Assembly: GCA_965263035.1 (NCBI GenBank)
Contig: OZ253580.1
Location: 832,001 to 896,000 of the forward strand
Source: Acidobacteriota bacterium
Lineage (GTDB): Bacteria; Acidobacteriota; UBA6911; RPQK01; JAJDTT01
DNA length: 64,000 nucleotides
Direction of reading: 5' to 3'
Shown here: piece after piece, positions 1 through 64,000 of the stretch
Numbering within the stretch: position 1 is the stretch's first letter
Layout of the letters: each line of letters opens with the position of its first letter
The notes under the pieces: model-generated
Seen by the model: only the letters and a program-made list of their open reading frames with translations
What the model was told of the DNA's origin: nothing
Databases searched by the model: none
Translations under genes and position numbers: made by a program

Positions 1-148
1 TCCGTTTAAATCCCAGTTCCCGCACGGCCGGAGCCAACTCGCGGACCGAACGCTCACCGAATATCAGACGGGTGGAAGCCTCGAAGACGAACGATTTCAT
101 GGGATCCGCAGGCAGGTTAGCACGGGCCTCGATCCGGGGCCATGGAAT

Positions 149-584
149 TCAGTCCTGCAACGGACTCCGAGTGACCAAGCCGGGAAAACGGCTGAAGTCC
201 CGGTCGACCGTCCAAAACTCCGTGACGCCGGACGCGATACAGATCGCCGCAATCCTTGCATCGTGCACCATCGCTCCTCTCACTCTTCCGTTTTCGAGTT
301 GTTCCTTGAGGAAATTCCAGTGCGTGTCGGTTTCGGCGAGCAGTTCCGCAACCGGGGATTCCAGCCACGCTTCGACCTGGTTCACGGCCTCGGTGATCGT
401 CGACGGCGGATCATAGATTCGAGGGTGGGTCACAATGGCCAGGAACTCGTGAATACACGGCCACGGCAACCCCCAACTCACCCGGCCTGGGGCAAGTGAC
501 TCGAGACAGGATTTCGCGGGCCCATGCCACTCGGAGTCGGCGCGGTGAGCGTTGACAAGAATATTTGGTATCCGCGGCTAACAA
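149..584 (-). pseudogene. vapC: VapC-family PIN-domain toxin, frameshifted near the 5' end (real lesion or assembly indel)
   Basis: The C-terminal frame reads WPCIHEFLAIVTHPRIY...VHDARIAAIC...WTVDRDFSRFPGL (PIN motifs). The N-terminus TTG-TTA-GCC-GCG-GAT-ACC (MLAADT) starts at 584 and is one base out of frame with AAT-ATT-CTT-GTC (NILVNAHR); the extra A lies at 564-566. Confidence 0.8.
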
Positions 585-826
585 CTGCCTCGGTCCTTAT
601 AGATGGTTTCGCGAATGCGCGGCCAATCGGCGCCGCGATAGGACGGGTCCAAGCCCCGGCCACCGACACCGGCATCCTTCAACTTGAAGCGATGCCGCCG
701 GCTGTCGGCGCGCAACGCCATGCACAGCCCACGTTCGATCAGTGAACGTAGCCTGACGTTCTCCTTGGCCGCGTGGGCCTTGGCCTTTCCGGCGAGGCCG
801 TCGGCAATCTCGATGGTGGTTTTCAT
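578..826 (-). CDS. VapB-like antitoxin
   Basis: MKTTIEIADGL...LRSLIERGL ribbon-helix-helix-like N-terminus, 82 aa; its stop overlaps the start of the PIN toxin. ATG at 826 preferred over the ORF-track start at 904. Confidence 0.8.
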   Translation of the reverse strand: MKTTIEIADGLAGKAKAHAAKENVRLRSLIERGLCMALRADSRRHRFKLKDAGVGGRGLDPSYRGADWPRIRETIYKDRGSC

Positions 827-1011
827 ACGAGGCTCCGTTCCGTCCGATATGGCTCTACAGCTTACTTGTGCCGGCAGCCGGATCAAGAGGAATGTGGCGA
901 GCATCCAGACTCCTTAGCATGTAAACTCGCCCGTGGCCGCAGGGATACGGGACGGGAGATTTTGCGCCTCGACGGCGGATCGAGTCCCGACAGACCTGGG
1001 ATGAACGTCCA

Positions 1012-2112
1012 GTGAATTCAAACAACAACGCCCACGTCGAATTCGAGAACGTCAGCAAGAGTTATGACGGCCGGACGCTGGTGGTTCGGGACCTGAACCT
1101 GAGCGCCGCCGAGGGGGAGTTCCTGACTCTGCTGGGGCCGTCCGGCTCCGGCAAGACCACCTGTCTGATGATGCTCGCCGGCTTCGAAGCGCCCACCTCC
1201 GGCACCATCCGAATCGACGGACGGTCGGTGCACGACCTGCCCCCCCGCAAACGCGGCATCGGCGTGGTTTTCCAGAATTACGCCCTGTTTCCGCACATGA
1301 CGGTGGGGGGCAACTTGGCGTTTCCCCTGGAAGTGCGGGGTCTCGATCCGAAGGAGATCCGGGAGCGCGTCCGGCGGGCCCTGGAACTGGTCCGCCTGGA
1401 GGGCATGGAGGACCGGCGACCCGCCAAGCTATCAGGCGGCCAGCAACAACGCGTGGCCATCGCCCGTGCACTGGTTTTCGAGCCGCGTCTGGTCCTGATG
1501 GATGAACCCCTGGGCGCCCTCGACCGCCGGCTGCGCGAGGAGATGCAATTCGAGGTCCGGCGCATCCAGCGGAGCTTGGCCGTGACCGTCGTCTACGTGA
1601 CCCATGATCAGCAGGAGGCGATGGCCATGTCTGATCGCGTCGCCGTCTTCGAGCAGGGCCGCATCGAGCAGGTCGCCCCGCCAGAAGTCCTCTACGAAGA
1701 GCCGGAACGCCAGTTCGTCGCCCAATTCATCGGAGACAACAATCTTCTGTATGGAAACGTTGTCGCCGCCGACGGTGACTTCTGCCGGGTGGACACCGGC
1801 GGCGGGATCGTCAGGGCGTTCCGGATCGCGCCCAGCCGGGTCGGGGACACGGTGGCCCTTGCCATTCGTCCGGAACGAGTCTCCCTGGCACCCAAGCCGG
1901 GCGTCTACCACAACGAGTTCGACGCCCGAATCGACGACATCATGTTTCTGGGCGATCACCTGCGGCTCCGCCTGACGGTCTGCGGCCACTCGGATTTCGT
2001 CGCCAAGATTCCCAACATCGTGGGGCACGGGGCGGTGTTGGAAGGGGACCAGATCCGCATCGGCTGGGCGCTCACCGACTGCCGGGCGCTGGAAGCCCCG
2101 GGCCAGGAGTGA
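1012..2112 (+). CDS. Polyamine-type ABC transporter ATP-binding subunit (PotA-like)
   Basis: Walker A GPSGSGKT, VFQNYALFPHM, LSGGQQQR signature, LMDEP Walker B, YVTHDQ, C-terminal TOBE-like region. Confidence 0.93.
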   Translation: MNSNNNAHVEFENVSKSYDGRTLVVRDLNLSAAEGEFLTLLGPSGSGKTTCLMMLAGFEAPTSGTIRIDGRSVHDLPPRKRGIGVVFQNYALFPHMTVGGNLAFPLEVRGLDPKEIRERVRRALELVRLEGMEDRRPAKLSGGQQQRVAIARALVFEPRLVLMDEPLGALDRRLREEMQFEVRRIQRSLAVTVVYVTHDQQEAMAMSDRVAVFEQGRIEQVAPPEVLYEEPERQFVAQFIGDNNLLYGNVVAADGDFCRVDTGGGIVRAFRIAPSRVGDTVALAIRPERVSLAPKPGVYHNEFDARIDDIMFLGDHLRLRLTVCGHSDFVAKIPNIVGHGAVLEGDQIRIGWALTDCRALEAPGQE

Positions 2113-2121
2113 GGACACCTC

Positions 2122-3237
2122 ATGACCAAGAAACGACCCGAAACCCCGACATCGCCTCTGGCCCGGGCCGCGGGGATCCTTTCCCTCACCCTCTTTGCAT
2201 GGAGCCAGAATGCCGCAGGCGCCGAATCGGTGACCGTGGTCTCCTGGGGAGGCTCCTACGCCCGATCCTACACCAAGGCCGTACTCCAGCCGTTCACCGC
2301 CGCCACCGGAATCGAGGTCCGCTTGGAGGACTACAACGGCGGACTGGCCCAGATCCGGGCTCAGGTGGAGACGGGCAACGTTCACTGGGACGTGGTGGAT
2401 CTGGAAATGGCGGACGCGGTGTTGGGTTGTGACGAAGGTCTCCTGGAACCGATCGACGCCGGCGACCTCCCGCCGGGACCGGACGGCACGCCGGCCGAGC
2501 AGGATTTCTTCCCTGAGACGCTCACCGAGTGCGGCATCGGCGTGGTCTTCTATTCCACGATCTACGCCTACAACAAGGAGAAATTCCCTGGCTCGAAGCC
2601 GGCCACCATCGGCGACTTCTTCGACCTGGAGAAGTTCCCGGGCCGGCGGGGAATGCGCCGGACCCCCGTGGTCAACCTGGAGTTCGCGTTGATGGCGGAT
2701 GGCGTGCCGATCAAGCAAGTGTACGCCACACTCGGAACGCCTGAGGGGGTGGACCGAGCCTTTCGAAAGCTCGACACCATCAAGGAACACATCATCTGGT
2801 GGGAAGCGGGCGCCCAACCGCCGCAGCTGCTCGCCGACGGCGAAGTGCTGATGAGCACGGCCTACAACGGCCGCATCTTCAACGCCCAAGTGCTGGAGAA
2901 CCAGCCCTTCGCCGTGGTCTGGGACGGTCAGGTTCTGGACTGGGGCCAGACGTCCATCGTGGCGGGAACACGCAACCTGGAGGCAGCGCGGCAGTTCGTC
3001 GCCTTCGGGGCCAGGACCGAGTCCATGGCCGCCATCGGCCGCTACATCTCCTACAGTCCGGTGCGGCGTTCCGGAACGGCACTCGTTTCAACGCACCTGG
3101 AGACCGGGGTGGACATGGCGCCACACATGCCCACGACCCCCGCAAACGTGGCTCATGCCCTGCACAGTGATTGGGAATGGTGGAGCGATCACTCCGACGA
3201 GGTGAACGAGCGCTTCAGCGCGTGGCTGGCGCGCTGA
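2122..3237 (+). CDS. Polyamine-type ABC transporter substrate-binding protein (PotD/PotF-like)
   Basis: Signal peptide, TVVSWGGSY, WDVVD, DFFDLEKFPGRRG, EFALMADGV, AYNGR motifs. Confidence 0.9.
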   Translation: MTKKRPETPTSPLARAAGILSLTLFAWSQNAAGAESVTVVSWGGSYARSYTKAVLQPFTAATGIEVRLEDYNGGLAQIRAQVETGNVHWDVVDLEMADAVLGCDEGLLEPIDAGDLPPGPDGTPAEQDFFPETLTECGIGVVFYSTIYAYNKEKFPGSKPATIGDFFDLEKFPGRRGMRRTPVVNLEFALMADGVPIKQVYATLGTPEGVDRAFRKLDTIKEHIIWWEAGAQPPQLLADGEVLMSTAYNGRIFNAQVLENQPFAVVWDGQVLDWGQTSIVAGTRNLEAARQFVAFGARTESMAAIGRYISYSPVRRSGTALVSTHLETGVDMAPHMPTTPANVAHALHSDWEWWSDHSDEVNERFSAWLAR

Positions 3238-3267
3238 GGAAGCCACAGGTCCGGGCGGCGGGCCCTG

Positions 3268-4422
3268 GTGCTCCCGTTGTCGGCTTTCATCCTGGTGACC
3301 TTCGTGGCGCCGCTGGTGACCATGCTGACGCGCAGCGTCTACGATCCCATGGTCGCCGACGCGATGCCCGAAACACTGGCTCTGTTGCGCGAGTGGGACG
3401 GCAAGGACGCTCCTGCCGAGGCGGTCTTCGAGGTGGCCTCGCGCGAAATGCTGAAGGCGCGCCAGGACCGGAGTCTGGGACGGGTGGCGACGCGCGTCAA
3501 CCGGGTGGAAGCTGGGCTGCGCAGCGTCGTCATGAAGAGCGCCCGCAGACTGCGGCGCCTGAAGGAGGTGGACTCCTGGCGCGACGCCATGATCTCCGTC
3601 TCGCCCGAATGGGGTGAGGCGAAGACCTGGCGCGCGATTCGCCGTGCGGGCGAGCGGATCACGACGCGACACTATCTCCACGCCCTGGATCTGCAGCGTG
3701 ACGCCGACGGCAGCGTCGTTCTCCAGCCACCGCAGCGGCGCGTCTATCTTCCGCTTCTGAGGCGCACCCTGGCCGTGAGCCTGGGCATCACCGTACTGTG
3801 TCTCCTGCTGGGGTATCCGCTGGCATATCTCATCGCCCACGCGCCGCCCCGGAGAGCCAACCTCCTGTTGTTGCTGGTGCTGGTTCCCTTCTGGACGTCG
3901 CTTCTGGTGCGGACCACCTCCTGGATCGTACTGCTCCAAACCGAGGGCGTGGTCAACGACCTGTTGGTGGCGCTGGGACTGATCGCCGACGAAAACCGGA
4001 TCTCCATGATCTACAACATGACCGGCACCGTGGTGGCCATGACCCACGTCCTGCTGCCTTTCATGGTGCTGCCGGTCTACTCGGTCATGCGCACCATACC
4101 GCCGCTGTACATGAGCGCAGCCGCTTCGCTGGGAGCGAGTTTTCCCCAGGCGTTCCGGCGCGTCTACTGGCCGCAGACCCTGCCCGGCGTGGGCGCCGGA
4201 TCGCTGCTGGTGTTCATTCTTTCCATTGGTTACTACATCACGCCCGCATTGGTGGGGGGACAGAGCGGCCAGCTCATTTCCAACATGATCGCCTATCACA
4301 TGCAGCAATCGTTGAATTGGGGACTCGCCGCGGCGCTCGGCAGCATCCTGCTGGGGTGCGTGGTGGCGCTCTATCTGCTCTACGACCGCGTCGTCGGCAT
4401 CGACCGCATGAGGTTGGGGTGA
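3268..4422 (+). CDS. ABC transporter permease (PotB-like); 5' end uncertain
   Basis: LLGYPLAY, PFWTSLLVRT, HVLLPFMVLP, EAA-like AAASLGA loop, GYYITPALVGG. Confidence 0.9.
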   Translation: MLPLSAFILVTFVAPLVTMLTRSVYDPMVADAMPETLALLREWDGKDAPAEAVFEVASREMLKARQDRSLGRVATRVNRVEAGLRSVVMKSARRLRRLKEVDSWRDAMISVSPEWGEAKTWRAIRRAGERITTRHYLHALDLQRDADGSVVLQPPQRRVYLPLLRRTLAVSLGITVLCLLLGYPLAYLIAHAPPRRANLLLLLVLVPFWTSLLVRTTSWIVLLQTEGVVNDLLVALGLIADENRISMIYNMTGTVVAMTHVLLPFMVLPVYSVMRTIPPLYMSAAASLGASFPQAFRRVYWPQTLPGVGAGSLLVFILSIGYYITPALVGGQSGQLISNMIAYHMQQSLNWGLAAALGSILLGCVVALYLLYDRVVGIDRMRLG

Positions 4423-4423
4423 G

Positions 4424-5248
4424 ATGACCGTTTTGGGAGGTGGATGGGAACGCGCCGGCCGGGTCTCCTACCTGGCCTTCTGCGCCGCCGTCTTCCTGTT
4501 TCTGATCGCGCCCATCCTGGTGATCGTCCCGCTCAGCTTCAACGTCGAGCCCTATTTCACCTTTACCGAGGGGATGTTGCGCCTGGACCCGGAAGCGTAT
4601 TCGCTGCGCTGGTACCGGACCGTCGCCGAAGACGAAGGCTGGCGGAGGGCGCTGGCGAACAGCCTCATCATCGGCATCGCGGCGACGGCGTTGGCGACGA
4701 CCCTGGGCACGCTGGCCGCGCTGGGACTGGCGAGTCCCGCCATGCCCGGACGGCCCCTGGCCATGAGCCTGCTGATTTCGCCCATGGTCACGCCGGTCAT
4801 CATCTCGGCGGCGGGCATGTTCTTCTTCTACTCCAAAATGGGGCTGGCCCAGACCCACTTGGGGCTGATCCTGGCCCATGCCGCGCTGGGCACGCCATTC
4901 GTGGTGATCACCGTTACGGCGACACTTTCCGGTTTCGATCCCAATCTGACTCGGGCCGCCGCCAGCCTGGGGGCCGGGCCGGTGCGGACGTTCGCACGCG
5001 TGCAACTGCCGCTCATTGCACCCGGCGTGGTCTCGGGAGCGCTCTTCGCCTTCGCCACGTCCTTCGACGAAGTCGTGACCGTGCTGTTCATGGGAGGGCT
5101 GGATCAGCGCACCATTCCGCGTCAGATGTGGTCCGGAATCCGCGAGGAGATCAGTCCGGCGATCCTGGCCGTCGCCACCTTCCTGATCGCCTTTGCGTTG
5201 GTTTTCATGCTGGTCGTGGAACGGCTGCGCCGCCGTGCGAGTGGGTAG
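4424..5248 (+). CDS. ABC transporter permease (PotC-like)
   Basis: SLRWY, LAHAALGTPFV, AAASLGA, FATSFDEVV motifs. Confidence 0.92.
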   Translation: MTVLGGGWERAGRVSYLAFCAAVFLFLIAPILVIVPLSFNVEPYFTFTEGMLRLDPEAYSLRWYRTVAEDEGWRRALANSLIIGIAATALATTLGTLAALGLASPAMPGRPLAMSLLISPMVTPVIISAAGMFFFYSKMGLAQTHLGLILAHAALGTPFVVITVTATLSGFDPNLTRAAASLGAGPVRTFARVQLPLIAPGVVSGALFAFATSFDEVVTVLFMGGLDQRTIPRQMWSGIREEISPAILAVATFLIAFALVFMLVVERLRRRASG

Positions 5249-5453
5249 CCGGAGGGGACTTTGCTGTCGCCCGCTGGGAGAGGCGGCTTTCTTGCCGCCC
5301 ATTGGGAAGGGCGACTTTCTTGCCGCCTGCTGGGAGAGGTGACTCTCCTGTCGCCTGCTCCGAACAGACGAAGAGGAGGGGGGACTAATCGTCCCCCCTA
5401 AGCGGCGGCAAGAAAGCCGCCGCTCCTGTTCGGCGACTGGAAGTCGCCGCTCC
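5249..5453. repeat. REP/BIME-like cluster of short palindromic units
   Basis: Direct units with 28-bp period at 5276, 5304 and 5332 (GGGAGAGGCGGCTTTCTTGCCGCC-like) plus a degenerate unit at ~5249; central hairpin GGGGGGAC-taatc-GTCCCCCC; inverted units at 5404-5426 and 5432-5453. Confidence 0.75.
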
Positions 5454-5478
5454 GGGCCGCGATCATCGGAGGGGCCTT

Positions 5479-6225
5479 ATGTCAATTGAATCCCCTGCCG
5501 ACTATGAGGGACTTGTCCGCGTCGGAAGGGTTGTCGCTGCAACCCTGAAGTCCATGGCGGACTACGTTCGTCCAGGAGTGTCGACGGCAGATGTGGATCG
5601 GGTTGGCGCACGAGTTCTCAGGCAGCACGGGGCGCGGTCCGCGCCCCAGAAATTCTATGGCTTTCCTGGAGTCAATCTGATCAGCGTCAACGATGAGATC
5701 GTACATGGTGTTCCCGGTGACCGCGTACTACGACCCGGGGATCTGGTGAGCCTGGACGTCACCGCCGAGTTGGATGGATACATTGCGGATGCGGCGACGA
5801 CCGTGCCGTTGGCGCCGTATTCCAGGAAAGCCGCGAGATTGTGTCGATGTGCCAGAAAGGCCTTTGAGGAGGCGGCGGCTGTTGCCCGGGCCGGAAGACC
5901 CATCCATTGCATTGGCCGAGCAGTCGAACGAGAAGTGAGACAACGGGGATTTACGGTGCTCGGAGAGTTGGCCGGTCATGGAACAGGCAGACGCATCCAC
6001 GAGGATCCGGTCGTTTCCAACGTCTACTGCCCGACCGACATCCAGCCGTTGACCGACGGCCTCGTCCTCACCATCGAGCCCTTGATCGCCGAACGGTCGG
6101 AGAGAGTCTTCGAGGACGACGACGGGTGGACTTTGCGAACGGCCGGCGGTGATCTGTCCGCTCACTACGAACACACCCTCGTGATCACGAAAGGCAAGCC
6201 GATTCTACTCACGGCGGCGGCGTGA
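5479..6225 (+). CDS. map: Methionine aminopeptidase type I
   Basis: ISVNDEIVHGVP, SLD...DGYIAD, GHGTG..IHEDP, TIEP, SAHYEHT metal-binding motifs; GGAGG RBS. Confidence 0.95.
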   Translation: MSIESPADYEGLVRVGRVVAATLKSMADYVRPGVSTADVDRVGARVLRQHGARSAPQKFYGFPGVNLISVNDEIVHGVPGDRVLRPGDLVSLDVTAELDGYIADAATTVPLAPYSRKAARLCRCARKAFEEAAAVARAGRPIHCIGRAVEREVRQRGFTVLGELAGHGTGRRIHEDPVVSNVYCPTDIQPLTDGLVLTIEPLIAERSERVFEDDDGWTLRTAGGDLSAHYEHTLVITKGKPILLTAAA

Positions 6226-6327
6226 TGGATTCCGGCGCCACCTAGCCGGTGTTCCCCAGTCGGGTTGCCTTCCTTCCCATACGTGTGGTGAAATCCGAGC
6301 CTGACGGCTATCGGCAGGGAGGGGTTC

Positions 6328-6579
6328 ATGGGGAACAAGTCGACACGACGACTCGTCTACGCGGTTCTGTTGCTCGTATACCTGCTCCATAACGACCTCT
6401 GGCTCTGGCACGATTCCAGCATCGTCCTGGGCCTTCCAGTCGGCCTCCTCTACCATGTCGGCTTCTGCGCGGTGGCCTCGGTGATCCTGTTCCTCCTGGT
6501 TCGCTTCTGTTGGCCCCTTCCGCACCAGTCCTCACTGGCCGCCCCCGGGACATCGCATAAGGACGAGGCACAGCCGTGA
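6328..6579 (+). CDS. Small membrane protein (DUF3311-like), partner of the SSS transporter
   Basis: Two hydrophobic segments, LHNDLWLW..LGLPVGLLYH; GTGA overlap with the symporter. Confidence 0.8.
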   Translation: MGNKSTRRLVYAVLLLVYLLHNDLWLWHDSSIVLGLPVGLLYHVGFCAVASVILFLLVRFCWPLPHQSSLAAPGTSHKDEAQP

Positions 6580-8039
6580 TCATCCCCATCATCTTCGTCT
6601 ACCTGGCTCTCGTGATCCTCGTCGGCAGCTTGAGCCACCGGCTCTTCCGCGGTACGGGAGAGGACTATTTCGTCGCCACTCGAAGCATCGGCCCCTTCGT
6701 CCTTCTCATGTCCCTGTTCGGTACGAACATGACGGCCTTCGCACTGCTGGGCGCATCGGGGGAGGCTTATCACGAGGGGATCGGAGTCTTTGCCCTGATG
6801 GCGTCGTCTTCGGCTCTGATCATTCCCAGCGTTTTCTTCTTCGTGGGGACCCGTCTCTGGGCCATCGGGAAACGGGAAGGCTACATCACACAGGTTCAGT
6901 ATTTTCGGGCACGTTGGGGTTCCGACCGCCTGGGACTTCTCCTGTTCGTGGTACTGGTGGGGTTGGTGGTGCCCTACCTGTTGATCGGGGTGATGGCGGG
7001 AGGAGTCACCCTGAACCAGGTGACCGACGGCCAGATTCCCGAATGGCTGGGCGGCCTCATCGTCTGCGCAGTGGTCCTGACCTATGTATCCACCAGCGGT
7101 TTGAGAGCCACCGCCTGGGTGAACACTTTTCAGACCCTGGTATTCATGATCCTGGGCGCCGTGGCGTTCGTGGTGATCACCCGCAAGCTGGGAGGCCTGT
7201 CCCAGGGACTGGAGCGGGTCATGGAAACCCATCCCGAGCTCCTGATCCGAGGCGAACTCATCACCCCACTTCAGCTTCTGAGCTACACCTGCATCCCTCT
7301 CTCGGTGGGAATGTTCCCCCACATGTTCATGCACTGGCTGTCGGCGCGGCGGGCCGAGGCCTTTCGCTTCCCTCTCATGGTTTACCCGCTGTGCATCGCG
7401 GCGGTCTGGGTGCCGAGCGTCCTGTTGGGGATCTTGGGCCGAGTCGACTTCCCCGAACTGACGATCGGACAGGCCAACTCCGTTTTGATCAAGATGATCG
7501 CGCTGCACTCGCCGGAGATCGTGGCCGGGCTCCTGGCGGCCGGGGTGCTGGCCGCCGTCATGTCCTCGCTGGACTCCCAGTTCCTCTCGCTGGGGAGCAT
7601 GTTCACCGCGGACATCGTTCGCCACTACGGGTTTCACGACCGGATGACCGAGCAGCAGCAAGTGCGGGCTGGACGGCTGTTCGTGGTCGGCCTGGTGGCC
7701 GTCATCTATCTCCTCTCTCTGGTCACCGATCGGAGCATCTTCAAGCTGGCGGTCTGGTCCTTCACCGGCTTCGCGGCGCTGTTCCCGGTCGTGGCGGCGG
7801 CCCTGTTCTGGAAGCGAAGCACCAAGTACGGCGCCTATGGCTCGATCCTGAGCGTCGTCGTCCTCTGGATCTATTTCTTCCGCCAGGGCTGGGAGTCACC
7901 CGGATACACGTTGGGGGGCACCGGAGTCATGCCGGTGGCGGTCATCCTGGGAGTCTCTGCCCTGTCGATGATCGTCTTTTCCCTGGTGACGCAACCGCCA
8001 CGGGAATCGGTCCTCCGGAAGTTCTTTCCGCCGTCCTGA
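6576..8039 (+). CDS. Sodium:solute symporter family protein
   Basis: EDYFVATRSIGP, GLRATAW, LAAVMSSLDSQ motifs; ~13 hydrophobic segments. Confidence 0.93.
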   Translation: MIIPIIFVYLALVILVGSLSHRLFRGTGEDYFVATRSIGPFVLLMSLFGTNMTAFALLGASGEAYHEGIGVFALMASSSALIIPSVFFFVGTRLWAIGKREGYITQVQYFRARWGSDRLGLLLFVVLVGLVVPYLLIGVMAGGVTLNQVTDGQIPEWLGGLIVCAVVLTYVSTSGLRATAWVNTFQTLVFMILGAVAFVVITRKLGGLSQGLERVMETHPELLIRGELITPLQLLSYTCIPLSVGMFPHMFMHWLSARRAEAFRFPLMVYPLCIAAVWVPSVLLGILGRVDFPELTIGQANSVLIKMIALHSPEIVAGLLAAGVLAAVMSSLDSQFLSLGSMFTADIVRHYGFHDRMTEQQQVRAGRLFVVGLVAVIYLLSLVTDRSIFKLAVWSFTGFAALFPVVAAALFWKRSTKYGAYGSILSVVVLWIYFFRQGWESPGYTLGGTGVMPVAVILGVSALSMIVFSLVTQPPRESVLRKFFPPS

Positions 8040-8088
8040 TTGGCCGATCCCGCGGAGCGTCCCGGCTCCGGAAGCGCCGGCTGACTAC

Positions 8089-8658
8089 TTACGGTTCGAG
8101 CCAAGTGGCGGCGTCTTCGGGGGTGTCAACGTCCTGGGAGGCCTGGAGGGCAACCTCACCCACCGACGACGCGACACGGGTCAGAGCCCGGGCTCCTCGG
8201 TCTCCCTGCAGCGTCATGATCTGGGGGAAGAGGCTTCGGTCCACCAGGGCCGGGGCTCCCAGCACGCCCTGGTATCGGGAGAGAACCAGGTCACAACTGT
8301 CCGTACGGTGCCGCTCCACCAGGGCTTCCAAGTGTCCCTTCTCCACGAAGGCCTGGTCGGCCAGAAGGATAAGAGCCGCGCCGAACTCTGGTGGAAGAGC
8401 CTCGACTCCCCGGCGCAGGGACGAGGCGAGTCCCTCACGCCATTCCGGGTTCACGACCAGTTCAACTCCGGGAGCATTCACTTCGTTCCCGTACCTCCGG
8501 GGGTAGGCCCCGACCACGACCCACACCGCGTCGCAGACCTGCGCGGCGGTGGTTACGGCATGCGCCAGAAGGCTCTGGCCGCGATGCCGGAGGAGGAGCT
8601 TGGCAGATCCCATGCGCCGGCTCTCGCCGGCGGCCAGAACCACCCCGGCGACGTTCAC
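8089..8658 (-). CDS. Molybdenum cofactor cytidylyltransferase (MocA-like)
   Basis: VVLAAGESRRMGSAKLLL, NPEWREGLASSL, LADQ, GDRGAR, DVDTPED; GTG start at 8658 overlaps the upstream TGA. Confidence 0.88.
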   Translation of the reverse strand: MNVAGVVLAAGESRRMGSAKLLLRHRGQSLLAHAVTTAAQVCDAVWVVVGAYPRRYGNEVNAPGVELVVNPEWREGLASSLRRGVEALPPEFGAALILLADQAFVEKGHLEALVERHRTDSCDLVLSRYQGVLGAPALVDRSLFPQIMTLQGDRGARALTRVASSVGEVALQASQDVDTPEDAATWLEP

Positions 8659-9773
8659 AGCCGATCCGTGAAACGCCGCAGGCTGGCCAGATCCACGACG
8701 GGGGCGAAGGTGTCGGTATGCGGAAGAATGACCCGGATGCCGGCCGTGGCCGGGCGGTATCCGGGAGCGGCTGCCAGCGGACTCAGCCAGAGGAGCCGGG
8801 ACCCGGACTGCTTCAGCCGAATCAAGGCCCGCTCCAACAGGTCCAGGTCTCCCGTGTCCCAACCGTCGCTGAGGACCAGCACCGCCGTTTGCGACCCCAG
8901 TTGGTACGGGTACCGTTCCAGGAAATCGTGGAAGCAGGCTCCGATCCGGGTACCGGTGCTTCTCCGGGGCAGGACTCTGAAGAGCGCCTGCCGTGCACCC
9001 CGCGCACCTCTCGCCTGAAGAGCCCGGGTCAAGCGGTAGAGCCGCGTGCTGAAGGCGAAGACCTCCACCCGCCCCAGACCCCGCTGGGAAGCGCAGGCAT
9101 GGGAGAACTGGAACAGAAAGGAACTGTGGAGCTCCATGGAGCCGCTCACGTCCACCAGGACCACCAGACGGACCCGGTCCAGGCGGCGTCTCCGGAAGAC
9201 CAGGTCCATCAATTCGCCCCCTCGCTGGGTGCTTCGATGGACCGTACGCCTCAGGTCGAGAACTCTTCCGCGGGAACTGAGCCGCCGGCGCCGGGACCTG
9301 CGGCGGGACAACTTCCGGGCCAGACGGCGAACCGTAAGCTTCAACTGGGCGGACTCGGACAGGCCTGGAGGAGGACTTCCCGAGAGGACTTCCAGCGGAC
9401 TGTAGGAGCCCTGCCGGATTTCCCCTTCGGTCTCCGAACCTTGGGACCAAGCCACCAGGCTCAAGCCGAAACGGGGTATGGCTGCTTGAATCCGTTCACT
9501 TTCTTCCGTTCCCGGTTCGGCTCGCCCGTTCCCATCCAGTAATCCACCCTGAAAGTACCTTTTGAACAGGTGGTCGAAGCGCTCGATTTCGCGGGGGCTT
9601 CCGGCAAAGAGGGTCCGGAGCACGTGGAAGAAGTCGCCCCGGTCGGTGGTCCCGAACCTCTGAAGCGCGGTCAAGGCGTCCCCCACCTCCCGGGGGCCTG
9701 CCCTCATCCCCTCGGAGCGCAGAATGCGGGCGAAGGCCGCCACATTCTCCTCCAAGCGACCCGGATAGGACAT
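8655..9773 (-). CDS. CoxE-like VWA domain protein
   Basis: LDLRRT, VVLVDVSGSM (MIDAS), EVFAFSTRL, GTRIG, VLSDGWDTGD; ATG at 9773 overlaps the TGA of the AAA gene. Confidence 0.9.
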   Translation of the reverse strand: MSYPGRLEENVAAFARILRSEGMRAGPREVGDALTALQRFGTTDRGDFFHVLRTLFAGSPREIERFDHLFKRYFQGGLLDGNGRAEPGTEESERIQAAIPRFGLSLVAWSQGSETEGEIRQGSYSPLEVLSGSPPPGLSESAQLKLTVRRLARKLSRRRSRRRRLSSRGRVLDLRRTVHRSTQRGGELMDLVFRRRRLDRVRLVVLVDVSGSMELHSSFLFQFSHACASQRGLGRVEVFAFSTRLYRLTRALQARGARGARQALFRVLPRRSTGTRIGACFHDFLERYPYQLGSQTAVLVLSDGWDTGDLDLLERALIRLKQSGSRLLWLSPLAAAPGYRPATAGIRVILPHTDTFAPVVDLASLRRFTDRL

Positions 9774-10699
9774 CAGGACTCCGCCAGGACGGCTTCCATC
9801 TGCTCGACCGCTCTGGTGATCCCTCCCGATTCGAAACCTCCGAGGCCGGACAGCAGGGCCGTGAGAAAACGGCTTCGGACCCGGCGCTGATCCTCGACGT
9901 GCTTGAGCAGCACTCCCAGGGTCGATTCGATCACCTCCGGACCCAGCCGGTCCCGGTCGAGGTAGAGGAGAGCCGCTACCCAATCCAGGGTCTCGGAGAC
10001 TCCAGGCGCCTTCTCCAGGGGGAGGAGTCGGAGCATCTGGACGAAGGCCACGATCCGTGCCGAAATGGACTCTCCGGCACCGGGCACCCGGGCTCGCACA
10101 ATGGCCAGCTCCTTGTCGAAAGACGGATAGTCGATCCAGAGATACAGGCACCGTCTTCTCAGGGCATCGGCCAGATCCCGGGTCCGGTTGCTGGTGAGGA
10201 CCGTGTAGGGAACCTGCCGGGCCGTGAGCGTGCCCAGTTCCGGAACCGAGACCTGCCAATCCGAGAGCAGCTCCAGGAGGAAGGCCTCGAATTCCTCATC
10301 GCTCCGATCCACCTCGTCGATGAGAAGCACCGGCGCCTTCGAGGAGGTGATCGCCTCCAGGAGGGGGCGTTTCAGAAGGTAGTCGATGCTGAAGATCTCG
10401 GCTCGCCCGGAGCCGCTGGCCTCGGCCAGGCGAATGTCCAGCAGCTGTTTCTGGTAGTTCCACTCATAGAGGGCGGAGCTGGTGTCGATGCCTTCGTAAC
10501 ATTGGAGACGGATCAGATGGGTGTCCAGGACGCTGGACATGGCGCTGGCGATCGCCGTCTTTCCCACTCCCGTCGGTCCCTCCACGAGGAGGGGGCGACC
10601 CAAGACCGCCGCCAGTTGAACGGCCGTCGCCACCGGGCGTTCGGCAATGTAACCATGGCGCTCCAACCGGCGTTGGAGCTGCTCGATTTCAGGGTGCAT
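9773..10699 (-). CDS. CoxD-like MoxR AAA+ ATPase
   Basis: LLVEGPTGVGKT, RLQCYEG, ALYEWNY, LLIDEVD, TSNRTR..DALRRRC. Confidence 0.92.
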   Translation of the reverse strand: MHPEIEQLQRRLERHGYIAERPVATAVQLAAVLGRPLLVEGPTGVGKTAIASAMSSVLDTHLIRLQCYEGIDTSSALYEWNYQKQLLDIRLAEASGSGRAEIFSIDYLLKRPLLEAITSSKAPVLLIDEVDRSDEEFEAFLLELLSDWQVSVPELGTLTARQVPYTVLTSNRTRDLADALRRRCLYLWIDYPSFDKELAIVRARVPGAGESISARIVAFVQMLRLLPLEKAPGVSETLDWVAALLYLDRDRLGPEVIESTLGVLLKHVEDQRRVRSRFLTALLSGLGGFESGGITRAVEQMEAVLAES

Positions 10700-10787
10700 T
10701 GGACAGAATTGGACGGAAGGGCCCAGGAGTGGACTGGGCCCGATCCCGCGATAACAGGCACGAAAGTGCGCTTGGAAACACCGGGAG

Positions 10788-11660
10788 CTACCCGGCGGCG
10801 CGCTCCGAGGCCGTGGTGAGGGCCCGCCTCACATAGGCGGCCGCCAACGCTCTCCGGTAGTCGGCGCCGGCAAAGTAATCCTCCAAGGGCTCCACGCCGT
10901 CGCTGGCATGCGCCGAGGCCGCCGCGATGGCGTCCGCGCTGATGGCGGATCTCTCCAGAGCCGACTCGACACCGGTGGCACGGTAGGCGCCGTCGGAGAT
11001 CCCCGTCACCCCGACGCGGCACTTGACGCAGTTTCCTCCGCCGTCGGTCTCGACCACCGCCGCGACGCCACAGACGGCGTATCCCGACGCGGGATGCGGG
11101 TATTTCAGGTAGGCGCCCCCGGAATTGGCACCGAGGCCGGCGACCCGCACTTCCACCAGCAACTCATCCTGTTGCAGTGCCGTCGAGAAGAATCCGAAAA
11201 AGAACTGGTCGGCGGAAATGGTCCGTCTCCCCCCCGGACCCTGGGCAACGAGCTGCGCCTCCAACGCCAGAGCCGGAGCGGGCTGATCGGCCGCCGGATC
11301 GGCATGAGCCAGGCTGCCGCCCAAGGTTCCCATGTTCCGAACCTGGACGTCTCCGATCAGTCCCGCGGCCTCCGCCAGGGGAGCCGCCTTCTGCCGCAAA
11401 CTATCGGAAAACTCCACCTCCGAATGAGTGGTGAGAGCTCCGATGGCCAGATCGCCGTTCTCCTCTCGAATGTAGCTCAAGCTGGACTTGAGCTTCTTCA
11501 GATCCACCAGATGCTGGGACGAGGACAGACGCAGCTTCATCATGGGGATCAAGCTGTGCCCTCCCGCCAGCAGCCTGGCGTTGGAGCCGTGACGACTCAG
11601 AAGGTCGAGGGCCTCCTCGATGGTCTCGGGAGCGTGGTACTCGAATTCACCTGGAAACAT
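10788..11660 (-). CDS. Molybdenum hydroxylase FAD subunit (CoxM/CutM-like)
   Basis: LAGGHSLIPMMKLRL, IGDVQVRNMGTLGGSLAHADPAAD. Confidence 0.93.
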   Translation of the reverse strand: MFPGEFEYHAPETIEEALDLLSRHGSNARLLAGGHSLIPMMKLRLSSSQHLVDLKKLKSSLSYIREENGDLAIGALTTHSEVEFSDSLRQKAAPLAEAAGLIGDVQVRNMGTLGGSLAHADPAADQPAPALALEAQLVAQGPGGRRTISADQFFFGFFSTALQQDELLVEVRVAGLGANSGGAYLKYPHPASGYAVCGVAAVVETDGGGNCVKCRVGVTGISDGAYRATGVESALERSAISADAIAAASAHASDGVEPLEDYFAGADYRRALAAAYVRRALTTASERAAG

Positions 11661-11663
11661 GCT

Positions 11664-14009
11664 CTACCTCCCCTGTGCCTGCTGAATGGCCTGCCACACG
11701 CGCTGGGGCGTGAAAGGCATCTCCACATGATCAATTCCGAAAGGACCGAGCGCGTCGGCAACCGCATTGGCTACCGCGGCCGTGCTGCCGATGCTGCCGG
11801 CTTCCCCGATCCCCTTGAGTCCCAAGGGATTGACGGGAGAAGGCGTGACGGTCCGATCCAGCTCGAAGCTGGGCATCTGACCCGGCTTGGGCACCGCGTA
11901 GTCCATCATGGTCCCGGTCAGGAGCTGTCCTGACTCGTCGTACTGTGCGTGTTCGTACAGCGCCTGGGCGATTCCGAAAGCGATGCCGCCGTGGATCTGG
12001 CCGTCTACGATCAGTGGATTGATCACCTTTCCGCAGTCGTCCACGGCCACGTACCTGACGATCTTGGTCTGGCCGGTCTCGGCGTCCACCTCGACGATGC
12101 AGGCATGCGCTCCGAAGGGAAACACGAAATTGCTGGGATCGTAGAAGGACTGGGACTCCAACCCCGGCTCCATGCCCTCGGGTAGGTTCCAGGCCAGATA
12201 GGCCTGCAGAGCCACGTCCTGGAAACTCATTCCCTGATCGGTCCCCTTCACCTGGAAGCGCCCGTCCTCGAACTCCAGGTCTTCGTCCCGGGCCTCCAAC
12301 TGATGCGCCGCGATCTTGCGAGCCTTGTCCACCACCTTTTCGGCGGCCTTGAAAGCGGCGATCCCGCCCACGGCCGTGGCGCGGCTGCCGTAGGTCCCCA
12401 TTCCCATGGGAACCAGATCGGTGTCTCCGTGAACCAGCTCCACGTCGTCTATGTCCACTCCCAGCACGTCTCCCACCACCTGGGCGAAGGTCGTCTCCTC
12501 CCCTTGGCCGTGAGGGTTGGCGCCGGTCATGACGGTGACCTTGCCGGTGGGGTGCACCCGAACCACCGAGGACTCCCAGAGCCCCCCCTGAAATCCGGTG
12601 CTTCCCACGACCGCACTGGGGCCCAGCCCACAGATTTCGACGTAGGTGGAGAAACCGATCCCAAGATAGCGGCCCTGTTTCCGCGCCTCCGCCTGTTCGC
12701 TTCGAAAAGCCTCGTAGTCCACCATTTCCAGGCACCGGTCCAAGGCCGCGTCGTAGTCGCCGCTGTCGTAGCTGACCCCGGTGGCCACCTGATGTGGAAA
12801 CTTCTCCTTGCCGATGAAATTCCGGCGCCGGATTTCTACCGGGTCCATGTCCAAACGTTGGGCCACCAGGTCCACGACCCGTTCCAGGAGGTACGTGGCC
12901 TCGGGCCGGCCGGCGCCCCGGCAGGCGTCCACGGGAGTGGTGTGAGTGAAGACTCCCACCACCTCCGCGCCCACGGCCGCTACGTCATACACGCCGGAGA
13001 GCATCAGACCGTACAACCAGGTCGGGACGCCGGGAGCCGCCGTGGAAACGTAGGCTCCCATGTTGGCCCAGGCCTTGAACTTCAGACCCAGGATCTTTCC
13101 TTCGTTGGTATAGGCCGCTTCCACGTCGGTCACGTGGTCTCGCCCGTGGGTGGTGCACAGGAAGTTCTCCCGCCGGGTTTCCACCCACTTGACCGGGCGG
13201 CCCGTCTGCATGGCGCAGAATGCCATGACGGCCTCGTCGGCGTACACGGCGATCTTGCTGCCGAAGCCGCCCCCGATCTCGGGAGTCACGACCCTCAACT
13301 TATGCTCGGGAACCCCCAGAACGCTGGAGAGCAGCAGTCGATGGATATGAGGATTCTGGCTGGTCATCCGCAACGTCAACTCGCCCGAGGCGGCATTGTA
13401 CTGGGCCACGCATCCTCGGGGCTCGATGGCGCAGGGAATCATGCGATGATTGCTCGTCCGGAACTTGAGGACATCGTCGGCGTCCTCGAAGGCCTGATCC
13501 AGATCGCCGCCGCCGAGCTTGAACAGAAAACATCTGTTGGAAGGCGCATCGTCGTGGACCTGGGGAGCCCCCTCTTCCACGGCCTTCGTCTGATCCGCCA
13601 CCGCGTCCAGGATCTCGTAGTCCACCTGGACCAGTTGGGCGGCGTCCTCGGCCTGGTAACGGTCCTCGGCCAGCACGACGGCCACGCCGTCGCCGACGTA
13701 CCGGACCCGATCCCGGGCCAACGGAGGATGGTCCGGCGTCTTCAGATCGCTGTCTGGAATGAGCCAGGCCGTGGGTATGGAACCCACCCCCTCCATATCC
13801 TTCCCGGTAAAGACGGCCACGACTCCCGGGGCCGACCGAGCCGCTTCCACGTCGACGGACCTGATGTTGGCGTGGGCGTGGGGACTGCGAACGATGGCCG
13901 CGTGGACCATTCCCGGGATCACGAGGTCGTCCGTGTACTGGCTGCCTCCGGTGAGCAGCCGCCGATCCTCGCGGCGCTTGACTGGTGTACCGAAAAATTT
14001 GGTCGCCAT
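11664..14009 (-). CDS. Molybdenum hydroxylase large subunit (form II CoxL/CutL-like)
   Basis: RREDRRLL, RSPHAHA, GGGFGSK, A-C-RGAGRPE active-site loop, HGQG, TYGSR, GQIHGG, KGIGEAG. Confidence 0.92.
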   Translation of the reverse strand: MATKFFGTPVKRREDRRLLTGGSQYTDDLVIPGMVHAAIVRSPHAHANIRSVDVEAARSAPGVVAVFTGKDMEGVGSIPTAWLIPDSDLKTPDHPPLARDRVRYVGDGVAVVLAEDRYQAEDAAQLVQVDYEILDAVADQTKAVEEGAPQVHDDAPSNRCFLFKLGGGDLDQAFEDADDVLKFRTSNHRMIPCAIEPRGCVAQYNAASGELTLRMTSQNPHIHRLLLSSVLGVPEHKLRVVTPEIGGGFGSKIAVYADEAVMAFCAMQTGRPVKWVETRRENFLCTTHGRDHVTDVEAAYTNEGKILGLKFKAWANMGAYVSTAAPGVPTWLYGLMLSGVYDVAAVGAEVVGVFTHTTPVDACRGAGRPEATYLLERVVDLVAQRLDMDPVEIRRRNFIGKEKFPHQVATGVSYDSGDYDAALDRCLEMVDYEAFRSEQAEARKQGRYLGIGFSTYVEICGLGPSAVVGSTGFQGGLWESSVVRVHPTGKVTVMTGANPHGQGEETTFAQVVGDVLGVDIDDVELVHGDTDLVPMGMGTYGSRATAVGGIAAFKAAEKVVDKARKIAAHQLEARDEDLEFEDGRFQVKGTDQGMSFQDVALQAYLAWNLPEGMEPGLESQSFYDPSNFVFPFGAHACIVEVDAETGQTKIVRYVAVDDCGKVINPLIVDGQIHGGIAFGIAQALYEHAQYDESGQLLTGTMMDYAVPKPGQMPSFELDRTVTPSPVNPLGLKGIGEAGSIGSTAAVANAVADALGPFGIDHVEMPFTPQRVWQAIQQAQGR

Positions 14010-14021
14010 TCTTCCTCCTCC

Positions 14022-14504
14022 CTAGCTTGCCGCTTCCCGCATCTTGCCGGCCGCATTCTGGACGGCGTTGACGATGTGCTGATACCCGGTGCAACGGCAC
14101 AGGTTCCCTTCCAGCGCATGCCGGATCTCGGCGTCGTCCGGATCCGGATTTCGCTCCAGGAGCTGGACCGTGGCCATCAGGAAGCCGGGAGTGCAGAACC
14201 CGCACTGAAGTCCATGCTCTTCCCAGAAGGCTTCCTGGATCGCGTGCAGGTCTCCGTTCGTCGCCAACCCCTCCACCGTGGTGATCTCGGCGCCGTCGGC
14301 CTGAACCGCCAGCAGCGTGCACGACTTCACGGCCAGATCGCCCAACAGGACGGTACACGCTCCGCAACTGGAGGTGTCACAACCGACGTGAGTCCCGGTC
14401 AAACCCAACACCTCCCGAAGGAAGTGCACCAAGAGCAATCGTGGCTCCACCTCCCTCCGATAGGTCGACCCATTGACTCGAACCTCAATGGACACTTGTG
14501 CCAT
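14022..14504 (-). CDS. Molybdenum hydroxylase 2x[2Fe-2S] subunit (CoxS-like)
   Basis: GCDTSSCGAC, KSC, QCGFCTPG, GNLCRCTGY. Confidence 0.95.
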   Translation of the reverse strand: MAQVSIEVRVNGSTYRREVEPRLLLVHFLREVLGLTGTHVGCDTSSCGACTVLLGDLAVKSCTLLAVQADGAEITTVEGLATNGDLHAIQEAFWEEHGLQCGFCTPGFLMATVQLLERNPDPDDAEIRHALEGNLCRCTGYQHIVNAVQNAAGKMREAAS

Positions 14505-14554
14505 CTTCTACCTCCTTGGATGGTAGTTCTAACCCAGGGAGGGCGTGCAAAGGT

Positions 14555-14992
14555 TCAACCGCTCCCCTCCCGCTTAAGATTCTCGAAGAATTCCGCCGCC
14601 AGTTTCCGGGCCATCCCGGAAAAGAGACGGCTACCCACAGCCGCCAGGGTCCCGGCCACGAGGGCATTCCCCTGATAGTGGACCAATGTCTCCTGGCCAA
14701 CCTCCTCCAGCCTCAATTTTCCCTCGGCCCGGACCCCGCCCACGCCGCCGCTTCCGTCAACCCGCAGTGTGAGGTCCGAGGGCTCCTGCTTGTCGCGCAC
14801 TTCCACGTGTCCGCTGAAGACGCCGCGAACCGGTCCCAGGCCCAGTTCCAACTCCGCTTTGAAGCGGTCTTCACCGTCTGGCACCAGGGTCTTGACTCCG
14901 GGAGTCGCCCGGGCCAAAACCTGGGGATCGTTCAATAGCTGCCAGACTCGGAGACGGGACAGGGGCAGTCGGTGCGTTCCCGATAGCTGCAT
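14555..14992 (-). CDS. CoxG-like SRPBCC protein
   Basis: VWQLLNDPQVLARATPG, GTLAAVGSRL..FFENL; first gene of the operon. Confidence 0.88.
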   Translation of the reverse strand: MQLSGTHRLPLSRLRVWQLLNDPQVLARATPGVKTLVPDGEDRFKAELELGLGPVRGVFSGHVEVRDKQEPSDLTLRVDGSGGVGGVRAEGKLRLEEVGQETLVHYQGNALVAGTLAAVGSRLFSGMARKLAAEFFENLKREGSG

Positions 14993-15042
14993 CAAGGGCC
15001 TCAAGTAATGTTGATCAGAAGTTCCCACTCAGGACACTCCCT

Positions 15043-15071
15043 ATTCTTCAACCGCTCGTAAGGTCTGTCAA
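15043..15071 (-). promoter_or_regulatory. Candidate sigma70 promoter for the cox operon
   Basis: TTGACA (15071-15066), 17-bp spacer, AAGAAT (15048-15043). Confidence 0.45.
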
Positions 15072-15221
15072 ACACTTTTAATACAAACGCGGGAAAATTC
15101 CGGGCAAGCGGGGCCATAGTCGATTCTCACGCCGCGGCTGGTTCCCGCTTCTCACTTCATTCCTCTTTTCTCTCTTACCCCTTTCCTCTCCCCTTCCTCT
15201 TCCCCATGCTATGATTCCCGG

Positions 15222-15932
15222 GTGCGATTTGGGCCCGGGTACAAAGTGACTATCGGTCCTCTCATGACGCCGATGGTCAAGTACCTGGTCATCGGTTGCG
15301 GACTCGCCTTTCTCCTGCAATGGGCCGCCGGCCCGGACCTGTTGTGGATCTTCGGACTGACGCCTACAGCCGTCTTGGCGAAACTCTACATCTGGCAGCT
15401 GGGAACCTACCTGTTTCTCCACGCCGACTTCTGGCACCTGTTCTGGAACATGTTCACGCTCTGGATGTTCGGCCGCGAACTGGAACGGCACTGGGGCAGC
15501 CGGCAGTTCCTGCGCTTTTTCCTGATCACTGGAATCGGAGCCGGGCTGCTGTCGGTCGTGGTGGATCCAATGGGAAAGATACCCACCATCGGAGCCAGCG
15601 GGTCGATATACGGGATCCTCACGGCCTACGGCATGATGTTCCCCGAGCGCCGCGTCTATCTCTACTTCCTGCTGCCGGTCAAGGTGAAGTACTTCGTGGC
15701 CGTGCTGGGACTATTCGCCTTCATTTCGGCCCTGGATTCGCCTGGCAGCACCATCGCCCACGTCGCCCACCTGGGCGGCATGATCTTCGCCTTCATCTAC
15801 CTGAAGCGCTGGCTCTCACTCGGAGCCGTGCGCCAGGCGTACCATCGATGGAAACTGAAGCGAATGCGCAGCCGATTCCGGGTGCTCGACGAGAAGAGAC
15901 GGAACCGCAAGGACGACTACTGGATCCAGTAG
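15222..15932 (+). CDS. Rhomboid intramembrane serine protease
   Basis: WQLGTYLFLH..HLFWNM, IGASG catalytic Ser, AHVAHLGG catalytic His. Confidence 0.93.
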   Translation: MRFGPGYKVTIGPLMTPMVKYLVIGCGLAFLLQWAAGPDLLWIFGLTPTAVLAKLYIWQLGTYLFLHADFWHLFWNMFTLWMFGRELERHWGSRQFLRFFLITGIGAGLLSVVVDPMGKIPTIGASGSIYGILTAYGMMFPERRVYLYFLLPVKVKYFVAVLGLFAFISALDSPGSTIAHVAHLGGMIFAFIYLKRWLSLGAVRQAYHRWKLKRMRSRFRVLDEKRRNRKDDYWIQ

Positions 15933-15974
15933 CCTCGTGCGCCGCGAGTCCCCTGCCCTCCCTCCAACGCCGGA

Positions 15975-17093
15975 TTACGGCGTACGGCACATTTCGTGGA
16001 TTCCCCCGGATCGTGCCGCCAAAAAGCCGCCGCCGAATCCATTATGGACGGCCAGGATCTCCGCCAGAATGCTGACCGCGATCTGCTCGGGACCCTCGGC
16101 TCCGATGTCCAGGCCCACGGGGTTGTGAATCCGATCCCGGGCCGCCGCATCGGGGCGAAAACCCTCGACGGCCAACTCATCCATGAGCTTCTGGAACCGG
16201 GGGCGGGGTCCCAGTACACCCACGTAGAGGGCTCCGCTCTCCAAGGCGTAGCGGATCCCGGCGCCATCCCGGTCCAACTGGTGGCTCATGATCAGAGCGT
16301 AGCTGCCGGCCGGCATCGCCACCTTCTCGGGGAATTCCGTGGGATGGGAGATTGTGGTCCTCGCTCCCGGGAAGCGCTCCGGCCGGTTCAAGGAGGGCCG
16401 GGGATCGACGACGTTCACGGAAAAGCCCAGACTCAACGCCAGCCGGACCACGGGCACGGCGTCCATGCCGGCCCCGAAAACGACAATCTCCAAGGGGGGG
16501 CGATTGACGTCCAGAAAGACGCGGGCGTTTCCCGAGGCGTAGACCCTGGACTGCGGAAGAGGTCGGCCCAGGATCTCACGGGCTGCCGGGATCACTTCTT
16601 GGCCCAATGCTTCCTGGGCCAGGGGACCCGCCGGCGACTCGCCCGGAGCCAGAAAAAGCCAACGCCCCAGAGACTCCGGTTCCGGGTCCGGTTCACAAAC
16701 GACGGCCCGAACCACCCTTTCCCCGTTCCTCAAGGCGCTCAGCCAACGTTCCCAGACCGGGTCCCGGCCGATGGGCTCCAGCAGGACGTGGACGACTCCT
16801 CCACAACCCAATCTCAATCCCCAGATCGCGTCCTCCGTGAGATCGAACACCTCCGTCATTGCCTGTCCCGTTTTGAAGACCCGGCTTGCCGCCCGCGCGA
16901 CTTCCGGTTCGAGGCATCCTCCCGAGATCATGCCCCGGAAGTCGCCGTCGGAGCCGATGACAAGCTTGGCTCCCTGCCGGCGGTATGCCGAGCCGGTGAT
17001 CTCGATGACTGTAGCCAGGACGGCGTCGCGGCCGCTTTCCAGGATTTCCTCGATGGCTCCAGCCAGCTCGGCAGACTCTCTCACGGTGGGCAC
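15975..17093 (-). CDS. XdhC/CoxI-family Moco insertion chaperone
   Basis: GSAYRRQGAKL, ISGGCLE, LGCGG, VFGAG.DA, YVGVLGP, PVGLDIGAEGPEQIAVSI. Confidence 0.92.
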   Translation of the reverse strand: MPTVRESAELAGAIEEILESGRDAVLATVIEITGSAYRRQGAKLVIGSDGDFRGMISGGCLEPEVARAASRVFKTGQAMTEVFDLTEDAIWGLRLGCGGVVHVLLEPIGRDPVWERWLSALRNGERVVRAVVCEPDPEPESLGRWLFLAPGESPAGPLAQEALGQEVIPAAREILGRPLPQSRVYASGNARVFLDVNRPPLEIVVFGAGMDAVPVVRLALSLGFSVNVVDPRPSLNRPERFPGARTTISHPTEFPEKVAMPAGSYALIMSHQLDRDGAGIRYALESGALYVGVLGPRPRFQKLMDELAVEGFRPDAAARDRIHNPVGLDIGAEGPEQIAVSILAEILAVHNGFGGGFLAARSGGIHEMCRTP

Positions 17094-17161
17094 AGTTTAC
17101 CGGAGCGGAGGGAAGTTGAGGAGTGAGGAGTGTGAAGCAGATGGATGCAGGAGTCTGGGTG

Positions 17162-18313
17162 TCAGAGTCCGACGGCTTGACGCAGGGCTTCGGCTCTGTC
17201 GGTCCGTTCCCAGGCGAAGCCCTCGTCCTCCCGGCCGAAGTGCCCGAAGGCGGCCGTCTGCCGAAAGATGGGGCGCCTGAGCTGCAGGATCTCGATGATG
17301 TCCCCGGGGGTCAGACGGAAGTGCTCCCGAACCAGATTGCCGATGGTCTCCTCATCGACGGCTTCGGTCCCTTCCGCGTCCACGGCGACGGAGACCGGTT
17401 CGGACACTCCGATGGCGTAGGCCAGCTGAACCTTCAAGCGCTCGGCAAGTCCCGCGGCGACGCAGTTCTTGGCGATGTAGCGGGCCATGTAGGAGGCGGA
17501 ACGGTCGACCTTGGACGGGTCCTTCCCCGAGAAAGCGCCCCCTCCGTGGCCTCCCATGCCGCCGTAGGTGTCGACGATGATCTTCCGGCCCGTCACGCCG
17601 CAATCGCCCTGAGGGCCGCCCACCACGAACCGTCCCGTCGGGTTGATGTGGATCGTCGTGTCCCCGTCCATGAGTCCGCCGGGAACCACCGCGTGGATCA
17701 CCTGTTCCCGGATGCCATCACACAAATCCTCGTAGGAGATGTCGGGGCTGTGCTGCGTCGAGACCACGACGGTATCGACACGGACCGGTTTCGTCCCGTC
17801 GTACTCCACCGTAACCTGCGACTTTCCGTCCGGACGCAGCCAGTTCAGGATTCCCTGGCGTCGGCATTCGGACAGACGTCGGGTGAGCGCGTGCGCCAGC
17901 ATGATGGGCAGCGGCATCAACTGAGGGGTTTCGGTGCAGGCGTAACCGAACATGAGTCCCTGGTCGCCCGCCCCCCCGGTGTCCACACCCAAGGCGATAT
18001 CGGGCGACTGCCGGTCCACGGAACAGATCACGCCGCAGGTCTCGTAGTCGAACCCGTACTTGGCGCGCGTATATCCCACATCGCGAATGATTTGGCGGGC
18101 AATCCCGGAATAGTCGGGAGTGCAGGTGGTGGTCACTTCACCGGCGATGACCACCAGACCGGTCGTCACCAGAGTCTCGCAGGCCACCCGTCCCTGAGGG
18201 TCTTCCGTCAGGACCGCGTCCAGTACCCCATCGGAAATCTGGTCCGCAATCTTGTCGGGGTGCCCCTCGGTGACCGATTCCGAGCTGAACAGGTGTCGAC
18301 TCTTTGGCGCCAT
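17162..18313 (-). CDS. metK: S-adenosylmethionine synthetase
   Basis: [42 protein letters not shown]. Confidence 0.98.
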
Positions 18314-18367
18314 GCACTCTGGTCCTCATTGTTTGGAGATTTGTCAGGTGACCGCCGGAGACGGCAA

Positions 18368-18397
18368 TAACTAGCACAGGGCCCCGCGGAGTGTCAA
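18368..18397 (-). promoter_or_regulatory. Candidate sigma70 promoter for metK
   Basis: TTGACA (18397-18392), 18-bp spacer ending in TGC, then TAGTTA. Confidence 0.4.
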
Positions 18398-18525
18398 CGC
18401 GGGCGGATGCACGGTATCGTTCGTACGTGAAGTGTCAGGTCCTATTGGCAGGTGAACTGCGCGGGCCAAGTGGCCCCGGGTTAGCCCGAATTCCTCACCA
18501 GAAAGATAGAAGAATATCGTTGTTT

Positions 18526-18562
18526 GTGACGTAAGTGATTTTGAAAAAACCACTTACGTCAC
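18526..18562. repeat. Perfect 12-bp inverted repeat with an AT-rich 13-bp spacer
   Basis: GTGACGTAAGTG-attttgaaaaaac-CACTTACGTCAC. Confidence 0.85.
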
Positions 18563-18683
18563 CACAGGAACGCGACATCTTGTGTGGTGAGCACCCGTTG
18601 TGGGTACGACTACGTTCCTCGGATCGAGGGGACACCCACATTCCTTTGTCCCGTAACCACGTCCCTTCAATTCTGCCCGCCTA

Positions 18684-19902
18684 GTACCCCATAACATGTA
18701 ATTGGTCGTATACTATAGTAGGAGGCTGGAGAACTCGGAAGGAGGGGTTCTCATGGCACCACGCTATCGTGTCACGCTCACTGTGGAAGAGCGCTCGGAA
18801 TTGAAGGCATTGACCCGGGCCGCGACCAAGACCACCGGCAAGCGGTTCCTGTACGCACGGGCTCTATTGTTGTGCGACCGCGGGTCGGAGGGGCCGGGAT
18901 GGACCGTGGCCCGGGTGGCCGAGGCGCTGGGCGTCTCAACCCGCACGGTCGAGCGCTTGAAACGGCGGTTTGTGGAGCAGGGTCTGGAGTTCGCCTTGGA
19001 GCGCAAGCGGCGGGTGCGGCCGCCGCGGGAAGTCATCTTCGACGGTGTGTTCGAGGCTCGCTTGGTCGCCTTGGCCTGTTCCCAGGCCCCGCCGGGGCGG
19101 AAGCGCTGGACCCTGCGCCTGCTGGCGGAGAAAGTAGTGGAACTGGGCTGGGTCGAGCGGGTGTCGGTGATGACGGTGCAGCGGACGCTAAAAAAAACCA
19201 ACTGCAGCCTCATCGGAAGAAGTATTGGCGGATCCCGCCGCGGGGCAGCGCCGCATTTGTAGCCTGCATGGAGGACGTTTTGGAAGTCTATGCCCGTGCC
19301 TACCATCCCCGTCGGCCGGTGGTCTGCATGGATGAGACCCACAAGCAGTTGATCGGCGAAGTGCGGGAGCCGCTGCCCGTGGAGCCGGGCCAGCCGGAGC
19401 GGATCGAGCACGAGTACGTGCGCAACGGGGTCGCGCAGATCTTCCTGGAGGTGGAGCCGCTGACCGGCCGCAGCCATGTGGAGGCGGGCGAGCGGCGTAC
19501 GCGCCAGGATTGGGCCCGCTGGATTGAGGGCATGCTGGAGAGGCGATATCCGGAGGCCGAGCGGGTGGTCCTGGTCATGGACAACCTGAACACGCACGGA
19601 ATCGAATCGCTGTACGCGACCTACGAGCCCCGACACGCTCGCCAACTGGCGGAACGACTCGAAATCCATTACACGCCGAAGCACGGGAGCTGGCTCAACA
19701 TTGCGGAAATCGAACTGAGCACGCTGTGCGGACAATGCCTCGACCGCCGCATTCCAAGCTTGGCCCAGATGCAACGCGAGATCGAGGCTTGGGTCGGCGA
19801 TCGGAATCAACGGAAAACCGAGATCAACTGGCAATTCAAGACGGAGGATGCACGGATCAAGCTGAAGAGCCTGTACCCGAAACTTTAAGTGTTAATAGGT
19901 AC
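18684..19902 (+). mobile_element. IS630-family insertion sequence
   Basis: Imperfect terminal IRs GTACCCCATAACATGTAA / GTACCTATTAACACTTAA (reverse complement), flanked by TA at 18682-3 and 19903-4, both in a CTAG context; encodes an HTH + DDE transposase. Confidence 0.92.
18753..19888 (+). CDS. IS630 transposase, two frames joined by a -1 shift at the A8 run (19190-19197)
   Basis: ORF A: HTH and RWTLRLLA..TLKK. ORF B: KKNQLQPH..VCMDE, YVRNG, VMDNLNTH, YTPKHGSWLNIAE (DDE). Confidence 0.92.
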
Positions 19903-19932
19903 TAGCTCGATGTGACCTCGATTAATTTGCCT

Positions 19933-21435
19933 CTAGGCAATGATTGTGTCGAGAACCTTTCCGCCGATATCGGTCAGCCTTCTGAAGCGTCCTTCGTGGA
20001 GGTAGGTCAACCTTTCGTCGTGCAGACCGAGGAGATTCAAAATAGTCGCGTGGACGTCGCGCATGTGAATTGGCTGGCCAATTTGGCCTATGCCGAACTC
20101 ATCCGTCTCGCCGACTCGTGAACCGCCTTTGACGTCTCCACCCGCCAGCCACATGACCAGTCCATACTGGTTATGGTCCCGGCCGGGCTTGTCGCCGTAC
20201 AGATCGTTGATAAAAGAGGTGCGCCCCATTTCAGACGCCCAGACGACAAGCGTTTCTTCCAGCAGTCCCTCCCTCTTCAGGTCCTTGAGCAGCGCAGCTA
20301 CGGGTTGATCCACCTCGATTGCGTGCCGTGGAAGCCGGCCTTTGATATTGCCGTGGTCGTCCCAACTACTCTTGCCGTTCTCGACTCCGTGAACGACAAG
20401 ACTGTAGCGTACTCCCTTTTGCACGAGGCGCTTTGCCAGCAGACACTGACGTCCAAAAGCCTCCGTAAGAGGATTGTCAAGTCCGTACATCTTCCTGGTC
20501 AATTCCGATTCCTTGGACAGATCCACAACTTCCGGGGCTTCGGCTTGCATGCGGAACGCCAATTCATAGGCGTTGATGCGTGCCTCCAACTCCGAGGCGT
20601 CCGGTCGCCCGGCCTTATGCCGGCGGTTGAGCCACGTCAACAGGTCGAACTCTTCACGCTGCTGTCTTCGGCTGATCCCTACAGGCGGTTTCAGGTCGAG
20701 AATGGGCGTGCCGACGGAGCGAAAGAGGGTACCTTGATAAGAAGCGGGCAAGAAACCGCTTCCGCGCACGCCCGCGCCGTTGATGGGAGCTCCCCTCGGG
20801 TCCTGAATGACAACGTAGCCGGGAAGATTCTGGTTGGAGCTTCCCAGCCCATATGTTATCCAGGCACCCACTGAAGGGTCGCCCGGAAACTGGGAGCCGG
20901 TATTCACGTGGAGCGTGGCCGGTCCGTGATTGTTGTTATCCACCTCGATGCCGAAAATGAATGCCAGATCGTCGACACAGTCGCTGAGGTGCGGAAACAG
21001 GGTGGAAATATAATGTCCCGACTTCCCGGCCCTCTTGAATTCCCAGGGGCTGGGAATGACCTGGTGGGGCGCGTTCAGAAATCCGTCTATTTCACCGCTG
21101 AAACCTGTCATTCTGGGAACCCGCTGTCCCGCGAATTCCTGCAGTGCCGGTTTGTAGTCGAATGTGTCCATCTGGCTCACGCCTCCGGACATGAAGAGGA
21201 AAATGCAGTGCTTTGCCTTGCGCGGAAAGTACTGCGCACGGGCAGCGAGCGGATTTGGCAGCGTAGGTGCCGCGCCTAGTCGCTCGGCGAGAATCCCGGC
21301 TAAGGCGAGGGCTCCGATTCCGTTATATGAACGGGATAGGAATTCCCGGCGAGAGCAGGCATTGGGACCGAAACCGGTACACCGTCCACTCGATTGATTC
21401 GGGGAACACTGCGGATATTCTACTCTTTTCTTCAC
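19933..21435 (-). CDS. DUF1501 family protein (sulfatase-like fold, Tat-like signal)
   Basis: SRREFL, IFLFMSGGVSQMDTFDYKP, PSVGAWITYGLGS.NQNLP, YELAFRMQ, WDDH, GRDHN, RLTD. Confidence 0.92.
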   Translation of the reverse strand: MKKRVEYPQCSPNQSSGRCTGFGPNACSRREFLSRSYNGIGALALAGILAERLGAAPTLPNPLAARAQYFPRKAKHCIFLFMSGGVSQMDTFDYKPALQEFAGQRVPRMTGFSGEIDGFLNAPHQVIPSPWEFKRAGKSGHYISTLFPHLSDCVDDLAFIFGIEVDNNNHGPATLHVNTGSQFPGDPSVGAWITYGLGSSNQNLPGYVVIQDPRGAPINGAGVRGSGFLPASYQGTLFRSVGTPILDLKPPVGISRRQQREEFDLLTWLNRRHKAGRPDASELEARINAYELAFRMQAEAPEVVDLSKESELTRKMYGLDNPLTEAFGRQCLLAKRLVQKGVRYSLVVHGVENGKSSWDDHGNIKGRLPRHAIEVDQPVAALLKDLKREGLLEETLVVWASEMGRTSFINDLYGDKPGRDHNQYGLVMWLAGGDVKGGSRVGETDEFGIGQIGQPIHMRDVHATILNLLGLHDERLTYLHEGRFRRLTDIGGKVLDTIIA

Positions 21436-21444
21436 GACGTACTC

Positions 21445-24174
21445 CTAGTCGACATAGAGTAACTCGTTACTGTTTAAGAGAACCCGGCACAGGGCCACCA
21501 GGGCCTCCCGACCGGATTCCAGGGTGCTGACGAACCTTTGTGCCTCGCTGAGTTCATCCGGGTCCGGATTGCGTCCGAACGTCAACTGAAAAGCTCTCCG
21601 GACATGTCCGCCGTTCTGAGAACCGCTCTCCCTGACGATTCGTTCGGCAATGGCTTCGGCTTCAGTATTCACAAAACCACTATCGTACATGGTCAGAGCC
21701 TGCAGCGGGGTAACCGAGATTTCTCGGCGTTCGCACGGAAGCGTGAGAGAAGGCGAGTCGAAGACTTCCAGGAATGGCAGTGGCTGTGAACGGCGCTGGT
21801 ACACATAAATGCTCCGTCTCCACGCATCAGGCTCTTGGGAAGTGTCCCAGCGGGCCGCCCCGCGTGTCTCGGCCGAAAGCTGCTGGGCCAGCCCCTTCGG
21901 CAGCGGTGGGAAGACCGGCGGGCCGCCTCTTTGTCCATTCAGGTGTCCGCTCACTTCCAGGATTGTGTCTCGAATTACTTCGGCTTCCAGGCGGCGGCGG
22001 TCAAAACGCCACAGCAATCTGTTTTCGGGGTCGATTCCTTCAGCTTTCGGGTCCTCCCGGAAAGATGACTGACGGAAGGTACTCGAAGTCAGGATCAGCC
22101 TTTGGACTGCCTTGATGCTCCACTCGTCCTCCACGAAACGAAGAGCCAGCCAATCCAGAAACTCGGGATGAGTCGGAGGCTTTCCGTTTTTTCCAAAATT
22201 GCTCGCAGTCTCCACAATGCCGCGGCCGAAGTTGAACTGCCAGAGACGGTTGACCATGACGCGTGATGTCAGCGGATTCGCTGAACTGGAAATCCAGTTC
22301 GCCAAAGCCATGCGGCGGCCCCGACTCGGGTGTTTCTTGTAACGATCGATTTCTATGGTTGCGGGTCTGGAATGCCCCGTGATGGCACTGGGAAATCCCG
22401 GCTCAACCGGCTCTCCCGGTTGGTCATGCTGTCCCCGGTTGAGGACGTAGATGGCGGGAACGCTGGGTGCGTACGGGGGGCCGTCGAAGTTGGTCAGGGA
22501 CATGGCCATCGGCTGAAGCCGCTCGACAGCCCTTTCGAGAGCCAGAATATCAGCGGTGTACTGATTGAACTCTCCCTTCTCTGCGGACGAGAACAACTCC
22601 TCCTGCTTCTCAAAACCCACCGTATTGTCCGCTTCGTTGTCAATGGCTTTCTTTAAATCGCGGAGTGTAACAAGGGGCTTTTCGCCCTCCTGGTCTGTTG
22701 CTCTCACCTGCGCAATTTTTTTCGTGATCTCATTGAGTTCCGCCGTCTTGTCGGCGAGCGCCACTTCGAGTTCCCGTCTCTTAGCGTCCAATTCCGGCGC
22801 CGGCACCTCGCTGACCACCCGAAGATCGCCTCTGGCTTTCTCGATCTCGAGCGCCAAGTCGTCTCTCCGCTTATCCAGCTTCGATGTTTCACGGCGCTTG
22901 GCGACTGTCAGCCTTTCCAGAAGGGGCTTATGAAATCTCTCAAATTGCGCCCTCAAATCCTTCAGTTGCTCTTCGCGCAGAGACCGACGGGCATCGAAAC
23001 GCTCCTTGTCTCCCGGGCGATAAAACTCGGCGGGCAGCGGGCCTCCGACCTCGATCTTGGCCCGCGGTATCCTGACTGCCGCGAAGAAAGCCTTCATTCG
23101 GTAAAAGTCTCGGGTCGGGATCGGGTCGTATTTGTGATCGTGACATTTGGCGCAACCCATGGTCAGACCCAGGAAAACGGTGCTGACAGTGGTCGTCATT
23201 TCGCTCAGCAACAGGTCGCGGGATTCCTCACCGCGCGGCTCCGTAAAAGGGGCTAATCGAAGAAACGTCAGTGCGACCGCCTGCTCTGGTTCTGCCGGCG
23301 GCGGATAACCTGCCGCAGAAGTGACTTTGAAAAACTCGTCACCTGCAATTTGTTCCTTGATGAACCGGTCGTAAGGTTTGTCATGGTTGAAAGCATCGAT
23401 TACATAGTCCCGATAACGCCACGCATGTGGAAAATCCCGATCTCCTTCGTAGCCGTTGGTGTCCGCATAGCGGGCCACGTCCAACCAGTGACGGGCCCAG
23501 CGTTCCCCGTAGCGCGGATCGGCCAGCAGTCGGTCGACCAGATCTTCATAGGCGGTGGGAGATGGATCATTGACGAAACTTGCGATCTCTTCGTACGGCG
23601 GCGGCAGTCCAATCAAGTTGAAATAGAGCCGGCGAATGAGAACACTGCGATGGGCCTCGGGTGAGGGAGACAGACCCTTGTCCTCGAGCTTTCTGAGAAT
23701 GAAGTAGTCGATCTCGTTCCTGGCCCAGTCTCTCGCGTGGACCTTCGGAACCGTGTGTAGGAGAGACTTCTTGAAGGCCCAGTAATCGCGCCCGGGACCT
23801 GCTTCATTGTCCGGCTTCAGTTCCCGGATCCAGGCTTCAATCGCGACAATATCACTCTCGGGCAACGACACCGACGAGTCGAAGGGCATTCTCGGTGTCA
23901 GTTGACCCCGCAATAGCTGAACAAGCGGGCTTTCCTCGGGCCGGCCTGGTTCGACGGCGGCTCCACGCCGGGCGCCTCCCTTCAGAATCGACTCCAAGCT
24001 CCCGATGGAAAAACCACTCATTCTGGTCGATTCGTCATGGCAGGAAAGACATTTGGACTCCAGGATGTCCCGAACTGCTTGGGGAGGTTCGTCTCCGGGA
24101 TATGACGTGCCCAAGAGGGCACCAAGCCCCATCAGAAAGGCCAAGTTTGCTGTTAGCACCCTGAAGAAGCTCAA
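21445..24174 (-). CDS. Planctomycete-type cytochrome c / DUF1549 / DUF1553 (PSD1) protein
   Basis: CLSCH and CAKCH heme motifs, YWAFK, RRLYFNLIGLPP, YGERWARHWLDVARYADT, RVMVNRLWQ, PTHPE.LDWLA, RRLEAE.IRD, TPLQAL. Confidence 0.93.
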   Translation of the reverse strand: MSFFRVLTANLAFLMGLGALLGTSYPGDEPPQAVRDILESKCLSCHDESTRMSGFSIGSLESILKGGARRGAAVEPGRPEESPLVQLLRGQLTPRMPFDSSVSLPESDIVAIEAWIRELKPDNEAGPGRDYWAFKKSLLHTVPKVHARDWARNEIDYFILRKLEDKGLSPSPEAHRSVLIRRLYFNLIGLPPPYEEIASFVNDPSPTAYEDLVDRLLADPRYGERWARHWLDVARYADTNGYEGDRDFPHAWRYRDYVIDAFNHDKPYDRFIKEQIAGDEFFKVTSAAGYPPPAEPEQAVALTFLRLAPFTEPRGEESRDLLLSEMTTTVSTVFLGLTMGCAKCHDHKYDPIPTRDFYRMKAFFAAVRIPRAKIEVGGPLPAEFYRPGDKERFDARRSLREEQLKDLRAQFERFHKPLLERLTVAKRRETSKLDKRRDDLALEIEKARGDLRVVSEVPAPELDAKRRELEVALADKTAELNEITKKIAQVRATDQEGEKPLVTLRDLKKAIDNEADNTVGFEKQEELFSSAEKGEFNQYTADILALERAVERLQPMAMSLTNFDGPPYAPSVPAIYVLNRGQHDQPGEPVEPGFPSAITGHSRPATIEIDRYKKHPSRGRRMALANWISSSANPLTSRVMVNRLWQFNFGRGIVETASNFGKNGKPPTHPEFLDWLALRFVEDEWSIKAVQRLILTSSTFRQSSFREDPKAEGIDPENRLLWRFDRRRLEAEVIRDTILEVSGHLNGQRGGPPVFPPLPKGLAQQLSAETRGAARWDTSQEPDAWRRSIYVYQRRSQPLPFLEVFDSPSLTLPCERREISVTPLQALTMYDSGFVNTEAEAIAERIVRESGSQNGGHVRRAFQLTFGRNPDPDELSEAQRFVSTLESGREALVALCRVLLNSNELLYVD

Positions 24175-24224
24175 CTCAATCCACTCTCTGGGGTATTGTT
24201 CGCCACGATCCGGTAATTCCCCCT

Positions 24225-24254
24225 AAAGTACCGTCGATACAGAGGTTATGTCAA
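24225..24254 (-). promoter_or_regulatory. Candidate sigma70 promoter for PSD1-DUF1501
   Basis: TTGACA (24254-24249), 18-bp spacer, TACTTT (24230-24225). Confidence 0.4.
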
Positions 24255-24439
24255 GCTGGATCCGCATCATGGAAGTGGGCTTTGACCCGCGGCCCACCCC
24301 CCGATCGCTCCTTAAATTTCCTGTTACGTGATCGTACCCCATTACCGAGGCTATAATTGGCCACAGACCCTTCATTCAAAAGGCTGCATCCCGGACTGGA
24401 AACGGTCTTACGGATTTTTATTCATGAGGAGCCAAGAAA

Positions 24440-25936
24440 ATGCTGAGACGTAAATTCATCGAACTTGGGGTCGGGTCAGGACTCGCCGGCGCTGCTGCAA
24501 GTGGGCGGATCTCCGTTGGAAGTCCCGCAACCGTGGCAGGCCGGAAGGTCGAAACGCCACCGATTCTGAGCTCCTACACCTCTGAGGATCATCGGCGACG
24601 ACTGCAGAACATCGCACGCTGCGAGGCAGCCATCCCGAAATACGTTCGAAGGCACCTCATCACCGACTACATTCCGGGTCAGGCTGTGTACAACCTGGGC
24701 GAATACCCTTGCCGAAAACCCTGGGATCCGGACGAGTATGACGAGCGTCAATTGGACGAGCTGTGGAATAACGGCATTCGACTCGTCCAAGTCATGGAGG
24801 ATTGGAACGATTTGCTCCGGCTTTTTGGCGGTGACAAATATACCTCCGTCAATCCGGCCGGTCTCAGGCGATTCATCGACATGGTTCACCAGAGGGGCAT
24901 GAAAATCCTCCTCTACACTTCGACGGGCCACTTCCAGATCACAGACCCCGATTACCGCCCTGAGTGGGCTCGCCCCGGATTCTCGACGCGGGCCGCTCAT
25001 TGGCAGTTGATGCATTGCTCCGCGGCCAGTGCCGGCTGGCGGGCATACGTTCTCCCGCGGACTCTACGGCTCATGGACGAGTATGAGATCGATGGCCTTT
25101 ACAATGACGCCGGTTCCAGGCGCTTGCACCGCGACCCGGAACTCGCCACCAGCGATGAGGTGCTGGCCTTCGAGGAAAGCCCGGACAATGACGGAGCCTT
25201 GGGTGACATGCTCTCCCTGATCTACTCCGAGGTCAAACGACGAGGCGGTATCTACAAGATTCATCTACATGATTCCCAGCACCCGAGTACAGCGGAACAA
25301 CTCTGGGATTATCTGTGGGTGGGAGAGGGGTTGTCGAATGCGGACCGGCTGCGGGAGGAAACCAAGAGGCATGATCCTTATCTGGTCCCAATTTTCGACT
25401 GGCGCGATGGAAAACTAGAAAGCGACGAGGAGATGTTCCTGCACACCATTCCTTTTATGCAGTTTCCAGGGCTTCTGGCGGGTCGGCCTTTCACGGGCGA
25501 GAGGTCTGTCATTCCGGGCGTTGACTACCAGGCACACCCCCTCCTTGACAATTGGCGGGAGAGATGGCGTTACCATCAGGAACACCCCGACGGGCCCTAC
25601 AGCTACGGTCCCTGGGACGCCTTTCCCGGCAGACCCAGCATCCGAACTGCCCACGCCCGCTGGCTGAAGCGGTATTACCCTCTGGTCGAAACGGGCACGT
25701 ACGCCTACCTGGAGATCGAGAACAGCCGCCTGCTGGCCGGCCGGCCGGCCAGTGACGTTGTGGCGTCCGTGTTCGTGAATCTCGATATCCACCTGGTGCT
25801 GGCGAACTACGCAAGAACATCGGCGCAAATTGAAACGACCGATTCCTATTTTTCCGTTTCCGACGATTCGGCGTCGCCTGGGAAGAGGTTCGTACTGCCA
25901 CCGCGCTCGCTTCTCATACTTCGACAATCGACGTGA
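24440..25936 (+). CDS. Tat-exported putative glycoside hydrolase-like TIM-barrel protein
   Basis: MLRRKF twin-arginine signal; LRRFIDMVHQRGMKILLYTS and YEIDGLYND resemble GH (beta/alpha)8 barrels; GAGGAG RBS; TATAAT at 24352. Confidence 0.6.
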   Translation: MLRRKFIELGVGSGLAGAAASGRISVGSPATVAGRKVETPPILSSYTSEDHRRRLQNIARCEAAIPKYVRRHLITDYIPGQAVYNLGEYPCRKPWDPDEYDERQLDELWNNGIRLVQVMEDWNDLLRLFGGDKYTSVNPAGLRRFIDMVHQRGMKILLYTSTGHFQITDPDYRPEWARPGFSTRAAHWQLMHCSAASAGWRAYVLPRTLRLMDEYEIDGLYNDAGSRRLHRDPELATSDEVLAFEESPDNDGALGDMLSLIYSEVKRRGGIYKIHLHDSQHPSTAEQLWDYLWVGEGLSNADRLREETKRHDPYLVPIFDWRDGKLESDEEMFLHTIPFMQFPGLLAGRPFTGERSVIPGVDYQAHPLLDNWRERWRYHQEHPDGPYSYGPWDAFPGRPSIRTAHARWLKRYYPLVETGTYAYLEIENSRLLAGRPASDVVASVFVNLDIHLVLANYARTSAQIETTDSYFSVSDDSASPGKRFVLPPRSLLILRQST

Positions 25937-26047
25937 CATAATGACCACAGCGTGTACCAGAACAACGCTGATATTTCAGGAATTGGACAGGCTGGAATAC
26001 GGTCGTGGGCGACCTGAAGGACCGAGGTTGCCTCGCATTGCCAAGCC

Positions 26048-26152
26048 TTAACAGCCCGTGGCAAAAGTCATCACGGCATTCGACCGTCCCTGCATCCCGG
26101 CGGGCGCAGGAACGGTCTCGGTGCTCGCGGGACTTTCACCACGAACTGTTAA
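26048..26152. mobile_element. MITE-like element with 22-bp terminal inverted repeats
   Basis: TTAACAGCCCGTGGCAAAAGTC versus the reverse complement of the right end TTAACAGTTCGTGGTGAAAGTC (18/22); TTAA at both ends. Confidence 0.6.
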
Positions 26153-26976
26153 CTTCGAAGGATTCTTTCGATTTCCCGCTTCATCTTGGGTGTCTCGACC
26201 TTGACATCTACGCCGCATGCCGTGGTTTCATCGCAATCGACGTATTCGACCGCTACGACTCCGTTGTAGGTGGAAGACTTCAGCAATTCGAATATCCTCC
26301 CAAAGTCGATCGTACCCTCTTCGACCGTCTCTACCCGTTTGCCGGGAGCTGCTTGGCGGATGTGAAAATGTCTGGCGTAGGCATGCAACGGTTCGACTTC
26401 GTCTTGGGAATGCCCAGGGTCGACAAAGTGTGAATAGTCCAGAGTGAGCCCGAGTCCAGGCACCTCCCGGCAGATCCGGAGAGCGTCCTGAGGATCTTCA
26501 GCCACCGAAGGCTCGCAAGCTTCGATATTGAGAGCCAGCCCGCCTCCATTGGCGATTCCCACCAATGCCCTCAACTCCTTCACTGACAACTGAAAGGACT
26601 CTTGCCGACCGAGTTCAGCGTGTATCACTCCCGGAATCAACATGATGCTGGCACACCCGATTTTCCTGGCAAACCGGACCAGGCCCCGGAAAAGATGCCG
26701 CGTCCTGGCCCGGATCTCGGGGTCGGGATGATTGATCGGATCTCCAAAGTCCAGGAAGAAGCATTCGTTCAGTTCAAATCCCCACGGCTCCAATGCACTT
26801 AATACCCGATCGGCCATGCCATCTGGGTCGCCGGCAGCCATGATTGGATCTACTTGGGCATTCTCGTTGCTGCAGACACCCAAGTCGATCGTTTGGAATC
26901 CAAAGGCGGCAAGTATGGAAGCGGCCTCTTCCAGACTGCGGGGACCAAAAGCAAACGTGCAGCCGCCAATTCTCAT
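26149..26976 (-). CDS. Sugar phosphate isomerase/epimerase (xylose-isomerase-like TIM barrel)
   Basis: LNIE, LTLDYSH, HFHIRQ, GTIDF, VAVEY metal ligands; GGAG-like RBS before the ATG at 26976. Confidence 0.85.
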   Translation of the reverse strand: MRIGGCTFAFGPRSLEEAASILAAFGFQTIDLGVCSNENAQVDPIMAAGDPDGMADRVLSALEPWGFELNECFFLDFGDPINHPDPEIRARTRHLFRGLVRFARKIGCASIMLIPGVIHAELGRQESFQLSVKELRALVGIANGGGLALNIEACEPSVAEDPQDALRICREVPGLGLTLDYSHFVDPGHSQDEVEPLHAYARHFHIRQAAPGKRVETVEEGTIDFGRIFELLKSSTYNGVVAVEYVDCDETTACGVDVKVETPKMKREIERILRS

Positions 26977-27058
26977 CTCAGTTTCTTCACCTTGGACTAC
27001 CACATTGGCCCATCAACCTCGGTACGGCCCGTTAGCAGTCCGGTAGATCGTTCGTCCA

Positions 27059-27376
27059 TCACTCGAGGTGGAACACCTCGGTCAGGATGGGAAACATCTC
27101 GCCTTCGCGGCAAGCCGGATGTTTTTCCATGATGGGCTCCATTTTCTCGGCCCATTTTTCGTAGAGAGGGTGGGTGACCAAGGCTTCCAGCGATCGCTCG
27201 AAATCCTCAACTTCCACATAGACAAAGAGGTCGAGCTCCCTCTTGAAGATCGAATAGTTGTGAAATCCCACGTTCTGCAGGTGTTGGATCATTTTCGGCC
27301 AGACATTCCGGTGGGCTTCCACGTATTCTTCCTCCATCCCCTCCCGAATCCGCAACAGGTAGGCGACTCTCGTCAT
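27059..27376 (-). CDS. L-rhamnose mutarotase family protein
   Basis: EEYVEAHRNVWP, HNYSIF, LFVYVE, EVFHLE; GAGG RBS before the ATG at 27376. Confidence 0.88.
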   Translation of the reverse strand: MTRVAYLLRIREGMEEEYVEAHRNVWPKMIQHLQNVGFHNYSIFKRELDLFVYVEVEDFERSLEALVTHPLYEKWAEKMEPIMEKHPACREGEMFPILTEVFHLE

Positions 27377-27404
27377 CTCTTCCCCTCTTACCACTTGTCG
27401 TCCG

Positions 27405-29255
27405 TCATTTGCCGGCGATTCGAACAAGATTCGTTCCCGCGAAGTCTTCGGTGACGAACAAGTAGTCTCGCTCTCGGACTTTCTTGGCGTACGCAGTGAC
27501 CGGCCGACCATCGATCTGCACGGTCTGCCCTTTCTGTTTCGAAGGGATCATCAGACTCAGCCCTTGGACCTTCTGGGGGGTGTCAACGAAAAATTCATAG
27601 CCGCTTGCATTCTCGCGGAACCCGCGGATTCTGACTTGACTGCGGGCCCGCACGAAGTCATGCCACTGGTCGCCACTCACAATGGGAACTTCCATTTCTT
27701 TGGCGATCTCTATGCAGCCATGCGTCCAGGCTTTGTTGGAATTGATGGAATCGGGAATTGGGAACAGATAAAACGGCGGATGAAAGTTGATCGTAATCGC
27801 AGTATGAAAGCGAGTTATGCTGTTCTTCAACAGCTCGCGAAATCTTGTCAGAGCTTCCTCTGTGCTCCAGTTGGAAGAATAGAACATTTGAGAAATAATG
27901 ACGTCGTCCTCGTACTGTGTAAGCTGCTGAAAGATATCGGCAGTTCTGCCGAAACGGTCCACATAACGCATCGGCAGTCCACTTCCGGTCATGTACCCGT
28001 CATAAACGGGAATGAAATTGACGTACGTATAGTCCATTCCGACACCAACTTCAGCCAATAGGCGAGCCTGCGTGATCCAACCCATCCAGCGCAAATTGTG
28101 CATGCGGGTGGTCTGAACGGGAAGTCCGTAGATCGCTCGGAACTCCCGGACGTCTCTCTGCAACACCGACCGCATTTGCGCCTGATTCGGAAACAGAACG
28201 TCAGAACCGCCTTCGAAATGAACGCCAAATGAGATCTGATTCGGTTCCCACGATTGATGGAAGACGTGGGCTGAGGGGGCTCCCCCCTCACCGTAGGGAC
28301 GGGTCAAGTAGATGGTCAGGGGGACTTCGAGTGACTGCATGTCTCTTCGAACTGCTTCCATATCACTCGCAGTTCCAAATTCGTGGTCACTCGTCAGGAT
28401 GAAGACAGCATCGGCGCCAGCAGGAAAATACCAGACCCTCGGCAGCGTTTGCGGCTCCGTCAAGCTCCGGAGAATACCGGTCAAGAAATGCATCTGCTGG
28501 TCTGCTTGGGGGATCATCACCTTGGCCGAATCGATCCAATGGTCTTCACCGCGCAGAAACATGTCATTGGGCCGGAGACCACCGACCGCATCATTTTCCT
28601 GGTCGGCCCAGGCCGGATTGCCTTGGCGGGTCAGAGCAATGCTCCACGGAAGATCGTAGGCGAAGACGACGAACCGTCCTTGACCGAGATCACCTTCCAG
28701 GATCGAAACATCCTTGGACGGCCGTTCTTTCCCGAACCAAGCCAAGGGACGGATTCCGGGGGCAGTGTAGAGGCGACTGGGACCGTGGATCTGAAGGCTC
28801 TCGGAAACCAATCCAAGCGCCTCGGACCGGCTCGTTTCAAAGTGAATATATCCGCGTTCCGCAGTCAGCTCCGATTCCGCTTCGAGACCCAGCCTTTTGC
28901 TGAGGCTCGGCTGGGGTAGAAACGAAATCAGGTGCCCTCCGGACTTCACGTAGGAGTCGATCCGATCCAGTTGGTCACTCGTGTAGGATCCCGGAGGGAG
29001 GATCGCGACACGATATTTCCCAAGATCGCCGGGCGACAACTCCGCCAGACGCTTGAGTTCATGTTCGACGAGACCTTCAGCAAGCAGTATTTCTGCAATA
29101 TAGGCGCTGAAGTCCCGTACTCCTTCGTTTTGTTGAACGATCAGAATTCGCGACGCCTGACTGTGGCCGTTATCGCACAAACCCAGGAGCAATCCCAGAA
29201 TCAGCACCGTCTTGAATGGGTTGCGAGCGATTAAGAGTCTTTTCCCGCTTTGCAT
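27405..29255 (-). CDS. Secreted protein with a GATase-like/trimerisation N-domain and a polysaccharide-deacetylase-like C-domain
   Basis: Signal peptide after MQSGK; YVKSGGHL..GQGRFVVFAYDL; LTSDHE, FGVHF, TRMHNLRW, GMDYT, YMTGSGLPM, INFHP; start uncertain. Confidence 0.6.
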   Translation of the reverse strand: MQSGKRLLIARNPFKTVLILGLLLGLCDNGHSQASRILIVQQNEGVRDFSAYIAEILLAEGLVEHELKRLAELSPGDLGKYRVAILPPGSYTSDQLDRIDSYVKSGGHLISFLPQPSLSKRLGLEAESELTAERGYIHFETSRSEALGLVSESLQIHGPSRLYTAPGIRPLAWFGKERPSKDVSILEGDLGQGRFVVFAYDLPWSIALTRQGNPAWADQENDAVGGLRPNDMFLRGEDHWIDSAKVMIPQADQQMHFLTGILRSLTEPQTLPRVWYFPAGADAVFILTSDHEFGTASDMEAVRRDMQSLEVPLTIYLTRPYGEGGAPSAHVFHQSWEPNQISFGVHFEGGSDVLFPNQAQMRSVLQRDVREFRAIYGLPVQTTRMHNLRWMGWITQARLLAEVGVGMDYTYVNFIPVYDGYMTGSGLPMRYVDRFGRTADIFQQLTQYEDDVIISQMFYSSNWSTEEALTRFRELLKNSITRFHTAITINFHPPFYLFPIPDSINSNKAWTHGCIEIAKEMEVPIVSGDQWHDFVRARSQVRIRGFRENASGYEFFVDTPQKVQGLSLMIPSKQKGQTVQIDGRPVTAYAKKVRERDYLFVTEDFAGTNLVRIAGK

Positions 29256-29326
29256 AGTGGACCTGCCTTTGCCCCTCATACGTCCATGGGACATCTTGAG
29301 ACGTTTGTGGCTGAGAATACAGCAAT

Positions 29327-31096
29327 CTATTTCGGTTCCACGACGGTCAGTATTTGATCTGCTTCCACATTCCGAAGTGTTTGGACGGCTCCGGTCGGCC
29401 ACCTGATGAATAGTTCATCTATTCTGTTTCTGTGGCCCAGGCCGAAAAATAATCGACGATCGCTGCCGGAGAGGTAACTGTCTCCACTAGCTACTTCCTG
29501 AACCTGGTTTCGGTGGTCAGCTGACTTCAGCCAGGCCCGGGCGCCGATGGCATCACGATTGCTCCGCGTGCCGACCAGCTTCAAAAGGAGCCAGTGTCGA
29601 TCGCCGGTTGCCTGATTGTAGAGCAGATTGGGACGTCCATCCAGATTTGAGACGACTATGTCGAGAGCACCGTCGTTATTCAGATCTCCGGCTGCCGTCC
29701 CGCGGCCGACACTTTTTGGTTGGGCCAATCTATGGGACACGTTGGAGAAAGTTCCCCTTCCCAGGTTTCGATAGAGAAGATCATTCTGGGGATAGGTCAG
29801 GTCGGTTTCTCGCTCCACTTCCGGATAGAGGTGACCGTTGACGACGAAAAGATCCCTCAACCCGTCACCATCGTAATCCAGGAAGGTGCTGCCCCAACCC
29901 ATGTAGGGAAAACTGTCGGCGAGTTTGGCGCGGGCAGTGACGTCGATGAAGAATCCGTTGCCCAGATTCTTGTAGAGCGTGTTGGTATCTTGCGCGAAAT
30001 TGGTCACAAACAGGTCGAGGTGGTCATCGCCGTCGTAATCGCCAAAGGCGACGCCCATGCCGGCTTGCTCCAACCCGTCTCCGCTCAGAGCCACGCCGGA
30101 TAGCAGCCCAACTTCGGAGAAAGTTCCATCGCCTTGATTTTGAAAGAGGAAATTCGGGTTCGAATCATTGGCAACGTAAATGTCCAAGTCCCCATCGTCA
30201 TCGTAGTCGAGAGAGACGACTCCCAGACCGTAGTAGCCTGGATCCTCTATCCGGCTGGCCCGTGTGACCTCGGCGAATGAACCGTCGCCTAGATTCCGGA
30301 ATAGAACGTCGACGTCTCCCGGCAGCCCTTGTGGCCCGCACATGACTTTCAGGCCCATGTATGAGCAGAAACGATTCTGGTCCGGGTTCGGGGGAGGCAG
30401 GCTCAAATCAAGCTTCACGTAAGCCGCGACGTAAAGATCAAGCAGGCCATCGCGATCATAGTCCCCCCAGGAACAACCCGTACTCCAGCCACGATGAGCC
30501 GTTCCGGATTTTTCGCTGATGTCTGCGAAAGTCTCGTTGCCAAGGTTTTCGAAGAAGACGTTGGGACCCAGATTGGTCACGTAGAGATCCTGATCTCCGT
30601 CGTTGTCGAAGTCAGCAGCCGCACACCCCATACCCCAACCCGGATCACCGACCCCGGACTTTGCCGTCACATCCTTGAAATGACCATTCCGCAGATTCTT
30701 GAAGAGGTAATTCTGGAGAAGTGCCGGCCTTGATTGCTGAGACTGACCGCGAACGGTGGAACCGTTGACAACATAGACATCGAGCCAGCCATCGTTGTTG
30801 TAGTCAAATAGGCAAACCCCTCCGGTCATGCCCTCTACCAGGTATTGCTTGTTGTAGGGATCGCCTGCGCGAATCTGGGCATGAAGACCATGGCGGGCGG
30901 CTGTGTCCCGGAAAATCGCCGTCTGGCCATTACTGGAGGCCTGGGCACGGCCATTGATGGGGGCGAGCAGAACCAACAAGAGGTTCCATGACAGTCGACG
31001 GATGGCGGAATGTCGTCGCCACGTCAGAGTTTCCGGGCGACTACGAGGTGTCGACAAGGACTTTCCGGACCGGAGAACTTCTCTCGCCGAAAACAA
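29327..31096 (-). CDS. CRTAC1/ASPIC-UnbV FG-GAP beta-propeller protein (copy 1)
   Basis: Repeated DxDxDGxxD motifs; SNRDAIGA..SYLS..LFFGLG..IRWP C-terminus; start uncertain. Confidence 0.9.
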   Translation of the reverse strand: MFSAREVLRSGKSLSTPRSRPETLTWRRHSAIRRLSWNLLLVLLAPINGRAQASSNGQTAIFRDTAARHGLHAQIRAGDPYNKQYLVEGMTGGVCLFDYNNDGWLDVYVVNGSTVRGQSQQSRPALLQNYLFKNLRNGHFKDVTAKSGVGDPGWGMGCAAADFDNDGDQDLYVTNLGPNVFFENLGNETFADISEKSGTAHRGWSTGCSWGDYDRDGLLDLYVAAYVKLDLSLPPPNPDQNRFCSYMGLKVMCGPQGLPGDVDVLFRNLGDGSFAEVTRASRIEDPGYYGLGVVSLDYDDDGDLDIYVANDSNPNFLFQNQGDGTFSEVGLLSGVALSGDGLEQAGMGVAFGDYDGDDHLDLFVTNFAQDTNTLYKNLGNGFFIDVTARAKLADSFPYMGWGSTFLDYDGDGLRDLFVVNGHLYPEVERETDLTYPQNDLLYRNLGRGTFSNVSHRLAQPKSVGRGTAAGDLNNDGALDIVVSNLDGRPNLLYNQATGDRHWLLLKLVGTRSNRDAIGARAWLKSADHRNQVQEVASGDSYLSGSDRRLFFGLGHRNRIDELFIRWPTGAVQTLRNVEADQILTVVEPK

Positions 31097-31256
31097 GAGT
31101 CGGATCGATCAAAATTGACTGCCAAAGGTGGGGCGTCACGCCAATCCCGGTGTTGCTGTAGCAGGTGGGTCCCATTGCCACCGTTTGGCGTTCTAGCCCA
31201 GAGGCGCAGTTATATCCTAACGATGTCTTAAAATGTAAATCCGGTAGCGGCCTTGG

Positions 31257-34200
31257 TCAGAACCTGAACTTCAGAGCAAACTGTATCTGCCTTCCTGCGG
31301 CGGCTCCCTGGATTCTTCCCACGACACCCGAGGCCAGATTGCTGACTGGATTGCTAAAATTCGGACGATTCAACAAATTAAAGAACTCTCCTCGCAACTG
31401 TAGGCTGCTAGTTTCAGTTACAGCAAAGTTCTTCATCAATCCGAAATCAACATTGGCATATCCGGGACCCACGAGAGTGTTTCGCCCCAAGGTTCCAAAC
31501 GTCAATACGGGATTGGGTTCGAACGCGTCCGGGTTGAAATACCTCTGTATGAGCTGACCCCGGTCGCGCCCGGAATCCAGTTTCGCATTTCCAAACTGAT
31601 TGGGCCGGTCTTGGTTGAGCGCCGTCCGGGAGTTGTCCAGGCCTGTCATCACCGTGAAAGGACTTCCACTCTGCATACTGACCAAGCCTGTAAACTGCCA
31701 GCCGCCCAGCAAATTCCTGATGACGACCGAATCATGCCGGGTTAGCCAGCCTGGACTCCATACCCACGAAGCGGAGAAGATCTGGCGCCGGTCAAACGCC
31801 GCCGGTCCTCGGTCCAGACCGGGGTTGTCCGAATCTTGATGGACGCCACGATTTTGGTAACCCGTACGGGTTGAATCTATCCATTTGCTCCAAGTGTAGT
31901 TCACATTGAGCAGGTAGTTATTGGTAAACCGTTTGCTCAACACGACCTGCAGCGCGTTGTAGTTGGAAGACGCACCGTCTTCGAAGCGCCGAATGGTGCT
32001 TATGCCGGCCGGGGTATAACGGCGGCGCTGCTGGCGATTCCCCAACGTACAGTCGGCGGGGCTCCGAGATGGACAATCTGCGGGATTCCTTTCGACTGTG
32101 TCGGCCAGTTTACGCACCGTATTTCCTACAAACGCGACCTCAAGCAGATAATCCTGAGGCAGTTGCTGCTGCACGGCAACACTGTAATGCTGAATGTAAG
32201 GGTTTCGGATTTCCGGTTCAATCGCCCAAGCTGAGATCGGTTTTGAAAAGATCACGACCCCGGTCTCCGGACAAAATGTCGATATTGTTCCTGGGCAAGC
32301 ACTGGGCAAGGGATTCTCTCGGAACGGATTGGAAAACTCGCTCAGGAGGTCCGATCCCAGCGAGAAGATGGGAAGAAACGGCTGGTTCAGCGCCGAAAAC
32401 TGAGAGTAGCCATTGGTGCTGAATTGGTAAAAGATACCCCACCCGGCACGTACACTCGTCTTTCCAGTTCCGAACACGTCCCAGGCCAAGCCCAAGCGGG
32501 GGGCGAAGTTGTTCCTGTCGGGAGCATAGGTCGATCCCGAAATCCCCGGGTCGTTTCCATATGCCATCCCCTCGGGAGCTGTCGGGAAAAGCGTGGACTG
32601 GTATCCCGGTATCCAGGTCGCAATCCTATCGTCCTGTTCCCGAACGGGATCGTCGTATTGATATCTCAATCCCAGATTGAGAGTGACGTTGCTTGAGACC
32701 TGATAGTCGTCCTGCACGAAGAAGTTCAAGAACCAGGAACGATGATCTTCCCTCTCCAAGAGCAACAGGAGGCCGCTGGCGTGGCCCAGCATGAAGTCGG
32801 ACAGCGTATTGCCGGTCAGTTCTCCGTTAAAGGTAAACAGCCCCTGGTCAAAATTGGGACGACCCACCATGTGAAGCTTCTCGTAGGAGAACCCGAAACG
32901 TACACTGTGGTTTCCCTCATTGACATGGACCGTATCTTGCGCCTGCCACGTGTTGTCGAGTCTCACGTGGTTCCCGAGAAAACTCGAGGAGAGACTGAAA
33001 CGACCAACGACATTAATGTTGGGAGGGAACGGAATTTCAGTGTTGACGCCCTGGATTCCGTAGTCAGCCGGTCCCCGCTGATTCGAGTGAAGTTGGGACT
33101 CGTCTCGGCGTCCGTATGAAATCTGAGCCTCATTGATCACCCGGGGACTGAATGTGTGCGTGTTTTGCAACGTGGCGTTGTGTACGGAATAGGGCGTAGT
33201 CTTGGTGGTCCAGGGAATATTCCCGTCATTACGGAAGAACTCCGATTTATCTCTCCAGAACCGTCCCGTCAGTCGATTGTTCTCGGTAAACTGATGATCC
33301 ACACGTATCAAATACTGATCGCCGTTGGACCCGGCGCTCGTATTCAACGCGAACCCGCCACCCGCAGCATTGGCATTCGGAAGCTCCGAAATAACGTTCA
33401 GGGCAGCCGGGTCCAGCCTGTTGGATGGAATGATGTCCCCCGGGAATCGTTCTCCCGTGACTGGATCGATGGGAGGATTGGAGGAAGCGGAGAAATTTCC
33501 CTGCCGCTCGAGGGCGGAGGGAGGAATGGCGCCTGACATTACCCTTGACTGGCGGATACGGGTTCCCTGATAGCCAAAGAAAAAGTGGGTCTTGTCCTTG
33601 ATCACCGGTCCGCCCACAGTTCCGCCGAACTGGTTGTACACCAGAAAGGGAGACTCAGGCGCAAAGAAGGAACGGGCGTTCAAGGCGCCGTTGCGGTGGA
33701 ACTCGAAAGCACTCCCGTGAAAGCGGTTGGTTCCTGACTTCGTAACGACGCTGAAACTGGCCACCGCACCGCGGCCTTTCGAGGCATCGTAACTGTTGGT
33801 TTCCGCTCGAAACTCCTTGACCATGTCCGGCGGCGGCATGGGTAGCCCCCTGGCTCGTTGGACGTTGTTGAATTGAGCTCCGTCGAGCTGGAAGGAGTTC
33901 ATCTGCCCGTTTCCGCCACTGATGTTCACAGTGATGTCCCGCGTGCCCTGTTCTGGAATCCGAACTAGTGCTGCGCCCGGAATCAAGGTGATCAAAGCCA
34001 AGGGGTCTCGACCGGAAAGAGGCAGTTCGTCGACTCTCTTCTCGTCCATGAGGCGACTGATGGACGCGCTTCTCGTCTCCACCTGTATGGCCGTCGATGC
34101 AACGGTGACCTCCTCAGCCACCTCGCCTATCCTCAAAACCAGATCGACCCGGGAGTTCTCCTCTACCGTGAGATGAATTCCTCCCATCACGAGTTTCTTG

Positions 34201-34490
34201 AACCCGGCCAATTCGGCTTCCACCCGGTAGTCTCCCAAGGGCAGGAGGGTGATCCTGTAAAGTCCCTCATCGTTGGAAATGGACGACCGTTGGAAGCCGG
34301 TTCCTTCGTTGACGGCGACGACTTCCACGCCGGGAATCACGCCCCCGGTCTCGTCCTGGACCTTCCCCAGAATCGTCGCGGTCTGTTGCGCCTGCACAGA
34401 TACCGTCGCGACCACCGCCAGCATGAGCCCCAAAGCGATCTGAAGACAGGGCTGTTTTGGCCTCATGATCCATACAATTCTTCTTGCCAT
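31257..34490 (-). CDS. Oar-like TonB-dependent receptor with an N-terminal carboxypeptidase-regulatory-like domain
   Basis: ILGKVQDETGGVIPGV, LPLSGR, TKSGTNRFHGS, NQFGGTVGGP, FVQDDY..LNLGLRY, NNFAPRLG, C-terminal RQIQFALKFRF; AAGGAG RBS before the ATG at 34490. Confidence 0.93.
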   Translation of the reverse strand: MARRIVWIMRPKQPCLQIALGLMLAVVATVSVQAQQTATILGKVQDETGGVIPGVEVVAVNEGTGFQRSSISNDEGLYRITLLPLGDYRVEAELAGFKKLVMGGIHLTVEENSRVDLVLRIGEVAEEVTVASTAIQVETRSASISRLMDEKRVDELPLSGRDPLALITLIPGAALVRIPEQGTRDITVNISGGNGQMNSFQLDGAQFNNVQRARGLPMPPPDMVKEFRAETNSYDASKGRGAVASFSVVTKSGTNRFHGSAFEFHRNGALNARSFFAPESPFLVYNQFGGTVGGPVIKDKTHFFFGYQGTRIRQSRVMSGAIPPSALERQGNFSASSNPPIDPVTGERFPGDIIPSNRLDPAALNVISELPNANAAGGGFALNTSAGSNGDQYLIRVDHQFTENNRLTGRFWRDKSEFFRNDGNIPWTTKTTPYSVHNATLQNTHTFSPRVINEAQISYGRRDESQLHSNQRGPADYGIQGVNTEIPFPPNINVVGRFSLSSSFLGNHVRLDNTWQAQDTVHVNEGNHSVRFGFSYEKLHMVGRPNFDQGLFTFNGELTGNTLSDFMLGHASGLLLLLEREDHRSWFLNFFVQDDYQVSSNVTLNLGLRYQYDDPVREQDDRIATWIPGYQSTLFPTAPEGMAYGNDPGISGSTYAPDRNNFAPRLGLAWDVFGTGKTSVRAGWGIFYQFSTNGYSQFSALNQPFLPIFSLGSDLLSEFSNPFRENPLPSACPGTISTFCPETGVVIFSKPISAWAIEPEIRNPYIQHYSVAVQQQLPQDYLLEVAFVGNTVRKLADTVERNPADCPSRSPADCTLGNRQQRRRYTPAGISTIRRFEDGASSNYNALQVVLSKRFTNNYLLNVNYTWSKWIDSTRTGYQNRGVHQDSDNPGLDRGPAAFDRRQIFSASWVWSPGWLTRHDSVVIRNLLGGWQFTGLVSMQSGSPFTVMTGLDNSRTALNQDRPNQFGNAKLDSGRDRGQLIQRYFNPDAFEPNPVLTFGTLGRNTLVGPGYANVDFGLMKNFAVTETSSLQLRGEFFNLLNRPNFSNPVSNLASGVVGRIQGAAAGRQIQFALKFRF

Positions 34491-34841
34491 TGCAATATGA
34501 CTCCTTGGCAGGGGGTGGACCCTCATGTGTAAAACACCTACGGTTCCCACCTCGTGGAGGAAAATTTATTGCCGGAGATGGTGCTCCAGCCGAGAATAGG
34601 AGACCAGTATCGTGCAGAAAGACCGCTCGGGTCAAGCAAAAGTGACCCAATTCCATCCACGACTTCAACCAGGAAGATAGATCAGAGATCAGGTGAAGAT
34701 CGGACGCGGGGGCTGGCTTGGGGGGTGGAGTTCTCGCGATTTCGGACTCCGGGGCCAGAGTCCGATCATAGGCCAACAGCGTTCAGATTGGGGAGGCCGA
34801 CGCGCTCCGTCTGTCACCGAGAGGATCCTCAACGCGTCAGT

Positions 34842-36470
34842 TCAGGGCGTTCGAGCAAGGTCGGTCTCGAGGCCGGCGAGTTGGAATGTCGTAGAACAGG
34901 TCGCCGAGTGGTCCAAGATCTCGTCGGAAATGGTGATTTCCAGTTTGTACTCGCCGGGTCCGAGATTCTCCAGCTGCAGTGCATTGATAGCAATGACCCG
35001 GTCCCGAAGCCGGAATGTAGAAAAGGCCGTGCGCTGGCTCGCCGCTGGCGATTTACCGGCGCGCTGCCGGATCTGGTAGTCGATTTTCAGGTCCGGTTCG
35101 CCGGTCGACGCGTCCAACCCAAAATTGTACACCTCGAAATAGACAAGGAGTGGCTCACCAGAGTGATAGCGACGATCGACTCGAGGGACAACCTTGAATG
35201 GACCCATCACAAATGGCTCCGCGACGAGCTCGGGATCTTCTACGGACTCGATTCGTCGAGCCAGGAAGACTGCACTGGTGATAAGCCGTTCCGAGTTCTG
35301 CCGCCCGAGAGATATGCGTTGTCTCGCCATCCCCATCTGCTCATTGTTGGCGTCTCTGACAACCAGTTCCACCTTGTACAAGCCGGGCTCCAAACCGATC
35401 TTCTTCTGGTACACCGAATGTTGTCGAGCCAGATCGTCAAGGTTCGGCAGGAAGGTCGAGACGGTGTCGTCAAATTCGTAGACTATCCGACCTTGTAGGG
35501 AAGTCACTGCACCATAGATGTCGACGGTTGCCTTGTGAGCACCTGAGTGTTCCTTGAATTGCAGATGGCGATCCTCGATTCGAACCGTAATTGGAACCAG
35601 CATCTCCTTCTCGGTCAACCGGATGTGATGAACGGCCGACTCGACCGGAATGTGGTCAAAGTAAACCTTTGAACTCACGACCCGCTGAAGGTCTTTGAAC
35701 TTAATTTCGGCGGGCCGGCTCAGCTGAAAGAGTCGTTGCATTCTCTGGAACGGCAGATCCTGCATCCGGAGAGTGCCGTACATCGGCTGTATTGGATCCG
35801 CGACAATCTGGTTACGTATCCGATCGCCTCTATCCATGCTTCCGGAGAGCTCGGCCATCGTCATCCCGCCTACGCCGCCCACATGCATGAGGGCGTCCTT
35901 TTCGTCCGGATTTCGCGCCAGCCGGAATTCTCCGGTCATGGTCGGATCCACAAACTCGATCTCTATCTCACCGCCGATTCCCTCAAGGTAGTCGTAGCGC
36001 CAGACCTCAAAAGGAAAGGCCGCGGTAAAACCGCCTCCTTCCCACGGCTCTCTGCGGTAGTGGCCTCCTTGGTGTGTCTTCTTGCTCGTGGGAGGTCCGT
36101 GCATGATGTAGATTCTTCCCCTGTCCGTCCGCCAACCCGCAACTCCTGATTTGAAGTTCTCGTTTGCATAAGCGATTCGCCGAAAATGCTCTTCCCGGTA
36201 CTCGTTGATGGCCGTTCTGGGGTCCGGATCACGACGCCTCCAGAACTGCTCAATGAAGCTTTCACGTTCGTCATCCGTGCGCAGTTTCTCGAAGGATTTC
36301 TTCTCCTGGTCGATAATGATGTACTTGACGTGCTGCTCAACCCATTTCTTGTAATAGTCCACAGGCTCCTCCGACTGTTGAGCCCATGGAAAAAGCGATG
36401 AAATACCAATGATGACGCAAATGATGCAGGTAGTCAGAAGAGGCGACTTCGTAGGTTGATTCTTTTTCAT
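34842..36470 (-). CDS. GWxTD domain protein
   Basis: FIEQFWRRRDPDP, EEHFRRIAYANENF, GWRTDRGRIYIMHGPP; N-terminal signal. Confidence 0.92.
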   Translation of the reverse strand: MKKNQPTKSPLLTTCIICVIIGISSLFPWAQQSEEPVDYYKKWVEQHVKYIIIDQEKKSFEKLRTDDERESFIEQFWRRRDPDPRTAINEYREEHFRRIAYANENFKSGVAGWRTDRGRIYIMHGPPTSKKTHQGGHYRREPWEGGGFTAAFPFEVWRYDYLEGIGGEIEIEFVDPTMTGEFRLARNPDEKDALMHVGGVGGMTMAELSGSMDRGDRIRNQIVADPIQPMYGTLRMQDLPFQRMQRLFQLSRPAEIKFKDLQRVVSSKVYFDHIPVESAVHHIRLTEKEMLVPITVRIEDRHLQFKEHSGAHKATVDIYGAVTSLQGRIVYEFDDTVSTFLPNLDDLARQHSVYQKKIGLEPGLYKVELVVRDANNEQMGMARQRISLGRQNSERLITSAVFLARRIESVEDPELVAEPFVMGPFKVVPRVDRRYHSGEPLLVYFEVYNFGLDASTGEPDLKIDYQIRQRAGKSPAASQRTAFSTFRLRDRVIAINALQLENLGPGEYKLEITISDEILDHSATCSTTFQLAGLETDLARTP

Positions 36471-36584
36471 GGTGGTCCAACAACCCCTACTCGGCAACTC
36501 TTTTCGTTTGGGAGCCCGAGTCCGGTCAATTTTCATGATACGAAACCTCACGATCCTGAGACGTCTTCCCGAATCGAAGTGGAG

Positions 36585-38309
36585 CTACCTGTCTTGCCGC
36601 CCATCTACCTCGCCCTTCAGATTCGAAGATCCCTCTTCAACCACGACGACCTGATTGGCTTGGATCTGCTCCAGCCGGTCCACCACACCGCTGGGCCAGG
36701 AAATTTCAATCAGGTCGACAAACTTGTTCCTGTCCAGGCCGAAATGCATCCGCATATCATGGGCCGAAAGATACGATCCGCCTCCTGTCATCTGGTCGAG
36801 TCGGGTCTTCTCACCGGCGACGACACGAACTCTGGACCCGACCCCGCTCCGGTTGCTGGACCGCCCGACCAAGTGGAGCGAAATCCAATTTCCGCTGGGC
36901 GTGCTCTGGTTCACCAGAAGTTCCGGAGAGTCATCGATGTTGGTCACGACCAGGTCGATGTCTCCGTCGTTGTCGAAATCGCCGAATGCCGCACCACGGC
37001 TGACTCTGGTACTCCGCAGGGCCGGACCTGCGTCCCTTGAAACATCGTAGAAGCGTCCGGCCCGGTTTTCCAGTAGCTGGTTGGGTTGGGAGTAAGAAAT
37101 GTTGTTCCGATAACTGGAAATGTCGTCCAGAACATGGCCGTTGGCGACAAACAGGTCCAAGTCTCCATCGTTGTCGTAGTCAAAGAAACCAGTTCCGAAT
37201 CCGAGCAGCCGTATGCTGGCTTTGGCGACACCTTGGACCCACCGATCATCACTGAAGATTTCTTGCCCCAGGTTCCGATAGAGACCATTGGTCTCCAGGT
37301 CATAATTCGTGACGACAATATCGAGAAGCCCGTCGCCGTCGAAGTCACCGAAATCCGTGCCCATCCCGGCTTCGGCCTCACCCGCGGCGTTGAAGCCGGT
37401 CAAGGAAAAGTAGCTGATATCCGTATAGGTCAGGTCCCCATTGTTCTTGAAAAGGAAATTCCGCGTCTGGTCGTTTGCCACATAGATATCCATCCAGCCG
37501 TCCGTATCAATATCGGCCATCACCACACCCAACCCTTTTCCTTCAGGGTTCGCGATCCCACTCCGCTCGCTGATGTCATCAAAGGTCCCATCCCCCCGAT
37601 TCCGGTAGAGCCTGTCGGCCACACCCGCGAAAGCGTCGGGGTCGCAATAGCTGCGCCGAGCCGGAGCTTCGGCTCCACACACTGGATGGGTCTCATATTT
37701 GAGATCCAAGTAGTTGGTGACGTAGAGATCCAAGTAACCGTCATTGTCAAGATCGAAGAATCCCGCACTCTGGCCCCAGAACGGATCATCGACTCCAGCC
37801 TGCCGAGAGACGTCGGAAAAGGTCCCGTTGCCGAGATTGCGATACAAGACGTTGGGACCAAAATGAGCGACAAAGAGATCGGGCCAACCGTCGTTGTCGA
37901 TGTCTCCCACCGCCACGCCCGTTCCGTACCGCCCATACCCTGCCACGCCACTTTCACTGGTGACGTCCAAGAATTTTCCATTCCCAAGATTGCGGTAGAG
38001 GGCATGTCTCGTCGGCTGATTCACTCCACGGGCCGGATTCCCCGCCCCATTCACAAAGTAGATGTCAAGCCACCCATCCCGGTCATAGTCGATCAGGGCG
38101 ACTCCGGAACCCATGGTCTCGACGAGGTACTTCTGCGGTGAAGCCCCGCTGAAGTGTTTGAAGGTGATCCCGGCGGTGCTGGCGCGGTCTTCAAAATGAG
38201 CGGTGGACAGGCGAGGTGGCTGGGACTGACTGTGGAGTGGCGCCAGCAAGAACGAAAAGAACGGAAAGAGGAAACGAATCATCGGGATCGGACTCTTGGT
38301 TGGAGCCAC
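36585..38309 (-). CDS. CRTAC1/ASPIC-UnbV FG-GAP protein (copy 2)
   Basis: KYLVETMGSGVA, FG-GAP Ca-binding repeats, GGSYLS..HFGL. Confidence 0.92.
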   Translation of the reverse strand: MAPTKSPIPMIRFLFPFFSFLLAPLHSQSQPPRLSTAHFEDRASTAGITFKHFSGASPQKYLVETMGSGVALIDYDRDGWLDIYFVNGAGNPARGVNQPTRHALYRNLGNGKFLDVTSESGVAGYGRYGTGVAVGDIDNDGWPDLFVAHFGPNVLYRNLGNGTFSDVSRQAGVDDPFWGQSAGFFDLDNDGYLDLYVTNYLDLKYETHPVCGAEAPARRSYCDPDAFAGVADRLYRNRGDGTFDDISERSGIANPEGKGLGVVMADIDTDGWMDIYVANDQTRNFLFKNNGDLTYTDISYFSLTGFNAAGEAEAGMGTDFGDFDGDGLLDIVVTNYDLETNGLYRNLGQEIFSDDRWVQGVAKASIRLLGFGTGFFDYDNDGDLDLFVANGHVLDDISSYRNNISYSQPNQLLENRAGRFYDVSRDAGPALRSTRVSRGAAFGDFDNDGDIDLVVTNIDDSPELLVNQSTPSGNWISLHLVGRSSNRSGVGSRVRVVAGEKTRLDQMTGGGSYLSAHDMRMHFGLDRNKFVDLIEISWPSGVVDRLEQIQANQVVVVEEGSSNLKGEVDGRQDR

Positions 38310-38313
38310 GAGG

Positions 38314-39798
38314 TCATTTCCTGAGGACAGGATTATTCACATTATTCCTTCGTGCTCTTTGCAGATGTTCGAAAAATTCGAATCCTTTGCGTGCCTCTTC
38401 AATTCGACCGAGCTTCAACAGGGCCGTAGCGTGTACGAATCGCGGTTCCGGGTTGGCCCGGTCGAGACCCATGGCCTGTTCCAACAACGGAAGAGCTTTC
38501 TTCGGATCCCCATTCTGTATGTGACAATGGCTGAGTTCGAGGAGGGCCGCCGGTTCAGGCCGTTCCTTGACAACCTGGCTCAAAAGCTCGATCGATTTCC
38601 GAAACGCTCCTTCTCTGCGCAGAATCGACGCCAAATGAAATGCAGCCTGAGCCCACAAGTCCCGATTGGCTGACGATTCCACAACCTTAGCCAGCTGGAG
38701 AGATTGTTCAAACAAGGGCTTGGCCCGGTCGAATTCTCCGTCCAGCTTGAGCCCTGTCGCCAGACTCAAATAGGAGCGGGGATGGTCCGGAAATCGCGTA
38801 ACCAGTTGTCGGGCGTGGGCAACGGCCGCTCGTGCGTCCCCCTTCAGATGATAGACCTCGACCAACTCGAACGAATATTCGGGCTTTTCGGGAGCCAGCT
38901 CCGTTGCCTTGCGAAGGAACTGCAGGCTCTCGTCATGACTTCCTCGCTCAAGTAGGAGCTGCCCCAACAGAAAGCAGGCATGAGGATGAACTGGGTTGAG
39001 TGTCAGGACCGACCTCAAGATCGCCTCGGCTCTTGGCCGCTTACCCATCTTCAGAAGTGCAATGACCAGTGCCATTCGTGTCTTTTCGGACCTTGGATTG
39101 AGGGCCAACGCCCGGTCAAGTGCCCGAACTGCCTCTTCCAAGCGACCGAGTTGAAATAGAGTGACCCCAAGTCCGTGACTCGCCGAATTGGAATCGGCTT
39201 GGACCACCTCCGGCAGTCTCAGGATATTTTCCGCCCTACCCCAATATCCCTTTGACATCAAGAGACTTGCCAGAGAGAGGAGTACCCGGCCATCCTTCGG
39301 GTGATTCGACTGAATCTCATCCGCGATTTGAAGACCGTCTTCGCCGCGCCCAGTCTCCAGGTAGGATCTGCTCAGGTAGAAGAGGGCCTCCGGGTCCTGT
39401 TTGATCCGCTGCAGGACGGGTTCCAGAAGAGCGATACACAGCCCGAACTTGCGCTGTTTACCCTGTAGAATCCCCCGCCGAAGGCGCGGCAGCAGGATGG
39501 ATTCGTCCAACTCGATGGCGCGCCCGTAGGCACGTTCTGCCGGCGCAAACCTGCCGAGCGATTCCAAAGCATATCCCTGAAGGGCATGAGCCATGGCCGA
39601 GCGAGGATCCCGGTCAATGACCTCCTGAGCCGCTGCAACAGCCAGTTGATGACGGCCACTATCGATCAAATCGATGATCCGTTCGACCTCTTGCCCCGAA
39701 GAATGAACTGAGGCCATGACGACGACGGCCAAAGGCGCAAGCAAGAGTGGAATGGGCAGCCAGCGCTGCCGCTTGACTAGGAGAAGATGTTTCACCAC
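38314..39798 (-). CDS. Secreted TPR-repeat protein
   Basis: Signal peptide and multiple 34-aa TPR-like repeats (e.g. ALDRALALNP, LRKATELAP). Confidence 0.88.
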   Translation of the reverse strand: MVKHLLLVKRQRWLPIPLLLAPLAVVVMASVHSSGQEVERIIDLIDSGRHQLAVAAAQEVIDRDPRSAMAHALQGYALESLGRFAPAERAYGRAIELDESILLPRLRRGILQGKQRKFGLCIALLEPVLQRIKQDPEALFYLSRSYLETGRGEDGLQIADEIQSNHPKDGRVLLSLASLLMSKGYWGRAENILRLPEVVQADSNSASHGLGVTLFQLGRLEEAVRALDRALALNPRSEKTRMALVIALLKMGKRPRAEAILRSVLTLNPVHPHACFLLGQLLLERGSHDESLQFLRKATELAPEKPEYSFELVEVYHLKGDARAAVAHARQLVTRFPDHPRSYLSLATGLKLDGEFDRAKPLFEQSLQLAKVVESSANRDLWAQAAFHLASILRREGAFRKSIELLSQVVKERPEPAALLELSHCHIQNGDPKKALPLLEQAMGLDRANPEPRFVHATALLKLGRIEEARKGFEFFEHLQRARRNNVNNPVLRK

Positions 39799-39872
39799 TA
39801 TGAATTCAATAGTTCAATTTGATGGCCACTCTTCCACAGCAAGACGTTTCGATCGGGGGATATGTCAATTCC

Positions 39873-41624
39873 ATGAAGTACTACGCCGTGTTGACTCTGT
39901 TAGTCCTTGCCACAACGACCTGCAAGATCGCCAATGGTCCATCGTCGACGCCTGACTTGATCTTAGCGCAAGGCGGCGTATCGGAGTTACAGATCGTAGT
40001 TTCACCCGCTGCCGAGGCGCCCGTACGGTTCGCCGCCGAGGAACTCCAGCGCTACCTGTCCCAGATCTCATCCATAGAAATTCCCATCACGACCGGTCCG
40101 GCACGGGGCCCGTCAATTCGAGTTGGCCTCGATGACGAGGGGAAGCTCTACGATTCTCTCCGGGGTCGGCCTGAGGACTCCTTTCTGGTTCGGGTAGACG
40201 AAGGAACACTTCATCTGGGCGGGAACACTCCTCGAGGCACGCTCTACTCCGTCTACTACTTTCTGGAGAGGTATCTGGATTGCGGTTGGATCAAGCCCGG
40301 TGAAGACGTCGTCCCGAAACGAGATCCGGTTGTATTGGCGGGGGATACCAGGGATATCCAGAGTCCTGATTTCAGTCACCGGAGTGTCAATCTTTATCCA
40401 TTTATCGCGGACCGGAATCTTCGCAACGTCGATTGGGCCGCCAAGAACCGTCTCAACTGGATTCATGCCTGTGCCAACAGTTCCCAACTTTGGGAGGATT
40501 TCAACAGCCGCTCCGAGCTGGTGCCCGAAATCGAGAAACGGGGACTGTTGATCAACTATGGCGGACACACCTTCCATAAGTGGGTCCCGCCCGCCCGATA
40601 TTTCAGTAGCCATCCGGAGTACTTCAGCTTGCTGGATGGGAAGCGGGACAGCCGGCAGCTCTGCATCTCGAACCAGGAGGTTGCGGAAGTCACAGCCCAA
40701 AATATCAATTCATTCTTGGATCAGAATCCTGAAATAGACATGGTCGACGTCTGGCTCAGTGATGTCATTGCATGGTGTGAGTGCGGGCCATGCCAGGAGA
40801 TGGAAGAGGGTAGGAGGATCAGCGTTTTCGACCTTCGTGGACCCGTTCAGAGTCGTTCCGACTCCAACATCAAGTTTATAAACCGAATTGCAGAAGGAGT
40901 ATCTCTCCGGCATCCCGAAGTGTTGATCCAGACGCTGGCCTATTTCATGCTCATGGACGCGCCCCTAAAAGTCACACCGGCCCCCAATGTCATGGTGGGA
41001 TTTGCGCCGATTACAAGGCAACCATCACAGAGCACGATCAACCGAACCGGTTACTGGAACGCGATTTACGATCCTCGTCACGAGGTCAACCGTTCCCGGC
41101 TGCGGGAGATCAGGAAGTGGCTCGCGATCATCGATCCAAAACGTTTCTTTACCTACGAATACTACTCCCATTTCAGCACGGCCTTAGCCATGATCAAACA
41201 AGAAACGACCCCTGAGAACCTGGAAGCCAAGCTCATTGATCCAAGCCAGAGGACGTTTCACGTTTACTCGGATACAGTCGCCAAGGACATCTGGTACTAC
41301 ACCCAGATTGGAATGGAAGGACTCGGTTCGGAGGAGTGGGACTGGAACGAGATCAATATGTACCTCTATCCCAGACTGCTGTGGGAACCGGGGCGATCCT
41401 CGGTCTCTCTTTTGGAAGAGTACTGCAACCGAGCGTACGGCCAAGCGGCTGCGCCGATGACCCTGCACTGGCTGATTCTGCAGGAAGCACGGGAGAAATA
41501 TCCTTCAGAAAAGAGCTATTGTCTGGCTTTGCTGGACCAGGCGGAGCAATTGACTCAGGACGGAGACGTGTTGCGGCGCATTGGCGAAATCCGCGAGATT
41601 TGGAGCCACATTCCAAGCCCGTGA
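39873..41624 (+). CDS. DUF4838-like lipoprotein (GH67/GH20-like N-domain), putative glycoside hydrolase
   Basis: LATTTC lipobox-like; FAAEELQRYL, RGTLYSVYYFLERYLDCGW, GHTF, HPEYFSL, QLCISN, WCECGPC, LAY. Confidence 0.8.
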   Translation: MKYYAVLTLLVLATTTCKIANGPSSTPDLILAQGGVSELQIVVSPAAEAPVRFAAEELQRYLSQISSIEIPITTGPARGPSIRVGLDDEGKLYDSLRGRPEDSFLVRVDEGTLHLGGNTPRGTLYSVYYFLERYLDCGWIKPGEDVVPKRDPVVLAGDTRDIQSPDFSHRSVNLYPFIADRNLRNVDWAAKNRLNWIHACANSSQLWEDFNSRSELVPEIEKRGLLINYGGHTFHKWVPPARYFSSHPEYFSLLDGKRDSRQLCISNQEVAEVTAQNINSFLDQNPEIDMVDVWLSDVIAWCECGPCQEMEEGRRISVFDLRGPVQSRSDSNIKFINRIAEGVSLRHPEVLIQTLAYFMLMDAPLKVTPAPNVMVGFAPITRQPSQSTINRTGYWNAIYDPRHEVNRSRLREIRKWLAIIDPKRFFTYEYYSHFSTALAMIKQETTPENLEAKLIDPSQRTFHVYSDTVAKDIWYYTQIGMEGLGSEEWDWNEINMYLYPRLLWEPGRSSVSLLEEYCNRAYGQAAAPMTLHWLILQEAREKYPSEKSYCLALLDQAEQLTQDGDVLRRIGEIREIWSHIPSP

Positions 41625-41708
41625 TCAATATTGGTGCCGAGTCGGCCCACCGGCGACGAGGGATTCCGGTGATGGCTGTTTCCAATCGGAACTCTGAGGG
41701 TCCGTGTC

Positions 41709-42680
41709 TTAGCTGGAGGACATCCGGTAAGCCTGTTCGATGATCCTCTGACTGCGAAGCGCCAATTCCGGACGGGGATCGGGTTCTCGTCCCTCCTGCA
41801 CGGCGCGGACGAACTCGCTCAACGCCCCACGCATGCCGACAAGGGCACGTTGGGGGACGGTTGACTGGCTCGAAAAGGCAACGCTGTCTTTGTCTTCGTT
41901 GGTGCCGCGCAACGTCCATCCTTTCCAAGGCTGGACCTCAAGAGTGCCCTTCTCGCCGAAAATTCGTATTTCTCCTTCCATTCCAGGACCACCCGGACGC
42001 CAGGACAGGGCAATATGAACGGGAGAGCCATTCTCGAGGCGCAAGAAAAAGGCCGCCGTATCTTCCACATCTCCCATACCCTGCGAATATCCGAAACACG
42101 CGGACTCCAAACTGAGCTTCTGTCCCGTCAGCCAGCTCACGTGGTCGAGAAGATGCACACCGCTGGTCAGCCCTACTCCACCTCCAGCCTGCCCCCGTTG
42201 GAACATCCATGCGGGCAGCGATCCGAACAACCCGACATTTTCAAGCAACAAGTCATCGACGGCCAGCACATTTCCGATCAGTCCATCGGCGATCAATTCT
42301 CGGGCTTCTACGACCGGAGGCATGAAGCGATGGGTCATTTCGACCATCAGGACCAGGGACGCCCGCTTGGCCATCTCACAAAGCTGCTCGCCGGCTTCAA
42401 CCGTGAGCGCTAAAGGTTTTTCCACCAACACATGTTTGCCTGCCTTCAGGGCAGCGGTTGCAACCGGCTGGTGGGCCGAATGAGGCAGACAGACAGTGAC
42501 GGCGTCGATTGTGGGGTCGTCGAGCAGAGCTCGATAGTCGTCAAATGATTTGACGGTGCACTCCGCCCGTCTTTCAGGACTGGTCTCCGCAACGCCTACG
42601 AGAGAGGCGGATTCGATCTGTTCCAAGGCCCGGGCGTGTTGTTTGCCCGTATAGCCGTATCCGATGATGCCGAGCCTCAC
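41709..42680 (-). CDS. Gfo/Idh/MocA family NAD(P)-dependent oxidoreductase
   Basis: GIIGYG Rossmann motif, AGKHVLVEKPLA, GGG...GVHLLD. Confidence 0.93.
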   Translation of the reverse strand: MRLGIIGYGYTGKQHARALEQIESASLVGVAETSPERRAECTVKSFDDYRALLDDPTIDAVTVCLPHSAHQPVATAALKAGKHVLVEKPLALTVEAGEQLCEMAKRASLVLMVEMTHRFMPPVVEARELIADGLIGNVLAVDDLLLENVGLFGSLPAWMFQRGQAGGGVGLTSGVHLLDHVSWLTGQKLSLESACFGYSQGMGDVEDTAAFFLRLENGSPVHIALSWRPGGPGMEGEIRIFGEKGTLEVQPWKGWTLRGTNEDKDSVAFSSQSTVPQRALVGMRGALSEFVRAVQEGREPDPRPELALRSQRIIEQAYRMSSS

Positions 42681-42719
42681 GAGTCACGACCTCTTGCCAT
42701 CCGTGTGCCCAAGCCAGAA

Positions 42720-43139
42720 TCAAGCAAACGTAAGGATTCCCAGGGCCGCCATCCCCAGGACGATCCCGGCCACCCCGTAGACCGACACACGTTCCTTAAA
42801 GAAGAGAATGCCGACCAGAACGACAAAAAACAGCCCGCCTCCCGGCGCCACTTGAAAGACGACGAACCCGGGGATTCCGTGGTCCAGGGACAATGCCATT
42901 CCCAATTGACCCAGCACGGCGCTGGAGGCCAATCCGATGCCAACCAAAACCTCTTGCTTGGTGAAGCGGCGATTCTTGGAGAAAAAGATGGCCGCCGAAA
43001 GGATAAATCCAGCCCAAAACCAGAGCATCAGGTAGGGGAACTTGAATGTCTCGGATAAACCCATCCCGGACATGATCCTCAGTCCGAAGGCTCCCAGCCC
43101 ATTGGTCACGAAACAGATCAGCATCATGCGGAGCCACAT
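42720..43139 (-). CDS. EamA/DMT single-domain transporter subunit
   Basis: Five hydrophobic segments, ILFFKERVS..GI. Confidence 0.78.
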   Translation of the reverse strand: MWLRMMLICFVTNGLGAFGLRIMSGMGLSETFKFPYLMLWFWAGFILSAAIFFSKNRRFTKQEVLVGIGLASSAVLGQLGMALSLDHGIPGFVVFQVAPGGGLFFVVLVGILFFKERVSVYGVAGIVLGMAALGILTFA

Positions 43140-43142
43140 GGG

Positions 43143-43646
43143 TCAATTCCCTTTCGGCGAACTGGAGGCTGCGGCAGCGGGCGCGAGGCCCGCGGCTGCC
43201 GCTTCGTCGATTTGCTTGTCCTTCCAGAGCAGGAAAACAGCCAAAACCACTAGAATGAGCCCGACTATCTTCCAGGGGCTGACGGGTTCTTTGTAGATAA
43301 CGATCGAGAGAATTGTGGGAAGTGACGTCGACAGGTTGATGACGACCCAGCTAGTGGCAATTTTTCCCTTCCCATAGCGCAGACCGGCTTGGAAAGCCAG
43401 GATCGCTGCGGCCGCCAGGAAACCACATACTGTGGCCACAAGGTAGAGCATCCCGGGCGTTTCTCTAACCAGAGCAGCCTTCCCCGCAGCGAGGAGATAA
43501 ACAGTCGTAAAGAGTCCTGCCCAAAAGAATATGCTCACCGAGATCGCTCGGGGACGGCACCGATACTGATCCGCCACCTTATGGAAGATGCCGATCAATC
43601 CGAGAGCCACCAAGGACATGCCCAGGAACAAATGACCCAAATGCAA
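43143..43646 (-). CDS. EamA/DMT single-domain transporter subunit
   Basis: Five hydrophobic segments, SIVIYKEPVS.WKIVGL. Confidence 0.78.
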   Translation of the reverse strand: MHLGHLFLGMSLVALGLIGIFHKVADQYRCRPRAISVSIFFWAGLFTTVYLLAAGKAALVRETPGMLYLVATVCGFLAAAAILAFQAGLRYGKGKIATSWVVINLSTSLPTILSIVIYKEPVSPWKIVGLILVVLAVFLLWKDKQIDEAAAAGLAPAAAASSSPKGN

Positions 43647-43873
43647 GTTTCGACTCCTCTGGATGTTCCTTAGGAAACGTCAGCGGTTTTCAGCGGACGC
43701 TCCGACCCAATTGCTCAACAAACGTCAATTCAAGTGGAGTTCATGTGGGCAACCGACCTACCCCGCCCAACTCAACTGTGCGCCAATATAGTGCGGGGAG
43801 GAAATGAAGTCCATTCCCGCATCGTCCGGTCTCCACATTCGATGGCTGGACACCGGCAAGGCGGCAGATGTCA

Positions 43874-45577
43874 TCAGTGGCTCGGATGCTTCTCGGACGA
43901 ACCACGAGAACCTTCTATGACCTGGAGACGCTGATTGGCCCGAATTCCCTTCAGTGTATCCACGGTGCCGGATGGCCATCGGATCGCCAGCTCATCCACT
44001 TCGCTTCGTTCTCCCAGCCCCAAGTGCACCCAATAGGGTGAGGCTGAAAGATAACTGGCCCCGCCCAGCACCTGTGTTCTGAACCGCTTGTCTCCGACCC
44101 GCAACTCTATCCTTGCGCCAATGCCATTCGAGTTGGACTCGATTCCCTTCAGGCGGACTTCCAGCCAATTCTGTCCACTCCCGTGGTCGTTGGACAGGAG
44201 CATGGGACCTTGGCCGCAATTGCTGACCACGGCATCGAGATCCCCATCCTGATCAAAGTCACCCACGGCCAAACCGCGGCTTACCTGGGACCCCGACAAG
44301 GGATCACCAGGCTGACCTGCCTGGTTGACGAAACGCCCGTCCCGATTCTCGAACAGCAGCTTGGGCTGAGCGTAGGATGCTCCGGGTCGGATCTGAACGA
44401 TATTGTCGATGATATGTCCGTTGACAACGAGGATATCCAAGTCGCTGTCGTTGTCGAAATCGAGGAAACGGACACCGAAACCCACCAGATTCCGGGACGC
44501 CAATTTGACTTCGAAGAGGGCCGCGACCTCCTCAAAGAAAAAATCGTGATTCAGGTAAAGGGCAAGATACTCAACGTCCAGATTGGTGACTGCAATATCG
44601 GGCAAGCCGTCTCCATTGAAGTCGGCCATGTCGGCTCCCATACCGGCCTGGGGCGCCCCATTCTCATCGAAAGCCACACCCATATTGAGGCCGATCTCTT
44701 CGAAAGTACCGTTCTGCAGATTCTTGAACAGGTAGTTCCCCTGGGAATCGTTTGCGACGTAGATGTCGATCCATCCATCCCAGTCGAAGTCCCCCGCGAC
44801 GACTCCAAGGCTCTTTCCGGTGTATCGGGCGATTCCCGCCTGCTCGCTGATATCGGCGAATGTACCGTTTCCGTTATTTCGGAAGAGGAGGTCCGAGAGG
44901 CCATCGTAGACCTTGGGTGAGCAATAGGTTCGAATGCCCTTCTCGAGCCACGGTCCACAGACACGATTGTTGGCGAAGTTGTGGTCGAGGTACCTGGTCA
45001 CATAGAGATCGAGGTCCCCGTCGTTGTCGATGTCCAGGAATGCCGCGCTTGCCGACCAGCGGCCGTCCCCTGCCACTCCGGCTTGTTCGGTTCGGTCCTC
45101 AAAAGTCCCGTCCCCTTGATTTGCATATAGGATATTGCGTCCTGCGAAGTTTGTGATCAGGAGGTCATCGTCCCCATCGCCATCGTAATCCGCCACGGCA
45201 ATCCCTTGTCCGTAATCCTCGCTGGCCTTGATTCCTGCTGTGCGTGTCTGGTCGCGGAATCGTCCCTCCCCCAGATTTCGGTAGAGTGCGTGTCTGACGG
45301 GTGAAGGATCGATCACGCCCGGAACGCGTCCGCCATTGACAAAGAAGATATCCAGACTGCCATCCCCATCGTAGTCGAATAGCGCCACGCCGGAGCCCAT
45401 TGTCTCAACCAGATACTTCTCGGGGCTGGCGGAGTTCACATGTCGAAAACGGATTCCCGCCGGCTCGGTGATGTCTGAAAAATAGGCGTTTGGGGACGTC
45501 TGGGCAGCAGGCGTACCAGCGGCAACGACCAACAGGTTCGACCAGATGAATGCGCATCGTCCAACGCCCATCCTCAA
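43874..45577 (-). CDS. CRTAC1/ASPIC-UnbV FG-GAP protein (copy 3)
   Basis: KYLVETMGSGVA, FG-GAP repeats, SNSNGIGA..GASYLS..HLGLG; start overlaps the TPR stop. Confidence 0.92.
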   Translation of the reverse strand: MRMGVGRCAFIWSNLLVVAAGTPAAQTSPNAYFSDITEPAGIRFRHVNSASPEKYLVETMGSGVALFDYDGDGSLDIFFVNGGRVPGVIDPSPVRHALYRNLGEGRFRDQTRTAGIKASEDYGQGIAVADYDGDGDDDLLITNFAGRNILYANQGDGTFEDRTEQAGVAGDGRWSASAAFLDIDNDGDLDLYVTRYLDHNFANNRVCGPWLEKGIRTYCSPKVYDGLSDLLFRNNGNGTFADISEQAGIARYTGKSLGVVAGDFDWDGWIDIYVANDSQGNYLFKNLQNGTFEEIGLNMGVAFDENGAPQAGMGADMADFNGDGLPDIAVTNLDVEYLALYLNHDFFFEEVAALFEVKLASRNLVGFGVRFLDFDNDSDLDILVVNGHIIDNIVQIRPGASYAQPKLLFENRDGRFVNQAGQPGDPLSGSQVSRGLAVGDFDQDGDLDAVVSNCGQGPMLLSNDHGSGQNWLEVRLKGIESNSNGIGARIELRVGDKRFRTQVLGGASYLSASPYWVHLGLGERSEVDELAIRWPSGTVDTLKGIRANQRLQVIEGSRGSSEKHPSH

Positions 45578-47058
45578 TTTGGACTCGATCCCGTGGACAA
45601 GAGTTGCTCAAAAATTTGTCTCTGGCGCGCGGCTTCTTGCACTCTTCCCAATCGTCGGAGAACCGATGAGAGGTTGAGGTGAAATAAGGCGTTCTTGGAG
45701 TCAAGCCGGATAGCTTTCTCGTAGGCGGTACGCGCCTTCTCGAATGAGCCAGTCGCAAAATGGAGATTTCCCAACTGGTTTTGGTGCGATCCGTTGGCTG
45801 GATCCAAGGTGACAGCATGGCTGAGAGCATCGATGGCCTCGGCGGTTCTCTGAACACTGTGCAGGATGTCGGCGAGAGAACGATAGTAGGCTGCGTTATA
45901 GGGCCTGGATTCTATGGCTTTTCGCAGCGCAGCGATGGAACCCTTGGAGTCCCCCTTCAGTGCAAGCACTTGAGCTATCCCGTAGTGACAGATGTCCTGA
46001 TTGGGATGTGGTCCCAATGCTTCCCTGAATGCTTCCAAAGCAGGTTCCAGCCTCCTCTCCTGCAGAAGTTTCATGCCTTTCTGGTAGAGGCTCTGACTTC
46101 TCGCGATCTCTTCATTCAGTTGACTGGTCTGCTCTTGCAGCTCTCGGTAACGATCGAGGGCCTCACTGGACTCTCTGAAGGCACCGGACCTCCTGTGGGC
46201 ACGGCTTAGAAGATAGTAGGCTTCCGGAGCCAATTGGTTTAATTCGACAGCCTTTTCCAGGTGCCGGAGAGCGGAACTGATCTGGTTCCGTTTCAGGTGA
46301 AGAGCTCCCAACTGCAAATGGAGCTTGAAGTTTCCCAATCCCAGAGCTTGAGCTCGCTCCAGGGAAAGCCGGCCCTGTTCAAAAGTGGATTTCTCCTGAC
46401 TGTAATAGGTCCCAAGAGCCAGGTGTGCGTAGGCGAGTTCAGAATCGAGTTCAATCGCTTTGCGTAGCCGTGCTTCGCCTTGAGAGTCGTCATTGATGGC
46501 CAAACGGTTTCTACCAGAGACGTACCACGCCTCGGCGTTTTGCGGGTCCGATTCAATGATCCGTTCTGCGATCCCTTCTGACCGAGCGTGTTCTCCCTTC
46601 TCGCCCAGCACATAGGCCAGCGTGAGCTGTGCGGCTGGGCAATCCGGCGCCAGCTTGGAGCAGGCTGTGGCGGTGTCTTCCGCAGCGCCTGGTTCATTGA
46701 GTCGGAGGTAGATCCTCGCCACGTATAGACAATAGGGCCACCGCTCGCCCGAAGAAGCCGCCTTCAGATAAGCCGCCAGGGCATTGTTATAGTCGCCTCG
46801 CATTTCCAGTGACTTGGCCGATTCAAAGTGAACTTGACCCGGAGCCTCGGACACCGGCCTCGCGCAAACATAAGTCAACCAAGGCATTCCGTCGGGTTGT
46901 TGCTGCTGCGAGGCAATAGTGCTGACCGCAACCAGGAGCAGGTGCAGGCTAATCATGTACAGGTGAGATCTCCGCCAAGTCAGCCTTGATCCACGGAAAA
47001 CGCCGACTCGAACACCCAAAATACCCGGGATCCAGACGACTGCAAGACCCGAAAACAA
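45574..47058 (-). CDS. TPR-repeat protein
   Basis: Multiple TPR-like repeats (LRKAIELDS, YEKAIRLDS); start uncertain. Confidence 0.85.
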   Translation of the reverse strand: MFSGLAVVWIPGILGVRVGVFRGSRLTWRRSHLYMISLHLLLVAVSTIASQQQQPDGMPWLTYVCARPVSEAPGQVHFESAKSLEMRGDYNNALAAYLKAASSGERWPYCLYVARIYLRLNEPGAAEDTATACSKLAPDCPAAQLTLAYVLGEKGEHARSEGIAERIIESDPQNAEAWYVSGRNRLAINDDSQGEARLRKAIELDSELAYAHLALGTYYSQEKSTFEQGRLSLERAQALGLGNFKLHLQLGALHLKRNQISSALRHLEKAVELNQLAPEAYYLLSRAHRRSGAFRESSEALDRYRELQEQTSQLNEEIARSQSLYQKGMKLLQERRLEPALEAFREALGPHPNQDICHYGIAQVLALKGDSKGSIAALRKAIESRPYNAAYYRSLADILHSVQRTAEAIDALSHAVTLDPANGSHQNQLGNLHFATGSFEKARTAYEKAIRLDSKNALFHLNLSSVLRRLGRVQEAARQRQIFEQLLSTGSSPN

Positions 47059-47078
47059 TCCATGACAGCGAAAGATGC

Positions 47079-49643
47079 CTACTCGGCTGTCAAACCACTC
47101 TGGAGCTCATCGATCTTCTCGCCGATCAGCGCCGAGTAGTGACGCCAACTGGATTGATCCCCTCCGCTGGCGTCGGTCATCTGAAACTCGAAATTGTCGT
47201 TCATGAAGGTGACGGTTTCTGCAAGCCGATCGCGGGCCCGTTGAAGAGTCTCTTGGGAGACGTCAGAGCTTTTGGTTGCGCAATCCCGGTAGGCAACGTG
47301 CAGAGCCGACACGCTGTCGGCAAACCGATATCCAAGATTGAGGCGGGCGAACAGGTGCTCAAGATCTTCTTTGGCTTCTGGTCTCAAGTCCTTCGATTGC
47401 AAGGCAGTCTGAACCAGCCCCGACGCCTCTCGAGTTACGGCAGCTCGCAGGTTCCAGACCCTCGATAGTTTGTCATGCAGCACCGCGCCGGTAATCTCAG
47501 TGGTCTCCCCCGAGGCCGCCAGGGCCATCCTCACCAATCGCCGGTCGACTTCGACAAGGTCCGGCCTCCAGGTGCGTGAAGCCCGTGCAGAATTATAGGC
47601 AAGTGTGTGCATGGGGTAGATTCGCCGGCTAGCCCAATGGGGCGTGGTTTCATTCACCCTTTTCTTTTCGGTTACAAACTCGCGCTGGACTCGGTAAAGC
47701 CGGTTATACCGATACATGAATGCGCCCGCCCGTTCGCCATAGATCTTCCTGCAAGCCTGGCCCAGAAAACCGTTTTCGCCGAAGATCTCCGCCGGCTCAT
47801 CCAGATTGAAGGTTCCGCGCATATAATTTTCCCGCGACTCACTGTGCGTCGTAGCGGGAATGAATATTCCGTGAGCTCGAGTATTCCAACTGTAAGCTGC
47901 GTTGAGCAATTGCATCGGTTCCTGCGCAAATGAGCCGGAACTGTTTTCGATGGTCGTTGCCCCCTCAAACATCACATTGGTCAATGGCGAAGTCACAAAT
48001 GGGTAGTCATTGTAGGTAAAATCCGCGCCTTGAAAGACGAGAAAGTAAGTACCGATCTCCAGGTCGTGTCTATCGAACCGGGATTGGAGTGCCGGCACCC
48101 ACCTGTCCCGCGTCTCTTCAAGCGGCCAGATTTCCCGAAATCCGATTTGTACCTCAGGTACCTGGTAAGTCAATTGCTTGCCGACGTTTGTCCACAGTGC
48201 CAATAGATTGTTCCAATCTTCGTGCGCCTCCGGGACCGTTTTTATGCTGTACAGCTCCGACTCCCCTGTTCCATAGGTCACGTAACCGGGAGAAATCAGC
48301 CCCACAAAGCAGTCTCTCTTGGCATCATAGCCGGTCTCCTCGTTCCGGACGCTGAAGACCGCGTCCAGCAGCGCGTTGAAGCCGTGAGCCAATGCGCCTG
48401 CCCCTCCGTCAGGCGCCTTCAAGTCGTCATTCGGCCATTTCTTGCGGCAACGATCACAGCGGCGATTCTTCCATTCCGGCGCCGCGTCCCGGTAGTTGTC
48501 CACGTCTTCGTTGTGAATATAGAGACCGCCGGGCTCCAGGGCGCGAACATACGCCGCAAGCTCCTCCGCCTTCAATCCGTTGAGCGGTTCGTTGCTCCGG
48601 CACGTACCAAGACCGCGGGTGAAATCCGCAGGCAGGCGCCCGAAATATTGCTCGTCCTCGTAAGGATGTCCGAGGCAACTATAAATCTCACCATCCGGAT
48701 AGGATTCCCGGTTAAAAAAGATCCTTCCCTGATAGGAGGGCGCCCCTCCTTCGCTGGTTCCACCAAAAAACTGGTACGTACCTAACGCGTACCCGGCGCC
48801 ATAACCCCCGTGGAAAAGGCGAATTCCCCGTTGTCTCGCGTACTTTGCCAGTTCCCTGATCAAGGAGTTGTACCCGGGGGCCCGGTCGAGCGCCCAACCA
48901 AAGCCCTCGAAACGAACCGCGTTTATCTTGTAGAGAAGACAAAAATCGAGTTTTCTTTTCGCTCGTGCGAGGTATTTCTCGCGGCCGTCGCCGTAATCGT
49001 ATGCCCATCGGTTGATCTCATTGTTGAGCAGCCAATCAGAGGCGACCCGGTATTTGAATGAGGGGAAATCCCGAATATGGGCCGTCGTGATCCTGATCTC
49101 CTCTTCCCGCCGATTGATGAGCTGGATCAGCGTCGTGGCAGCATAGAGGAGGCCCTGACCGCCGGCTCCCACCAGAAAAATTCCATTGCCTTGGGTACGG
49201 ATCACGTAATTTTGTTCGAGGTTCCGGGGGTCCTCGAGGACCTGACGGTCCGCCTCGTCCAGCAGCGGGAGATCGGGCCGTTTATCGTAGTTCACCAGAA
49301 AAATCGTGGCCTGCGCCTTTTCCGGCACAGGCCCAGGAAGCTGAGCCACCTCCGCGATGTCAGACACAGCTCCCAACTCTTGGAGCCGGTTGAGGATGAT
49401 TCGTTGGGCAAGAACCTCCTTGAATGTGGGAGCTGTGGAAGGAACGATCACCAGGGCCGCCGCTCGATTCGGCACCAGAATGTCACGTGTCTGAAACGAA
49501 ACAAACTGGGGATCGGGAATAATAAAAGGACCTGCGACGGGCTGTTGGCGGCACGCCGGCTGGGTCGCGAGCACCCCAACGACGACGACGGACAAGGCTG
49601 CCGAGAACACTTTCTTGCCGACGCGCCGCATTCTGAATCTCAT
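47079..49643 (-). CDS. Uncharacterised GH-like protein with GH20 domain-2-like N-terminus (paralog 1, possible lipoprotein)
   Basis: IIPDPQ, GLLYAATTLIQL, IRDFPSFKYR, YIHNED, CDRC; signal ending ..QPAC. Confidence 0.75.
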   Translation of the reverse strand: MRFRMRRVGKKVFSAALSVVVVGVLATQPACRQQPVAGPFIIPDPQFVSFQTRDILVPNRAAALVIVPSTAPTFKEVLAQRIILNRLQELGAVSDIAEVAQLPGPVPEKAQATIFLVNYDKRPDLPLLDEADRQVLEDPRNLEQNYVIRTQGNGIFLVGAGGQGLLYAATTLIQLINRREEEIRITTAHIRDFPSFKYRVASDWLLNNEINRWAYDYGDGREKYLARAKRKLDFCLLYKINAVRFEGFGWALDRAPGYNSLIRELAKYARQRGIRLFHGGYGAGYALGTYQFFGGTSEGGAPSYQGRIFFNRESYPDGEIYSCLGHPYEDEQYFGRLPADFTRGLGTCRSNEPLNGLKAEELAAYVRALEPGGLYIHNEDVDNYRDAAPEWKNRRCDRCRKKWPNDDLKAPDGGAGALAHGFNALLDAVFSVRNEETGYDAKRDCFVGLISPGYVTYGTGESELYSIKTVPEAHEDWNNLLALWTNVGKQLTYQVPEVQIGFREIWPLEETRDRWVPALQSRFDRHDLEIGTYFLVFQGADFTYNDYPFVTSPLTNVMFEGATTIENSSGSFAQEPMQLLNAAYSWNTRAHGIFIPATTHSESRENYMRGTFNLDEPAEIFGENGFLGQACRKIYGERAGAFMYRYNRLYRVQREFVTEKKRVNETTPHWASRRIYPMHTLAYNSARASRTWRPDLVEVDRRLVRMALAASGETTEITGAVLHDKLSRVWNLRAAVTREASGLVQTALQSKDLRPEAKEDLEHLFARLNLGYRFADSVSALHVAYRDCATKSSDVSQETLQRARDRLAETVTFMNDNFEFQMTDASGGDQSSWRHYSALIGEKIDELQSGLTAE

Positions 49644-49645
49644 CG

Positions 49646-52024
49646 TCAGTTGCCGGACGAAATGACTTTCCGAATTCGCTTCAATGCCGCAAGAGAGCTT
49701 CCCACTTCACCTCCGGAGGGATGGAGTGTCTCAGTCCCAAACTGGTTGCGAACGAACACTTCGAGGCGCTCGCTCTGGACCCGTATCAACTCCCTTTGGA
49801 CCTCTTTTGCCTTGCCAGGCGTCATAATGAAATATGAGTGCAGGTTGGAAATAAGGTCTGCAAACCTCACTCCGAGCTGTACAGTCGACAACAGGTGCTC
49901 CAAGTCTGCCCTCGAATCCTCGTAGGGGCCAGTCACTCTGAGAGCGTTTTCCAGGAGCCTTTCTCCCTGCCGCGTGACTCGTTCCCACTTCCTCCAGCGA
50001 GATACGAGGCGCGAATGAAGATCGTCTACCGAAAGTTGGTGTTCCTTCATGAACTGCACTAGACGAACGTGTTCAATCTGTCGGCCCCAAGTCCTTCTAT
50101 CCACTGCAAGATTCCGCCACATGGCCGTGAGTGGATAGAGCCTGGGCCACATTCTCGGCGGCGTCTCATCGGCGGAGGCTTCCTCAAAGAGGGTGTTGAA
50201 ACGCACCATCGAGGGTGCCGCTTTCTCACCGTAGAGGCGGATGCAAGCCCGCTCGAGCAATCCTCCCTGTCCAAAGATCTCCTCCGGCCAAACTCGATTG
50301 TGTTGAAGGTCCAGCCGGATCGTCATCGCCGTCTCGTAGGACTTGGGGTCCCTGTAAAACCCAGTGGACTGAACGTTCCAACTGTATTCGGCGTCGATCC
50401 ACTGGAGCGGTTCCTGATTGAACCCGTTCCCGCCGTCATAGATGGTGCCGGCTCCCAAAAACGCGGCGTTCAAAGCCGGAGAGGAGACAACGGGATAGTC
50501 GTTGTAAAAATAGTTTGCACCACTACAGAAGAACATGAACATTTTGAATGGCCGGTCCGCCCTTTCCATCGCTTGGTTATAGTCGTCGACAAATCTCCTG
50601 GCCGTATCCTGCTGCGGAAAGATCTCGCGGAATCCGATCTGAATGTTTCTTGATGCCGGCAACAAACGCGCAGTCTCTTCCCATAGTTCAACAACATTCT
50701 CCCAATCCGCCGGAGATCGGGAGTCCGTTATGTAGACCGGGGAAATTGGGACGACTATACAGTCGCGCGATGCATCGTAACCGGTGTCGGGATTCTTGAC
50801 GCTGAAGACGGCTTCGATCAGCTCGCGGTATCCATGGGCCAGTCCGCCAGCTCCGCCATCCGGAGCCTTCAGGTCGTCGTTCGGCCAGCGGGCGCGGCAA
50901 CGGTCACATCGCTGCAGCCAGGAGCCCTGCGTGCCCTTGAATCCCCCAAAATCCTCGAAATGAATATAGAGCCCTCCAGGTTCTGTTTTCGCCACATAGT
51001 TTCGTAACTCTTCAGCTTTTAGCCGATTGAGGTCACTATTGGCCCGGCAGCTACCAGTGGTTCGAGGATTCATCCCTCCTTTTCTCGTCCTGGGAAATCC
51101 CATACATTCATAAACCTTCCCTTCGGGATAAGATTCCCGATTCAGGAAAAGCTTACCCAGATAAGGCGCTTCTTCGTAAAGAGGACCGCCCTGGTAGCTC
51201 ATGCCATAGCTTGCGCCGTACCCGCCGGTGACCAAATGGATTCCCCGCTGACGGGCATACTGGTTCAGTTCCTGCATCAGCGCCGGGAATTCGGGGAACA
51301 GATCCGTGCCCCAGCCATATCCGTGAAACAGGACCATGTTGATTTTCTGTCGCAGGCAGAGGTCGAGCTTTCGTTTGATTCGTTTCGAATAGGCCTCGAT
51401 CCCGTCACCCCAGTCATAGCTCCAACGATCGATTTCAACGTTCATCAACCAGTCGGCAGCCAGCCTGTATTCGAAATCGGGATGGTCCCTGATCTGACAA
51501 CCTTCAATTTGGATTTCACCGGCCGCGCCTTTGATCAACTGCGTCAGAGACACGGCTGCGTAGAGCACACCCTGGCCTCCGGAACCAATCAAGTAAATGC
51601 TTCGATTGGCTGGATCGACCCAGAGCACATATTCTTGGCCGGTTGCGCTTGGGGAGCTCAAAAGCTCGCGGTCACTGAAACTCAATACCTCACGCCGGTC
51701 CGAGTCACCTGGGCGTGTCCAGTCGGCATAGGACGCAAGCAGGACCTTCAAATCACCGCCTGATTGTTGTTCCAACAAGCCGTAACGGTGCGGTGTGATC
51801 TCCACTTCCGCGTCCCGTAGGGCCTCGTCGATCAAGCCGACGGCGATTTCCAGCTTTTCGGACGGCGCATCGGGCAAAAGGTAGTCGACCGTAATTTCCC
51901 CACTGAGGGAGATAGCGCCATGCGTCCGCTGAAAATCTTGAGGCGTCGGCAAAACGCCTGAATCTTCTCCGTAAAGGACGATCGTGGGGGTAAACAGGAA
52001 CAGAATGAGAACGACTTGCCTCAT
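49646..52024 (-). CDS. Uncharacterised GH-like protein (paralog 2)
   Basis: VLPTPQ, GVLYAAVSLTQL, IRDHPDFEYR, YIHFED, CDRC; GGAGG RBS and a signal peptide at the ATG at 52024. Confidence 0.75.
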   Translation of the reverse strand: MRQVVLILFLFTPTIVLYGEDSGVLPTPQDFQRTHGAISLSGEITVDYLLPDAPSEKLEIAVGLIDEALRDAEVEITPHRYGLLEQQSGGDLKVLLASYADWTRPGDSDRREVLSFSDRELLSSPSATGQEYVLWVDPANRSIYLIGSGGQGVLYAAVSLTQLIKGAAGEIQIEGCQIRDHPDFEYRLAADWLMNVEIDRWSYDWGDGIEAYSKRIKRKLDLCLRQKINMVLFHGYGWGTDLFPEFPALMQELNQYARQRGIHLVTGGYGASYGMSYQGGPLYEEAPYLGKLFLNRESYPEGKVYECMGFPRTRKGGMNPRTTGSCRANSDLNRLKAEELRNYVAKTEPGGLYIHFEDFGGFKGTQGSWLQRCDRCRARWPNDDLKAPDGGAGGLAHGYRELIEAVFSVKNPDTGYDASRDCIVVPISPVYITDSRSPADWENVVELWEETARLLPASRNIQIGFREIFPQQDTARRFVDDYNQAMERADRPFKMFMFFCSGANYFYNDYPVVSSPALNAAFLGAGTIYDGGNGFNQEPLQWIDAEYSWNVQSTGFYRDPKSYETAMTIRLDLQHNRVWPEEIFGQGGLLERACIRLYGEKAAPSMVRFNTLFEEASADETPPRMWPRLYPLTAMWRNLAVDRRTWGRQIEHVRLVQFMKEHQLSVDDLHSRLVSRWRKWERVTRQGERLLENALRVTGPYEDSRADLEHLLSTVQLGVRFADLISNLHSYFIMTPGKAKEVQRELIRVQSERLEVFVRNQFGTETLHPSGGEVGSSLAALKRIRKVISSGN

Positions 52025-52356
52025 CGCAATGCCTCCATCTGATTCGTTTTTCCGGGGCATTGGCAGAAATCGAGGAACTGCCCCACCAACGAGATTTCCC
52101 ACCAAGATAGACTGGGGCCCAAGGGAAGTCCACTCAGCTATTGGATGTCCTGGATGACGACACCCGGGCGCGGCTGGCAATTGGAGTTGATAAGCGGATG
52201 AATCGGAAAAGAATTCAGGATCCGTTACCGAAGTGGTTCGTGGATGCGAGTGTACCGGAGTCCATTCGGTCAGGTCAGGTATCTGGGATCACGGTGGACT
52301 TCACTCGGTCCCCGGTCTATCTTAGTTGGTAGTTTTGTCATTGAGGGCAGATCACG

Positions 52357-53469
52357 GTGACAATTAAGTCTTGCGTTTGCAAACTCTTGCAACTAGGGAT
52401 CGTCTTCCCCGCCATACTCGTCGGGAACTTATCCGCTACGGACGTACGCGTAGATGCCCTGGCCAACGAGGTGCAGGACAAAGGGTGGATCATTTACAGC
52501 GCCCGCACGGAGAGCGGCGATTGGGACCTTTACATGAGCCGTCCGGACGGCAGTCAGCGACTCAATCTGACAAATTCACCTGATCGGCACGAAATGGGAG
52601 CACGGTTCTCCCCAGATGGGAAAAAACTGCTCTACCGCCGGCTGGCCGTGGGCTCGACCTTTCACCATCTCAACTGGGGCCTTCAAGGTTCTCTCGTCAT
52701 GGCTCATTCCGATGGGAGCAACGCGGTTGAGTTGGGCGGCCGAGGTGACTACCCGTGGGCCTCGTGGAGTCCGGACGGAAAGAAGATCGCCTGCTTGTAC
52801 AAGGATGGGATCAGGATCCATGACGTCGAGACCGGATCTGTGATGAGCAAGATGCCGCGCCAGGGCATCTACCAACAACTGTTCTGGTCCCCAGACGGCA
52901 CCATGGTGTGCGGCCCGGCAAATCGACGAGGAGATGCCTGGGGCGTAGTGCAAATTGAGATCAATTCGGGGACGCTACACTCGATCAGTGGTCCAAGTTG
53001 TTGCACCGGTGACTGGTTTCCTGATTCTGGGCGTCTAATCTATTCTCACCGTCCTCCCAATCAAGAAGTTATGGACGGGGGTGGAATGGCTCACCGATCC
53101 GGTCAAAAGCTCGAACATGGGTGGACCCAACTCTGGATGGCTGACAAGACCGGGCAAAACCGAAGATTGGTCTACGGAGAGGATGGGCGTCATGTCTACG
53201 GTGGCTTGGTTTCGCCCGACGGGAACTACGTTCTCTTTACGCGATCCCCTGAAGAAGACCTCAAGGTGATGAGGTCACAAACAGATCAGACAGGCGTGCG
53301 TCGACAAGGCGCCGCTATGGCGCTGATGCGTTTGAGTGACGCTCCGACCATCGGTGGCGAAAGCAGAGCCTTGCGAAAACTGTACCCAGCCACCAAGGAT
53401 GGACCTGTCTTGCATCTGCCCGAATCCTGGGAGCCCCATTGGACCTATTCTGAAGTTAGACGGAAGTGA
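52357..53469 (+). CDS. TolB-like (PD40/WD40-like) beta-propeller protein
   Basis: FSPDGKKL, WSPDGKKI, WSPDG, WFPDSG, VSPDG repeats; signal peptide. Confidence 0.82.
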   Translation: MTIKSCVCKLLQLGIVFPAILVGNLSATDVRVDALANEVQDKGWIIYSARTESGDWDLYMSRPDGSQRLNLTNSPDRHEMGARFSPDGKKLLYRRLAVGSTFHHLNWGLQGSLVMAHSDGSNAVELGGRGDYPWASWSPDGKKIACLYKDGIRIHDVETGSVMSKMPRQGIYQQLFWSPDGTMVCGPANRRGDAWGVVQIEINSGTLHSISGPSCCTGDWFPDSGRLIYSHRPPNQEVMDGGGMAHRSGQKLEHGWTQLWMADKTGQNRRLVYGEDGRHVYGGLVSPDGNYVLFTRSPEEDLKVMRSQTDQTGVRRQGAAMALMRLSDAPTIGGESRALRKLYPATKDGPVLHLPESWEPHWTYSEVRRK

Positions 53470-53951
53470 GACCGTTAATAGCGCTTCCCTCCGGTGGACT
53501 TTCCTTCAGGTCCGGTCTCCTCCTGATGGCGCTGTCATTGGCTGCGTGCACCGGACCTCAACGATGTTCCGGAATCGATGCTGAAATCACCACCGCGGGA
53601 AGTGTGGAGATTACCGCCGAACTCTTGGAAATTCCCGGCAAGTTCCCGTCCAACGATCTCTACGACTATGCCTACATCCTGAAATACCAAATCCGAGCAG
53701 TCCATCGCGGGCAGGTCAGTTCCAAGAACATTCTGGTCGCCCACTACAATCCGCTGAAACCGCGTTCCGAGGCTGAGAATGAGTTCTCGGGTAAAGTGGG
53801 AGGCACCGTACGACGATTCAAGGAGGGAGACCTGCATCGCCTCGCATTGGAGGAGCCACTCGATGACCACTATATGGGGGGTGTGATCGACAAGTTCCAG
53901 GAAGTCGGTACTCGCTACTGGTCGGTCTGGGCCAACCTCGTGATCGAATAG
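53466..53951 (+). CDS. Hypothetical lipoprotein
   Basis: LSLAAC lipobox; GTGA overlap with the upstream gene; stop abuts the MBOAT start. Confidence 0.75.
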   Translation: MRPLIALPSGGLSFRSGLLLMALSLAACTGPQRCSGIDAEITTAGSVEITAELLEIPGKFPSNDLYDYAYILKYQIRAVHRGQVSSKNILVAHYNPLKPRSEAENEFSGKVGGTVRRFKEGDLHRLALEEPLDDHYMGGVIDKFQEVGTRYWSVWANLVIE

Positions 53952-55355
53952 TTGGTTTTCACTTCTCATATCTTTGTTTTCTATTTCTTGCCTCTCGTCC
54001 TATTCAGCTACTGGCTGATACCGCCCCGGTTCCGCAACCTCTTTCTGATCTTCGTCAGTTATCTGTTCTACGGATGGTGGAAGCCGTGGTTCGTGGTGTT
54101 GATGCTCGCATCGACCATCGTGGACTTTCTGTGCGGCAAGACCATCTCGAACCCGGCCATCTCGGAACGGGGAAAAACCGCGGCGCTGGTGTGTTCGATC
54201 ACCGCCAACCTGGGGCTACTGGGGTTTTTCAAGTACTACATGTTCGCCGGCGAGAATTTGAACTACCTGCTGAATCTGGTTGGATCCGAGACCTTTTCAA
54301 TCCTCCATATCACGCTTCCGATCGGCATTTCTTTCTACACCTTCCAATCCATGAGCTACACGATCGACGTCTACCGAGGTCGTGCGCCAGCAGTCCGGTC
54401 GTTTACCGATCTCGCGTGCTTCGTTAGTCTCTTCCCACAACTAATTGCCGGGCCGATCGTACGCTACCGCACGATTGCCGCCCAACTGGTGCGGCGGACT
54501 CACAACTCGGAGAGGCTCGCTTCCGGGGCCTCCCTTTTCATTCTCGGGTTCTCCAAAAAGATACTGTTGGCAAATCCGATCGGCGCCATTGCCGATGCTG
54601 TGTTCCTGGCCGAATCTGCGGGAGCTTTGGAAGCCTGGTTCGGCGTCACAGCCTACGCTTTCCAGATCTACTTCGACTTCTCAGGCTACTCAGACATGGC
54701 TCTCGGCCTGGGACGCATCTTGGGCTTTGACTTCCCCAAGAATTTTGCCTCTCCCTATCGCGCCGAAAGCATTACCGAGTTCTGGAGACGGTGGCATATC
54801 TCGCTCTCTACGTTCCTGCGAGATTACCTGTACATCCCACTGGGTGGAAATCGGAAGGGTCCCTCCCGCACCTATGTCAATCTAATGATCGTCATGCTGG
54901 TCGGGGGGCTTTGGCATGGGGCCGGCTGGACCTTTCTGGTGTGGGGAGCCTACCACGGAGCCCTGCTGGGTCTGGAGAGATTAAACGGCAAGGGCAGTTT
55001 CTATGCTTTCCTGCCTGTTCCCGCCAGAAAGGGCGCTACTTTTGTTCTCGTTCTTATCTCGTGGGTCCTCTTTCGCGCCTCAAACCTTGGCCAGGCGGGA
55101 GATTATCTCGGCTTCATGTTCGGTTTCCATTCCCAACAGGTTTCAACGGCGCTACTTTCGGCCCAGATCTTCACTCCGGCCAATGTTCTCATCTTAGCCG
55201 TCGCAGGCGTGTTCGCCTTCGGCCCCGCCGAGGCCGAACCGTGGACCCGCCGTCTTTCCTGGCCAAAAATCATGGCCATACTTTCCCTTTTTCTGGGTTC
55301 CCTGATGGTGATGTCCGCCCAGACCTTCAATCCTTTCCTCTATTTTCAATTTTGA
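53952..55355 (+). CDS. MBOAT O-acyltransferase (AlgI/PatA/DltB family)
   Basis: LPIGISFYTFQ, FPQLIAGPI, QIYFDFSGYSDMA, FWRRWHISLS..RDYLYIPLGGNR, GLWHGA, PFLYFQF. Confidence 0.95.
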   Translation: MVFTSHIFVFYFLPLVLFSYWLIPPRFRNLFLIFVSYLFYGWWKPWFVVLMLASTIVDFLCGKTISNPAISERGKTAALVCSITANLGLLGFFKYYMFAGENLNYLLNLVGSETFSILHITLPIGISFYTFQSMSYTIDVYRGRAPAVRSFTDLACFVSLFPQLIAGPIVRYRTIAAQLVRRTHNSERLASGASLFILGFSKKILLANPIGAIADAVFLAESAGALEAWFGVTAYAFQIYFDFSGYSDMALGLGRILGFDFPKNFASPYRAESITEFWRRWHISLSTFLRDYLYIPLGGNRKGPSRTYVNLMIVMLVGGLWHGAGWTFLVWGAYHGALLGLERLNGKGSFYAFLPVPARKGATFVLVLISWVLFRASNLGQAGDYLGFMFGFHSQQVSTALLSAQIFTPANVLILAVAGVFAFGPAEAEPWTRRLSWPKIMAILSLFLGSLMVMSAQTFNPFLYFQF

Positions 55356-55362
55356 GACGTCC

Positions 55363-56523
55363 ATGGTGAAACTGAAATATCGATTTCTGGTGACGACATT
55401 TTTCGCCGTGATCGGCTTTGTTCCCGTATCTCAGGTCGTGTTCGAGTTGACACAGGGTGATCGACCTGTCGTCGCGGAATTGGTGTTGAACCTGCCTACC
55501 GAGCAGCACCTCAGAGAGGTCGAGAGCGAAATCGAGGAAACCTCCTGGTTTATCCGAAACTCCCGCTCCTTGGTGCAGCGCATCTGGTTCCGACTGTCGG
55601 GGCAACCCGGCGAAAATATCTTGGTCGGGCTCGATGGCTGGCTGTTCTATCTTCCCACAGTCCGTTTCCTGGTCGAACCCTTCCCACCCGGCAAGGATCG
55701 GCAATCCCACTTCCATGATCCCTTGGCCGCCATCACCGACTTTCATCGGCAGTTGGCCGGCCGCGGAATCCAACTGTTGGTGGTACCGGTCCCCGGCAAA
55801 GCCAGCATCTATCCCGAACGGGTCAGCTCCCGTGCCGATCCCGAGAAAATCGCGGATTCCTCGCATACGCTGGAGTTCATCTCCCAATTGAACAACGCGG
55901 GGATACCAACGATCGATCTCTTTGAGATATTCCACCAGGAGCGTCGGCGGGACCGTTCAACCAACGTAGAGCACTTCTATCTCTCGCAAGACACGCATTG
56001 GACGCCGGAGGGTGCCGGATTGGCCGCTCAAGCCGTTGCGCAGGGAGTCTTGAGAGAGGGTTGGGTGACCGCAGGTTCGAAAGAATACGCTCAAAAGCCG
56101 TTTACAGTGGCACGCCGCAGCGACATTCTCAGAATGGCGCGTTCACCATCGATCGAAAGGCTCTTTCCTCCCCAGGAAGTCACCTGCCAGCAGGTGTTCG
56201 AATCGGACACCGGAAACCTCTACCAGGACGATCTCGATTCCCCGGTGCTCGTCCTCGGGGACAGCTTCTTGAGGATCTACCAGACTGACAATCCCAAAGC
56301 GGCGGGCTTTCTGGCGCATCTCGCCAAGAACCTGAGACGTCCGGTCGCTTCGATCGTCAACGACGGAGGCGCGTCCACGTTGGTCCGACAGCAGTTGAGC
56401 AGGAACCCCGACCTGCTGGAGGGCAAGAAACTAGTCGTTTGGGAATTTGTGGAGAGGGACTTGCGCTTCGGAATGGAGGGCTGGCAGAAGATTCCAATTC
56501 CTTCCACTTCGAGTCGCCGATGA
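55363..56523 (+). CDS. AlgJ/AlgX-like SGNH O-acetyltransferase
   Basis: N-terminal TM, GLDGWLFY, PGKASIYPE, DTHWT, VLGDSF, VVWEFVER. Confidence 0.9.
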   Translation: MVKLKYRFLVTTFFAVIGFVPVSQVVFELTQGDRPVVAELVLNLPTEQHLREVESEIEETSWFIRNSRSLVQRIWFRLSGQPGENILVGLDGWLFYLPTVRFLVEPFPPGKDRQSHFHDPLAAITDFHRQLAGRGIQLLVVPVPGKASIYPERVSSRADPEKIADSSHTLEFISQLNNAGIPTIDLFEIFHQERRRDRSTNVEHFYLSQDTHWTPEGAGLAAQAVAQGVLREGWVTAGSKEYAQKPFTVARRSDILRMARSPSIERLFPPQEVTCQQVFESDTGNLYQDDLDSPVLVLGDSFLRIYQTDNPKAAGFLAHLAKNLRRPVASIVNDGGASTLVRQQLSRNPDLLEGKKLVVWEFVERDLRFGMEGWQKIPIPSTSSRR

Positions 56524-56590
56524 ACGCCTGAGAAAACCTGGCCGGCGGTATCTCGTCTGATTCAAGTCAATGCACCCCAATTCGCCCCAT

Positions 56591-59080
56591 TCAGGGACTC
56601 ATCTCGCCCAGCTTATCCCGCATCACATCGATGTAGAACTGCCAGGATGACTGGTCTCCGCCACTTGGGTCTGTCATTTCGAAAGTAAAGTTCTCGTCCT
56701 TGAAGCTCTCCACATCAGCAACGAGGCGTTTCGACTCTTCCAGAGACTTGGTGACGGAATCGATGTCGGCTTCATGTTGGAATTGGTAGACACGAAAAAG
56801 CGCGGCTACAGCGGCCGAGAACCGGTACCCGAGTTCAAGGCGCTTGGAAAGGTGAATCAAGTCTTCTTTATTACCGGCCGTCAACTCGGCCACCTGAAGT
56901 GCGTTCGCGACATCCGCCGTCGCTTCTCGGGTCACTTCCGCACGCAGTCTCCAGATTCGCTCCAGTTTGCGATGGAGATCCTGAGTTGAGATGTCCGGAT
57001 CGCCACCAACGTTCCGCGCGAAATCAGCCAGAGTTTTCCCGATCTGGGTATCGGCCAGATTCTTCTCCCAGGTTCGTTGTGCATTGGCCAGGTTGTAGAA
57101 CATGGTGTTCATGGGGTAGATCTTGGACAGAGTCCAGCGGCCGTGGCCCTCCTGGTAATAGCCGGGAGAAGCGAATTCCCGCTGCTCTCGAGAGCGCCGG
57201 AAGTACTGATACATGTATCGACCCGCTTCGTCGCCATAGAGCTTGCGGCAGGCTTCACCCAGGAAACCTGATTCCGAAAAGATCTCTTCCGGCTCAACCA
57301 GATTCATCTGGTACTCCCGGAGACGACGCTCGGTTTCGACCTGTATGGTCGGCCGCAGGAAGAATTCCCGGGCCTTGAGATTCCACGCATACTCGGCATT
57401 CAGAAGTTGCTGCGGTTCCTGTGCGAAGGTGCCTGAAAAATTGTACAGCGTGGTGGCCCCTGCAAAACTGGCATTGCCAACCGGGGCTGCCATAAAGGTG
57501 GAATCGGAATTGTAGTAGTTGGCTCCCTCCACTACGAAAACATAACTGCCAAAATTCAAGTCCTGCTCACGCAGTTTCTCGTGCAGACGAAGAGGCCAAG
57601 TGTCCTCCGGCCCTTGGAACGGAAACATCTCACGAAACCCGCCTTGAACCCTGGGCCCCTGATGCCTGAGCTGCTTGAAGATGTTCACCCAGAGTTCCTG
57701 TACGTTGTTCCAATCCTGCCGCGCCGCTTCAATGGAGTCGTGATGGCGGGGTGTCTTCCCCACGCCGAAGGCCATATAGGAGGGTGAGATCAGGACTACG
57801 ATGCAGTCTCTGGAGGCATCATAGCCCGATTCCTCATTCTTGACCGAATAGATGGCGTCCAACAGCGTGTTGTACCCATGGGCAAGAGCTCCCGCCCCTC
57901 CGTCCACCTCCTTCAGATCGTCGTTGGGCCAGCGTTTCCGGCAGCCTTCATCGCGAACCTCCCATTCGACCTGAGTGTCCGGATAGTTGCTGAGATCCTC
58001 GTGGTGGATGTAAAGGGCACCGGGCTCAACGGCCCTCACAAAAGCAGCAAGTTCCTCCTGTTTGAGCCGGTTCAACTCTTCATTGCTGCGACAGGTTCCC
58101 AGGGTTCGCGGCGGGAAACGCTCGTTCTCATGGGCCATGCCGATACATGAGTAGATCTCCCCGTCCGGATAGGAACGGCGATTGTAAAAAAGTTTCCCAC
58201 GGTAGGCAGGGGTGTTGAAGAAGCCCTGATAGGTTCCCAACCCGTAACCAGCCCCATATCCCCCGAAGAACAAGTGGATACCGCGCTCTCTGGCATACCG
58301 ATTGATGGACCGCATCAGAGCAGCGTACTCCGGTTCCAGAGTCCACCCGAAACCGTCAAAGGTCACTGCGTTGATCTTGTATTTCAGGCAGAAGTCGAGT
58401 TTTCTCTGGATCCGCCGGAGGAAGTTGGCCTGACCGTCTCCATAGTCATATCCCCAGCGATTGCCTTCCACGTTCTGCAACCAGTCCGCCGCCTCGCGGT
58501 ATTTGATATCCGGAAAGTCGCGGATGTGAACTCTTGCCAATTCCAAGCGGCCGGAACGGGATTCCAACAACTGAATCAGGGTAGCCGCCGCATAGAGGGC
58601 TCCTTGATCGGTGCTGCCCACCAGAAACGCGTCTCGTTCTGCGATTCGAATGACGTAACTCTGTTCCGTTTCTGCAGCATCGCGGAGAACGCTGATGTCT
58701 TCGCTGTCCAGATTCACCGCGTCCGACAGGGCAACTTGGTCGTCTCGCCAAACTTGGAAACGAATGGTCAAAGCGGCATCTTCAGCCGTGTTCGCGGATT
58801 GCCCAGCAGATGCCAGGCCGTCCGTACCTGACAATTCAGCAAGCCGTTCCCGTACGAGTTGAGCAGCCAACTGCAGTTTGGGGGATGGGTTATCAGGTAG
58901 CACGAAGGCGACGCTGCCTGGGCGTTCAGGGATCAGAACGGGATCGCCGGCCACAACCATCGATTGTGGGTCCGGGATCACATAGGGCAGCCGAGCCGAA
59001 ACGTCGTCGGAAGACCGACAGCTCTGGGCCAGCATCAGCCCCATTCCCACGGCCACTGCGAGAAATATTCTCTGGGACAT
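56591..59080 (-). CDS. Uncharacterised GH-like protein (paralog 3, lipoprotein)
   Basis: LAQSC lipobox; VIPDPQ, IRDFPDIKYR, YIHHED, DEGC. Confidence 0.75.
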   Translation of the reverse strand: MSQRIFLAVAVGMGLMLAQSCRSSDDVSARLPYVIPDPQSMVVAGDPVLIPERPGSVAFVLPDNPSPKLQLAAQLVRERLAELSGTDGLASAGQSANTAEDAALTIRFQVWRDDQVALSDAVNLDSEDISVLRDAAETEQSYVIRIAERDAFLVGSTDQGALYAAATLIQLLESRSGRLELARVHIRDFPDIKYREAADWLQNVEGNRWGYDYGDGQANFLRRIQRKLDFCLKYKINAVTFDGFGWTLEPEYAALMRSINRYARERGIHLFFGGYGAGYGLGTYQGFFNTPAYRGKLFYNRRSYPDGEIYSCIGMAHENERFPPRTLGTCRSNEELNRLKQEELAAFVRAVEPGALYIHHEDLSNYPDTQVEWEVRDEGCRKRWPNDDLKEVDGGAGALAHGYNTLLDAIYSVKNEESGYDASRDCIVVLISPSYMAFGVGKTPRHHDSIEAARQDWNNVQELWVNIFKQLRHQGPRVQGGFREMFPFQGPEDTWPLRLHEKLREQDLNFGSYVFVVEGANYYNSDSTFMAAPVGNASFAGATTLYNFSGTFAQEPQQLLNAEYAWNLKAREFFLRPTIQVETERRLREYQMNLVEPEEIFSESGFLGEACRKLYGDEAGRYMYQYFRRSREQREFASPGYYQEGHGRWTLSKIYPMNTMFYNLANAQRTWEKNLADTQIGKTLADFARNVGGDPDISTQDLHRKLERIWRLRAEVTREATADVANALQVAELTAGNKEDLIHLSKRLELGYRFSAAVAALFRVYQFQHEADIDSVTKSLEESKRLVADVESFKDENFTFEMTDPSGGDQSSWQFYIDVMRDKLGEMSP

Positions 59081-59142
59081 CGCCTGATCTCCTCCTATAG
59101 GAGCAGACCGCCACAGCGGTCACCGAGGATCTGCTCAGGTGT

Positions 59143-61644
59143 CTAATCCTGGTCCATTGTGTCCGTCGAAAGCTCCTGCAGGCGCGCCTTGATTTGGTGC
59201 AGGCCCTCCAGCCAGGTCGCCTGGTCTCCGCCCAGTGGATCGACGGTGTCAAACGTAAAGTCCCGATCCAGGAGCGATTCCAACGTATCCAGTTCGTTCT
59301 TGGTCCGCGCGACCAGGGGTGCCACTACGTCCCGACCCTTTTTGTCCAGCGAAGCCGCCAGCGCCTCATGGTAGCGATTCAAAACCCTGGCGAATCCCCG
59401 TCCCACTCGCAGACACTTGCGCAGGTACTCGACATCGGGGCGGGCATCGGCGCGGAGATCGGAGGTCCGGAGCACTTCGGACGTAAGCGCGACCGCCTCG
59501 GCGTTGACTTCGTCGTAAGCCTGCCAGAGTTCTGCCCACCGTCTCTGCCAATCCACGGAGTCGATACCCAAAAGCGTCGTCAGTTCCTTGGCGCGCGCCG
59601 ACAATTTCGGGCCTCCGGATTCCTGGTCCATGCTCAGAATTCGCCAGAGGATCGAGAGTGGGTATAGTCTCTCAGCCGCCACCGGGACCAGAAGATCGAT
59701 TTCACTTCCGTAGACCTCATCCACCGTCCGGTCGTAGTGGGTGGCCATGATCGTGCGACCGATCCCTTCCGGCACTTCAACCCGGCGCTGAGTCCGGTAG
59801 AAGTTGAAAATTCGGTGCATTTTCCCGCCCGCATCGTCCCCGTAGAGCTGTCGGAAGGCCTCGGAGAGAAACCCGGCGGGACCGGTGATCTCCGGTCCCA
59901 GATCCCGATTGTTCATCAACGCCTTCCAAGTCGAACGGGTCTCCTCATTGCGGATCGGAATGACATGGCCGGGGGCATCGACGTTCCAACTGTACTCCGC
60001 ATTGAAGAGCTGAAGCGGCTCCTGGAAGACGGCCCCACTGAAGTTGTAGATCGCCTCAGCCCCCTTGAAGATCCCATTCATGGCAGCAGTCCCCGCAAAG
60101 GGATAGTTGAAGGAATCTCTTGAATAAAGATCAGCTCCGCCCAGAAAGAAGAGGAACGTGCGGGTGTTCAGGCCTTGGCTTCCCAACCTTTGGCGATAGG
60201 CATCGATCCACCGCACATCGGTTCCCTGCTGAGGGAAGACCTCCCGGAAGCCGATCTCAATGTTCTCGTCATGGGGAAGCAGCGACATCACGTTCGACCA
60301 GTAGATCAGGTGGTTTTCCCAGTCGGTGGGCAGGGTCGGAAACGGGTTGTATCCGGGACTGAGGAACATGACGGTACAGTCGCGGGCGGCATCATAACCC
60401 GAGTCGGCATTCTTGACGCTTCGTATGGCCCGCAGGAGTTCGTTGTAACCATGAGCCACGGCTCCGGCCCCGCCGTCTTTGGTGATGAGGCTGTCGTTGG
60501 GCCATTGCTTGCGGCAACGAAAACATCTCTTTTTCCAGGTTACCCAGAGTTCGTAGTTGGTCAGGTGATAGTCGAGGTTGGGATCACCGATTCCGCGGTC
60601 TTCATGGTGGATGTAAAGCGCTCCCGGCTCTATGGAGCGGACAAAGTCGGCCATCTCGGCGGCTTTGAGCCGATTCAGCGCCTGGTTCCCGCGACAGGTT
60701 CCCAAGATGCCACGCCCCGGACGGTTTTCTCCGAAGCAGGAGTAGATCGTTCCGTCCGGATATTGATCGCGGTTGTACCAGACCTTGCCGACATTGCGTT
60801 CGGGTCGGACGATACGGCCATAGTTGGCGCCGTACCCGGCAAACAGGAGCTTGATACCTCGCGCTCTGGCGTAGCCGTTCAACTCCCTCATCATTCTCGA
60901 GTAGCCGGGAAACTTCTCACGGTTCCACCCGTAGCCGTCGAAGAAAACCAGGTTGATCTTGTAGCGAAGACAGAAGTCGATTTTCCTCTTGAGGCGCTGG
61001 ACATAGGCCTCCTTGCCGTCACCCCAGTCATAGGCCCAGCGGTTGATTTCCGCCAACAGCAACCAATCGGCCGCGGCCCGATAGCGAAAATCGGGAAAAT
61101 CACGAATAGAGCCGTTCGGGACCAGAACCGCACTACCGGTCCGCCTCATGACCTGCCGGAGAGAAGCGGCAGCATAGAGAACGCCCTGGGCGCTTCCACC
61201 GACGAGCCAGACCTGTGGCTGGTTTCCCGGAACCACTTTGAGCACATACCCTTGTTCGGCCCTGGCAGGATCGGAAAGCAGCTCTCGATCGGCCGGCTCA
61301 AGGAAGGAATCGGCTTGCTTTCTCAAAATGCCGTTACGACTCCAGTCCACCAGGTGAATCCCACCCAGGACGGGCTGAGGTGCGGCGCCCGTCAGGAAAG
61401 TGGGCGGGGGAAAAACTGAAGGATCTTGGGAGCGGATCAGGTCAGCCGCCAGACGTTCTTTTGCCGAAGCTCCCTCTGCTAGAACCAGTCGAGTCGAGTC
61501 CGATCCTTTCTCAAACCGAACCGTCTGCTGGTCCCAAACCTGATGCTGGGGTGTGGGAATGATCCGGGGCGTTCCTTCCAAGGCTTGCCCGCTGATGACC
61601 AAGAGGATTGCAATGAGCAGTCCGGACGTACTCAATCGATACAT
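59143..61644 (-). CDS. Uncharacterised GH-like protein (paralog 4)
   Basis: Signal peptide; IIPTPQ, IRDFPDFRYR, YIHHED, CFRC. Confidence 0.75.
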   Translation of the reverse strand: MYRLSTSGLLIAILLVISGQALEGTPRIIPTPQHQVWDQQTVRFEKGSDSTRLVLAEGASAKERLAADLIRSQDPSVFPPPTFLTGAAPQPVLGGIHLVDWSRNGILRKQADSFLEPADRELLSDPARAEQGYVLKVVPGNQPQVWLVGGSAQGVLYAAASLRQVMRRTGSAVLVPNGSIRDFPDFRYRAAADWLLLAEINRWAYDWGDGKEAYVQRLKRKIDFCLRYKINLVFFDGYGWNREKFPGYSRMMRELNGYARARGIKLLFAGYGANYGRIVRPERNVGKVWYNRDQYPDGTIYSCFGENRPGRGILGTCRGNQALNRLKAAEMADFVRSIEPGALYIHHEDRGIGDPNLDYHLTNYELWVTWKKRCFRCRKQWPNDSLITKDGGAGAVAHGYNELLRAIRSVKNADSGYDAARDCTVMFLSPGYNPFPTLPTDWENHLIYWSNVMSLLPHDENIEIGFREVFPQQGTDVRWIDAYRQRLGSQGLNTRTFLFFLGGADLYSRDSFNYPFAGTAAMNGIFKGAEAIYNFSGAVFQEPLQLFNAEYSWNVDAPGHVIPIRNEETRSTWKALMNNRDLGPEITGPAGFLSEAFRQLYGDDAGGKMHRIFNFYRTQRRVEVPEGIGRTIMATHYDRTVDEVYGSEIDLLVPVAAERLYPLSILWRILSMDQESGGPKLSARAKELTTLLGIDSVDWQRRWAELWQAYDEVNAEAVALTSEVLRTSDLRADARPDVEYLRKCLRVGRGFARVLNRYHEALAASLDKKGRDVVAPLVARTKNELDTLESLLDRDFTFDTVDPLGGDQATWLEGLHQIKARLQELSTDTMDQD

Positions 61645-61666
61645 GGCTGCACCGTGTTCCTTTCCT

Positions 61667-64000
61667 CTAACGAAATTCGACGCCTCGACGGGGCATCGAT
61701 TGAGCCCACGCCAACAGGTTACTTCTTAGTTCCTCGAGGGTCAGCGCCCAACTCGACAGGTCGCCGCCTTTCGGATCCACCGTGTCAAACGAAAAGGAGT
61801 CTTCGAGGTAAGTCCAAACCCGCTCGATCCCGGTGAGGATCTCCACGATCTCCCCTTGTCCATCCGGCCCTGTCACCCGATTGCCGATCGCGTCATGGTA
61901 GGACGCCAGGAGACCTCCAAACCGGATCCCCACTTCCAGGCAGCGCTCCAGGTGGCGCAGATCCGGCACGGCTTCCTCCCTCACGTCGCCGACGCCGAGG
62001 GCTTCGGTCACCATTCGCTTTCCCTTTCGGTTGACCTCGGCAAGTTGCCTCCAAAAGGCTGCTATCCCTCGTTGCAAGAGAGCGTACTCCTGGGCTGAAA
62101 AGGTGCGCACACGCCCCCTGATTCGGATCTCCGTGGCGGCATCCTCCGTGTCTTCCAGCGCGCGGCTGCCCGCCGAACCCGATCCCCAATAGGCGCTGTC
62201 GGCTTGAAAGAGCCTCCAGAAGACAGCGTTCGGATAGACCTTCCTGGGGTAAAAGGCGGGAATCTCATTGTCCCCAAGCGGTTCGAAGAAGTTGAAGAAA
62301 CGCGCCATGAGCTTGCCCGTCTTCGCCCCGTAGATTCGAACGCACGCCTCTTCGAACAGTCCCCCGGAACCGTACACCTCCTCGGGAAGTTCCTGGTTCG
62401 ACCGGAGCCGGTTCCATGCAGCCAGAGCCGTCTCGAAGGTATTCGGCCGTTGGTAGCCAGGGGCGTCGACATTCCAACTGAATTCGGCGTTGACGACCTG
62501 CAACGGTTCCTGGTGGACTCCTCCACTGAAATTGTAGATCGCTTCGGCGCCTTCAAAAATTCCGTTTATGACCGGGGTCGCCGCATACGGATAGTTGAAG
62601 ACGCCACCGGAATATTGGTCAGCGCCCCCCAAAAAGAACATGAAGGTTTTATCGCTCAACCCTCGGGAGGCCATTCTCTCCTTGAACGCTGGAATCCACG
62701 GTTCACCCGTTCCCTGACGAGGAAAAATCTCTCGAAAGCCGATCTCGACATTATCTTGCGACGGCAGAAGCGATACCGCGTTGGCCCAGAATTCGAGGGT
62801 CTTTTCCCAGTTGAGATCTTCATCGGTGTCGACGCCACCCAGGCCGGACCGCCCGGAATCTATCCCATAGGGCGGCGAGATCAGAATAATGGTGCAATCG
62901 CGCGCTGCATCGTAGCCGGTATCCGGGTTGCGCACTCGTTGGATACTCTCGACGATCTGACCGTATCGATAGGCAAGGGCTCCGGCACCACCGTCCAGAG
63001 CGGCGAAATCGTCGTTGGGCCATCGGCCCTTGCACCCCGGGTCGCGTGCCTTCCAACGTTCCACGTTGCTCTTGTAGTGTCCCGTGTCCTCGTGATGGAT
63101 GTACAAAGCCCCGGGTTCTACCGTGCGAACCAACTCGGTGATCGCTCCGACGATCTCCCTGTTTTGCGCCTCGTTCGAGCGACAGGTGCCCAAAGTGGGG
63201 TGGAGGGGTGTTCGAAGTTCGCCGTAACACGCGTATAGAGGCCCGTCAGGGTAACTTTTCCGGTTCAGAAATATTTTCCCGATGTTGTGCTCGGGCTCGA
63301 CTTTCAGGGGGTCGAAGTTGGCGCCAAATCCAGCATAGACAAGCTTGATCCCACGGTCACGGGCATAGGAGTTCAGTTCCCGCATCATCGCACCGTAGCC
63401 GGGTACTTTTTCGGCAGTCCAACCAAAGCCGTCAAAGAAAACCATATTGATCTTGAAGCGCAGACAGAAATCGAGCTTGCGCTTGATCCGCTCCATGTAG
63501 GCTCTCCTGCCATCTCCCCAGTCGTAACCCCAGCGGTTGAGCTCGGCACGCATGAGCCAGTCCGCTGCGGCCCGGTACTTGAAGTCCGGGTAATCCCTCA
63601 CTTCCACTTCAGGGATGACGAGCTCCCCGTCCTCCACTGACCACAGTTGCACCAGAGTGGTCACCGCGTAGAGCGCACCCAGCGGAGCGGACCCGAGCAG
63701 AAGTATCCGTTGGTGTTTAGGATCCGTCTTGATCACATAAGCCTGGCCGGTATCTTGGGGATCATTCAGCACCTTACGATCGGCGTCGGAAAGGAGTCTC
63801 AGTAACTCATAGGACCGGTTTTCCTTTTGGCTCCAGTCCAATAGCAGTATGCACGGCGTTCCGGAACACTCCGTCGCCATCTGTAGCTGAACTCCACTGA
63901 CGCTGGCCTCCTGGCGAAGAAACTGCTCTGCAAGCTCAAGCATTCGGCTACGCGACGGGCGGGCCACTACCCAACCGCCGGAGGCTCCTGCACCGCTCTT
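61667..64000 (-). CDS. Uncharacterised GH-like protein (paralog 5; 5' end lies beyond the window)
   Basis: Frame open to 64000; VRDYPDFKYR, YIHHED, DPGC. Confidence 0.75.
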   Translation of the reverse strand, partial: KSGAGASGGWVVARPSRSRMLELAEQFLRQEASVSGVQLQMATECSGTPCILLLDWSQKENRSYELLRLLSDADRKVLNDPQDTGQAYVIKTDPKHQRILLLGSAPLGALYAVTTLVQLWSVEDGELVIPEVEVRDYPDFKYRAAADWLMRAELNRWGYDWGDGRRAYMERIKRKLDFCLRFKINMVFFDGFGWTAEKVPGYGAMMRELNSYARDRGIKLVYAGFGANFDPLKVEPEHNIGKIFLNRKSYPDGPLYACYGELRTPLHPTLGTCRSNEAQNREIVGAITELVRTVEPGALYIHHEDTGHYKSNVERWKARDPGCKGRWPNDDFAALDGGAGALAYRYGQIVESIQRVRNPDTGYDAARDCTIILISPPYGIDSGRSGLGGVDTDEDLNWEKTLEFWANAVSLLPSQDNVEIGFREIFPRQGTGEPWIPAFKERMASRGLSDKTFMFFLGGADQYSGGVFNYPYAATPVINGIFEGAEAIYNFSGGVHQEPLQVVNAEFSWNVDAPGYQRPNTFETALAAWNRLRSNQELPEEVYGSGGLFEEACVRIYGAKTGKLMARFFNFFEPLGDNEIPAFYPRKVYPNAVFWRLFQADSAYWGSGSAGSRALEDTEDAATEIRIRGRVRTFSAQEYALLQRGIAAFWRQLAEVNRKGKRMVTEALGVGDVREEAVPDLRHLERCLEVGIRFGGLLASYHDAIGNRVTGPDGQGEIVEILTGIERVWTYLEDSFSFDTVDPKGGDLSSWALTLEELRSNLLAWAQSMPRRGVEFR

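Follow-up and report, generated by a model that had tools for sequence, protein, structure and literature searches.

Five paralogs in an Acidobacteriota genome represent a probable glycoside hydrolase family related to GH20, GH84 and DUF4838 proteins

In GH20 beta-N-acetylhexosaminidases the catalytic motif H-x-G-G-D-E follows strand 4 of the barrel (PMC10570127). The same paper describes two DUF4838 families, GH163, of which BT1035 is an endo-GlcNAc-ase acting on complex N-glycans, and GH185, of which Sp_0475 is a 6-sulfo-GlcNAc-ase with a single carboxylate, D309 (PMC10570127). GH84 O-GlcNAcases such as NagJ, BtGH84 and human OGA have adjacent carboxylates after strand 4, as do the proteins described below, but in the form D-D (FDD in one GH84 sequence) instead of E-D. 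A similar N-domain and barrel architecture occurs in GH115, GH89 and GH138, which act on uronic acids or alpha-GlcNAc through other catalytic arrangements and for which we found no sequence signal to the proteins described here.

In soil and sediment, Acidobacteriota and Planctomycetota rank among the major degraders of complex carbon, a role in which they are poorly understood. We analyzed a 64,000-nt stretch of an Acidobacteriota genome, hereafter the window, and propose that five paralogous proteins encoded in it represent a probable glycoside hydrolase family that is new to Pfam and NCBIfam and lies inside a known superfamily. In its full form, our interpretation is that of a secreted family, a deep offshoot of the GH20/GH84/DUF4838 (GH163, GH185) group, with the mechanism and pathway proposed below; we favor this full reading with moderate confidence.

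The five-gene array and its distribution

ORF listing and translation of the window revealed five long paralogous ORFs of about 790 to 850 aa, all on the minus strand. Paralog 1 (P0001, 47079..49643, 854 aa) combines a GH20b N-domain, a barrel carrying the motif LYIHNED and a C-terminal helical bundle. Paralog 2 (P0002, 49646..52180, motif LYIHFED) is 844 aa long from its listed TTG start, which is probably placed too far upstream; the ATG codons at 52060 or 52024 are likelier starts and would give proteins of 804 or 792 aa with a signal-like stretch then at the N-terminus. Paralog 3 (P0003, 56591..59080, 829 aa, motif LYIHHED), the copy that we modeled, encodes LYIHHEDLS at 57989-58015, with E361-D362 at 57995-58000. 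Paralog 4 (P0004, 59143..61644, 833 aa) has the same LYIHHED motif and, as judged by eye, a cleavable-type signal; a 10-residue insert immediately follows its ED motif. Paralog 5 (P0005, 61667..64000, motif LYIHHED) has its 5′ end outside the window, and its frame runs on in L005 to a start that likely lies about 120 nt past base 64000, ahead of a signal-like N-terminus. By eye, paralogs 1 and 3 have a cysteine after the N-terminal hydrophobic stretch that is missing from paralogs 2, 4 and 5, and the putative lipoboxes of the former two (TQPAC and AQSC) are not canonical.

In a MAFFT alignment of the five sequences, identities to paralog 1 range from 36 to 48%, the mean column identity is 52% and about 150 columns are invariant. 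Every one of the ordered motif blocks listed in the preliminary description of this DNA is present in all five proteins, namely IRDxPxFxYR, AxDWL, RWxYDxGDG, KRKxDxCLxxKIN, GxGA, NRxxYPxG, G(T/S)CRxN, EPGxLYIHxED, WPND, DGGAG, GYDAxRDC, GFRE, QEPxQ and GG(D/E), a degree of sharing far beyond chance. The array had been described as containing "five or more" copies, with others possibly in the adjoining DNA. The whole genome contains exactly five matches to the family, hence no further copies exist beyond the window, and the adjoining DNA contains only the remaining 5′ part of paralog 5.

Phylogenetic analysis placed each paralog together with its orthologues in Planctomycetota, Latescibacterota or further Acidobacteriota (SH-aLRT 99-100), paralog 1 being sister to paralog 3 and paralog 2 falling in the other major clade. 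Since different lineages carry orthologues of each individual copy, the five are separate old subfamilies, in agreement with the old duplications first suggested by their divergence. The family comprises about 900 clusters at 50% identity in Acidobacteriota, Planctomycetota, Verrucomicrobiota, Lentisphaerota and Latescibacterota. A search of 151 genomes of the same phylum retrieved it in its own genome and in one of two same-genus genomes, and nowhere else, making the within-phylum comparison uninformative.

Multi-copy arrays were found in 9 of 27 related loci. One could imagine that the five proteins assemble into a single hetero-oligomeric enzyme given that their genes are adjacent and that their C-terminal bundle resembles the GH84 stalk, which mediates dimerization in human OGA. 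However, genomes differ in having 1 to 5 copies at a locus, loci with one copy being common, and the full conserved pocket set is kept in all five copies; independent enzymes fit these observations better, and we regard a hetero-oligomer as very improbable.

Sequence affiliation and predicted fold

The Pfam model PF02838 (Glyco_hydro_20b) matched four of the five paralogs above its cut-off, and the fifth, whose N-terminus is cut by the window end, fell just short of it (25.9 bits, cut-off 26.1 bits). Beyond GH20b, no Pfam model exceeded its cut-off in any of the five. The GH20 catalytic domain (PF00728) gave no match at E<=1 in the five paralogs and none at E<=0.001 in 24 distant family representatives; PF07555 (NAGidase, GH84) gave none at E<=1 in the paralogs and none anywhere in their own genome; and PF16126 (DUF4838) gave none at E<=1 in the paralogs, against 203 bits for the genuine DUF4838 protein of the window. 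NCBIfam models returned only sub-threshold N-domain matches in the five paralogs, with nothing over cut-off. The Pfam check that had been suggested for each paralog thus recognizes the GH20b N-domain, and the family itself is named by no Pfam or NCBIfam model. A search of the ESM Atlas with the homologue P0096 likewise returned only "hypothetical protein" clusters carrying GH20b. We found neither a description of the family nor a statement on its cysteine cluster (see below) in literature on GH20, GH84, DUF4838/GH163 and PF02838.

Profile-profile comparison was more revealing. Using hhalign, an alignment of 63 family sequences matched an alignment of 22 GH20 sequences (from 24 loci, L065 and L072 being left out as short or stop-containing) with 98.9% probability and an E-value of 2.1e-17 over 300 columns (query residues 23-389), a region spanning the N-domain and strands 1 to 4, with PxFxYR in strand 1, KxN in strand 2 and RGI in strand 3. 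This alignment pairs H359, at the end of strand 4, with the histidine of the GH20 HxGGDE motif, H360-E361-D362 falling opposite a gap. These profiles identify the family as a distant but recognizable homologue of GH20. The preliminary description had called the acid pair "analogous but distinct" relative to those of GH20 and GH84: HxED is indeed distinct from HxGGDE, but the relationship is more than analogy. The same 63-sequence alignment matched 11 DUF4838 sequences with 96.0% probability (E 4.6e-9), a firmer result than the 85% obtained when the window's own DUF4838 protein served as the only target. Against one single GH84 sequence, hhalign gave no signal (probability 0.5%). A profile search of PDB sequences matched the N-domain alone (query positions ~116-193), which reached GH84 at E 6.5e-7; consequently, no solved structure belongs to the family by sequence.

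The AlphaFold2 model of paralog 3 (pLDDT 88.9, pTM 0.91) consists of the N-domain, a (beta/alpha)8 barrel and a C-terminal helical bundle, in that order, which together with the GH20b match bears out the proposed placement of the N-domain ahead of the barrel. Barrel strand 4 is formed by residues 355-359 and directly followed by E361-D362, the position anticipated for the E-D pair when AlphaFold and Foldseek were proposed as a check. Foldseek placed GH84 first (E 2.5e-17), with GH138 among the best matches (E 1e-16). With VIA-align, GH84 reached Z 18.7 over residues 31-824, and the human OGA core Z 18.1 with an rmsd of 3.5 over 279 residues. A Foldseek-independent search of 48,161 representative chains also ranked GH84 first (Z 18.3), the best GH20 chain scoring 15.8; in this search GH115 (Z 15.0) and GH89 (Z 14.0) aligned over 540 and 534 residues, respectively, and generic GH5 barrels also score Z ~15. 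Over the two comparisons together, GH84 chains aligned over residues 28-829 (Z 17-18.7). Judging from the model, the nearest folds are those of GH84, GH20 and GH138. GH84 is the best structural match, covering the N-domain, barrel and helical bundle, although identity is only 8-14% and the domain arrangement differs, with a whole-chain rmsd of 8-9. Compared to GH20, with which it has the N-domain (PF02838) in common, the family carries some 200 extra residues as a C-terminal helical bundle, and the second half of its barrel is unalignable to GH20 by sequence; its C-terminal domain also differs from that of DUF4838 proteins.

Conserved residues and the candidate active site

In both GH20 and the paralogs the acids occupy the loop after strand 4, which the profile-profile alignment treats as equivalent in the two, but where GH20 has HxGGDE the clade of the five paralogs has HxED and the greater part of the family Hx(hydrophobic)D. 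We collected related loci partly with the pattern LYIH[HF]ED, and these loci cannot show conservation of the motif since the pattern helped to select them. Among 96 unbiased family representatives, D362 is present in 95 and E361 in 31, the latter giving way to I, L, V, M or A in roughly two thirds of them. The motif YIHxED, initially described as invariant, is therefore so within the clade (ED in 63 of the 63 sequences of alignment A2) and not across the family, for which D362 alone is the common acid. Given that E361 is absent from about two thirds of the representatives, a mechanism based on an adjacent pair cannot hold family-wide, and these paralogs may not use it either. The other residues of interest are kept in nearly all 96 representatives (Y435 in 96, H359, R483 and E484 in 95 each, R195 in 91), and the position after strand 7 is variable across the family, being D or N.

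This single conserved carboxylate near strand 4 recalls D309 of the GH185 enzyme Sp_0475, as described in PMC10570127. Equivalence of D362 to D309 is tentative; the hhalign alignment is gapped in this loop. The clade differs from DUF4838 in having the additional E361. Both groups carry a four-cysteine signature containing CxxC and a C(L/R)(T/S)N motif. Each of the four cysteines is kept in 90-94 of the 96 representatives, and aligned cysteines occur in 11 of 11 DUF4838 sequences and in a subset of GH20 (8-10 of 22 sequences); the corresponding positions in paralog 3 are C312, C330, D377 and C380. The four conserved cysteines, which fall in the loop following strand 3 and in that following strand 4, could coordinate a structural metal or pair up as two disulfides, their closeness to one another, like that of D362 to the pocket, being suggested by loop topology.

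We propose that the sugar would bind on the barrel's C-terminal face, in a pocket lined by R195, K235/N237, Y435 and R483/E484. D362, three residues beyond strand 4, would act as general acid/base and, in the clade only, E361 may orient the 2-acetamido group of the substrate. With such an arrangement, glycosides of an N-acetyl-amino sugar would be cleaved with retention and with assistance from the substrate, as in GH20 and GH84, the order of the two acids being reversed compared to GH20 (D-E) and the pair departing from that of GH84 (D-D). Correspondence of D362 to the GH84/GH20 acid is suggested by strand topology and by the gapped hhalign alignment. Characterization of these enzymes would probe how the acids have been rearranged within the GH20/GH84/GH163/GH185 group, as D-E, D-D, E-D or a lone D.

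The same residues can be read differently, as those of classical two-carboxylate glycosidases whose substrates would be sugars such as uronic acids or alpha-linked sugars instead of HexNAc, with D362 and E484 as the catalytic pair. The N-domain/barrel/helical build of GH115, GH67, GH138 and GH89 would be a precedent for this alternative, GH138 being among the top Foldseek matches and the GH115 and GH89 alignments covering the whole model; D362 and E484 are near-universal carboxylates whereas E361 is not family-wide; and the invariant or near-invariant R195, K235, R376 and R483 could bind an anionic substrate. A glucuronyl-esterase-like gene also lies beside a family member in L047, and rhamnose-related genes are present in L022, L025 and L027. 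On the other hand, E484 follows strand 6, whereas barrel nucleophiles are usually found after strand 7, where the family varies between D and N. Deacetylases and an amino-aldonate-lyase-like enzyme are, moreover, the neighbors that recur. Finally, the only links at the sequence level are to GH20 and DUF4838, both HexNAc-cleaving groups (PMC10570127). We thus consider the non-HexNAc alternative unlikely, and retain cleavage of N-acetyl-amino-sugar glycosides as the preferred reading.

Gene neighborhood and candidate substrates

Paralog 1 is followed 20 nt downstream by a co-directional gene for a TPR protein (45574-47058, minus strand) and by one for an FG-GAP/ASPIC-UnbV protein (43874-45577, minus strand), a pair that is probably part of the same operon. 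L024 and L028 likewise have the TPR/FG-GAP pair, or the FG-GAP protein alone, next to family members. Promoter and terminator scans gave counts at or below shuffle expectation and are uninformative on operons. Pfam searches further identified genes coding for a DUF4838 (GH163/GH185-type) protein (39819-41624, plus strand), a GFO/IDH/MocA oxidoreductase (41709-42680, minus strand) and a TonB-dependent-receptor-like outer-membrane barrel (31257..34550, minus strand; CarboxypepD_reg and OMP_b-brl_4). The latter type of protein also adjoins family arrays in L029, L031, L033 and L034. All three, together with a xylose-isomerase-like barrel and the five paralogs, lie in a low-GC stretch of about 50 kb, in which an outer-membrane TonB-type transporter and several glycan-active genes are co-located in the manner of polysaccharide-utilization loci.

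Paralogs 2 and 3 are separated by a plus-strand insert (52357..56523) of four ORFs outside the glycosidase family, coding for a PD40 propeller (52357-53469), a 161-aa protein (53466-53951), an MBOAT/DltB-AlgI-like acyltransferase (53952-55355) and an AlgX-like SGNH protein (55363-56523). The acyltransferase genes would be accounted for if the paralogs, like PgaB or dispersin-type enzymes, trimmed or remodeled O-acetylated exopolysaccharide made by the cell itself rather than foraged glycans. The structural matches include dispersin B (Z 14.4) and the glycosidase domain of PgaB (Z 14.6). ORFs of similar size also lie between family members in the close relatives L037 and L039, the likeness being one of size. 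However, the insert runs opposite to the paralogs, Pfam-scanned loci outside L037 and L039 show no MBOAT or AlgX-like gene next to the family, and the neighbors are those of uptake and catabolism (TonB-type receptor, lactonase-like and lyase-like proteins, deacetylases, GntR regulators), which makes exopolysaccharide remodeling improbable in our view.

Several catabolic genes recur near the family: a Php-like PTE in 7 of 27 loci and in this genome, a DgaE-like lyase in 4 of 27 and in this genome, and an EF_0837-type deacetylase in 2, minority counts that come from local profiles built on matches already found near family members and from loci of which many are short contigs. The Php-like PTE and the DgaE-like lyase score below the NCBIfam cut-offs (226 against 486 bits and 250 against 600 bits, respectively). 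DUF4838 genes occur in 4 of 27 loci (L023, L026, L031 and L040) as well as in this window, and TonB-type receptors, CE4 and PIG-L deacetylases and GntR regulators are further recurrent neighbors. The recurrence of Php-like, DgaE-like and deacetylase genes points to amino-sugar substrates.

We propose that a complex amino-sugar glycan, in which the five paralogs probably cut different linkages, would be taken up through the neighboring TonB-type receptor, and that the released sugar would be oxidized by the GFO-type dehydrogenase, ring-opened by the Php-like lactonase, deacetylated and finally deaminated by the DgaE-like lyase. The most specific version of this scheme, which combines a new family at the CAZy level, five linkage specificities for a single complex environmental glycan and a hitherto undescribed amino-sugar route running from glycosidase to dehydrogenase, lactonase, EF_0837-type deacetylase and DgaE-like ammonia-lyase, is tentative and, taken as a whole, rather doubtful. 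If true, the amino-sugar route would also hint at what the orphan Php/SelA-related module of enteric bacteria does physiologically. With as many as five old paralogs arrayed beside transporters and this orphan catabolic module, the family suggests a substrate and a pathway that are missed by current CAZyme annotation; characterization of one member would found the family and could provide new HexNAc-type glycosidases for glycan analysis. The association with oxidoreductases extends to a natural fusion, P0215, in which a GFO/IDH/MocA oxidoreductase is joined to a domain of this glycosidase family.

The paralog array and its genomic setting

Five long minus-strand ORFs, located at 47079–49643 (paralog 1), 49646–52180 (paralog 2), 56591–59080 (paralog 3), 59143–61644 (paralog 4) and from 61667 to the window end (paralog 5, whose frame runs on past the window), bear out the array of paralogs proposed in the preliminary description. 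For paralog 2, the TTG codon annotated as the start probably lies too far upstream. End-to-end alignment of the five products revealed 36–48% identity with paralog 1 and about 150 invariant columns, among which every previously listed motif block falls; LYIHxED is present in all five paralogs, positions 57989–58015 translating to LYIHHEDLS in paralog 3. Searched with a profile built from the five paralogs, the 6.2-Mb genome, a single contig, gave five matches and no more; the copy number initially given as five or more is therefore five. Between paralogs 2 and 3, the array is interrupted at 52357–56523 by four plus-strand genes coding for a PD40 propeller, a 161-aa product, a DltB/AlgI-like MBOAT protein and an AlgX-like SGNH protein. 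A polysaccharide O-acylation module sits within a degradative array, on the strand opposite to the flanking paralogs. In two related loci (L037 and L039), the same site holds ORFs matching the insert genes in size.

The duplications appear as old as was first supposed, the paralogs being split among separate lineages with their own orthologues in a tree built from 35 full-length sequences of the family (quick search, midpoint rooting only, one long-branch join flagged; supports of 99–100). Paralogs 1 and 3 form a sister pair in which both copies have orthologues of their own; paralogs 4 and 5 are each placed with copies from Bryobacteraceae/Solibacteraceae arrays, and paralog 2 belongs to the other main clade, together with members from planctomycetes. 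The paralogs differ in length in the loops that follow strands 3 and 4 of the predicted barrel, which would fit different specificities.

The family was found in 2 of the 151 sampled genomes of the phylum, namely this genome and one of its two same-genus relatives, which also carries five copies, and was not found in the other 149. The locus falls in a stretch of ten successive 5-kb windows with less than 59% GC (genome positions 850,001–900,000; window 18,001–68,000). It is the longest such run in the genome, where GC averages 62.1% (sd 2.4) and the second-longest run counts six 5-kb windows. Together with the absence of the family from 149 genomes, this run suggests a horizontally acquired island, and acquisition of the whole low-GC island is plausible. 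The run contains the entire glycan locus and extends about 4 kb beyond the window, the part inside being 18001–64000.

Remote homology to GH20 and DUF4838

Pfam recognised the GH20b N-terminal domain as the sole domain of the paralogs, the GH20, GH84 and DUF4838 barrel models giving no match at E≤1, and NCBIfam gave no match above cut-off, in agreement with the initial view of an unassigned family. A profile search of PDB sequences reached the N-domain only (best match GH84 NagJ, E 6.5e-7). A word-indexed search retrieved 243 family proteins at E≤1e-3; where a source name was given, which was seldom, it was "hypothetical" or [quoted passage not shown]. A search of 1.84 billion clusters at 50% identity yielded 891 representatives at E≤1e-3, of which 173 reached E≤1e-30. 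GH20b was detected in 21 of 24 distant representatives scanned, and a named barrel domain in none of them.

We compared the family by hhalign with alignments of 22 GH20 and 11 DUF4838 sequences from genomes of the same phylum. The comparison gave 98.9% probability for GH20 (E 2.1e-17, 300 columns, residues 23–389 in paralog 3 numbering, used throughout) and 96.0% for DUF4838 (E 4.6e-9), and no profile signal against one GH84 sequence. Judged from these profiles, the family is a remote GH20/DUF4838 homologue; it is left unnamed by Pfam and NCBIfam, as the preliminary description of an unassigned glycosidase-like family had it, yet it is not unrelated to known families. GH163 and GH185, which both cleave HexNAc, are the families built on DUF4838; for GH185, a published study (PMC10570127) reports a substrate-assisted mechanism with a single carboxylate identified, D309. 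Blocks matched in the GH20 alignment are the strand-1 PxFxYR, the strand-2 KxN, the strand-3 RGI and the strand-4-terminal His, and the H-E-D of the family faces a gap immediately before GGDE; the acids therefore share a loop without matching residue for residue.

Paralog 3 was modelled with AlphaFold2 from an alignment of 63 sequences; the model is confident (pLDDT 88.9, pTM 0.91) and predicts an N-domain followed by a barrel of eight strands and, at the C-terminus, a helical bundle. Foldseek ranked GH84 first (E 2.5e-17), followed by GH138 and GH20, and VIA-align gave Z 18.7 for GH84 across residues 31–824 and Z 18.1 (rmsd 3.5, 279 residues) for the human OGA core. A search of 48,161 representative chains conducted without Foldseek again placed GH84 on top (Z 18.3), with GH20 at 15.8, GH115 at 15.0, GH89 at 14.0 and generic GH5 barrels also at about 15.

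Conserved acids and cysteines

In the model, barrel strand 4 spans residues 355–359 and is followed by E361-D362, which would put the pair at the strand end where the preliminary description had proposed to look for it. The preliminary interpretation is supported in part, in that the old paralogs represent the expansion of an unnamed glycosidase family that is probably catalytic and has its acid behind strand 4. Throughout the 63-sequence alignment, E361 and D362 do not vary. Among 96 representatives from an unbiased search, each 550 aa or longer, Y435, W373 and R376 are kept in all, D362, H359, R483 and E484 in 95 each, R195 in 91 and E361 in 31, position 361 being otherwise mostly I, L, V, M or A. 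By these counts, 95 versus 31 of 96, D362 is the family-wide acid and the adjacent Glu a mark of this clade; the ED pair, first described as invariant, is so within the paralogs and the 63-sequence alignment, not family-wide. ED also occurs in all members of 27 related loci, which is no evidence of conservation because the pattern itself helped select these loci.

Cysteines at positions 312, 330, 377 and 380 are each kept in 90–94 of the 96 representatives, paralogs 3 and 5 having Asp at position 377, and are predicted to lie in the loops that follow strands 3 and 4. The aligned cysteines are invariant in 11 of 11 DUF4838 sequences and occur in 8–10 of 22 GH20 sequences at each of the four positions. 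We read this signature as a putative inherited structural metal site or pair of disulfides; a literature search found no paper addressing the metal versus disulfide question. An ordinary GH20 subgroup (L050–L058) carries four cysteines (LSC, VYC, CPxC) at positions aligned with the family set, and GH20 sequences sampled outside it mostly lack them, which suggests that a metal or disulfide unit was acquired or lost en bloc within GH20.

Neighbouring genes and putative product

Two genes of the same orientation follow paralog 1 downstream (43874–47058) and code for a TPR protein and an FG-GAP/ASPIC protein; farther in that direction come genes for a GFO/IDH/MocA oxidoreductase, a DUF4838 protein and a TonB-type receptor. 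A short way beyond the window end, overlapping genes for a Php-like phosphotriesterase (PTE)-family protein and a DgaE-like PLP lyase, both scoring below curated cut-offs, occupy 417–2623 of locus L049 (genome 896,417–898,623). The 27 related loci, many on short contigs, come from Acidobacteriota, Latescibacterota, Planctomycetota, Chthoniobacteraceae and Lentisphaeria/Victivallales. At least two family genes are present in 9 of them, a PTE-family gene in 7, a DgaE-like gene in 4, DUF4838 in 4 and an EF_0837-type deacetylase in 2; local profiles derived from the hits themselves added only L042 (PTE) and L028 (a DgaE-like fragment). TonB-type receptors, CE4 and PIG-L deacetylases, GntR regulators and EamA carriers also recur beside family members. 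From these recurrent neighbours and a natural fusion to a GFO/IDH/MocA oxidoreductase (protein P0215), we infer that the released product may be an (N-acetyl)amino sugar that would be oxidised, ring-opened, deacetylated and deaminated.

Among proteins P0215, P0221, P0231 and P0207, the family domain is naturally fused to a GFO/IDH/MocA oxidoreductase, to TPR plus a ThuA-like domain or to a Peptidase_C26/GATase domain, and one form is 1454 aa long; these are possible clues to substrate chemistry. Family members in L024, L030 and L041 are likewise accompanied by the Php-like/DgaE-SelA-related pair, to which an EF_0837-type amidohydrolase is sometimes added; the pair resembles an orphan catabolic module whose substrate may be an amino-aldonate or the corresponding lactone. 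Pairs of an FG-GAP/ASPIC-UnbV (CRTAC1-like) propeller and a TPR protein occur twice in the window (36585–39798 and 43874–47058) and beside family members in L024 and L028, with a third FG-GAP gene at 29327–31096 and a further TPR gene past the window. Two island ORFs have no Pfam family, 27405–29402 (minus strand, 665 aa) and 24440–25936 (plus strand, 498 aa), the latter with a weak NCBIfam hint of a TreZ-like glycosidase (E 3.6e-5).
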